Shown one piece after another: positions 1 to 34,507 of a stretch of 34,507 nucleotides of DNA (positions within the stretch are counted from its first letter, which is position 1; each line of letters opens with the position of its first letter). A program made the translations under genes and the position numbers. The notes beneath the pieces are model-generated. The model was not told where the DNA came from. It saw nothing but the letters and a program-made list of their open reading frames with translations, and did no database searches. Source of the stretch: a virus. The stretch is from the IMG/VR virus record IMGVR_UViG_3300048599_000204, one strand, 5' to 3'.

Positions 1-127
1 AAAAAGCGACCCTAGACGAACTAGCGGCCCTGATGCGTGCGGCGGGTCAAACCAGGAACCAGGTTCGCAACGAAGCGCTGCTGGCCATCTACATTGGCAC
101 CGGTGTGCGCCGTGCTGAAGCGGTTGG
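1..127. repeat. Terminal overlap copy 1, identical to 34381..34507
   Basis: Direct reading: both ends read aaaaagcgaccctagacgaactagcggccctgatgcgtgcggcgggtcaaaccagg...cgtgctgaagcggttgg. Confidence 0.97.
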
Positions 128-584
128 CTTGGATGTCCCAGATATTCACATGGATGCAGATCTCTCGGGCACTGCCAGGGTTCGCAAGGCCAAGCGAGTT
201 AAGGGACGTGAAGTGCGAGGTCGGGTAATTGCGTTTGATCGTTGGACTGGTTCGTACCTGGCTGCGCTGCTTAACACCTACCCAGACCAGTCCGGACCGT
301 TATTCCGGTCCCGGCAGGGAGGGCAGCGGCTGGGCGACGCAGCGGCCTACCAGGTGGTCAAGGATGCCATCATGCGGGCTGGCCTTTCTGATCGCATCCA
401 GGGCCCTCACGATTTGCGGCGAAACTTCGCCACTTGGTTTAGTAAACAGCATCGCGGAGAGCTGTACGGGCGCCTGCTCTCCCGTCAATTAGGGCACAGC
501 GGCTTCGTGATGACCGACCACTATATCCTCCATGACCCCGGGGACCTGCAGGAGGTGATTCGCTCGCCTCTTGCGGACTACTGA
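1..584 (+). CDS. int: Tyrosine recombinase / integrase, 3' catalytic part
   Basis: Catalytic-domain hallmarks: GTGVRRAEAVGL (Arg), HDLRRNFATW (H-x-x-R) and GHSGFVMTDHY (His...Tyr nucleophile). Stop at 582-584. Confidence 0.92.
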   Translation, partial: KATLDELAALMRAAGQTRNQVRNEALLAIYIGTGVRRAEAVGLDVPDIHMDADLSGTARVRKAKRVKGREVRGRVIAFDRWTGSYLAALLNTYPDQSGPLFRSRQGGQRLGDAAAYQVVKDAIMRAGLSDRIQGPHDLRRNFATWFSKQHRGELYGRLLSRQLGHSGFVMTDHYILHDPGDLQEVIRSPLADY

Positions 585-628
585 AACGAGTTCACGAGTC
601 CTCTCGGGGATGCTAACATATTTATGAC

Positions 629-637
629 TGCTATACA
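629..637 (+). promoter_or_regulatory. Extended -10-like element TGcTATACA
   Basis: Intergenic after int. It matches the TGnTAnnnT pattern seen at other intergenic sites, has no good -35, and would read antisense to the xis-like gene. Confidence 0.25.
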
Positions 638-704
638 GTTGTAAATGTGCGATTGGGAAGGCCGCTCCGTCAAGATTCGCGTCGGGGCGGGGCGGTCTTC
701 TAGG

Positions 705-911
705 TCACTTCGTAAGACTTTCAGCTACATCTTCGTCAAAGGCGTAGTTGTACTCTTTTGCAAACTTCCTCAGATCATCCAACTCGATTTTGATGATCCG
801 CGCCAACCCCTCGCGGCGGGCCGGGAGTAGGCCGTCGTCTACGCGGCGGTGAATCGTCATATGCGAGGTGGATAGGATCTCGGCAGCTTGCGGCGCTGTG
901 ACCGTTGCCAT
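705..911 (-). CDS. Excisionase-like / MerR-type helix-turn-helix DNA-binding protein (68 aa)
   Basis: MATVTAPQAAEILSTSHMTIHRRVDDGLLPARREG is a typical HTH_17/Xis-like motif. The ATG at 911 is preceded by AAGGGGA. The gene lies adjacent to int. Confidence 0.75.
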   Translation of the reverse strand: MATVTAPQAAEILSTSHMTIHRRVDDGLLPARREGLARIIKIELDDLRKFAKEYNYAFDEDVAESLTK

Positions 912-926
912 GTCTATCCCCTTGGC

Positions 927-950
927 GTTAAGAGTGTTAAGCATGTTAGA
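927..950. repeat. Three direct hexamers phased 9 bp apart (GTTAAG, GTTAAG, GTTAGA) just upstream of the xis-like start
   Basis: Read directly: gcGTTAAGagtGTTAAGcatGTTAGAac, in the divergent region between 911 (-) and 1021 (+). Confidence 0.5.
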
Positions 951-1020
951 ACAATACACCCGTTTGCCTTACGCCGTCAAGCCCCAATTTCATACGATTC
1001 GCTGACAAAGGAATCCCCCG

Positions 1021-1563
1021 ATGAAAGCTGCCGCCGTAGCACTCCTGCTCACCTTCGTCTTCTTTGGCGTTCTATCGACTGCAGACGCGGGCGGCGACAT
1101 CACGCCGCCTGTCCTGGTGGCGGCCGCAGCCGATCGTTACCAGATTGACACGTCGAACGGGGCGCAGACAGTTACCCTGACTTTGCATATAACAGATGAT
1201 CTCTCAGGGCTTAACTATGTGCAGATCAGTTACGTTCAGCATGACGGCTACAATGCCAACCGCAACTGCGACACTTGGATCCACTCTGACCAGGCCACAG
1301 ACTTGACCGTGCCTTGCTCGGTTACATTTCCGCGCTTTTCAGCTGAAGGCAAATGGCAAGTGTTTGGGGTTTATATAGTAGACCAGGTAGGCAACGATGC
1401 TGAGTATCGCTATTCAGAGTGTACCGCCTTGAGCAATGGCCAGTGTTCAGGCTACGAATACACCAGTGAAGCAACAGACATGATCCGTTCCATGGTGATC
1501 ACGATAGGTACGGCTGATCCTGGAGTCGATCCCTCGCTCTATCTACCGCTTATGGCCCACTGA
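1021..1563 (+). CDS. Secreted protein of unknown function (signal peptide plus beta-sandwich / Ig-like guess); moron candidate
   Basis: N-terminus MKAAAVALLLTFVFFGVLSTADA looks like a signal peptide. AAGGAA RBS. The ITDDLSGLNYV motif resembles bacterial Ig-like modules. GC is visibly lower than in the structural genes. Confidence 0.7.
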   Translation: MKAAAVALLLTFVFFGVLSTADAGGDITPPVLVAAAADRYQIDTSNGAQTVTLTLHITDDLSGLNYVQISYVQHDGYNANRNCDTWIHSDQATDLTVPCSVTFPRFSAEGKWQVFGVYIVDQVGNDAEYRYSECTALSNGQCSGYEYTSEATDMIRSMVITIGTADPGVDPSLYLPLMAH

Positions 1564-1603
1564 CCTGACAAATCGTCGTAGGGTTGATGTATTTTCAGCA
1601 CAC

Positions 1604-1813
1604 TTGTGCTACACTAGTAAACTAGTGACCGCAACAATTCAGCCCCTGATCGATAAGCTGGCACGTGAGCTGGAGCCGCTCCTCGAGAGTGGAACCAACT
1701 GGCAACTGACGTTGCATGGTGGTCGCAACGGGCACGTTATTATCGAGATATTGCGTAAGGACGAGGTGATGCTGCTGGCTGATCACCGTCCACCAAGGCA
1801 GCCACCTCGTTAG
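1604..1813 (+). CDS. Small hypothetical protein (start uncertain: TTG 1604 or GTG 1625)
   Basis: Open frame of 62-69 codons downstream of the promoter-like box. There is no convincing RBS, so the transcript may be nearly leaderless. Confidence 0.35.
   Translation: MCYTSKLVTATIQPLIDKLARELEPLLESGTNWQLTLHGGRNGHVIIEILRKDEVMLLADHRPPRQPPR
1607..1615 (+). promoter_or_regulatory. Extended -10 promoter element TGcTACACT within the conserved ACACTTGTGCTAC box
   Basis: Intergenic. Shares ACAC(C/T)TGTGCTA with the boxes at 9626-9637 and 9781-9792. Confidence 0.45.
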
Positions 1814-1903
1814 ACACAACCTTATATCTGCGGTTGGCTCGTGATAGGGCGCCGCTCGGAGACACTCCGGGCGGCGCTTTTTGTTTATCTGGGAGGGAAG
1901 GAT

Positions 1904-3064
1904 ATGACTCAACAGGTTTTAGTAACCACCGACGCCGACGGCAGACTCATCATCACGCCCGTTGGCAACACGTTCGAGATCGTTTCGGAAACTCCGCCAC
2001 CTCCTCCGCCACCACCTCCACCTCCTCCGCCACCGCCTCCACCCGATCCCGATCCAGTGCCGACTGGCAACTACATCTGGGCCGACGTTAGCACCTTCCC
2101 CAGCAAGCCGCGCACCGGCCGTGGCTGGACCGAGATGTACAACTTCGCCAAGGGTGACGCGCCCGGCCCGGTCACTGTCAAGGACCAGAAGTCGAACAAC
2201 AGCGCCTGGGCGCACGCCTGCAGCTACGTCTATGCCGCTACCGGCGATATGGTTTTCTACAACAAGGCGTTGGGCGCGCTCAAAGCCTTGGCCTCCCCTT
2301 CCCTGCCCATCGACCGGGCGCTGGGCCTGGCCCGTGAGATCCAAGGCTACGTTGCCGCCGCCGAGGGCTTGCAGCTGGCCAAGAACGACCCCGACTTCGA
2401 CGCCGTGCTGCAGAAGAAATTCCGCTACTTCTTGACCTGCCCCACTTCAGGCGGCCCTGCCAGACTTACCAAGTCGATGGAGGAGCGTGCGAACAACTGG
2501 GAAACGCACGCCACCGCTGCCATCCTGCTGCTGGCGCGCTATCTCAAGGATGATGCCCTCTTCAACTACGCCATCAAGATATTCAAGGGCTACCTGGGCG
2601 ACCGCAGTTCTTATGCCGGGTTCAAGTACGACCAGCCCGGTTGGCAGGAATGGCAGTCGAACCCGAAGGAACCGGTCGGCATCAACCCAAAGGGTGCTAC
2701 GCTGATGATTGACGGCGAGCTGCGCAACGTCGACGGCGTCCTGCCCGAGGAAGCACGCCGCGGCGGCTCACCTTCCTGGCCACTGCCGAAAACCTGCCCA
2801 ACGACCTATCCTTGGGAAGCCAACCAGGGTTTGGGCGTCTCGATGCTGACGGCGCTCAATGCCGGCGTCGACCTGCGGCCCGCCTCCAACTGGGCGCACA
2901 AGCGCAATATCGTGTGGCTCTACGACGAGGCCCACTGGACCATCCAAGGTGACGACGCCTTCCTGGTCCCCATCTTGAACCTGCTCTATCCGGATCTCAA
3001 GCTCGCACCTGTCAGCGGCGGTCCCGGCAAGGGCATGGCCTGGACGGAGTTCTCGCACATCTAG
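1904..3064 (+). CDS. Polysaccharide-lyase-like protein (alginate-lyase-type alpha/alpha fold guess) with a short N-terminal module and a poly-proline linker
   Basis: ATG 1904 follows GGGAGGGAAGG. There are 17 consecutive Pro codons at 1994-2044, then DPDPVP. ANNWETHATAAILLLARYL resembles the NNHxxW region of alginate lyase family proteins. No signal peptide. Confidence 0.5.
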   Translation: MTQQVLVTTDADGRLIITPVGNTFEIVSETPPPPPPPPPPPPPPPPPDPDPVPTGNYIWADVSTFPSKPRTGRGWTEMYNFAKGDAPGPVTVKDQKSNNSAWAHACSYVYAATGDMVFYNKALGALKALASPSLPIDRALGLAREIQGYVAAAEGLQLAKNDPDFDAVLQKKFRYFLTCPTSGGPARLTKSMEERANNWETHATAAILLLARYLKDDALFNYAIKIFKGYLGDRSSYAGFKYDQPGWQEWQSNPKEPVGINPKGATLMIDGELRNVDGVLPEEARRGGSPSWPLPKTCPTTYPWEANQGLGVSMLTALNAGVDLRPASNWAHKRNIVWLYDEAHWTIQGDDAFLVPILNLLYPDLKLAPVSGGPGKGMAWTEFSHI

Positions 3065-3073
3065 GAAACCTTT

Positions 3074-3346
3074 ATGGAAGACGTAACAAACGCAGTCAGC
3101 GAGCCGGCGCAGGCGCCGCTGCCGGACCAAGTGCTAAAAGGTAAGCGGGCGTGGTGGCTGTACTTAATCCCGATTATTGCGATCGCGGCGCTGCCGCTCG
3201 TCGTCGTGATCGGGCTGTTCGGCCTCTCGCTGGCGCGCGTCGAGCTGTCTGAGTCACTCGTGACGGCCGTGGTGTCACTGGCCTCTGTGGCGCTGGGTGG
3301 CATCGTCAACCAGCTGCTGGGGAGTGGCGCCACCAATGGCCAGTGA
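3074..3346 (+). CDS. Holin-like membrane protein (two predicted TM helices)
   Basis: WWLYLIPIIAIAALPLVVVIGLFGL and LVTAVVSLASVALGGIV are hydrophobic spans. The gene starts 10 nt after the lyase-like gene. Confidence 0.6.
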   Translation: MEDVTNAVSEPAQAPLPDQVLKGKRAWWLYLIPIIAIAALPLVVVIGLFGLSLARVELSESLVTAVVSLASVALGGIVNQLLGSGATNGQ

Positions 3347-3719
3347 CAACCTATTTGACGTCGTGGAAGAACTGAAGCAAATCACGGCCGATTTGCGGCG
3401 CACTGTCTATGGTGACCCAGCCACTCGCAGCCGGGGCTTAATGAGCGAGTTTGACGCCATGCGCCAGGAGGTCAGCCGCATTGACGGCGAGCTGCAGAAG
3501 GTTAAGAGCCGTCGACCCAATCCCTGGAGCTGGACCGTCGGCTATCTGGCGTTTCTTGCCTCCGGCGCGTTCGCGATAGTTGCTTTTTACTCCTTTCCGG
3601 GTGTACAGGCCGCGCTGGATCTGCCGGGTCCGGTGGCCATGGTGCTGGCGGTAATTTTCGCGGTGGCGGCGCTCGTGTTGTTCGTTGCTGGGTTTGGGTG
3701 GTTTGAGCGACAAAGCTAA
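3336..3719 (+). CDS. Membrane protein: N-terminal coiled-coil-like segment plus two C-terminal TM helices
   Basis: ATG 3336 overlaps the upstream stop (ATGGCCAGTGA). WTVGYLAFLASGAFAIVAFYSF and VAMVLAVIFAVAALVLFVAGFGW are TM-like. Confidence 0.65.
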   Translation: MASDNLFDVVEELKQITADLRRTVYGDPATRSRGLMSEFDAMRQEVSRIDGELQKVKSRRPNPWSWTVGYLAFLASGAFAIVAFYSFPGVQAALDLPGPVAMVLAVIFAVAALVLFVAGFGWFERQS

Positions 3720-3957
3720 GGGGAGCCGCGGCAGTTGGACTCGAGCCCACGAGATCGAGCGACTGACGCAGCTGCGGGCGGATGTGGATAGCTCATTAGA
3801 GCGATTGTGGACGGTGTTTCTCTACAAGTCGACGCAAGTGCCCCTTGCGGATCAGGGCGAGTGGTTGCGGCGCGTCGAGCAGGTCGAAGAGCTGCGCAGC
3901 TGGGCACACAAGGACCTGGAACGCATCATAGGAGAATGCTGTGGAGATCGATCCTGA
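3685..3957 (+). CDS. Hypothetical protein (start uncertain)
   Basis: Open frame with protein-like composition (EIERLTQLRADVDSSLERLW...). Only TTG/GTG starts are available. Confidence 0.45.
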   Translation: MLGLGGLSDKAKGSRGSWTRAHEIERLTQLRADVDSSLERLWTVFLYKSTQVPLADQGEWLRRVEQVEELRSWAHKDLERIIGECCGDRS

Positions 3958-3991
3958 GAATGACCCCAACCAACCTACCGGAGCCGCAATA

Positions 3992-4075
3992 GTGTACCTG
4001 ATCATTGCGGCGGTCATTGTGGCGGCAGTGATAGCGGGAGTGCTGATAGGCAAATCACGGCTGTTTTGGTTCTAA
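3992..4075 (+). CDS. Possible 27-aa single-pass membrane peptide
   Basis: The GTG follows GGAG. Translation is VYLIIAAVIVAAVIAGVLIGKSRLFWF. It fills the gap before 4079 and is below the ORF-track size cutoff. Confidence 0.35.
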   Translation: MYLIIAAVIVAAVIAGVLIGKSRLFWF

Positions 4076-4078
4076 GGT

Positions 4079-5629
4079 ATGACTGCACCAACGATCGGCG
4101 CCTATACAACTGCACAGCGCACGACCAACGGCACGACGCTGGCCATCAGCGTGCCGACCTTCAGCGCGGGTGACACGCTGTACGTTGCCTATGCCGACGA
4201 TGGCGACGCGGGCACGCCCAGCATCGACGGTACGGGCTGGACTACCGTTGTCGACAATTACACCATCCCAGCTAGTGGTGTGGCGGACAGCGGCTCATTT
4301 TCCCTGTGGAAAAAAGCCGCTTCCGGCACAAGCTATACCGTGACCAATACGGTCAGCGAGCGATCGGTGATCGTGGCGTTTATCGTGCAGAACGATGGCG
4401 GGTTGAATGTAGCGGCCGTGAGTGCTAACGGCTCGACCAGCTCGCCGGCGGTGGGCGATTTGACTACATCGGTGGCGGACTGCCTGCGCATCAGCATCGT
4501 TGCGGACAGTGCAGATCGGACGCCCATTGGCACTTTTGGCGGGCATACAGTGTTGGTGACGCACGCAGCGTCTTCAGCAGGCACCATCAGCGTGCAATCC
4601 AAGGCGCTAGCCAGCAGCGGCACGGATACGGGCGTCTCGACGACGCAGGCCTCGACCTACTGGACTACGCACACATTTGCCATTGCGCCTACTGCCAGCG
4701 GCGTGACGGTCACGCCGGCGGCCGCCAGTGCGGCTGGGACTGCGATCGCTCCGACAGTCGTGCGCGGCGCTGTCACTGTGGCGCCTGCAGCCGCTATAGC
4801 AGCCGGCAGCGCAATTGCACCGACAGTCGTGCGCGGCGCAGTCACGGTGGCGCCTGCAGCCGCTACAGCGGCAAGTAGTGCTATTGCCCCCACAGTCATC
4901 CGTGGCGCTGTCACGATTGCGCCTAGTGCGGCGATTGCGGCGAGCAGCGCCGTTGCGCCGACGGTGATTCTTGGCGCCTTCACGATCACGCCGGCGGCGG
5001 CGATCGCTGCGAGCAGTGCCATTGCCCCCACAGTCATACGCGGCGCCGTCACAGTGACACCTGCAGCTGCAGCTGCGACGGCGAGCGCAGTCGCACCGAC
5101 AGTGGTTTTGGGAGCAGTCACCATCACGCCGGCGGCCGCCATCGCGGCGAGTAGCGCGATTGCGCCGACGGTCAACTTAGGCGGCGCGGGCGGCCTTACT
5201 GTTACTCCGCCAGCGGCCATCGCTGCCGGCAGCGCCATTGCCCCCAGCGTCGTGCTAGGAGCAGTGGTCGGCATGCCTGCGCCTGCGATTGCTGCGGCCA
5301 GTGCGGTGGCTCCTACTGTCGTGCTGGGAGCAGTGATGATTGTGCCGGCGCCTGCTGTAGCGGTGGCCGATGCTGTTGCGCCAGGCGTGTTGTTGGGGCC
5401 GGTCACTGTCGTGCCGCTGCCGGCCGTTGCTGCCGGGACGGCTGTGGCGCCGACGGTGCTGATCACTGCGTTGGTGGCTGTAGTCACGCTGCACGCCAGG
5501 CGTGACCTGGTGCTGCATGTCGCTACTGACCTGGTGCTGCATGCTGGGCGTGACCTGGTGCTCAATGCAGAGAGAGATCTAAGTCTAACGGCTATTCGAG
5601 TACTAAAATTGACCTTCAGGAGGGATTGA
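4079..5629 (+). CDS. Large tandem-repeat protein: about 205-aa N-terminal beta-rich domain, 11 x 23-aa Ala/Pro/Thr/Val repeats, 5 x 8-aa C-terminal repeats
   Basis: Repeat consensus GAVTV(A/T)PAAAIAA(S/G)SAIAPTV(V/I)(R/L), followed by (H/N)AxRDLVL units. An AGGAGGG RBS for the next gene lies at its 3' end. Confidence 0.8.
   Translation: MTAPTIGAYTTAQRTTNGTTLAISVPTFSAGDTLYVAYADDGDAGTPSIDGTGWTTVVDNYTIPASGVADSGSFSLWKKAASGTSYTVTNTVSERSVIVAFIVQNDGGLNVAAVSANGSTSSPAVGDLTTSVADCLRISIVADSADRTPIGTFGGHTVLVTHAASSAGTISVQSKALASSGTDTGVSTTQASTYWTTHTFAIAPTASGVTVTPAAASAAGTAIAPTVVRGAVTVAPAAAIAAGSAIAPTVVRGAVTVAPAAATAASSAIAPTVIRGAVTIAPSAAIAASSAVAPTVILGAFTITPAAAIAASSAIAPTVIRGAVTVTPAAAAATASAVAPTVVLGAVTITPAAAIAASSAIAPTVNLGGAGGLTVTPPAAIAAGSAIAPSVVLGAVVGMPAPAIAAASAVAPTVVLGAVMIVPAPAVAVADAVAPGVLLGPVTVVPLPAVAAGTAVAPTVLITALVAVVTLHARRDLVLHVATDLVLHAGRDLVLNAERDLSLTAIRVLKLTFRRD
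4700..5464 (+). repeat. Eleven imperfect 69-bp (66-69 bp) tandem repeats, in frame
   Basis: Units start at 4700, 4766, 4835, 4904, 4973, 5042, 5111, (12-bp insert) 5192, 5258, 5327 and 5396. They have diverged at the DNA level. Confidence 0.9.
5492..5611 (+). repeat. Five 24-bp tandem repeats, progressively degenerate
   Basis: cacgccaggcgtgacctggtgctg / catgtcgctactgacctggtgctg / catgctgggcgtgacctggtgctc / aatgcagagagagatctaagtcta / acggctattcgagtactaaaattg. Confidence 0.85.
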
Positions 5630-5630
5630 G

Positions 5631-6086
5631 ATGGCATCGGGATGGACTAACAAGGGCAAGGGGCTGGTGCTTGCGCATTGCTTTCGCGGTGTGGCGCTGC
5701 CCACCAACTGGTACGTGGCGATCGTCACCAATGCGGTGGTGCCTACGGCAGACACCAACACACTGAGTGAACTGACGCAGATCGCCAACGGCAACGGCTA
5801 CACGACCAACGGTGTTGCCCTGTCGAAGAACACGACGGATTTTGATGTGTTGACCGAAGACGATACGGGTGACCTGGCCAAGCTGCAGATCAAGGACTTG
5901 GTATGGACGGCCAGCGGCGGGCCGATTCCAGCATCTGGCACGGGTGGATACTACGCCGTGCTGACTGACGACAATGCCACTGCCGGCAGCCGCAACGTCT
6001 ATTACTTCTGGGATCTGAGCGGCCCGGTCTCTGTATCGAGCGGGCAGACGATCGCCCTCCAGGACTGCGAGGTACGCATCACATGA
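5631..6086 (+). CDS. Hypothetical protein (151 aa), coupled to the repeat protein
   Basis: The ATG lies 1 nt after the upstream stop with an AGGAGGG RBS. Composition is protein-like and the family is not recognised. Confidence 0.7.
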   Translation: MASGWTNKGKGLVLAHCFRGVALPTNWYVAIVTNAVVPTADTNTLSELTQIANGNGYTTNGVALSKNTTDFDVLTEDDTGDLAKLQIKDLVWTASGGPIPASGTGGYYAVLTDDNATAGSRNVYYFWDLSGPVSVSSGQTIALQDCEVRIT

Positions 6087-6376
6087 GAGAGGTAATCGAA
6101 GGCCTGCAAACGCAGGGGCCAACCGAGGAGATCTTCTACCGTGTGACCGTCGAGCCTGCGGCCGTGAGCGTGGTCAGCGTGACCGTGATGGATGTGACGA
6201 CAGGGCAGAACGCCACCACTACCGTCATGCCATCCGGTAGTGCCAGCGTCGACAATGGTGCGCTCGTGCTGCCCGCGCTTAAGGCTCTCACGTTGGGGCA
6301 CATGTACGAAGTGGCGCCGCTCTACAGTGATGGGCAGTCCAAAATTCAGCCCATCATCCGGGTGCTGTGCGTATGA
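6083..6376 (+). CDS. Hypothetical protein (97 aa)
   Basis: ATGA start/stop overlap with 5631..6086. Confidence 0.65.
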   Translation: MREVIEGLQTQGPTEEIFYRVTVEPAAVSVVSVTVMDVTTGQNATTTVMPSGSASVDNGALVLPALKALTLGHMYEVAPLYSDGQSKIQPIIRVLCV

Positions 6377-6456
6377 CTTGGTGCTGGCTGCCCATCCTGT
6401 TCGTGGGGCTTTTCTATCTGGCGCTCTTCGTGTGGATGCGCAAGACAGTACCATGA
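6373..6456 (+). CDS. Possible 27-aa membrane peptide
   Basis: ATGA overlap with the upstream stop. Translation is MTWCWLPILFVGLFYLALFVWMRKTVP. Below the ORF-track size cutoff. Confidence 0.4.
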   Translation: MTWCWLPILFVGLFYLALFVWMRKTVP

Positions 6457-6458
6457 TC

Positions 6459-6474
6459 CGTTTCCCGGGAAACG
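6459..6474. promoter_or_regulatory. parS/NBS-like 16-bp palindrome CGTTTCCCGGGAAACG, copy 1
   Basis: Perfect palindrome, 3 nt upstream of the HNH start codon. Confidence 0.6.
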
Positions 6475-6477
6475 CTT

Positions 6478-6825
6478 ATGCCTAGCAAGGCGCCCACCGC
6501 ATGCAAGCGGTCCGGCTGCGCAGGCTTAGTACATGAGGGCGTGTGCTCAGTGTGTGGCCCACTGCGCCAGGCGGCCGCCGGCGAGCATGACCAGCGGCGC
6601 GGCACGGCTGCCCAGCGTGGCTATGGTGGCAGGTGGCAAAGGGTCAGGGCCATGTACCTGCGCAGCCATCCGCTATGTGTTATGTGTGAGCGCGAGGGAC
6701 GCGTAAGTATTGCGACCGATGTCCATCACAAAATACCTAAGCGGCAGGGCGGGCAGGACACAGAGAGCAACTTCGAGGCCCTGTGTCACGAGTGCCATTC
6801 CAAGGTCACAGCCTTGGGGGGGTAG
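6478..6825 (+). CDS. HNH endonuclease (packaging-associated type)
   Basis: RGYGGRWQRVRAMYLRSHPLCVMCEREGR...DVHHKIP...NFEALCHECHSKVT is a classic phage HNH with Cys/His zinc knuckles. It sits directly upstream of terS/terL. Confidence 0.9.
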   Translation: MPSKAPTACKRSGCAGLVHEGVCSVCGPLRQAAAGEHDQRRGTAAQRGYGGRWQRVRAMYLRSHPLCVMCEREGRVSIATDVHHKIPKRQGGQDTESNFEALCHECHSKVTALGG

Positions 6826-6927
6826 GGGTATGCGGATCTTGGGGGCCTCTCGGGCCTAGACCGCCGCCGAAGTCACGCGCGCACGAATGGGGGTTTTGGA
6901 GTGAAAGTGCAGGGGGCAAATTAGTGC

Positions 6928-7407
6928 ATGGGGAGTAGGGGACCACTTCCGAAACGGCGCGCAGCGAGCGCACGCACGGCTGATGGGGTGCGGCTGCGCC
7001 AGCTGCCTGACGAGGCGGATGCCATTTTCAAGCGGCTGGCCAGGGACATCGCAGGCCTCACGCCGGCGGACGTCGCAATCGTCGAGGACACGGCCAGGTG
7101 GACGGCGATCGCCAAGGCTGCCTATGGCCAGTTGCTGGCAGGCGAGCAGGCGCCGACGGCGGAGCAGATGGAAAAGCAAGAGATCGAGATGCGGCTGACC
7201 GTTACGGACACGACGCACGGCAACAAAGAAGAGAGCCGCAAGAATCCGCTGCTGATTGTCCTGCGCACGGCCAGCGAGCAGATCCGCGCCAACGCTCAGC
7301 AGCTCGGGGCCACGCCGCTGGCAAGGGCGCGCATGCCGGAACCGGACCACGAGCAGATGAGCCTGGCTGACATCCTCTTTGCGGATGTGGCGGCGACGAA
7401 TGAATGA
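6928..7407 (+). CDS. terS: Terminase small subunit (P27-family-like)
   Basis: The N-terminus GSRGPLPKRRAASARTADG..LP.EADAIFKRLARDI is typical of P27-type TerS. ATGA overlap with terL. Confidence 0.8.
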   Translation: MGSRGPLPKRRAASARTADGVRLRQLPDEADAIFKRLARDIAGLTPADVAIVEDTARWTAIAKAAYGQLLAGEQAPTAEQMEKQEIEMRLTVTDTTHGNKEESRKNPLLIVLRTASEQIRANAQQLGATPLARARMPEPDHEQMSLADILFADVAATNE

Positions 7408-8957
7408 CTACCTATTGGTTCGACCAGCGGGCCGCCACCATTGCCGAGAGGTTCTTCGATCGCATGCTGGTGCACATCGAGGGGCCGATGGCCGGGCGGC
7501 CGTTTCTCTTGGAGCCCTGGCAGCGGACCATCGTGCGCGACCTCTGGGGGTGGAAGACGGTCGACGGCCGCCGGCGCTACCGCAAGGTCTATTTGGAGAT
7601 TCCCCGCGGCAATGGCAAGTCGACCTTTGCTGCAGGCCTGGCGCTGCTGCTGCTCGCCGTCGACGGCGAACGATCTGCCAAGGTCTATTCAGCGGCCGCA
7701 GACAAACATCAGGCGGCCATCGTGTTTGAGACGGCGGAGAAGATGGTCGACGCCAGCCCGTTCCTGCAGCCGCGCATCAAGGCCTACAGAAATAGGACCA
7801 TGGACTTTGCCGAGACTGGCAGCCGCTACATAACATTGTCTTCGGATGCCTATACCAAGCATGGGCTCAACCCGCATGGCATCGTGTTCGATGAGCTGCA
7901 TGCGCAACCTAACCGTGAGCTGTATGACGTCCTTAACACGGCCATGGGCAAACGCCGGCAGCCGCTGATGATCATGATTACGACGGCTGGGTACGACCGG
8001 AACAGCATTTGTTGGGAGCAGCACGAGTACGCACGGCAAGTGGCAGATGGCATCATCGACGACCCGACCTTTTACCCTGCCATCTGGGCGGCCGAAGAGG
8101 GCGACGACTGGACCAGCCCGGAGACGTGGCGCAAGGCGAATCCCAACTATGGGGTGTCGGTCAGGGAAGACTTCTTGCGCCAGGAGTGCATCACAGCGGT
8201 GGCCAGTCCGGCCTACCAGAATACGTTTCGGCGGCTCTACCTCAACCAATGGACGCAGCAGGAGAACAGGTGGCTGGATATGCTGGCCTGGGACTCGTGC
8301 AATGCGCCACTGCCGGATCTCGCTGGTCGCGTGTGCTATGGCGGCCTGGATCTCGCTACGACCACGGACATTGCAGCGTTCGTGCTGGCCTTCCCGCCAG
8401 TCGACGACAACGAGCCGACCTGGCTGCTGCCCAGCTTCTTCATTCCAGAGGCGAACATGCGTGAGCGGGTGCTGCGCGATCGGGTGCCTTATGACGCCTG
8501 GGTACGAGATGGCCTCGTGATCGCCACGCCGGGCAACGTCACGGACTACGGCCGGATTGAGGCGCACATCACAGGACTCATGGAACAGTATGAGATCCGT
8601 GAGGTGGCGTTCGACCGTTGGGGCGCGGCGCAGATCACGCAGGATCTGACGGCGGCCGGGCTCACGATGGTCCAGATGGGGCAAGGTTTCGCATCGATGA
8701 GCGCACCGTCGAAGGAGCTGCTGCGGCTGGTGCTGTCGCAGGGCATAGGGCACGGTGGCAATCCCGTTCTGCGGTGGATGGCGGACAACGTGACGGCGGA
8801 GCAGGATGCGGCCGGGAACGTTAAACCAAGCAAGGCCAAGTCGAGAGACAAGATAGACGGCATCGTGGCGGCCATCATGGGGCTCGACCGGGCCACGCGC
8901 AACGCCGGCGACGGCGGTCGCAGTGTATACGAGGAGCGAGGGATTCTATCACTATGA
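7404..8957 (+). CDS. terL: Terminase large subunit
   Basis: ERFFDRMLVHIEGPMAGRPFLLEPWQ..., the Walker A-like IPRGNGKST, and a C-terminal nuclease region (GGLDLATTTDIAAF...DKIDGIVAAIMG). Confidence 0.96.
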   Translation: MTTYWFDQRAATIAERFFDRMLVHIEGPMAGRPFLLEPWQRTIVRDLWGWKTVDGRRRYRKVYLEIPRGNGKSTFAAGLALLLLAVDGERSAKVYSAAADKHQAAIVFETAEKMVDASPFLQPRIKAYRNRTMDFAETGSRYITLSSDAYTKHGLNPHGIVFDELHAQPNRELYDVLNTAMGKRRQPLMIMITTAGYDRNSICWEQHEYARQVADGIIDDPTFYPAIWAAEEGDDWTSPETWRKANPNYGVSVREDFLRQECITAVASPAYQNTFRRLYLNQWTQQENRWLDMLAWDSCNAPLPDLAGRVCYGGLDLATTTDIAAFVLAFPPVDDNEPTWLLPSFFIPEANMRERVLRDRVPYDAWVRDGLVIATPGNVTDYGRIEAHITGLMEQYEIREVAFDRWGAAQITQDLTAAGLTMVQMGQGFASMSAPSKELLRLVLSQGIGHGGNPVLRWMADNVTAEQDAAGNVKPSKAKSRDKIDGIVAAIMGLDRATRNAGDGGRSVYEERGILSL

Positions 8958-9145
8958 CGCAACGTAAACCGCAGGCGGTGGATGCATCGGATGGCATGGT
9001 CACGCTGGGGCTGCTGCTGCTGGCGGCCGCCATCTGGTGGGCCTGGGGGTTGGCGGCTGTGCTGGCCTACGCGGGCATGGTCTTCGTGATCATGGGCTTC
9101 TCAATGGCCTACCAGCGGGCAAGGACGGGGAGGCGCAATGAGTGA
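8954..9145 (+). CDS. Small membrane protein (two TM helices)
   Basis: ATGA overlap with the terL stop. VTLGLLLLAAAIWWAWGLAAVLAYAGMVFVIMGF. Confidence 0.65.
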   Translation: MTQRKPQAVDASDGMVTLGLLLLAAAIWWAWGLAAVLAYAGMVFVIMGFSMAYQRARTGRRNE

Positions 9146-9395
9146 GGATTACACCTATCCGCCGATACGGCTGCCGGGCAACGAGCTGGCCTATACGGTA
9201 CATGTTATCGAGCGCACGCAGCTGCGGCCGGGGGATCTGCTGGTGCTGACCACGCCCGTATTCCTCACGGATGAGATGGTGGCCACCATGACGGCGCGCA
9301 TGCGGGGCCTGGTGCCCAGCGGCGTGCGGGTGGCGGTGATGGATGGCGGACTCACGATCGGCGGCATTATCGGCGCGCAGGATGGGCGTGAGTAG
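9138..9395 (+). CDS. Hypothetical protein (85 aa)
   Basis: The start overlaps the upstream gene by 8 nt. Family not recognised. Confidence 0.6.
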   Translation: MSEDYTYPPIRLPGNELAYTVHVIERTQLRPGDLLVLTTPVFLTDEMVATMTARMRGLVPSGVRVAVMDGGLTIGGIIGAQDGRE

Positions 9396-9408
9396 TGAGG
9401 TGGGCATT

Positions 9409-9609
9409 ATGGCACGGCTGACAGGCAGGCAGCAGCAGATCGTCCGGCAGCTGGCGGCAGGCAAGTCGCAGAAAGAGATTGCCCGGCAGCTGGGCATCAG
9501 CTACAGCACGGTGCGCAACCACATGCGCCAGGCGCGGGACAGGACAGATTGTCGCAGCTCTATTGAGCTTGCGGTCAAGGCGGATCGTGAGCTGCGCACG
9601 TTGGGATAG
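9409..9609 (+). CDS. Stand-alone LuxR/GerE-type HTH transcription regulator (66 aa)
   Basis: LTGRQQQIVRQLAAGKSQKEIARQLGISYSTVRNHMRQA is a canonical LuxR_C HTH. The ATG follows GAGGTGGG. Confidence 0.85.
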   Translation: MARLTGRQQQIVRQLAAGKSQKEIARQLGISYSTVRNHMRQARDRTDCRSSIELAVKADRELRTLG

Positions 9610-9612
9610 GGC

Positions 9613-9641
9613 TTGAATCGGTAGCACACCTGTGCTATTCT
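9613..9641 (+). promoter_or_regulatory. Sigma70-type promoter: TTGAAT, 17-nt spacer, TGc-TATTCT (extended -10)
   Basis: Read directly. It begins 4 nt after the LuxR-type gene stop. Confidence 0.55.
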
Positions 9642-9647
9642 ATTCGT

Positions 9648-9841
9648 GAGCTGGGGCTGGCTGGCCCTCCTAAAGCCAGTCTCGGGGGAGCCCTGGCTCA
9701 CTTCTTCTCCTTCGTGCTGCTCCTTTCGGCAGGGCCGTCGGCTCTCATGGGTCGGCGGCATCTTTTGCCTTACAGAATAGACACCTGTGCTATAGACATA
9801 ATGCGTGCTCAGTCGCTACGATCACCGTAGCGACTTTTTTT
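9648..9841 (+). ncRNA. Candidate terminated leader or small RNA of about 190 nt between the promoter and the intrinsic terminator
   Basis: No credible ORF. There are several imperfect hairpins (for example the GTGAGC 9646-9651 / GCTCAC 9696-9701 outer stem). A second TGcTATAGA box lies at 9788-9796, and the interval ends in a strong terminator. Confidence 0.3.
9811..9841 (+). terminator. Rho-independent terminator
   Basis: AGTCGCTACG atcac CGTAGCGACT (perfect 10-bp stem) followed by a T7 run. Confidence 0.85.
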
Positions 9842-9864
9842 ATTGCCTGCTAGGGGGCAACAGC

Positions 9865-11418
9865 GTGGGCATCCTCTCCAACTTACTCGCACCACAACCG
9901 CAAGTTGTTGAGCAGCGCAGCGCCATGATGCTCGGCGACTATGGCGTAAGCCTCTCTGGCATCGGCGTGAGCGAGGCGAGCAGCCTGCGCAATATGGCGG
10001 TCTTTGCCTGCGTGGGCATCATCAGCCAGTCGCTGGCCAGCGTGCCGCTCATCATGTATGAGCGCAATGGGCGGCTGCGCAGCAGGGCGATCGGGCATCC
10101 GCTTTACAGCGTACTGCACGACCAGGGCAATGGCGAGATGACGGCGTTTGAGGTCAGAGAGACACGCTTGGCGCATGCCCTGCTATGGGGCAACGCCTAT
10201 GCGGAGATCGAATACGACGCCGCTATGAATGTCGTAGGGCTATGGCCGCTGGCACCGGATCGGGTGGGCATCGAGCGCGACAAAGCGACGGGCGGCCTGG
10301 TCTACACCTATCTGATGGATAACGGGCAGGGCTATGTGCTGCCGGCCTGGCGGGTCCAACACCTGCGCTACATGATCGTCGGTGGCGTGACAGGGATCAG
10401 CCCCATCCGCCAGGCTATGAATGCGATCGGGCTCGCCCAGGCTACCGAAGAGTTTGGTAGCAACTATTTCCGCAACGGCTCACGCCCCAGCATTATTCTG
10501 AAGCATCCGGCCAAGCTCTCGAAAGAGGCATATGAGCGGCTGCGCGAGTCGTTCGCAGAACGCTGGCAGGGGCTCAATAACGCCCACCGCGTCAACATTC
10601 TGGAAGAGGGGATCACGCCGGAGACGATCGGGATCCCGCCTGAAGAGGCTCAGTTTCTGGCTACCCGTGAGTTTCAGGTGGCGGAGATCGCCAGGCTGTA
10701 CCGTGTGCCGCTCGACATGCTGGCCGACAGTGCCACCACGACCTATGCGAGCGCGGAGCAGCATGCCATCAACCTGCGCGTGTATACCCTGCTCAACTGG
10801 GCACGCCGCGACGAGCAGGCGCTGATGCGGGATCTGCTCACGCCTGAAGAGCGCAGCCGTTATTACATCGAATACCTCCTCGACGGCCTGGAGCGGGCGG
10901 ACATCAGCACACGTGCGGCTGCTCTCAACACCATGCGCCAGGGTGGGGCCATCACGGCGAACGAATGGCGCGAGCGCGAAAACCTCAACCCGGTCGAGGG
11001 CGGCGACGTGCTCCTGCAGCCGCTCAACATGGCGGCAGTAGACCAGCCGCAAGACGATGCGCAGCCTGACCCTGCGGCCGATGCGCAAGAGGGCGAGGAT
11101 CTGCCGCGCTCGCTATCCACCGTGGATAGTGAGACCTTTGCACCGCTCACTGCCGACGTGCAGCGACGGCTCACGGCCCGCATCGCAAACGATGTGCGGC
11201 AGCAGGGCGGCAAGGCGCTGCGCCAGGGCGGCCGGGTGGCGCTTTCGGAGTGGGGCGAGACGCAGATCCACGAGTGGCGGCTGGCAGGCGAGGGCATGCT
11301 GGCGCCTATGCTGGCGGTGGCCAGCTCGCTGGGGCTGCCTCCGCTGGGGGCAGATATAGGCAGTTGGGTGACAACTGCCTACCAGGACGCAGTAAAGGGG
11401 CTAATCAATGGCGACTGA
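9865..11418 (+). CDS. Portal protein (HK97 family)
   Basis: The GTG 9865 follows AGGGGG. The upstream ATG/TTG extension would include the terminator hairpin. FACVGIISQSLASVPL...LLWGNAYAEI is portal-like, and the position precedes the protease and capsid genes. Confidence 0.93.
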   Translation: MGILSNLLAPQPQVVEQRSAMMLGDYGVSLSGIGVSEASSLRNMAVFACVGIISQSLASVPLIMYERNGRLRSRAIGHPLYSVLHDQGNGEMTAFEVRETRLAHALLWGNAYAEIEYDAAMNVVGLWPLAPDRVGIERDKATGGLVYTYLMDNGQGYVLPAWRVQHLRYMIVGGVTGISPIRQAMNAIGLAQATEEFGSNYFRNGSRPSIILKHPAKLSKEAYERLRESFAERWQGLNNAHRVNILEEGITPETIGIPPEEAQFLATREFQVAEIARLYRVPLDMLADSATTTYASAEQHAINLRVYTLLNWARRDEQALMRDLLTPEERSRYYIEYLLDGLERADISTRAAALNTMRQGGAITANEWRERENLNPVEGGDVLLQPLNMAAVDQPQDDAQPDPAADAQEGEDLPRSLSTVDSETFAPLTADVQRRLTARIANDVRQQGGKALRQGGRVALSEWGETQIHEWRLAGEGMLAPMLAVASSLGLPPLGADIGSWVTTAYQDAVKGLINGD

Positions 11419-12079
11419 AGAGCGCACCTTTGAGATCGAAGCATTGGAGATCCGGGCCGGAGAGGGCGAGCAGCCAGCTGCCATCATGGGCTACGCGGTG
11501 GTTTTCGACAGCTGGTCTGAGGTGCTGACCGATGGCCGCGGGCGCCCATTCCGTGAGCGGTTTGCGCCGGGAGCCTTTGACCGGGCACTGGCCAGCAGTC
11601 CGGATGTGCGAGCCCTGTGGAATCACAACAGCGACTTTCCGCTAGGGCGGGTGAGCAATGGCACGCTGCGCGTGAGTAAAGATGCGCGGGGGGTCCGCTT
11701 CGATCTCAACCCGCCGGACACGAGTTGGGGCCGGGATGCGGTCGAAAGCATTCGCCGCGGGGACGTGAGCGGAGTGTCCTTCCAGTTTGCCGTCAAGCGT
11801 GACGGCACGGCCGATACCTGGGAGAAACCGGGTATGGACGGCGTGGCGCAGCGCACGGTGCTGGATGCCGACCTGTATGAGATCAGCCCGGTGACGTTTC
11901 CTGCCTACCATGCCACGAGCGTGGGCGTGCGCAGTGTGGATGTGCCGGAATTTGAAACCGAATCAGACGGCCGGGCGGCCGGTGAGATAGACGCGCAGGC
12001 GGGCCGGGCGGCCACGCAGGCGCAACAACGTGAGCGGCGTTTACGGCTGCTCGACTTGAATCTGAAGGTGAAAGGATAA
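11408..12079 (+). CDS. Prohead maturation protease (HK97 / S78 family)
   Basis: GYAVVFDSWSEVL...RALWNHNSDFPLGRV...DVSGVSFQF...EISPVTFPAY, with synteny. Confidence 0.93.
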   Translation: MATEERTFEIEALEIRAGEGEQPAAIMGYAVVFDSWSEVLTDGRGRPFRERFAPGAFDRALASSPDVRALWNHNSDFPLGRVSNGTLRVSKDARGVRFDLNPPDTSWGRDAVESIRRGDVSGVSFQFAVKRDGTADTWEKPGMDGVAQRTVLDADLYEISPVTFPAYHATSVGVRSVDVPEFETESDGRAAGEIDAQAGRAATQAQQRERRLRLLDLNLKVKG

Positions 12080-12081
12080 CC

Positions 12082-13254
12082 ATGAACACCTATATTGTGG
12101 AGCTGCGGCGCAAGGCTATCGCAGCTAAGCAGGTCGCCGAAGCTGTCAATGCGCAGGCCGAAGCGGAAAACCGCGGCCTGACCGAAGATGAGCAGCGCCA
12201 GTTTGATGATGCCATCGCGCAGGCGGAACGGCTGAACGCCGACGCTAACACGGCGGAGCAGCGGTCGCAGCGGCTGGCCGCCATCACGGCGCCGGCCACC
12301 ATCAGCCCCGAGAACCGCGGCGACGATCGTGTCAAGGCGGATCGCCGTGCTGTACGGCAGTATGTCCTGGGTGATGAGGGCGCCATCCGTGAGATGGATG
12401 CCCAGATGCGCAGTGAGGCCCGTGCGTCGAACAACACGGACATGAATATCACGACCCCGGCGGATGGTGGCTATTTGGTGCCTACCGGGCACTACGCCGG
12501 GATCATTGCACGCGCCAACGAGATCATGCTGGCGCCTGCGTTGGGGTGCATGCCCGTGCCCGGCCTGGGGACCACTGTCAACGTGCCCACCGGCGGCGCG
12601 GTCAATCCGTTCGTGGCCACCAACGAAGTGGGTACCTTCGACATTGATGGCGCCGCTTTCGGGCAGGCCGCAATGACCCTCGCCAAGTTCACCAAGGACA
12701 TGATCCTGAGTGACGAACTCCAGCAGGATGAGGGCAGCCAGCTGCTCAACTACCTCAACAGCTACGTCGGCGATGCCTACGGCCTGACGCACAACGCAGC
12801 CCTGGTCACGGAGACTCTGGCCGGCGGCACGAGCGTGACGTTGGGTGCGGCTGCGGCTGCTACGGCTGCCGACATTCCGCTGCTGATCGGTTCGGTCAAG
12901 GATGAGTATGCGGCACGGGCCCAGTGGATCGGCAAGCGCGCCACGCAGTTCAAGTACCTGGCGCTGACCGGCAACAACTGGCAGTTCGTCAACACACCGC
13001 AGGGCACGATTGACGGCTTCTGGGGTTTTCCCTTCAACGCCGCGTCGAATATGCCCGCCGTCGGCGCCGGCCTCAAGTCGCTGGCCTTCGGTGCCTGGCA
13101 GTTCATGGGCTACCGCACGACCGGCATGACGATGTTGCGCGACCCGTATAGCAAGGCCTCGACCGGGCAGCTCGTGATGCACTACTACACGCGCATCGTG
13201 TACAAGACGCTGCAGCAAGAGGCGATCGTCTTCGGTACGCATCCGACTGCCTAG
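12082..13254 (+). CDS. Major capsid protein (HK97 fold) with an N-terminal coiled-coil delta domain
   Basis: The Ala/Glu/Gln-rich first ~100 aa are followed by GGYLVPTGHYAGIIARANE...; size and position are typical. Confidence 0.93.
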   Translation: MNTYIVELRRKAIAAKQVAEAVNAQAEAENRGLTEDEQRQFDDAIAQAERLNADANTAEQRSQRLAAITAPATISPENRGDDRVKADRRAVRQYVLGDEGAIREMDAQMRSEARASNNTDMNITTPADGGYLVPTGHYAGIIARANEIMLAPALGCMPVPGLGTTVNVPTGGAVNPFVATNEVGTFDIDGAAFGQAAMTLAKFTKDMILSDELQQDEGSQLLNYLNSYVGDAYGLTHNAALVTETLAGGTSVTLGAAAAATAADIPLLIGSVKDEYAARAQWIGKRATQFKYLALTGNNWQFVNTPQGTIDGFWGFPFNAASNMPAVGAGLKSLAFGAWQFMGYRTTGMTMLRDPYSKASTGQLVMHYYTRIVYKTLQQEAIVFGTHPTA

Positions 13255-13284
13255 TCAGGCGGGTGGCTTAGAGAAAGAGTGACC

Positions 13285-14208
13285 ATGCGCCTGCTGGTAT
13301 ACATGCCCACCTATACGCTGCCTGATGGCACTGAGGCCATGAGCCCGGAGAGTGCGGAGTCTGTCCGCTCGCAGCAGATCGACGGCGATCTGGTGTTTGA
13401 GATCGGACGGCACAATCCATTTCCGGGGGCTGACCATCGCAACGTGACGGCACAATACCAGCGGGCGCGGGCCATGATGCTCGACGGGGACTATGATGCC
13501 CTGCTCACGGTCGAGCACGACAACGTACTGCCGGACCCGGGCGCTATCCAGCGGCTGCTCGACACCAAGGGCGACGTGATCTATGCGCCCTACGTGCTGC
13601 GGCATGGGGTAGCCATCCTATCCACCTGGCAGTACATCGGCGATCGCAACCTGGGCATGAGCCTGTCGCGCTACCCGGAAGAACTGGAGCAGGCGCGGGC
13701 GGCCGTCGTGTGGCGGATCTGTGGTGTGGGCCATGGCTGCACGCTCTTCCACCGCCATGTAATGGAGCGGATCGACTTCCGCAGCGGCCCGGATGGGCAG
13801 TGGGCGCCTGATATTCCCTTTGCCCAGGATGCACTGCGTGAGGGATACGTAAGTATGGGGCGCTTCGACGTGCCGGTGCTGCACCGGCAGAATGGCGAAT
13901 GGCTGCATCCATTCGAGACGATCGGCAAGAAGAAATATTACTGCCGGGTGACGGTCAACGCGCTGGTGCCTGATGGCACACGCTTTCGTCTCGTGCAGGG
14001 GGAGTATGTTGAGATGCTGCCGGAGCAGGCGTATGACCTGGCACGTGCGGGGTTTGTGCTGATCCCAGATGAGCGGCTGTGGGATTCGATGGGGCTACCG
14101 CCGGGCAAAGACCAGGCGCCGGCAGACATAGAGACAGCCACGGCGGAACCGGCGGCGGAGCGGGCGGTACTGCCCAGCCCTAAGAAACGCAAGGGGCGCG
14201 CGGCATGA
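13285..14208 (+). CDS. Glycosyltransferase-like protein (GT-A fold guess); alternative GTG start at 13279
   Basis: MRLLVYMPTYTLPDG...DALLTVEHDNVLPDPGAIQRLL...GDVIYAPYV resembles a GT-A N-terminal Rossmann-like half with an acidic motif. Confidence 0.5.
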   Translation: MRLLVYMPTYTLPDGTEAMSPESAESVRSQQIDGDLVFEIGRHNPFPGADHRNVTAQYQRARAMMLDGDYDALLTVEHDNVLPDPGAIQRLLDTKGDVIYAPYVLRHGVAILSTWQYIGDRNLGMSLSRYPEELEQARAAVVWRICGVGHGCTLFHRHVMERIDFRSGPDGQWAPDIPFAQDALREGYVSMGRFDVPVLHRQNGEWLHPFETIGKKKYYCRVTVNALVPDGTRFRLVQGEYVEMLPEQAYDLARAGFVLIPDERLWDSMGLPPGKDQAPADIETATAEPAAERAVLPSPKKRKGRAA

Positions 14209-14783
14209 TGCCCTTCCTGGAGATCATCACGCGCACCTTCATGGGGCGCCCCACCATGTTGGTGGCCAACACCGAGAGCGTGGCGGCCCTGACCGGCGCG
14301 GACCACAATCAGATCGTGATGGTCGATTACCACCAGGCGGGCGTGGCGGCCGCCAACGCTGCCCTCGCCGCCTTCGAGCCCAGCGGGTCATACGTGTGGG
14401 TGCTCGACGATGATGACGTCTGCGTCTATCCTGCCATGGTCAACGACCTCAAATACTTGGCCTGGCTGCACGGCAATCCGCCGGCGTTCATCGTCAAGAT
14501 GGACCACGGCGAGCAACTGGGGGTGCTGCCGGATGCGGCGCACTGGTGCCAGCCGCCACACGAGGGCGGGATCGGCTGCTCCGCCATCATCACACGGCGC
14601 GACGTGTGGATGTACTGCCGCAAGGCGTGGGCAAGCGGCCGCTATGCCTCCGACTTCGACTTTATCTCTGCGGTGTGGGCGGTCCACAGTGACCGCATTA
14701 TCTGGCACAACGTGATTGCCAGCCGCTGCCAGCGCATCAGCCGGGGCGAGCCCGAACCGACATTCGCGACGGTGAGACTATGA
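14205..14783 (+). CDS. Glycosyltransferase family-2-like protein
   Basis: LEIITRTFMGRPTML...ESVAAL...IVMVD...YVWVLDDDDV (DxD motif). ATGA overlap with the upstream gene. Confidence 0.6.
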   Translation: MMPFLEIITRTFMGRPTMLVANTESVAALTGADHNQIVMVDYHQAGVAAANAALAAFEPSGSYVWVLDDDDVCVYPAMVNDLKYLAWLHGNPPAFIVKMDHGEQLGVLPDAAHWCQPPHEGGIGCSAIITRRDVWMYCRKAWASGRYASDFDFISAVWAVHSDRIIWHNVIASRCQRISRGEPEPTFATVRL

Positions 14784-15361
14784 GCAACGAATACCAGGTC
14801 AAGGTCATCACGCCGCCGGCATCCGAGCCGGTGTCACTGCCGGAGTGCAAAGTAGACCTGCGCGTCGACCACGATGCAGACGATGCTCTAATCGCATCTT
14901 TTATCACGGCAGCGCGCGAGGAGGCGGAGCAGCTGGCGCGGCGGGCGCTTATCAGCCGCACGCTCGAGCTGTCGCTGGATGCCTGGCCATGTGACAACAT
15001 TGTCCGGCTGCCGCTGCCGCCACTGGCCTCCGTGACCAGCGTCGTTTACTACGATTACACCAACGCCTCGGCGACAATGAGCAGCTCCGACTACATGGTC
15101 ATTACCGACGTCGAGCCTGGCATCCTGACATTGGCGTGGGGCAAGACATGGCCCACAGCGACCCTGCGCACGGTGGCGCCCATCCGGGTGCGCTATGTGG
15201 CGGGGTATGGGGCGACGGCTGTGAGCGTGCCGGAACGTTACAAGGCGCTGATTCGCAGCCTGGTGGCCATCCGCTATGAGTACCGCGACGAGATGACACC
15301 GGCGGCCGAGCGCATGCTGGCCAACATTCGGGCGGCGCTGCAAATGGAGTGGGGCTGGTGA
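14780..15361 (+). CDS. Head-tail connector protein (gp6-like)
   Basis: EPVSLPECKVDLRVDHDADDALIASFITAAREEAEQLARRAL is typical of gp6-like connectors, with synteny. Confidence 0.8.
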   Translation: MSNEYQVKVITPPASEPVSLPECKVDLRVDHDADDALIASFITAAREEAEQLARRALISRTLELSLDAWPCDNIVRLPLPPLASVTSVVYYDYTNASATMSSSDYMVITDVEPGILTLAWGKTWPTATLRTVAPIRVRYVAGYGATAVSVPERYKALIRSLVAIRYEYRDEMTPAAERMLANIRAALQMEWGW

Positions 15362-15693
15362 TCGGCAAACTGCGCCACCGTGTGACCATCCAGCAGGCAA
15401 CCATCACCCGCGGCGATCGCGGGGCGGAGGTGCTGGCCTGGTCCGACGTCGCCACCGTCTATGCGGACATCCGCACGGTGGGCGGGCAGGAGCAGGTGCT
15501 GGCGAACCAGCTGGAGACGGCTACCTTGCTGCATACCGTCACGATCCGCTACCGCGCGGGGATTGTTCCCAAGATGCGGGTCAAGTGGGGCGCCAGGGTC
15601 TTTGCCGTCGAGGCCATTGTCGAGAGTGACAACCGCATGCGGACGCTCAATCTGTCCTGCCGCGAGCTCGTAGGCGATACGGAGGTGGCCTGA
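15349..15693 (+). CDS. Head closure / head-tail adaptor protein (SPP1 gp16-like)
   Basis: LRHRVTIQQ...RGDRGAEV..W.DVATVYADI pattern, with synteny. GTG start at 15349 or 15358. Confidence 0.75.
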   Translation: MGLVIGKLRHRVTIQQATITRGDRGAEVLAWSDVATVYADIRTVGGQEQVLANQLETATLLHTVTIRYRAGIVPKMRVKWGARVFAVEAIVESDNRMRTLNLSCRELVGDTEVA

Positions 15694-16220
15694 TGCCTAA
15701 ACGCAAGGGGGCGCGGCGCAAGCTGCAGATCGAATGGTACGGCGACGACTTCCTGCAGGTCGTGCGCGACCACGGCGACGATGCGCTGTTTGCGGCGGGC
15801 GAGATCGTCATGCACGCGGCAGAACGCAAGGCGCCGCGCAAGAGCGGCAAGCTGCGGGGCTCCGGCTACGTGTCGACGGCCAGCCGCAGCACCTATGAGC
15901 GGCGCAAATACTGGCGCAAAGAGAAAAAGCCACCGGTCAATGGCGTCACGGTGGGCTTTAGTGCCCCACACGCCCACCTGATCGAATCGGGGCGGCGCAA
16001 GTCGGGGCGCTTCGGCACCATCAAGGGCCGGCGCGGCACGAACAAGCGGGCGCTGAAGATCGGGGATCGCTTTGTGAGTCGCAGCCGCTTTAAGCGGGTA
16101 TCTTCGCAGCCGTTTTTGGGGCCTGCACTCGAAGAGACGAAAACCACGATGGTCGAAGAGTTGGCGAAGACTTACCGGGGCTGGCTGGAGCGGCTGCTGC
16201 CGGCGGGGCTGGGGCGATGA
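15693..16220 (+). CDS. HK97 gp10-like neck / tail-completion protein
   Basis: APRKSGKLRGSGYV...APHAHLIESG...SQPFLGPALEE pattern, with synteny. Confidence 0.75.
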   Translation: MPKRKGARRKLQIEWYGDDFLQVVRDHGDDALFAAGEIVMHAAERKAPRKSGKLRGSGYVSTASRSTYERRKYWRKEKKPPVNGVTVGFSAPHAHLIESGRRKSGRFGTIKGRRGTNKRALKIGDRFVSRSRFKRVSSQPFLGPALEETKTTMVEELAKTYRGWLERLLPAGLGR

Positions 16221-16597
16221 ACGCAGGTAACATCATCTACGACAAGCTGATCGCCAATGCCGCTGTTGCGGCCATCGTCGCGGCACGTATCTATCCAATT
16301 GACGCACCCCTCGACGTGGATCTGCCCTGCTGCTACTACGACGTGCAGCTGGGGCCGGTCGGGGATGGGTCGGCGCCGCTGTCCACTGCGCAGCTGCAGG
16401 TGGGGTGCCTGGCGCACAGCGAGGCTACGGCACACAGCCTGGCCAACGCAGTGCATGCGGCGCTCGATGGTCTGTCCGCCACTGACACGGGCACCTGGCT
16501 GCGGGGGCTGCGCCAGCTGGGCCGCACGGAGAACAGGGACGCAGAAAACAATCTATGGGGAGTGCTGCTGGTGTATGGGGCCAGCGTGACGTTCTAA
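16217..16597 (+). CDS. Tail terminator / tail-completion protein (by position; DUF3168-like guess)
   Basis: ATGA overlap with the upstream gene. Last gene before the major tail protein. Confidence 0.55.
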   Translation: MNAGNIIYDKLIANAAVAAIVAARIYPIDAPLDVDLPCCYYDVQLGPVGDGSAPLSTAQLQVGCLAHSEATAHSLANAVHAALDGLSATDTGTWLRGLRQLGRTENRDAENNLWGVLLVYGASVTF

Positions 16598-16605
16598 TGG
16601 CCCGG

Positions 16606-16621
16606 CGTTTCCCGGGAAACG
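16606..16621. promoter_or_regulatory. parS/NBS-like 16-bp palindrome CGTTTCCCGGGAAACG, copy 2
   Basis: Perfect copy in the 33-bp gap before the major tail gene, directly abutting its GGAGGA RBS. Confidence 0.6.
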
Positions 16622-16630
16622 GAGGATAGT

Positions 16631-17224
16631 ATGGCAGTTGCAGACATTCTACTGAGCCCAGCCCGCATTTTCTACGCGGCTGTTGGCACGGCATTGCCCA
16701 ACCCCAACTCGGTGGCATATGGCGCGGCCTGGACCGCGCCGTGGGCAGACCTCGGTTATACGCTCACGCCGATCACGGTGGGCTTTAACCAGGAAGTTTA
16801 CAAGTTGGAGGTCCAGCAGGTGACGTTACCCATCAAGGGGCTGATCACCATGCAGGAAGTGACGATCGAGACGACGCTGGCGGAAATCACGGCCGCCAAC
16901 CTGCTGCTTGCCTTTGGCGGCGCGGTCACGACCACGGCGGCCGGCACGTCGCAGGTAGCCTTGGAGGAGCTGAAGAGCGGCGGGTCCAGCTCGATCCCCT
17001 ACTATGCCTGGGGGCTGGAGGGTCTGTACGTCGACGCTTCCAACAACCAGCTGCCCGTACGCGTGCTCATCTATAAGGGCAGCGCCGTGCTGAATGGCAA
17101 TCTGACCTTTGCGAAGGCGGAGCCGGTGGGGATCCCGCTGCAGATCACGGCCTGGGCGGATACGACCAAGACGGCAGGTCAGCAGCTATGGACCTTCCAG
17201 AAGACGACGGCGCCGCACACCTAG
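16631..17224 (+). CDS. Major tail (tube) protein
   Basis: Position immediately upstream of the G/GT chaperone pair. 197 aa, beta-rich and Thr/Ala-rich, as is typical of siphovirus tube proteins. Confidence 0.8.
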   Translation: MAVADILLSPARIFYAAVGTALPNPNSVAYGAAWTAPWADLGYTLTPITVGFNQEVYKLEVQQVTLPIKGLITMQEVTIETTLAEITAANLLLAFGGAVTTTAAGTSQVALEELKSGGSSSIPYYAWGLEGLYVDASNNQLPVRVLIYKGSAVLNGNLTFAKAEPVGIPLQITAWADTTKTAGQQLWTFQKTTAPHT

Positions 17225-17241
17225 ACCGGTAAGGAGTGAGG

Positions 17242-17634
17242 ATGCGAGAAGTAACGATCAAGCTGGGCGGCCGTGAGTTTGTGGTGCCACAGCTAACGAT
17301 CCGCGATGAGGCCAAATGGCGCAAGCAAGCCGAAGAGGCCCTTGCGCCATTTTGGGATGCAGCGGGACTGGTGGAAATGACATTCAGCACGCCCGATGAT
17401 CTGCGCACGATGGTGAGCAAGATAGGCGCGCTTATGGATCCGTTGGCGGCGTTGGATGCGGTCTGCGCCTATGCGCCGCAGCTTACTGCCGAGCGGGAAT
17501 GGATCGAAGAGAACACTTACAGCGACGAAGTGTTTGGGGCGCTGGTGGGTCTTTTTTTCGGGCAGCTGCGGCAGCTGGAGCGGCTGCCGCAAGCACTCAA
17601 TGGCTCGCTGTCGAAACTCAGCGCGACGACCTGA
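17242..17634 (+). CDS. Tail assembly chaperone (G-like)
   Basis: ATG 17242 follows TAAGGAG. Acidic 130-aa protein located between the tube and tape measure genes. Confidence 0.85.
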   Translation: MREVTIKLGGREFVVPQLTIRDEAKWRKQAEEALAPFWDAAGLVEMTFSTPDDLRTMVSKIGALMDPLAALDAVCAYAPQLTAEREWIEENTYSDEVFGALVGLFFGQLRQLERLPQALNGSLSKLSATT

Positions 17635-17840
17635 CGGAGCTGATGTTGGCGGAGTATGGCGGGCCGGAGTGGGCGGACGAAATAGCGCAGCTGCAGCTCA
17701 CGGCGGCCTGGGTCCGGCGCAAGAAGTTCGAAGCCAAATTGATCGCCAACGAAGTGGGCGCCCTCTTTGCAGGGGGCAGCCAGGGCAGCGGCAAGGTGCC
17801 GGGGCACGAGCTGCTGAGCATGGCAGGAATAAGTCTGTGA
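17242..17840 (+). CDS. Tail assembly chaperone frameshift product (GT-like, about 199 aa) made by a -1 slip at 17553-17559
   Basis: The -1 frame is open from the slip site to the stop at 17838-17840, 7 nt before the tape measure start. Confidence 0.75.
17553..17559 (+). promoter_or_regulatory. Slippery heptamer T TTT TTC for programmed -1 frameshifting
   Basis: Zero-frame codons ctt ttt ttc lie at 17551-17559, which fits the X XXY YYZ pattern. Confidence 0.75.
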
Positions 17841-17847
17841 GGGTCGA

Positions 17848-19542
17848 ATGCCTGTAAAACTGGCGGATGCAGTTGCCTACCTGACAACCGATGACACCGA
17901 GCTCAAGAAGGGCATGAGCTCCGCTGAGAAGGAAGTCGAATCCAGCGGCAATAAATTCGGCTCGGTGCTGCAGGGCGTGGGTATCTCGCTCGGCATGGGC
18001 ATCGCGGGGATTGCGGCCGATGCAGCCAGCAAGGTTGTCGCCTTTATGGGCGACAGCATCGGCGCGGCCAGCGACCTGGGGGAGACGGTCAGCAAAACGG
18101 GCGTGGTCTTCGGCGAGAGCAGCGCCGCCGTCCTGGAGTGGTCGCAGAATGCCGCCACGGCGCTAGGGCAAAGCAAGGCCGAGGCACTGGCGGCCGCCAG
18201 CACGTTCGGCAATCTGTTCGTGTCGATGGGCATGGCCAAAGATACGTCGGCCGACATGTCCACCAACCTGGTGGGGCTGGCCAGCGACCTGGCCTCCTTT
18301 AATAACATGGACCCGGCGGAGGTGCTGGACAAGCTGAAGGCGGGGCTGCTGGGCAGTGCCGAGCCCATGCAGTCGCTGGGTGTCAACATGAACGCCGCCA
18401 TGGTCAGCCAGAAGGCCTTGGAGATGGGGCTGGCGGCCACCACGGATGCCCTGACACCTGCGATGCTGGCACAGGCCCGCTACGCCATCATCCTGGAGCA
18501 GACAGGGACGGCGCAGGGCGATTTTGCCCGCACGTCGGATGGCCTGGCCAATCAGCAGCGCATTGCCGATGCGCAATGGGCCGACCTCTCCGCCACGGTG
18601 GGCGAGGCGCTGCTGCCGGTCATGACGGCGCTGATCACCACCACCAATCAGATTGTCCAGGAAGTGCTGCCGCCGCTTACGGCCTTCGTGCGCGAGCAGG
18701 TTGTGCCGGTCATGACGACGATGGGCGAGACGATCGGCAGCGTGGTGGGCATTGCCCAGGAGTGGTTCGGCAAGCTCAAGGGCAGCGTCAACACCGACGC
18801 CATTGCGCCGCTCAACTTCTTCAAGGGCTGGCTTGACCAGAATATGCCGCGCATCCAGCAGATCGTCAATACCGTGCTCTCCGCCCTCACGGGTTTTTGG
18901 GAGGCGCACGGCGAGAAAATCATGGCGGCGCTGCAGACGCTGATGGGCTGGCTCGAGCAATTCTGGGGCGTCCAGTTTAGGACGATCCTCAACATCGTGC
19001 AGGCAGTCCTGCAGCTGTTGACCGGGGATTTCGAGGGGGCGGGTCAGACGCTCAAGATCATCCTCAACGACTGGCGCAGCTTCTTTGAGTCGATTATCAA
19101 GAGCATCGTCAACGGCGTGCGCAACTGGTTCAAGGAAGTCGACTGGGGCGGCATCGGGCGGGGCATCCTGGATGGGATTGCCAACGGCATCCGCAGCGGC
19201 GCGGGCAGGATTGCCGACGCCGCACGCGACGCGGCGCAGGACGCCTTCGAGGCCGCCAAGGATTTCCTCGGCATTCATTCGCCCAGCCAGTTAGCCGCAG
19301 ATGAGATCGGGCAGCCCTTTGCGGAAGGCATCGGCCAGGGCATCCGCAGCACGCTGGCGGACATGGCGGGCGGGGTGAATGCCGGCCTGCAGGGACTCAT
19401 GGGTGGCATCCAGCAGCCAGCTGCGGCGGCGGCCGGCGCCATCAGCATCACGATCAACGTGAGCGGTACGGACGCCAGCGGCGCAGGCCTGGCGGCGCGT
19501 GACGGCGTTTTAAGTGCATTGCGTTCGGCGGGGCTACGATGA
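17848..19542 (+). CDS. Tape measure protein (564 aa)
   Basis: Long Ala/Gly/Leu-rich helical protein directly after the chaperones. GISLGMGIAGIAADAASK... Confidence 0.9.
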   Translation: MPVKLADAVAYLTTDDTELKKGMSSAEKEVESSGNKFGSVLQGVGISLGMGIAGIAADAASKVVAFMGDSIGAASDLGETVSKTGVVFGESSAAVLEWSQNAATALGQSKAEALAAASTFGNLFVSMGMAKDTSADMSTNLVGLASDLASFNNMDPAEVLDKLKAGLLGSAEPMQSLGVNMNAAMVSQKALEMGLAATTDALTPAMLAQARYAIILEQTGTAQGDFARTSDGLANQQRIADAQWADLSATVGEALLPVMTALITTTNQIVQEVLPPLTAFVREQVVPVMTTMGETIGSVVGIAQEWFGKLKGSVNTDAIAPLNFFKGWLDQNMPRIQQIVNTVLSALTGFWEAHGEKIMAALQTLMGWLEQFWGVQFRTILNIVQAVLQLLTGDFEGAGQTLKIILNDWRSFFESIIKSIVNGVRNWFKEVDWGGIGRGILDGIANGIRSGAGRIADAARDAAQDAFEAAKDFLGIHSPSQLAADEIGQPFAEGIGQGIRSTLADMAGGVNAGLQGLMGGIQQPAAAAAGAISITINVSGTDASGAGLAARDGVLSALRSAGLR

Positions 19543-20405
19543 GCAGCTATCAGATCTATGAGTTTGACGGCGTACCGCTGCCGATTTACGACCCGGAGCA
19601 GGATCTAAGCACGGGTACAGTGGACAGCACGCTGCTGGCCAGCGTGGGCGGCACGTTCGACGTGTGGAGCAGCTACCAGCGCACGCCGCGCATGGTCAAG
19701 CATGCAGTAGGTGGCGTCTATGTGGCCGATGATGTGCTGCTGCTCCTCGTCGACCACGCAGGCAACCAGATCGTAGACCACGCAGGCAACCGCATTATGG
19801 TGGCCACGGATACACAGCACGTGCGCGGCCAGGTCGACGCGCTACGCGCCAAAGTGGGCGTGCGCGCCAGCCTGTGGCGCCGGCGCTGGGATGATACGAC
19901 GGTCTCGCAGTGGAAGACGGCCCGGCTGTTGGCCGTGCAGGAAAAGAGCGATTTGCAGCATCGCACGGTGGCGGCGCAGTGCGACTGCGTTTTTGAGTCC
20001 GCCATGGCCAATTGGCGCGATGCCACGATCGACACGATCAGCGGCACGCTGGTGTCGAGCGGGCAAGTGGGGCTGCTGCTGGGCAGTGACGGCAACGCCA
20101 CGATCGAAGACAGCACCATCAACGTCACGGCCTCGGGGACCATCTCATATTTACAGTTCACGATCGCCACGCTTGGTGTGGATCTGCGCTATGCCGGCAC
20201 CATCGGCGCCGGGTCAGTGCTCACGATCGACTGTGGGGCTCAGACGGTCACCCTAAACGGCGCAGCAGCCTATTCGGGTTTCAGCCTTGGCGGTGGCCAC
20301 TCGGCGCGCAGCTGGCTGCCGCTGCCGCCAGGGACGTGGGCCATGCTGGTAGGCAGCAATGGCGCCGGCACGGTGCAAACCAGCCATTATGATCAGTGGG
20401 TATAG
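19539..20405 (+). CDS. Distal tail protein (Dit) by position
   Basis: ATGA overlap with the tape measure stop. 288 aa. Contains a 24-bp tandem duplication at 19749..19796. Confidence 0.55.
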   Translation: MSSYQIYEFDGVPLPIYDPEQDLSTGTVDSTLLASVGGTFDVWSSYQRTPRMVKHAVGGVYVADDVLLLLVDHAGNQIVDHAGNRIMVATDTQHVRGQVDALRAKVGVRASLWRRRWDDTTVSQWKTARLLAVQEKSDLQHRTVAAQCDCVFESAMANWRDATIDTISGTLVSSGQVGLLLGSDGNATIEDSTINVTASGTISYLQFTIATLGVDLRYAGTIGAGSVLTIDCGAQTVTLNGAAAYSGFSLGGGHSARSWLPLPPGTWAMLVGSNGAGTVQTSHYDQWV

Positions 20406-20414
20406 GGGTAGCAT

Positions 20415-20738
20415 ATGACTTTCTTGGAGCAGGCGGAGTTAGCAGAGAATGGCGAGTTCCAGGCGCGCGTACGCCAGGCGGTCATCACGTCGGCAGTGGC
20501 CATCATCAACGACCGGCCAGCGAACACGCCGCAGGCGATTGCGGCCCACGCCAAGCGGGCAGAATGGGCCAAACGGGTGCTGAATGACCCCACCAGCTAC
20601 CAGCGGGCGCTCGCCATGAGTGTAACGAGCAATCCCGGACTCACCGGCGCAGAGGCCAGCGACGGCGACATCCAATATACAGTCAACACCATGATCGACT
20701 CGTGGTCAGGGGTGACACTGGATCCGATCGTCAGCTGA
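20415..20738 (+). CDS. Hypothetical protein (107 aa)
   Basis: The ATG follows AGGGG. Family not recognised. Confidence 0.6.
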   Translation: MTFLEQAELAENGEFQARVRQAVITSAVAIINDRPANTPQAIAAHAKRAEWAKRVLNDPTSYQRALAMSVTSNPGLTGAEASDGDIQYTVNTMIDSWSGVTLDPIVS

Positions 20739-20739
20739 T

Positions 20740-22920
20740 ATGTTTTACGTCGACATTGAGGACGCCAGCGGCAACAAATTAGGCACGGGGCCGATTACGT
20801 CGGCTGCGAGCTGGCGCGTAGCGCGTCCTATGGACGGCGCCGGGCAGTGGTCGTTTACGGCGCCCATGGCCGATGTCAAGACCAGCCAGGCTACACCGCG
20901 GCGCTATGCCCACATTTATGCCTACGTGGGGAGCTCCTATCAGTGGGTAGGCGGCGGCCCGATCGACGCCATCAGCACCAGCATCGGCGCCGACGGCACG
21001 GTCGAGGCGGAGGTCAGCGGCGCCGACATGCTGCGTGAGCTCGCATGGCGTTCTGTGGGGTCGCTGACCATCTCCGATGGCGCCGGCGGACCAACTACGC
21101 ATGCCGCAGCCCTGGCGGCCGTGATGGCGTTGGCGCCGTTGGGCTGGACCTGGACGCCAGATCCAGCGCCAGGCTGGGATCTGTTATATGGCCAGTTTGG
21201 CGGCGAGACGGTGCTGGCGGCGCTGGCCAGCGTGGCGGAGCGCAGCCGCTCACACTATTATTTGAGCTCGCGGCGCAGCTTAACTTTTGCTACATCCTTC
21301 GTTTCCAGCGGCGTGCGCTGCGTGGCGGCCAGCCAGGCGCTGGGCACTGGCCAGGCCGCAATCACGAGCCTGGACGCCGAGCGGTCGAGCTATGACCTGG
21401 TGTCGCGCATCATCCCAGTCGGCAGCGGGCAATCAAAGGTTGCGCTCACGCTGCGCGCTACGGGTCGTGCGGCGCCGGCCGGCTACACGTTGAGCGCAGC
21501 ATCCAACTATCTGCGCAACGATGGCGTCGAGTCATCCTATGGACGCTGCGAGCGGGTGGTGGCCTTTAAGGACATCGCACCCCTATCGTCGACCACGGCC
21601 GATGTCATCAGCGCGGCGAATATGCTTTTCGATGCTGCCAAATACTGGCTGGACCAGCACAGCGCGCCGGTCAACACCTATCGCCTAACCATCGCAGAGT
21701 GCCCGGTCCTGGTGCGGCCCCTGCAGACCGTGCGCGTCGTATGGCGTGACCCGGCGCAGGGCACCAGTATTGATGCGGATCTCTACGTGCTGGCTGTCGA
21801 GTGGCAGGGGGATGCCAGCGGTGTGCGGACGGCGGCCCTGACCGTGGCAGATACGCCATTGTGGCCGGAGAGCGATGTCAGTGCCGTAGTCGAGAGCATT
21901 ACGCAGGGCACCATCTATCAGGCGCTGCCGCAGCTCAACGCCAACGCTTATGTGATCGCCTACACCAAGAACGTCGACGATGTGGAGCAGGCCAACTTCC
22001 GCTTTCGCTTCGACGAGGACACTGTGCAGCTGGTGCGGGTGGTCTTCGACTTCCAGCTACTGCCGCTGGAGTCGACGGTCAAGAGCACGGGCGCAAGCAG
22101 CATCAGCTCGGACGCCAGTGGTGACCACTCGCACACGGTGACGATCGCCGCGCACACGCACTCCGTCACCATCAACAGCCATCAGCATGACGTGACGATC
22201 AACAGCCACACGCACACGGTCACGATCGGCGACCACACGCACAGCGTTTCCGTGCCCAGCCACACTCATGGCGTCCCGAATCATCAGCACCGCATCGGGA
22301 TCAGCCAAGGCTCAGGCGGGCGCAACGTAGGGCTGTTTACAGGCGGCGGCATGTATTACGAGGGCACCGATGTGGGCGTCGTGTCGATCTACACCACATC
22401 CGACAGCGGCAGTACCACAAGCAACAGCGGCGGCAGCTCGACGCCGACGAGCGGCAATGGCGGTGCCACTGCGCCCACGAGCAGCGCCGGCGGCAGCCAG
22501 ACGGCCACCAGCACGGCGGGCGGCAGCCAGACGGCGACAGCTGCATCAGGCGGCGGCAGCACACCTACCAGTGCCAGCGGCGGCAGCCACACGCACACGA
22601 TCACGGCGGCAATCACAACGACATACGGCATCTTCCGCGACTCTGGCGCCAATACGTTCGGCCTGACTGACCTGGAATACAGCCTCGACGGCTCGACCTG
22701 GTATGGGTTTGCCGTCGGCGTCAACGGCTTTGCCAATTTGTCAGATGGCTGGTATCGGGTGGATCTGACGGCACTGTTGCAGGATGCGACCACGCTGCGG
22801 CCGCTGGCCAACAACAACAACCTGCAGATCCGGCGCAAATCGACCGGGTCAATTAAAAAGGCGACGATCGATGCGCAGCTGGGCGTGCGCAACATCATCC
22901 AGGCGCTGGCGCTGAATTAG
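20740..22920 (+). CDS. Tail-tip / tail-associated protein (Tal-like) with HxH repeat and Gly/Ser/Thr repeat segments
   Basis: The N-terminus MFYVDIEDASGNKLGTGPI...W.F resembles siphovirus tail-component N-termini. HxH units at 22120-22290 and GGSxTxTS units at about 22399-22607. Confidence 0.65.
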   Translation: MFYVDIEDASGNKLGTGPITSAASWRVARPMDGAGQWSFTAPMADVKTSQATPRRYAHIYAYVGSSYQWVGGGPIDAISTSIGADGTVEAEVSGADMLRELAWRSVGSLTISDGAGGPTTHAAALAAVMALAPLGWTWTPDPAPGWDLLYGQFGGETVLAALASVAERSRSHYYLSSRRSLTFATSFVSSGVRCVAASQALGTGQAAITSLDAERSSYDLVSRIIPVGSGQSKVALTLRATGRAAPAGYTLSAASNYLRNDGVESSYGRCERVVAFKDIAPLSSTTADVISAANMLFDAAKYWLDQHSAPVNTYRLTIAECPVLVRPLQTVRVVWRDPAQGTSIDADLYVLAVEWQGDASGVRTAALTVADTPLWPESDVSAVVESITQGTIYQALPQLNANAYVIAYTKNVDDVEQANFRFRFDEDTVQLVRVVFDFQLLPLESTVKSTGASSISSDASGDHSHTVTIAAHTHSVTINSHQHDVTINSHTHTVTIGDHTHSVSVPSHTHGVPNHQHRIGISQGSGGRNVGLFTGGGMYYEGTDVGVVSIYTTSDSGSTTSNSGGSSTPTSGNGGATAPTSSAGGSQTATSTAGGSQTATAASGGGSTPTSASGGSHTHTITAAITTTYGIFRDSGANTFGLTDLEYSLDGSTWYGFAVGVNGFANLSDGWYRVDLTALLQDATTLRPLANNNNLQIRRKSTGSIKKATIDAQLGVRNIIQALALN

Positions 22921-22927
22921 GAGGCAT

Positions 22928-23170
22928 ATGCCAAACAAAGACAATCAAACCGCAATTCCGCTGGCACCTGAAGACGTCCGGGTAGGACAGCTGAAATATC
23001 TGGAGATCGCCCGGCTGCATGATCTGCTGCACGCGGCGGAGGCTGATTTTGGGCGGTGGGCTAACGCAACGGCGGCGCTGTATGGCGTGGGGCCCGGCTA
23101 TGTCATAGGGGATCCGGCGGCGGGCTTCGTACCTGCGGCTGGCGGAGAGGAGCATCAACATGACCGATAA
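22928..23170 (+). CDS. Hypothetical protein (80 aa)
   Basis: The ATG follows AGGAGG. It overlaps the next gene by 11 nt. Confidence 0.6.
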   Translation: MPNKDNQTAIPLAPEDVRVGQLKYLEIARLHDLLHAAEADFGRWANATAALYGVGPGYVIGDPAAGFVPAAGGEEHQHDR

Positions 23171-24056
23171 GACGATCAACACGCTCGATACTGAGCTGGT
23201 GACAGTGGGCGCCAACGATTTGATTGGCGTATGGGACGTAGCCGCAGGCCAGTACAAGAAGGCGAAGCGGAGCAACGTGGTGGGGGCTACGATCACGGGC
23301 GCGGGCACTATCGCCACCGGTGGCTTTACGTTGACCGTTGCCCAATCGGGAACCGCGGCACTCAAGAACGTATCGCAAACATTCACTGATGCGCAGGCGA
23401 TCGCACCGACGTCGACTTCAGTCAACGGGCTGGAGGTCAACATGCCTACCAGCACCTCTGGTAAGGCGCTGCAAATTAAGTACAGCGGCACCGAACGGGC
23501 ATCGTTGCAGGTGCTCGGGGGAAATGCATCGTCGTTCATCTTGAATCCCGTTGATACCGGCAACAGCTATGGCCCCTACATGGCCGTATTAGGCAACAAC
23601 AACGCCAGCACGCCATCGGCCGGGGCGCTAATTTTGCGTGATAAAGGCTCCACGGACTACTCCATTTGGCCCGATGATTCTGGGGTGTTACGCATTCACA
23701 CCACACTGCCGACAAACGCCTTGGATACTGCGGGCGTGGTCGTTGGGGCGCAGACGTCGCACGTAGATTACAAGCTCGTGCTGGGGGCACCGATTGACGA
23801 TGCTACCGCGCTGGCCCTGGTCTGTGCCGCAGCTGCGCAGGTGGCACGGTTCGTCTATCGCAACGGGGCATTCAATGGCGAGGAGTTCTCCGGCGTGGTG
23901 CTCGACGGAGCGAAGCCGCATCGCTACGGTATGGACGCAGATCCGGAGCATCCGGCAGGAAAGTCGCTCAACATAGTCAACGCCATAGGCGATCTGTTTT
24001 TGGCCGTGCGCGGGCTGGCACAGCGCGTGGAGCAGCTGGAGGCGGCGCAGAAGTAG
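23160..24056 (+). CDS. Tail fibre protein, possibly with a C-terminal intramolecular-chaperone-like domain
   Basis: N-terminus TINTLDTELVTVGANDLIGVWDVAAGQYKKAKRSNV is fibre-anchor-like. The C-terminal ~100 aa end in a coiled coil, LAVRGLAQRVEQLEAAQK. Confidence 0.65.
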   Translation: MTDKTINTLDTELVTVGANDLIGVWDVAAGQYKKAKRSNVVGATITGAGTIATGGFTLTVAQSGTAALKNVSQTFTDAQAIAPTSTSVNGLEVNMPTSTSGKALQIKYSGTERASLQVLGGNASSFILNPVDTGNSYGPYMAVLGNNNASTPSAGALILRDKGSTDYSIWPDDSGVLRIHTTLPTNALDTAGVVVGAQTSHVDYKLVLGAPIDDATALALVCAAAAQVARFVYRNGAFNGEEFSGVVLDGAKPHRYGMDADPEHPAGKSLNIVNAIGDLFLAVRGLAQRVEQLEAAQK

Positions 24057-24077
24057 GCACTGCATTTCTGGGAAACG

Positions 24078-24108
24078 AAAGGGCCGACCCTCATCAGGTC
24101 GGCCCTTT
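24078..24108. terminator. Bidirectional hairpin terminator between the convergent late (+) and early (-) blocks
   Basis: AAAGGGCCGACC ctcatca GGTCGGCCCTTT: a perfect 12-bp stem with A/T runs on both sides. Confidence 0.85.
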
Positions 24109-24115
24109 GATTGCA

Positions 24116-24355
24116 TCAATCGGTTTGCGCTTTCTGTCTTTTATACCACTCGACAAAACGCAGTCGCTCGATACCCAGCTGCGAGCACTCGACAGCATAG
24201 TCGGCATACCGCTCTACGTAGCCCATTCTCCTCACCAGCACATGCTCCAACTCGCTTAGCTCCTCTGACTTCCGCTGCAATACGGCAATCAGCAGCCTTT
24301 CCAACGACTCAACTATCGCACGATCCTTGGCAGCTTGTTCGTCGGGCACGATCAT
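24116..24355 (-). CDS. Hypothetical protein (79 aa), lower GC
   Basis: The ATG follows AAGGAGA. It is the last gene of the leftward block. Confidence 0.6.
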   Translation of the reverse strand: MIVPDEQAAKDRAIVESLERLLIAVLQRKSEELSELEHVLVRRMGYVERYADYAVECSQLGIERLRFVEWYKRQKAQTD

Positions 24356-24420
24356 GTCTCCTTATCATCGGGCTGTTTTTCATTATTGTCGGGCATGTAC
24401 AGTCCTAGTGACAATACTGA

Positions 24421-24810
24421 TTATTCTCGGGGCTGTGCGCTGTCGCTGTCATGCTGCGCAAACATCAACGACGCTACCTCCGCGGCGTAGGCCCGATCCT
24501 CGCGGCTGACGTTGCGCTCCAGCTGTGCGATGTAGTAGCGCAGGCCGGCGATCTCTTGGAGCAGCGCAGCGTTCTGCGCCCGGACGGCGTTGGCGGCTTC
24601 CTCCATCCCCAGGGCATATTGATTCGCCACTTGTGCGCGCTGAGTGGCGGCAGCGAGCTGCGTATCTCGCACATGCAGCGCATCCTGCAACTGCTGCCGG
24701 GCTTCGTTGGCGGTGGTCAGCTGCGCCTGTAATTTACGCACTAATCCTGTGGCGTATGGATCGTCAAAGGAATATTCTGCGTCGAGTTGGTATGTCCAGG
24801 TTTCACCCAT
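24421..24810 (-). CDS. Hypothetical coiled-coil protein (129 aa)
   Basis: Heptad-like Gln/Ala/Leu-rich centre. AGTGAGGA RBS. Confidence 0.6.
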   Translation of the reverse strand: MGETWTYQLDAEYSFDDPYATGLVRKLQAQLTTANEARQQLQDALHVRDTQLAAATQRAQVANQYALGMEEAANAVRAQNAALLQEIAGLRYYIAQLERNVSREDRAYAAEVASLMFAQHDSDSAQPRE

Positions 24811-24897
24811 CTGTCGTCCTCACTTATCCTTGGGCCTGTGGCGGTTATCGTCGGGGCCACCACAGGCCGAGTGACAATGCCGTTTATCTACGGGACG

Positions 24898-25335
24898 TTA
24901 GTACGGATTGTTGTCAGTGTTACCGGGTGGCAAGTTCTTAAGATGCTCGTCCAACCCCTGCACATAGGTTGACCGCGGCGCAGGCTGCTCATTCACATCC
25001 ACGCGACGCTTGCTATCCTCCGACGAATAGCCATCCGGGTAACGCTTGCGGAGTTTGTCGATGTTGCCCTGCATTACTTCGCCCATGTCCAGCCCCGCCT
25101 TTGTGCAAAGAGCCGCCGCATACCAAAGCACATCGCCTAGCTCTTTGGCGAGCTTTTCACGGTCTACGCCGTGTCGATGGAATACGCCCTTCTTGATGTG
25201 ATCTGCCACTTCTCCCGCCTCACCAGCTAGGCCGATAGCGTTCCAGACTTGCATGATCCCGTCGTCCGAGATGTCGAAATCTGGTCTATCAATCAGTGTG
25301 CGAGCCGCCAACTTCTGATATTCGCTTGCGTCCAT
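24898..25335 (-). CDS. mazG: MazG-like nucleoside triphosphate pyrophosphohydrolase
   Basis: EYQKLAARTL...GLAGEAGEVADHIKK...ELGDVLWYAAALC...NIDKLRKRY is the canonical MazG signature. Confidence 0.9.
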   Translation of the reverse strand: MDASEYQKLAARTLIDRPDFDISDDGIMQVWNAIGLAGEAGEVADHIKKGVFHRHGVDREKLAKELGDVLWYAAALCTKAGLDMGEVMQGNIDKLRKRYPDGYSSEDSKRRVDVNEQPAPRSTYVQGLDEHLKNLPPGNTDNNPY

Positions 25336-25377
25336 TGTCTCTTTCCTTTGCGGGCACCTGCCCGCAGATAACTGTCA

Positions 25378-25701
25378 CTATCGCCGGACCGGTGGGTGAC
25401 CTGCCCGGCAGTTGTGGTAATCGCCCTTGTTCGCTGCCCGTTCGTTCTGCGCAGCCGTGATGGCTCGCACATCGATGATCTCAGCGATCGCCTGCCGGTC
25501 ATGCTCGCTGACCAAACCCCAGATGGCGGCCAGGGCCCGGCCGAGCAGCTGGCAGCGCTCCTGCAGTGGCGCCACTAGTTGGGCAGCGTCGATCAGGGCC
25601 TGCGCCTCCTGCCTGGACATTCCCACGATCGCAGAGTCGTATTGCTCCGCGTTTGAGATCCCCTTGGTCACATCCTCGATCACATGTTGCAACTCGTTCA
25701 C
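25378..25701 (-). CDS. Hypothetical protein (107 aa)
   Basis: The GTG start overlaps the parB stop (GTGA) and is preceded by GGAGGAG. Confidence 0.6.
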   Translation of the reverse strand: MNELQHVIEDVTKGISNAEQYDSAIVGMSRQEAQALIDAAQLVAPLQERCQLLGRALAAIWGLVSEHDRQAIAEIIDVRAITAAQNERAANKGDYHNCRAGHPPVRR

Positions 25702-27602
25702 AGTTGTATCTCCTCCGGATGTGTGTCCGCCGGCGTCTCTGGCTGCAGCAGTTCGGCCCACACGCCGCCCTTCGGCTGGGCGAACTCCGCGCCGATCTTC
25801 TTCAGCCAGATCTGCGTCTTCTTCATGTCCCATTGCTGTGAGTCGCCGTCTACCTGGAACTGGCTCCAGCTGGTGCAATGACCTTTGGCTACATGCATCC
25901 AGATCCGCTCCTGGATAGTCAGGGCGTCCAGCGTATCGATCTGGTTCTTGGTGGCATAGGTCGTGAAGCTATCGGCCCGGAACAGGTCGCGCATGAACGC
26001 CGTGTTATGCCATATGTCCTGCGCCGTCATGCGGTAGAAGGCATCTCGCAGTAAATCCATACAAGCTGAGTTTTGTGCCTTGACTGCAGCCCGCTTGGCT
26101 GTCATATCGCCGTGCTCGAGCTCCTGTCGACGCCGTGCCAAGCGTTGGGCCGACGTGCAGCCATAACACATGTTTGGCGCATGCTCCGGATCCGGGCGAA
26201 AGTGTTCATCGCCGGCGCGTTCGTGGTATGCCACCACGAAGCACTTGCACTGCTCCGCGCTGCACATGCCCTTCTCGATCAGCACGCCAGGCGCCTCACC
26301 GTATGCGCCGCGCTTCGTGAACCAGTTCGGTGTCTCGCTGGGCTTGTCCGGCACAAAAACGTTGGCGGCGGGCGCCGGCGTGGAAGTATGCGTCGGCACC
26401 GTGGAAGTATGTTCGGTCATGCTTTGGTCTATGCGATCGCTGCCCGCCGGCGTTTCCCGGGAAACGGTCGGCGCTGCTGGGCGCTGAATGGCCTGCGCCT
26501 GCTGTTCCGCCTGCTGCCGTGCCCATGCCCGATCCTTGGCCACATGGCACGCGCGTTGGCTTGTGCCCACCCACTGGTGCGTGCAGCGCGGGCCGTTCTC
26601 TCCGGAGAACGTCACGTTCCATCGGCATCCCTCGCACGGTCCAACGATGTCGCCGTCCGCCGGCGCTTGCCAGTCATACGGCCAGGCATGGGGATCAAAG
26701 CTGCGAGTGTCGAGATCGCTACCCCAACTCCGCATTTTGTATTTGGTGTTCTTCTTTGGGGCCAGCGGCTCACAGGCGACGATAAGTCCAGCGACATGCT
26801 CTTCAAGGGTTTTGCGCGGCATGGCGCCGAGTTCCGCCGGCGTGCGCTTCACTAGGTGCCAGGCCTCCTTCAGGGCCAGCAGCGTGCGGCCGTGCGTCTC
26901 GCTGAGCACGCCGTTGACGATCGCCTGCTGGTATTCCTCCGGCAGCTCGAGCAGGCGCAGCAGGTTGCTGGCGGCGCTGCGGCTCATGTCCATGGACGCA
27001 GCTGCGTCGGTGATCGTCATGCCCAGCTCGCTGGTTGCCCGCTGCAAGGCCTGCGCCTTCTCGATCGCGCTGATGTCACGGCGGGCAGCGTTCTCGACGA
27101 TGGCCTGCTGCCACAGCTGCGTGTCAGTGAGCGGCACGAGCACGATCGGCATGTCGGCGTATGTCGCCGGGTCGAACTCGCGCCCGTTCCACAAAACCTG
27201 CTCCGTGCCCTCGAGCTGCGGGAAAATGCTCTTGACGCCGGCGGCCAGCACATCGAATGCCAGGCGCCTGCTGTGCCCGAACGCCATTTCGACGACGTAC
27301 TGCGGATCGGCGATATAGCCGCGGATGGCGTCCGGGTTGTCGTAGTCGCCGGCCGGCGGCTGCCAGCTGTCGGCCCAGCGCACGATCCGTCCCATGGGCA
27401 CCTGCTGCAGGCCTCGCGTCTCCGGCAGCGTCGGCTGCAGGTCGATCAGGCTCTTGGCAATGCCCAGCACGTGGTCCGGGTCGTTATACTGCCGCGGCTG
27501 GTAGCTGTTGTCGACGAGGCGGCCCAGCGGCACCAGGTACGTGGCCAGTCCCTGCGTTTCCCGGGAAACGGGCTGCGAGCCCTTGTGCAACAGACTAAGC
27601 AT
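25698..27602 (-). CDS. parB: ParB-family protein (634 aa): ParB N-terminal (CTPase-type) domain plus HTH, fused to a long Cys-rich C-terminal extension
   Basis: YQPRQYNDPDHVLGIAKSL...FGHSRRLAF (GxxRxxA box) and EKAQALQRATSELGMTITDAAASMDMSRSAASNLLRLLELPEEYQQAI (ParB HTH). The ATG at 27602 overlaps the parA stop by 8 nt. Confidence 0.88.
   Translation of the reverse strand: MLSLLHKGSQPVSRETQGLATYLVPLGRLVDNSYQPRQYNDPDHVLGIAKSLIDLQPTLPETRGLQQVPMGRIVRWADSWQPPAGDYDNPDAIRGYIADPQYVVEMAFGHSRRLAFDVLAAGVKSIFPQLEGTEQVLWNGREFDPATYADMPIVLVPLTDTQLWQQAIVENAARRDISAIEKAQALQRATSELGMTITDAAASMDMSRSAASNLLRLLELPEEYQQAIVNGVLSETHGRTLLALKEAWHLVKRTPAELGAMPRKTLEEHVAGLIVACEPLAPKKNTKYKMRSWGSDLDTRSFDPHAWPYDWQAPADGDIVGPCEGCRWNVTFSGENGPRCTHQWVGTSQRACHVAKDRAWARQQAEQQAQAIQRPAAPTVSRETPAGSDRIDQSMTEHTSTVPTHTSTPAPAANVFVPDKPSETPNWFTKRGAYGEAPGVLIEKGMCSAEQCKCFVVAYHERAGDEHFRPDPEHAPNMCYGCTSAQRLARRRQELEHGDMTAKRAAVKAQNSACMDLLRDAFYRMTAQDIWHNTAFMRDLFRADSFTTYATKNQIDTLDALTIQERIWMHVAKGHCTSWSQFQVDGDSQQWDMKKTQIWLKKIGAEFAQPKGGVWAELLQPETPADTHPEEIQL
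26451..26466. promoter_or_regulatory. parS/NBS-like palindrome, copy 3 (inside parB, encodes VSRET)
   Basis: Perfect CGTTTCCCGGGAAACG. Confidence 0.6.
27555..27570. promoter_or_regulatory. parS/NBS-like palindrome, copy 4 (codons 11-16 of parB, encodes VSRET)
   Basis: Perfect CGTTTCCCGGGAAACG. Confidence 0.6.
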
Positions 27603-28317
27603 GCGAGGCCTCCTGCATCTTGCTCCAAACCTTGTCGGCGACTGCGGCGAAGAAGCCGTCGATCTGCTCGTCCGCATCGGTGCCTCTGCGGTAGGGGATA
27701 ACGCCGACGGCGCCGATCTCATTCAGGATGATCTCCACGTGGGTCCGGTGCAGATTGGTGTGGCCCTGTACCTTGTTGATCAGCGCACCGACGACAGCGG
27801 GCGCCTCTCCCAGCTCCTCGCCCAGCCAGTCGATCAGCGCACGTATGCGGCGCATGCCCTCGATGGCGTCCAACTCGGGGTCAAGCACGATGAGCACGTG
27901 GGTGGCCGCCACGAGCGCATTGACGGTGAGGATGTTGGCGGCCGGGCTGCAGTCGACGAGCACCACGCCGTGATCGGATACCGTCCGGAGCGCGCTGGCC
28001 AAGAACTGGTGATTAGGGCTGCGACCTTGGATGGCGGCCGCCGTGTCCTCGAGCTTGATGTCGCTGCCGATGAGGCTCACGCCGCCGGCGCCGAGCTGTG
28101 TGGCGCGCTGCAGCGTGGTGCGGCGCATCATCACGTCGCCGATGCTGTTGGCATTGTTTACGCAGCCGCTCAACACACGCGTGAGGTTCGCCTGCGGGTC
28201 CAAGTCGATGCATAACGGTTGATGGCCCTGGCGCTGCCAGTGGCGGGCCAGGCCGTTGGTTGTCGTGGTTCTACCCACGCCGCCTTTGTTGTTGACTACT
28301 GCGAGTACGGGTGTCAT
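27595..28317 (-). CDS. parA: ParA-family partition ATPase (240 aa) with Arg at the P-loop Lys position
   Basis: The deviant Walker A reads VVNNKGGVGRTT (canonical KGGVGKTT). CIDLDPQANLT follows. ATG 28317 follows AAGGAG. Confidence 0.88.
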   Translation of the reverse strand: MTPVLAVVNNKGGVGRTTTTNGLARHWQRQGHQPLCIDLDPQANLTRVLSGCVNNANSIGDVMMRRTTLQRATQLGAGGVSLIGSDIKLEDTAAAIQGRSPNHQFLASALRTVSDHGVVLVDCSPAANILTVNALVAATHVLIVLDPELDAIEGMRRIRALIDWLGEELGEAPAVVGALINKVQGHTNLHRTHVEIILNEIGAVGVIPYRRGTDADEQIDGFFAAVADKVWSKMQEASHA

Positions 28318-28409
28318 TGTGTTGCTCCTTGCAAATTTTGGCTCGTGTACGGTCACGTTTTGGGCGCTGATCGGTGCCGCCTGCGTTACCGCATGTGTGT
28401 CCAGATGTG

Positions 28410-28871
28410 TTACCGCTTCGATGTGCGGACGGCGCCGCGCGGCAGCCGCACGATCAGGCGCTCAATGCCGCCAGCCTCGACGACCTTGACCGCATGGTCG
28501 ATCGCCTGCAGGCAGTCGGCCACGTCGTCGAGCACGAACGCATCGGCGACGGCCAGCTGGCTGTCGAGCACACGCGCCAGTTTCAGCAGCGCGATCGCCC
28601 ACTGCCAGCGGCGGATGCTCATGCCATAGGAGAGCGCATTACGCCGGGTCACACTGTATCCGGCCGCGCGCCAGCCCACGATCTGGCGGGCGTCGGCGGC
28701 GGCACGATGCAGCAGCCGGCCCTGTTTGCCGTTCTGTGTCATGCGGCGCAATCTCCTATTCTCTGCCTGTACGGTGGCCAGCTTGACATGCGCCTGATCG
28801 AGCTGCAGCTGCAGCAGCGCCGCGTCGTTCTGTGCCGTGATCGCGGCCCGTGCTTGTGCCGTAGTGGTCAT
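28410..28871 (-). CDS. Hypothetical protein (153 aa)
   Basis: ATGA overlap with the upstream gene. Family not recognised. Confidence 0.6.
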   Translation of the reverse strand: MTTTAQARAAITAQNDAALLQLQLDQAHVKLATVQAENRRLRRMTQNGKQGRLLHRAAADARQIVGWRAAGYSVTRRNALSYGMSIRRWQWAIALLKLARVLDSQLAVADAFVLDDVADCLQAIDHAVKVVEAGGIERLIVRLPRGAVRTSKR

Positions 28872-29419
28872 CGTCCACCCTCATTCCGTTCCAGCACCTG
28901 CAGGTAGGCGTCCAGCGCCATGCGGCGCAGCTCCTGTTCGTGGTCCATCTGCCGTTCTACCAGGTAAGCCGTCGTGTCAACTTTGTGGCGTTCCGTGCCC
29001 TCGCGGCTGTAGTCGTAGTCTGTGCGGTTCAGACGGTAGTACGTGTAGGCGGTCAACGCTGTGAATGCCAGCAGCGCCAGCAGGGCGGCGCCTGGCGCAT
29101 TCTGGGCCACCATCAGCACAACTACGAACACAATCACGGACATGAGAGCCCACAGCCCCACGAAGGGCAGCAGCCGCACCCGCAGCGCCTTAGCCCGGTC
29201 CATAGCGCTTGTGCGCTCCTGGGCACCGTCAGCCGTCTCTAGCGCCCGTGTGAGGTCTTGCTGCTGCTGCTGTACCATCCATGCCGGTGCGTCGATGGTG
29301 ATGGGCTGCGCCTTAGCCAGCGGAGCCGGCGCCGCAACGAAATTGCGCTGTGCTGCCCGCTCGCGCTGTAGCTGCAACCACACCTGCGCGGGCGTCTCGT
29401 CTTCGTCGTAGGGGGTCAC
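28868..29419 (-). CDS. Membrane protein (two TM helices, 183 aa)
   Basis: The GTG start overlaps the upstream stop (GTGA). LLPFVGLWALMSVIVFVVVLMV and GAALLALLAFTALTAYTYY. Confidence 0.6.
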   Translation of the reverse strand: MTPYDEDETPAQVWLQLQRERAAQRNFVAAPAPLAKAQPITIDAPAWMVQQQQQDLTRALETADGAQERTSAMDRAKALRVRLLPFVGLWALMSVIVFVVVLMVAQNAPGAALLALLAFTALTAYTYYRLNRTDYDYSREGTERHKVDTTAYLVERQMDHEQELRRMALDAYLQVLERNEGGR

Positions 29420-29823
29420 TTGGCACCCCCTCTCAGCTCCAAGTTGGCGAACCGCGCCGCCGTCCGGTTGGCAACCACGGGCACGGGTGCCGGTGCTACT
29501 ACTACCGGTGTAGGCCAGTCCTCGACGACAAGCGGTAATTCGTCGCCGTCGTCCCAATCGTCTAGATCGTCAACCTCCACTGGTGCCGGAACAATGGCGA
29601 CATGCACGGGTTCATGCCAACCCGCCGGCGGACCTAACACGCGCCGCTGCGAGTGTGGCACGCTTGCCGTGATGTTGGCACGGCGGGATGGGGCACACAG
29701 TGTCGAGTCGTAATCGTCGTCGCCGTATATGTTGGTTCGTTGCCTACTCGCTATGGCAAAAATCAAAATGCCCCATCCCAACAGCACTGCCGCGCCTGTT
29801 GCCAGTAATGTAATCTCGTTCAT
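29416..29823 (-). CDS. N-terminally anchored membrane protein (135 aa), acidic and Pro-rich
   Basis: ITLLATGAAVLLGWGILIFAIA is TM-like. ATGA overlap with the upstream gene. Confidence 0.6.
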   Translation of the reverse strand: MNEITLLATGAAVLLGWGILIFAIASRQRTNIYGDDDYDSTLCAPSRRANITASVPHSQRRVLGPPAGWHEPVHVAIVPAPVEVDDLDDWDDGDELPLVVEDWPTPVVVAPAPVPVVANRTAARFANLELRGGAK

Positions 29824-30203
29824 AGCGCCAACACCCCCACAAGCATCGCAACCACGATCACCACGGCGGCCGCCAACAGCAGCCCACGCCCGCCGCGCCG
29901 TTGCTCCGTCTGCCCGAAACCGCTATCACCTACCACGGGCACGCCGTAGGTCTGCATCAGGTATTGGGCGTAGGGTGCGGCCGCCTCGTTCAGCCGGAAG
30001 ATAAACACGTCGCCAAACAGCTGCCAGCCCCATGTTTCGATGTTGTATTCGTTCATCAGGTCGTTTACTGCATACAGGCTCCAACTGCCGTCTACGTCGA
30101 TGGTAAAGCCCGCGCCGCCGCCGTGCTGCGAATCCTGGTAAAGGGACCATAGGGGCGCAATCCAGTCGAAGGTAGTGCCCGCCTCTAGCATCTTGTCAAT
30201 CAT
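29820..30203 (-). CDS. C-terminally anchored membrane protein (127 aa)
   Basis: C-terminal GLLLAAAVVIVVAMLVGVLAL. ATGA overlap with the upstream gene. Confidence 0.6.
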   Translation of the reverse strand: MIDKMLEAGTTFDWIAPLWSLYQDSQHGGGAGFTIDVDGSWSLYAVNDLMNEYNIETWGWQLFGDVFIFRLNEAAAPYAQYLMQTYGVPVVGDSGFGQTEQRRGGRGLLLAAAVVIVVAMLVGVLAL

Positions 30204-30478
30204 GCCGCACCCCCTGCCGGCTGCAGCTGGGCCTCGCTGGGCACGGTGGCGGCCAGCATCGTCAGCGCGTCGCCGAGCTGGTCGGTAGTGCTGCAGCTGC
30301 GCACCAGGTCGAGCAGATCCGAAAGCTCGATTAGCCCGGCGTCAATGGCTGCGCCGAGTATCGCGCAGACGGCCGTCGTAGCCGTGCACATCCGCCGTGC
30401 TTCGCAGCGCCTGATCAGCTCGCTGGAGATCGGTCCTGGGGCGGGTCGTGTTAAAACGTTGTTGCGAGTGAGTAGCAT
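30200..30478 (-). CDS. Hypothetical protein (92 aa)
   Basis: ATG 30478 follows GGAGA. The upstream extension in the ORF track crosses an intergenic regulatory region. Confidence 0.55.
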   Translation of the reverse strand: MLLTRNNVLTRPAPGPISSELIRRCEARRMCTATTAVCAILGAAIDAGLIELSDLLDLVRSCSTTDQLGDALTMLAATVPSEAQLQPAGGAA

Positions 30479-30493
30479 GTTATTCTCCAATCG

Positions 30494-30522
30494 TTGGATT
30501 GGGCCGCCAGCCATGCTATACT
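30494..30522 (+). promoter_or_regulatory. Strong sigma70-type promoter on the + strand: TTGGAT, 17-nt spacer, TGc-TATACT, antisense to the early operon
   Basis: Read directly. The -10 element sits in the loop of the 11-bp inverted repeat GGCCGCCAGCC (30502-30512) / GGCTGGCGGCC (30525-30535). Confidence 0.5.
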
Positions 30523-30576
30523 GGGGCTGGCGGCCTGTCGGTTGCCTGGAGGCCTGACGTCTGCTTCGCTGCGGTG

Positions 30577-30846
30577 TCAGGCCTTCTTCATTACCACTCG
30601 GTCCGGGAGCACCTCGACTCCATTGGGCCAGCGAATCCATCCAGACTCCAGATCGACCACGGCGCCGGCGTCCTCGAGCGTCACGATGACCTTCGACGGC
30701 ATCGGCAGCGGCTGGCCAGTCTCCCGCGACCATGCTACCAACTCGTGGCGCCGCCGCTCCTCGCGTGCCGCTTGGACCTCATCCAGAAAGACGCTGAATG
30801 CCGCATGGTCGATGCCAGGGCGGAGGAATGTACTGATAGTGTTCAT
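30577..30846 (-). CDS. Hypothetical protein (89 aa)
   Basis: The ATG follows AAGGAGA. The palindrome copy 5 lies 20 nt upstream of its start codon. Confidence 0.6.
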   Translation of the reverse strand: MNTISTFLRPGIDHAAFSVFLDEVQAAREERRRHELVAWSRETGQPLPMPSKVIVTLEDAGAVVDLESGWIRWPNGVEVLPDRVVMKKA

Positions 30847-32033
30847 GCGCTGTCTCCTTGTGATTGCGTTTCCCGGGAAACGGACTCCGGGATGATGAAC
30901 TCGACGAGCGCAGGCCTGCGGGTGATGACCGATAGCTTGCGCACGATCTGCTTACTCAGCCGGTTGCGAACCCAGTCGGCTCGCATCGCATCTGGCAGGA
31001 CAATTCCGAAGGCGTTGGACTCCTCGATGTAGGCCAGCACATACGTGCCGTCCAGCCAGCGGTCGAACGAACCGGCCTGCTCAATTTCGAGCTCCTTGCG
31101 CACCTGCTGCCAGTAGGCCTCGGGGCTGCCTGGCGCCGGCTCAACCGCCTCGGGTGTGGCGGCCGCCGGAGGCGCCTCTTCGTCGGCCAGGCGCTGCGCC
31201 TCGTCGAGCGCCGCCTGCTCGGCCGCCAACTCGTCCGGGGTGCGGTGGTCGCGGTACAGCTCGCAGCGGCGAAACTCGTCCGAGAGGGTGGGGATCGTGA
31301 ACTCGTCCGGCCGGTCCAGCCAGGTGATGACGATCCCTGGCGTCGTCTCAAACCGTCCGCCGGCGGACTTGCGGCCGCAGTACCAGTGCGCAACCGCGTC
31401 CCGGATCTCCCAGAACGGGTGGGCGACGGCCAGGCGCTGGGCGATCTTCGGGCTCACGGTGACGCGTTTGTCCGTGAGGAGCCTATACGAGAGCGGCGCC
31501 TCCCACGGCTGGTGCTTGGTTGGTTTGTTAGTTAGTTCTGCGTTTTGGTTAGGATCAGAACTAACTAACAAACTAACCGCCTGCGCGCTCGCGTATAGGT
31601 CGTGGTCGTTTTCCGCGCGTGGGGTAGTCGTTTTTCGCGCGTGGGATGGTCGTTTTTCGCGCGTGGGGTGGTCGCTGTCGTTTTCGGCAGTTTCCTCATC
31701 GCGCGTGGGATGGTCGTTTTTCGCGCGTGGGATAGTCGTTTTCCGCGCGTGGGATGGTCGTTTTTCGTCACTACTGCGAACCCACGCTTTGAAATTGACG
31801 TAGATCATCCCGTTCCCGTTCGAGCTGTAGTGAATGAGATCTGACGCCTGCAGCAAAGACATGTGCTTGCGTGTGCGTGCGATGCTGATGTGCCCGAACG
31901 CCCGCGCCAGGTCCTCCCACGAGATGGCCACGTGACCATTGTCAGGGTGAGCAAGGCTCAGCAGCGCCAGTGCATTCGCCTTGGTCGTCGGCGGTATATC
32001 GGACTCGTTAATCTCTTCCACTACTTCAATCAT
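30843..32033 (-). CDS. Replication initiator, lambda-O-like organisation (winged-helix N-terminus; origin iterons inside the gene)
   Basis: N-terminal wHTH-like LALLSLAHPDNGHVAISWEDLARAFGHISIARTRKHMSLLQASDLI. A 22-bp iteron array and an AT-rich inverted repeat are embedded at 31523-31765. Confidence 0.6.
   Translation of the reverse strand: MIEVVEEINESDIPPTTKANALALLSLAHPDNGHVAISWEDLARAFGHISIARTRKHMSLLQASDLIHYSSNGNGMIYVNFKAWVRSSDEKRPSHARKTTIPRAKNDHPTRDEETAENDSDHPTREKRPSHARKTTTPRAENDHDLYASAQAVSLLVSSDPNQNAELTNKPTKHQPWEAPLSYRLLTDKRVTVSPKIAQRLAVAHPFWEIRDAVAHWYCGRKSAGGRFETTPGIVITWLDRPDEFTIPTLSDEFRRCELYRDHRTPDELAAEQAALDEAQRLADEEAPPAAATPEAVEPAPGSPEAYWQQVRKELEIEQAGSFDRWLDGTYVLAYIEESNAFGIVLPDAMRADWVRNRLSKQIVRKLSVITRRPALVEFIIPESVSRETQSQGDSA
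30867..30882. promoter_or_regulatory. parS/NBS-like palindrome, copy 5 (3' end of the initiator gene, encodes VSRET; upstream of 30846 start)
   Basis: Perfect CGTTTCCCGGGAAACG. Confidence 0.6.
31523..31573. repeat. AT-rich 18-bp perfect inverted repeat (GTTTGTTAGTTAGTTCTG / CAGAACTAACTAACAAAC) with a 15-nt spacer; candidate DNA-unwinding element
   Basis: Arms at 31523-31540 and 31556-31573. GC is far below the genome average. Confidence 0.8.
31590..31765. repeat. Origin iterons: six 22-bp direct repeats CGCGCGTGGG(G/A)T(A/G)GTCGTTTT(T/C) plus one degenerate leading copy
   Basis: Units at 31614, 31636, 31658 (with insertion), 31700, 31722 and 31744. Degenerate copy at 31590. Confidence 0.85.
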
Positions 32034-32194
32034 GCGTGAACTCGTCTCTCGGGGTGGCTATGGCGGCGTTGTGCCCAACGTGCGAAGTCCTCGACGGCCT
32101 GGCGCACGAGGCGGCGCCGGGTGGCAGGAGACATGACCTGCCAGGCCTTGCGGCGGGCGGCTAGTCGGCGGCGGCGGCCAGCATCTGTTTCCAT
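32030..32194 (-). CDS. Possible small Arg-rich protein (34-54 aa, start uncertain)
   Basis: Its stop overlaps the initiator ATG (ATGA), suggesting coupling. Only the 3' part of track ORF 32030..32425 is free of overlap. Confidence 0.35.
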   Translation of the reverse strand: METDAGRRRRLAARRKAWQVMSPATRRRLVRQAVEDFARWAQRRHSHPERRVHA

Positions 32195-32889
32195 GTCATC
32201 CCCACGCCGGTGCTCAGAGACGGGAAGGAGGGCATCCAGATCGGGCGCTGCTGGTCGTACTGTGCGATAGTCAGCGTCTCGCCTGGCGGCAGCTCCAGCT
32301 GCAGTTCCTTGATTACCGCTAGCGCGATCACGCGCTTGTCGTCGAGGTTGACTACCCGCCATGCGCCCCTGCCCACGTCGAGGTTGCGGGCGATCTTCAG
32401 GCTCGTGTCGTCGAGCATGCCCCATGTGAACTTGAACGGCTTGCGGTCGTTGGCGGCCGGCTTGGTTGCCGCCATAGTAGGGTCCGGCTGGGTCTCCGCG
32501 GCGGACGCTTCGTGGGCGGCCTGGCTGTCGAAGGCAGGCGCCTGCAAAGTGACCTGGTGTGTGGTCTTCCCGGCGCTGATGCTGGTCGGCTGCGTGCCGT
32601 TGGTGTGAATGACGACGGGTGCCTGGCTGGTCTTGACGTTGGCCAGCAGCGCCGGCAGGGCGGTATCCTGCTGCTGCACGCTCTCAGCCTCCCGCAGCTC
32701 GTTGCGCAGCAGCTCGATTTGGGTGGCCATGTCGGCCGCCGTCGCCTCGTAACCGGTGGCCAGCTCGCGCAGGGCCAGGTGCATGGCGGTCCGGATGGCG
32801 AGCTGCTGGGCGGTGCTCAGTCCCAGGATGTCGGCTACGCCGTCGGCGTAGTGGAAAACGATACTGTGTTGGTCACGTGCGTAGTTCAT
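32161..32889 (-). CDS. Hypothetical protein (242 aa)
   Basis: ATG 32889 follows AGAGGA. The N-terminal helical region and C-terminal domain are not recognised. Confidence 0.65.
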   Translation of the reverse strand: MNYARDQHSIVFHYADGVADILGLSTAQQLAIRTAMHLALRELATGYEATAADMATQIELLRNELREAESVQQQDTALPALLANVKTSQAPVVIHTNGTQPTSISAGKTTHQVTLQAPAFDSQAAHEASAAETQPDPTMAATKPAANDRKPFKFTWGMLDDTSLKIARNLDVGRGAWRVVNLDDKRVIALAVIKELQLELPPGETLTIAQYDQQRPIWMPSFPSLSTGVGMTWKQMLAAAAD

Positions 32890-32914
32890 GATGTCCTCTG
32901 AAGTGGATAGTGCG

Positions 32915-33100
32915 TCAATTGCTGCCGGTGCCGGCGTCGCGGAGCTGCTGCTCCAGCTGGGCCACGCGCTCACGCAGTGTGCGGATCTCGGTGACGGCCG
33001 CCTCGAGCTCACGCCGGCGCATCGGTGGCGCCGTGAGGGCGGTCTCGGGTGTCACTGCCAGCCACCGGTTGAGGGTGGCCAGGATGTCTTGCTTTGGCAT
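32915..33100 (-). CDS. Small coiled-coil protein (61 aa)
   Basis: The ATG follows GAAGGA. ELEAAVTEIRTLRERVAQLEQQL. Confidence 0.55.
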   Translation of the reverse strand: MPKQDILATLNRWLAVTPETALTAPPMRRRELEAAVTEIRTLRERVAQLEQQLRDAGTGSN

Positions 33101-33114
33101 GTGCGGTCCTTCGC

Positions 33115-33222
33115 TTAACTCCCGGCGCCGGCGGCCACGAGCACGAAGCCCAGCACGCCGACGATGCCAACAATGAGCATGATGTAGAACATGCCAGAGT
33201 AACCGTCTTCCTGCTCGTCCAT
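33115..33222 (-). CDS. Possible 35-aa membrane peptide
   Basis: MDEQEDGYSGMFYIMLIVGIVGVLGFVLVAAGAGS. The ATG lies 1 nt after the upstream stop. The rest of the track ORF is an overlap shadow. Confidence 0.4.
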   Translation of the reverse strand: MDEQEDGYSGMFYIMLIVGIVGVLGFVLVAAGAGS

Positions 33223-33223
33223 G

Positions 33224-33622
33224 TCATGCCCCCATGAACTCCACGTCACGGTGCGCGCCAAAGAGCAGGCTGGGCGTGTAGTGCCGTGCCCGCCAATCCT
33301 GGATCGGGCCGGGGTGGCTGGCATTGCTGCGCAGCGGGCTGCCCGGCCGATAACTGCCGGCCATAAGCTCGTAGACGTGGGCGCCCAGCTGGGCGAGGTA
33401 CTGGCGCTGGGCGCGCGCGTCCCCACCAAAGTGCTTGCGCACCATGGCGCGGTACCCTTTGCGGGCAATAGCGCGTCGTCGACGCGCAGGGAGCTTATTG
33501 GCGCGAGCCCGGCCGCCGGCGCTGGCAGCGTGGTTACCAGCGACAAACCGGCCGCGGGCGTCGCGTTCGCGAAGCTGTGGCGGCAAGTCCTTCACAAGCG
33601 GTTCCAACAGTGGTACACTCAT
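33224..33622 (-). CDS. Arg-rich hypothetical protein (132 aa), first gene of the leftward operon
   Basis: The RDARGRFVAGNHAASAGGRARA motif resembles GRF..GNSGNPGGRP boxes of phage/plasmid proteins of unknown function. Weak RBS. Confidence 0.55.
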   Translation of the reverse strand: MSVPLLEPLVKDLPPQLRERDARGRFVAGNHAASAGGRARANKLPARRRRAIARKGYRAMVRKHFGGDARAQRQYLAQLGAHVYELMAGSYRPGSPLRSNASHPGPIQDWRARHYTPSLLFGAHRDVEFMGA

Positions 33623-33657
33623 CTTTGCATTGGTACTTTCGGGGCTGTGCCCCAAGG

Positions 33658-33690
33658 CCGGCAGGGTGTTCGAGCACCCTGCCGGTTTTT
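33658..33690 (+). terminator. Intrinsic-terminator-like hairpin oriented for + strand transcription
   Basis: CCGGCAGGGTG ttcgag CACCCTGCCGG followed by TTTTT. An 11-bp perfect stem. Confidence 0.5.
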
Positions 33691-33752
33691 GTTGGGATGG
33701 CGGTGGCGGCCGCCGCTGTGCCGGGACCCGTCCGAGCTTGCGGCTCGGGCGG

Positions 33753-33835
33753 CCCTGCCAAGGCCGGATGTCAATCGATAGAACTTACCATAAGCATTAA
33801 TCGATTGTTGATGGTTGGATCCGGCCCTGGCAGGG
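33753..33835. promoter_or_regulatory. Nested inverted repeats around an AT-rich core: candidate switch operator or attP
   Basis: The outer arms CCCTGCCAAGGCCGG (33753-33767) and CCGGCCCTGGCAGGG (33821-33835) match 14/15. The inner arms are CAATCGAT (33772-33779) and ATCGATTG (33800-33807). Confidence 0.45.
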
Positions 33836-33863
33836 TATTAAGTGATATGCAAGGATTTTGTAA
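33835..33863 (-). promoter_or_regulatory. Candidate leftward early promoter: TTACAA, 17-nt spacer, TAATAC
   Basis: Read on the minus strand. The predicted start site falls in the outer inverted-repeat arm. Confidence 0.35.
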
Positions 33864-33900
33864 GGGCCTAGTGGCTACTAACCTCCTTTGCCGTCGTTTG

Positions 33901-33943
33901 TGATAGACTGGAGGCCAGGGTGTCCGCTACTCCCGGCCTCCAG
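33901..33943 (+). promoter_or_regulatory. Candidate int promoter (TGa-TAGACT) overlapping a 9-bp inverted repeat CTGGAGGCC / GGCCTCCAG
   Basis: Extended -10-like box at 33901-33909. Inverted-repeat arms at 33908-33916 and 33935-33943, about 40 nt upstream of the int GTG. Confidence 0.3.
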
Positions 33944-33983
33944 ACCTACCCGAACCCCAAATGGTAGACGGAGGAGCAGAACC

Positions 33984-34507
33984 GTGAAACATACGATTAA
34001 CTTGGAGCCTGCTCAGGAAATCCTGGACGGGCGCCAGCTCACCCCACTGATCCGGCGTTGGCTCGAAGAGCAACGAATTAGAACGGACGTTTCGGCGCAT
34101 ACTGCCGGGTGCTATGCTAACAAGGTCGCATATTTCATTGAATGGTGGGAGCACGTGGGTCCCTGGTGTGACTGGGAGCTGACCAAGGATCGAATTGCCC
34201 AGTTCAATAACTGGCTAATGGTGGTGGACTCTCAGTATGGGACCAAGCTGCAGTACAACACTCGCAAGGACATTGCCAAGCGCCTGCGCCAGTGCTTTCG
34301 CTGGGCGAAGGAGCGTGACTATGTGCAGCTCGACATTGCGAGCTGGGTGCAGAACCCAACCGGCGAGGCGCCGCTGCGTGAAAAAGCGACCCTAGACGAA
34401 CTAGCGGCCCTGATGCGTGCGGCGGGTCAAACCAGGAACCAGGTTCGCAACGAAGCGCTGCTGGCCATCTACATTGGCACCGGTGTGCGCCGTGCTGAAG
34501 CGGTTGG
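33984..34507 (+). CDS. int: Tyrosine recombinase / integrase, 5' part (continues at 1..584 across the circular junction; 326 aa in total)
   Basis: GTG at 33984 sits 7 nt after GGAGGAG (33970-33976). The frame is open to the window end and in frame with the ATG at 33 of the first copy. The N-terminal SAM-like core-binding region reads VKHTINLEPAQEILDGRQLTPLIRRWLEEQ... Confidence 0.9.
   Translation, partial: MKHTINLEPAQEILDGRQLTPLIRRWLEEQRIRTDVSAHTAGCYANKVAYFIEWWEHVGPWCDWELTKDRIAQFNNWLMVVDSQYGTKLQYNTRKDIAKRLRQCFRWAKERDYVQLDIASWVQNPTGEAPLREKATLDELAALMRAAGQTRNQVRNEALLAIYIGTGVRRAEAV
34381..34507. repeat. Terminal overlap copy 2, identical to 1..127
   Basis: Same 127-base string as the window start. 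It lies inside the integrase reading frame, so it is a closure artefact of a circular molecule rather than a biological repeat. Confidence 0.97.

Follow-up and report, generated by a model that had tools for sequence, protein, structure and literature searches.

Five identical palindromes lie scattered around the genome of a phage that also encodes a ParA and a ParB, raising the question of what these sites are and which protein, if any, reads them. The palindrome CGTTTCCCGGGAAACG, 16 bp long and perfectly symmetrical, has five exact copies in the window (the whole 34,507-nt stretch that was analysed, IMG/VR record IMGVR_UViG_3300048599_000204), starting at 6459, 16606, 26451, 27555 and 30867. 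A rescan thus confirms the copies listed in the original prediction, with no sixth match in the window at up to 3 mismatches. Chance predicts 0.11 matches, and 0/100 dinucleotide-preserving shuffles of the window reach five copies; the five palindromes are real and non-random. The sequences flanking the five copies share just one or two bases, so that the repeat unit is the 16-mer itself and not a longer repeat. Bases 1-127 of the window are identical to bases 34381-34507, which makes the genome a 34,380-bp circle, and the spacings reported earlier (10147, 9845, 1104 and 3312 bp, then 9972 bp over the circular junction) agree with this circle. The farthest any genome point lies from a palindrome is about 5 kb. 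The sites, a decayed copy and its neighboring hairpin, as read from the sequence, are placed as follows:

6459..6474: site 1, in the 21 bp that separate a 27-codon hydrophobic ORF (6373-6456) from the HNH gene
16606..16621: site 2, in the 33-bp gap between the ORF 16217-16597 and the tail-tube gene (16631-17224)
24062..24077: decayed sixth site GCATTTCTGGGAAACG, where the late (+) and early (-) blocks converge
24078..24110: GC-rich hairpin AAAGGGCCGACC...GGTCGGCCCTTT adjoining the decayed site, probably a bidirectional terminator
26451..26466: site 3, inside the low-complexity linker of parB, encoding V-S-R-E-T
27555..27570: site 4, parB codons 12-16 (V-S-R-E-T), 25 nt past the parA stop codon
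30867..30882: site 5, in the last 13 codons of a 396-aa rep-like ORF (30843-32033, minus strand), encoding V-S-R-E-T

Site 1 stops 3 nt short of the HNH start codon (6478); site 2 stops 9 nt short of that of the tail-tube gene (16631), the ribosome-binding sequence GGAGGA lying directly 3' of the site; and site 5 precedes the next gene start (30846) by 21 nt. The claim that three sites sit upstream of gene starts therefore holds as far as position is concerned. Relatives also carry sites near tail genes, either just past the tail-tube gene (L009, L015) or before the tape-measure gene (L034), and the position of site 5 is occupied in L048 (2487) and L049 (3637). The decayed copy has a degenerate left half and an intact right half, and an intact site stands at this convergent junction in L047, L048, L049, L050, L051, L052 and L177, followed directly in L177 by the same hairpin. 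Across the ParB family, 24 of 52 sites are intergenic, while intergenic DNA makes up no more than 19% (P about 1e-5). The three coding sites of the window are all read in the one hydrophilic frame, and they occupy the N-terminus, linker or C-terminus of their proteins. The position of site 4 is kept in all relatives with a ParB identity of at least 63%, while the parB linker of relatives holds one or two sites whose positions shift. In L054 and L271, parB codons 12-16 carry the site TTTTCCCAGGAAAA and encode F-S-Q-E-N instead of V-S-R-E-T. Within parB the site positions are conserved and the DNA motif shapes the codons, with the peptide following the DNA; outside parB, site positions turn over between relatives.

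It is very improbable that the motif binds no protein at all and instead arose as a repeat by chance, or acts as an RNA hairpin or terminator, as a packaging signal or as a target of restriction/modification. The 16-mer can fold as a 6-bp hairpin, and one site position in relatives adjoins a terminator, but the hairpin (-5.8 kcal/mol, z = -0.8) is no stabler than shuffled sequence, three sites lie inside ORFs, and a T run follows none of the five intact sites. Chance is excluded by the counts given above, and cos or pac sites in five places would cut the genome into pieces. The CCCGGG within the motif is otherwise depleted in the window (2 outside sites versus 14.9 expected), which would suit a restriction/modification target; however, sixteen invariant bases far exceed what such a target needs, and scans of 30 window ORFs against Pfam or PHROGs revealed no methyltransferase.

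A candidate binder is encoded by the phage itself, next to its presumptive partner:

25698..27602, minus strand: parB, 634 aa (Pfam, phmmer, hhalign, AlphaFold2, Foldseek)
27595..28356, minus strand: parA, 253 aa, Soj/MinD-type (Pfam AAA_31, E=1e-29; CbiA)

The initial assignment of these genes to ParA and a ParB-family protein is borne out by Pfam, PDB sequence matches, Foldseek and hhalign, which agree. Residues 216-287 of the long parB ORF match the Pfam domain HTH_ParB (PF17762, E=1.1e-18), phmmer searches of PDB sequences match Spo0J, Noc and ParB structures (E 5e-15 to 1e-6), and hhalign pairs the protein with Spo0J at 99.5% probability, aligning NSYQPR, FGHSRRLA and ENAARRD. The best PDB matches of the AlphaFold2 model (pLDDT about 90 for residues 20-290) in Foldseek are ParB-CDP (6sdk), Noc and KorB, over about 260 columns that cover the N-domain as well as the DNA-binding domain. 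The protein is a member of the ParB/Noc/KorB fold family. Its ParB/Srx-type N-domain motifs (NxYQPR, GLQQxP, FGHSRRLA and ENAARRD) comprise Box I (QPR), Box II (GxxRxxA) and Box III (ENxxRxD), and the motif residues are invariant in 17 homologs with identity down to 36%. Box II reads GHSRRLA, in which a single arginine is left of the three in the canonical GERRxRA, and Pfam PF02195 is not detected at E<0.01, so that CTP binding is not assured. Beyond the N-domain and the HTH, a low-complexity linker leads into a novel Cys-rich C-terminal half (a 350-aa region) that has no PDB match by fold or sequence. The C-terminal dimerisation domain (PF23552, TIGR00180 architecture) is absent from the Pfam annotation of all full-length family members, of which there are about 19, all metagenomic.

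The parA stop codon overlaps the parB start (ATGCTTAG). The ParA Walker A motif, KGGVGRT, retains the signature Lys of the deviant motif KGGxGK[ST] and carries Arg in place of the P-loop Lys, a change that impairs ATP hydrolysis in other ParAs; the two closest relatives share this Arg, and the other relatives have GKT. At the N-terminus of ParB (MLSLLHKGSQP), the ParA-binding motif LG(R/K)GL is absent. The pattern MLxLLHK is present at 9/9 loci with an adjacent parA and 0/3 without, the latter having a different ParB N-terminus in all three cases, and this correlation suggests that MLxLLHK may serve the same role as LG(R/K)GL. In the loci devoid of parA (L052, L054, L258), ParB directly follows the rep-like gene and the scattered sites are kept.

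The motif is present at every examined locus encoding a relative of the 634-aa ParB, at a density of 2-6 copies per 9-22 kb for L042, L047-L052 and L258; the loci of the distant clade (L043-L045, L053 and L054) have 1-3 copies each. Close-clade ParBs, with specificity residues R-L-(E/D)-T, are accompanied by the site cGTTTCCC(G/A)GGAAACg, whereas distant-clade ParBs, with RLQR, NKER, KKNR or RKRR, are accompanied by gTTTTCCC(G/A)GGAAAAc, a type also found scattered over 30-35-kb viral contigs. The two types are never mixed (34 versus 0 and 0 versus 10 at examined loci of the two clades); by this sequence comparison, site type and ParB clade co-occur and co-vary. Two phages, L175 and L176, have a related integrase (L175 shares the rep-like gene too) and contain no ParB, ParA or motif in the DNA examined; as negative controls they support the link between ParB and motif.

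Some occurrences of the motif point away from the 634-aa ParB, and toward a host protein (a chromosomal ParB or a Noc-like protein) or another phage protein as the binder, with phages hijacking the system and the link to this ParB being secondary, a reading we consider unlikely. L177, whose integrase is 95% identical, has a swapped partition module with a different ParA and an unrelated 437-aa partner, and keeps two sites after the loss of the 634-aa-type ParB: a perfect one at the convergent junction and the 2-mismatch copy TGTTTCCCAGGAAACG upstream of HNH. The original prediction had named the retention of sites at the same positions in relatives lacking parB as evidence against itself, and this is what L177 displays for these two places. 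An unrelated 72-kb viral contig of similar G+C carries ten identical, scattered 16-mers, and the 78% of it examined yielded no ParB HTH, although its other 16 kb may encode a ParB. The motif also lies near other ParB-like genes in L007, L136 and the Pirellulales contig L141/L169 (three sites). A scan of one genome per species returned at least 120 genome matches, and the Chloroflexota, the phylum suggested by the integrase relative, account for 14 of the 120 listed. Among the matches listed, however, no genome is motif-rich, almost all copies are single and spread over many phyla, and paired sites in a Dehalococcoidia genome fall inside an unrelated repeat protein. A fixed host factor would not predict that the site variant switches with the phage ParB clade, and it also has to contend with one site embedded in parB at a conserved position.

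For binding by the phage's own ParB, the specificity determinants of the family are informative. The palindrome had been described as a hybrid of the chromosomal parS (tGTTTCACGTGAAACa) and the Noc-binding site (NBS, tATTTCCCGGGAAATa), with 12/14 core identity to both; the arithmetic is correct, and the description fits the ParB/Noc specificity code. Alignment of the HTH with ParB and Noc yields R-L-E-T at the specificity positions 173/179/184/201. R173, which reads G1 of parS, fits the parS-type G of the palindrome, and T201 is compatible with its NBS-type C: at position 201 of C6-site binders R dominates with T or S allowed, and parS binders as well as C6/NBS binders tolerate T201 (PMC7383237). 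The code transfers imperfectly, as some distant-clade ParBs keep R173 though their site has T there.

The remaining gene content bears on the lifestyle of the phage, which is temperate with a 34-kb genome:

30843..32033, minus strand: 396-aa ORF with no family match, adjoining parAB or parB in relatives, probably a replication initiator
31518..31782: origin candidate in the 396-aa ORF, an inverted repeat plus iterons
33984..34380, plus strand: tyrosine integrase, N-terminal part, the gene running on over the circular junction
1..584, plus strand: tyrosine integrase, C-terminal part (bases 1-127 being the terminal repeat)

Residues 307-383 of the 396-aa ORF have weak similarity to DnaA domain I (E=0.11). 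Within the ORF lies what is probably a replication origin, made up of an inverted repeat of 23 nt that is rich in A+T (31518-31578) and of about eight iterons of 22 bp, CGCGCGTGGGATGGTCGTTTTT (31592-31782). The circular map, the iteron-bearing rep-like gene and the recovery of relatives as 32-39-kb contigs are compatible with an extrachromosomal replicon. However, a Caldilineaceae genome contains an integrated phage with a related integrase and rep-like gene, which, together with the tyrosine integrase of the window, makes the analogy with a plasmid-prophage uncertain.

Taken together, the five palindromes are probably (about 0.7) parS sites, at which the ParB-family protein encoded by the phage itself specifically nucleates and loads. 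The site statistics, the protein family, co-occurrence, covariation, DNA-level selection, the specificity code, the coupling to ParA and the negative controls argue for this reading; L177, the 72-kb contig, the integrase, the Walker A Arg, the reduced Box II and the imperfect specificity code argue against it. We infer direct binding of ParB to the palindromes, its CTP-dependent sliding, partition activity of parAB and extrachromosomal maintenance of the phage. A ParB dimer would recognise each 16-bp site through its ParB-type HTH, with the Arg equivalent to Caulobacter R173 reading the outer G and the Thr equivalent to 201 accepting the inner C. The conserved ParB/Srx N-domain would then bind CTP, close as a clamp and slide away from the site. 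With one pair inside parB 1.1 kb apart and three single sites, no gap on the 34.4-kb circle exceeds about 10 kb, so that the whole genome could be loaded with ParB. The loaded complex may be coupled to the adjacent Soj-type ParA via the N-terminal peptide MLxLLHK, and would thereby position or segregate the phage genome during its extrachromosomal phase.

The same binder may have a different main purpose, namely a ParA-independent clamp, loaded over the whole genome, that silences, compacts or otherwise manages the phage DNA along the lines of KorB, Noc or BisD, with ParA partition as an add-on in some members; this is a possible but clearly less probable alternative. It would accommodate the three loci that have ParB and scattered sites without parA, the altered Walker A motif of the window ParA, and the placement of sites at module borders (lysis/packaging, head/tail, early/late). 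KorB and BisD, clamps of the ParB type that control distant genes, are precedents (PMC11790492, PMC12409273). The short distance of every point from a site also fits, the probability of a largest gap this small being 0.045 for the window, but this even-spacing statistic is weak, reaching 0.55 for the relative c992. Site turnover outside parB fits placement anywhere tolerated better than fixed operators. A regulatory role of the sites had been proposed in addition to loading, and here the sequence context is unfavorable: scans with the sigma-70 consensus, which may not suit whatever host this phage has, detect no promoter-like hexamers near any site, and the two intergenic sites are confined to 21- and 33-bp intra-operon gaps, too short to hold a promoter. 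Nor was a KorA-like partner identified, and a role of the sites as promoter operators is not supported.

Read as loading sites of the phage ParB, the palindromes invite comparison with several known systems. The chromosomal ParABS system has a parS likewise of 16 bp, from which the phage palindrome differs only at two central-flank positions, and sites likewise inside or adjoining parB; the phage ParB shares its ParB/Srx N-domain, ParB-type HTH and R173, and a small Soj-type ParA lies directly upstream with a stop/start overlap. Unlike that system, the phage site has C (as in NBS) and not A as its inner base, with T and not G at residue 201, and the phage ParB carries the Cys-rich region in place of the C-terminal dimerisation domain, GHSRRLA instead of GERRxRA, and no LG(R/K)GL. 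The phage system is also borne on a 34-kb phage, with sites around the whole genome.

The Noc/NBS system of Bacillota shares the inner TTTCCCGGGAAA with the phage palindrome and has scattered, non-clustered sites, and distant-clade relatives of the phage ParB carry the Noc-like ERH(G/A)R with R201. A nucleoid occlusion system of the Noc/NBS type was nevertheless rejected: the outer base is G (parS-like) and not A, residue 173 is R and not Q, L and E replace the permissive K or R at 179 and 184 (K179/K184 in Noc), and T stands in place of R201. Furthermore, a ParA is adjacent, no membrane-targeting helix is evident, and the carrier is a phage and not a chromosome. The phage combination resembles the engineered ParB-to-Noc intermediates of Jalal et al. 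2020, in which R173 with a non-Gly residue at 201 prefers mixed parS/NBS sites (variants RTAR, RKAR and RTKR), and T or S at 201 occurs along the mutational routes that link the two specificities (PMC7383237). Those intermediates, however, were built on a Caulobacter ParB scaffold and needed K179 or K184, whereas the natural phage protein has L179 and E184.

The original comparison with the plasmid-prophage N15 stands for the scattered single sites and is uncertain for the plasmid-prophage status, given the integrase across the junction. According to the passage on N15 in PMC3235114 (citing Ravin and Lane 1999), single inverted-repeat ParB (SopB) sites are dispersed as centromeres, including in the late-gene region, so that by this account N15, like the present phage, is a temperate phage with parA, parB and several dispersed single sites. 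The N15 SopA/SopB pair is of type Ia, unrelated to the Soj-type ParA and the ParB described here (SopB is only a marginal Foldseek match of the ParB model, E about 0.5), and its site sequence differs. N15 is also a linear plasmid with a protelomerase, while this phage maps as a circle with a tyrosine integrase; an N15-type system was rejected on the Soj-type ParA, the circular overlap and the lack of any protelomerase-sized ORF in the window apart from ParB.

KorB and its operator OB on the IncP plasmid RK2 likewise pair a ParB-family CTP clamp with many dispersed 16-bp palindromes on a mobile element, and KorB acts in gene silencing as well as in partition (PMC11790492). Foldseek also matches the phage ParB to KorB structures, but at 15-17% identity in the structural alignment, and a global regulator of the KorB/OB type was rejected on the lack of recognisable promoters at the sites (sigma-70 consensus), their intra-operon gaps and the lack of an identified KorA-like clamp-locking partner. 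The scattered-centromere arrangement itself is already known from phage N15 and plasmid RK2.

The palindrome CGTTTCCCGGGAAACG occurs as an exact 16-mer at 6459, 16606, 26451, 27555 and 30867 of the window (sites 1 to 5), the coordinates that the original prediction had assigned to it, against an expectation of 0.11 copies; five were reached in 0 of 100 dinucleotide-preserving shuffles, and allowing up to three mismatches reveals no additional site in the window. The flanks of the five copies share one or two bases at most, so the repeat does not extend beyond the 16-mer. The half-site GTTTCCC is present 12 times (2.4 expected), with 10 of these copies within the five sites. One of the two extra half-sites marks a decayed sixth site (GCATTTCTGGGAAACG, 24062-24077) adjoining a GC-rich terminator-like hairpin, where the convergent late and early gene blocks meet. 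Non-protein explanations of the motif are effectively excluded; a reading of the 16-mer as an RNA hairpin was rejected.

Bases 1-127 are identical to 34381-34507, and this exact 127-bp terminal overlap indicates a circularly closed assembly of 34,380 bp. On the circle, the gaps between sites are 10147, 9845, 1104, 3312 and 9972 bp, the last across the junction, as had been proposed. The integrase gene also spans the junction and is therefore absent from the ORF list of the linear window.

Features of the window and placement of the intergenic sites
About 1 kb to 24 kb, + strand: late block (structural genes and others)
Upstream, + strand: possible holin (weak match in Pfam) among further ORFs
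Site 1: intergenic, in a 21-bp gap that separates a 27-codon hydrophobic ORF from the HNH start
6478-6825, + strand: HNH endonuclease
Between HNH and tail tube, + strand: small and large terminase; portal, protease and capsid genes
Site 2: intergenic, in a 33-bp gap from ORF 16217-16597 to the tail-tube gene, immediately 5' of GGAGGA
16631-17224, + strand: tail-tube protein
Downstream of the tail tube, + strand: tape measure and distal tail genes
24.1 to 34.2 kb, - strand: early block, nearly all orphan ORFs, including MazG
25698-27602, - strand: ParB-like protein, 634 aa
27595-28356, - strand: ParA, 253 aa; its stop codon overlaps the ParB start
30843-32033, - strand: rep-like ORF, 396 aa, with about eight 22-bp iterons and an AT-rich inverted repeat inside (31518-31782)
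33984-34380 plus 1-584, spanning the circular junction: tyrosine integrase, 326 aa

The gaps holding sites 1 and 2 are both very short and intra-operon. The other three sites are coding, at ParB codons 12-16, in the ParB linker and in the final 13 codons of the 396-aa ORF, and all three are translated in one frame, as V-S-R-E-T. No promoter-like hexamers lie near any of the five sites, and promoter and terminator matches in the window do not exceed shuffled expectation or show enrichment around the sites. This absence of promoters argues against operators of the KorB style, not against roadblocking or compaction.

Several features of the surrounding genes deserve mention in their own right. 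The 27-codon ORF MTWCWLPILFVGLFYLALFVWMRKTVP (6373-6456, unlisted) has an ATGA overlap with the upstream stop, ends 2 nt before site 1 and probably encodes a small membrane protein. Within ORF 4079-5629, a 69-bp (23-codon) unit is repeated in tandem about seven times at 4629-5399, and the gene for a 726-aa tail protein carries 27-bp and 30-bp repeats (22125-22609) encoding His/Thr-rich and Gly/Ser/Thr-rich stretches. Among ten early-region ORFs, PHROGs matched ParB alone, and Pfam added ParA and MazG.

The rep-like ORF probably encodes a replication initiator with an internal origin. Its segment 31518-31782 holds a 22-bp direct repeat (CGCGCGTGGGATGGTCGTTTTT) in about eight copies, together with an AT-rich inverted repeat of 23 nt, an arrangement that resembles lambda O, in which an iteron-type origin is embedded in the initiator gene. 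The 396-aa protein matched no family; its C-terminus weakly resembles DnaA domain I (E=0.11).

The 634-aa protein is, as judged from profile comparison and a predicted fold, a genuine member of the ParB/Noc/KorB family. Pfam detects HTH_ParB only (E=1e-18), residues ~130-280 align with Spo0J, ParB and Noc (phmmer against PDB sequences), and profile alignment to B. subtilis Spo0J gives 99.5% probability, the Spo0J sequence used being in agreement with the 6sdk segments. Structurally, an AlphaFold2 model built from 17 homologs (pLDDT ~90 for residues 20-290) has as its top matches ParB-CDP (6sdk), Noc, Myxococcus ParB, Caulobacter ParB-parS and KorB; these extend over ~260 columns and thus take in the N-domain as well as the DNA-binding domain. 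The aligned ParB/Spo0J motifs are NSYQPR/NPYQPR, GLQQVP/GILQPL, FGHSRRLA/AGERRFRA and ENAARRDIS/ENLQREDLS, with the ParB motif residues invariant in the 17 homologs, whose identity goes as low as 36%. The nucleotide pocket is plausibly functional, although Box II retains a single arginine of three. The canonical C-terminal dimerisation domain is missing. In its place, residues 300-634 comprise a low-complexity linker followed by about ten conserved cysteines in CxxC-like pairs (patterns CxxC...C...C and C..C.C...CxxC, window 25698-26700). This C-terminal half has no match in Pfam, PDB sequences or PDB folds (Foldseek), and AlphaFold2 confidence for it is moderate only.

A protein search over 5.8 billion sequences returned ~19 full-length relatives, all metagenomic. 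Searches with 25 kb of window DNA or with ParB found nothing among GenBank phages, and PLSDB plasmids yielded no ParB relative (one generic hit, 16% coverage). An alignment-based metagenome scan added two or three short contigs and otherwise weak HTH-region matches (29-40%) to other ParB-family proteins. The DNA surrounding nine of the protein-search relatives was compared, together with relatives from viral contigs.

The sites covary with the protein. Where ParB is at least 63% identical (L042, L047, L048, L049 and L051), every locus carries the identical 16-mer, in 3-6 copies per 13-22 kb. At 53-57% identity (L050, L052 and L258), the site is mostly CGTTTCCCAGGAAACG, with CA instead of CG at its centre, and at 33-48% (L043, L044, L045, L053, L054 and L271) it is GTTTTCCC(G/A)GGAAAAC (T-type; the sites with an outer G are G-type). 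Across the compared loci, the G-type group holds 34 G-type and 0 T-type sites and the T-type group 0 and 10, respectively; the two are never mixed. T-type sites are likewise dispersed on 30-35-kb viral contigs encoding distant-clade ParBs (five copies on 3300015615_000267, at least four on 3300048591_000988). The site in the N-terminal ParB coding region is fixed in position, and the encoded peptide tracks the DNA: VSRET for GTTTCCCGGGAAAC, FSQEN for TTTTCCCAGGAAAA. The linker contains VSRET once or twice per protein, at a shifting alignment position. The motif is non-random against shuffled controls and, in its clade-specific forms, present at every locus read that encodes a ParB relative.

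Separately, CCCGGG occurs only 2 times outside the five sites of the window against 14.9 +/- 3.8 expected, and the CG-to-CA change at the centre of the relatives' variant destroys both CCCGGG and CCGG. Restriction avoidance may be acting on the ParB site.

Outside parB, exact site positions turn over among relatives. The 16-mer is found in 27 viral contigs, at least seven of which are structural-module relatives of the window phage, with sites at varied positions near terminase, portal, tail-tube and tape-measure genes. The 23 family loci together hold 52 sites, of which 24 fall between genes, compared with 19% intergenic DNA as delimited by a deliberately loose gene caller (P ~1e-5); the non-intergenic ones lie mostly within parB. 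Three positions are seen repeatedly, namely at the 3' end of the rep-like gene, where the early and late blocks converge, and in the gap ahead of HNH.

On the reading that these sequence comparisons support best, ParB would be the binder of the 16-mers, which would serve as its cognate nucleation or loading sites (probability about 0.7). The loading layout would consist of a site pair in parB plus scattered singles, from which a CTP-type ParB clamp would spread across the genome; in the window phage, the spreading clamp would be coupled to ParA.

The recognition residues of the protein were compared with the code described by Jalal et al., in which residues 173, 179, 184 and 201 (Caulobacter numbering) switch ParB between parS, the chromosomal ParB site, and NBS, the Bacillus Noc-binding site (PMC7383237). 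In that code, R-T-A-G is parS-specific and Q-K-K-R NBS-specific, R173 pairs with G at position 1 and R201 with C at position 6, T/S are tolerated at 201 in NBS binders and C/S/T in parS binders, and engineered RTAR, RKAR and RTKR proteins favour mixed parS/NBS sites (PMC7383237). Aligned to Spo0J and Noc, the window ParB reads R-L-E-T, with a G-type clade consensus of R-(L/M)-(E/D)-T. Pairing R173 with G at the outer position, and a small polar residue at 201 with C at the inner one, would be allowed by the code, and the description of the palindrome as a parS/NBS hybrid is therefore mechanistically reasonable. The agreement is incomplete: the permissive lysines are absent, and in the T-type clade residue 201 is R, and 173 is R, K or N despite the T base. 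Carried over to T-type sites, the four-residue code fails, some T-type ParBs retaining R173; it appears to account for the G-type site, not for the whole family.

Loci in which ParB and the sites are uncoupled bear on a second candidate, namely that a host factor or some other protein is the binder. The expectation that sites disappear with ParB holds at L175 and L176, which have a related integrase, no ParB or ParA in the stretch read, and no site, but not at L177 (logan SRR22808053_86286). The L177 integrase is 95% identical to that of the window, with many other genes in common; its ParA is a different one (35% identity), and next to it comes an unrelated 437-aa protein bearing a DGFHR motif. 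The 634-aa ParB is absent from the portion read; the rest of the contig should be the structural module. L177 nevertheless retains two sites (positions 660 and 16907): a perfect one at the convergent junction, with the window's terminator hairpin after it, and TGTTTCCCAGGAAACG directly upstream of HNH. These may be left over from a recent exchange of modules, or another protein may read the site. Also in favour of a different binder is the unrelated 72-kb viral contig IMGVR_UViG_3300028592_000008 (65% G+C), with ten identical 16-mers, usually AT-flanked, separated by 0.7 to 13 kb; seven of the ten lie in ORFs, in two frames (VSRET or RFPGN). No ParB HTH was detected in the 56 kb of it read (HMM, tblastn and Pfam on ORFs; loci L008, L010, L018, L020, L026, L028, L029, L033 and L041). 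The clade-specific covariation of site and ParB speaks against a host or other factor, which we consider quite improbable as the binder.

The hybrid site is not unique to the window lineage, since the identical 16-mer has unrelated ParB-like genes nearby in L007 (a viral contig), L136 (an Acidimicrobiia genome) and L141/L169 (Pirellulales). The Pirellulales MAG contig JASGKV010000017.1 holds three 16-mers in 32 kb, adjoining a long ParB-like protein with the recognition helix SNLVRLLELP, similar to that of the phage ParB; this planctomycete contig may represent a related system. A motif scan of one genome per species gave at least 120 matches, mostly single and in all phyla; among those listed, there was no motif-rich genome and none with a ParB of the 634-aa type, and no host candidate emerged. 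Paired sites in a Dehalococcoidia chromosome and at L335 were rejected as marks of ParB genes: the former lie in a repeat protein, the latter close to an AAA ATPase.

ParA is a Soj/MinD-type ATPase. At nine of nine loci where ParB follows parA, its N-terminus reads MLxLL(H/R)K or a close variant; at the three without adjacent parA (L052, L054 and L258) it reads MTxR(K/Q)...(I/V)LD..L in every case. Because the N-terminus type tracks parA adjacency, there is good indirect evidence that this peptide is a ParA-interaction element, and the latter loci show what appears to be a ParA-independent ParB role in part of the family. The Walker A motif of the window ParA is KGGVGRT (residues 24-31 of the listed ORF), with Arg for the P-loop Lys, as in the two closest relatives (L047 and L051); more distant ones have KGGxGKT. 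In other ParAs, a Walker A Lys-to-Arg change impairs ATP hydrolysis, which suggests that the window ParA may be an ATPase with altered or lost hydrolysis. This motif and the presence of an integrase temper a partition reading for the window phage. Segregation of an episome and ParA-independent coating or silencing are both candidates for the main benefit; we hold the second to be somewhat unlikely as the primary role.

Integrase homologs are mostly on 33-37-kb contigs, with one truncated copy beside host genes in a Caldilineaceae genome. This is L175 (MAG JAHBVH010000069.1), a prophage that adjoins ABC-transporter and thiolase genes and also has a homolog of the rep-like gene. It is the sole host clue, pointing toward Chloroflexota; no tRNA or attP clue was found.

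Three of the five window gaps are near-equal (10147, 9845 and 9972 bp), and several gaps of ~9.6-10 kb recur in the genome of a relative, c992, and in the 72-kb contig. The chance that the largest gap would be no bigger is 0.045 for the window, 0.55 for c992 and 0.028 for the 72-kb contig, suggestive of a spacing limit and not significant overall. A more far-reaching joint reading, which we judge unlikely, is that temperate phages, possibly of Chloroflexota, keep hybrid sites no more than ~10 kb apart, and that a ParB clamp whose new C-terminal domain is zinc-ribbon-like coats the whole genome as the conserved function, either silencing, compacting or protecting DNA or recruiting host SMC or ParA. 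ParA would then be optional, sites would survive partition-module swaps, and the 16-mer would have been adopted by unrelated phages of the same hosts. If true, this would point to ParB-type management of DNA as something that phages have in common, perhaps with a link to the host.

In studies of ParB/Noc specificity, the intermediates between parS and NBS recognition have until now been charted with engineered proteins. Should binding of the 16-mer by the phage ParB be confirmed, it would be a natural protein that recognises a G1+C6 hybrid site via R173/T201 and lacks the permissive lysines; with the sister clades and their third site type, it would offer a natural series in which the evolution of ParB specificity can be tested. 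DNA-labelling tools would also benefit from an orthogonal ParB/site pair. The family adds a phage lineage in which putative ParB sites span the genome, some members do without ParA, and the Cys-rich C-terminal domain of ParB is uncharacterised; it bears on the increasing number of ParB-type CTP switches that serve non-segregation ends.

Dispersed centromere sites are already known from N15, RK2 and pMF1 (PMC3235114), ParB-type clamps regulating at a distance from KorB and BisD (PMC11790492, PMC12409273), and ParB-fold proteins are common and diverse on mobile elements (PMC12704722). Against these systems, the phage arrangement is not a new principle unless genome-wide coating or hijacking proves true. 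What appears to be new is a ParB subfamily with a predicted novel Cys-rich C-terminal half, a putative natural parS/NBS hybrid site with a third variant in sister clades, sites written into the ParB and Rep coding sequences, and a ParA that is optional within the family.
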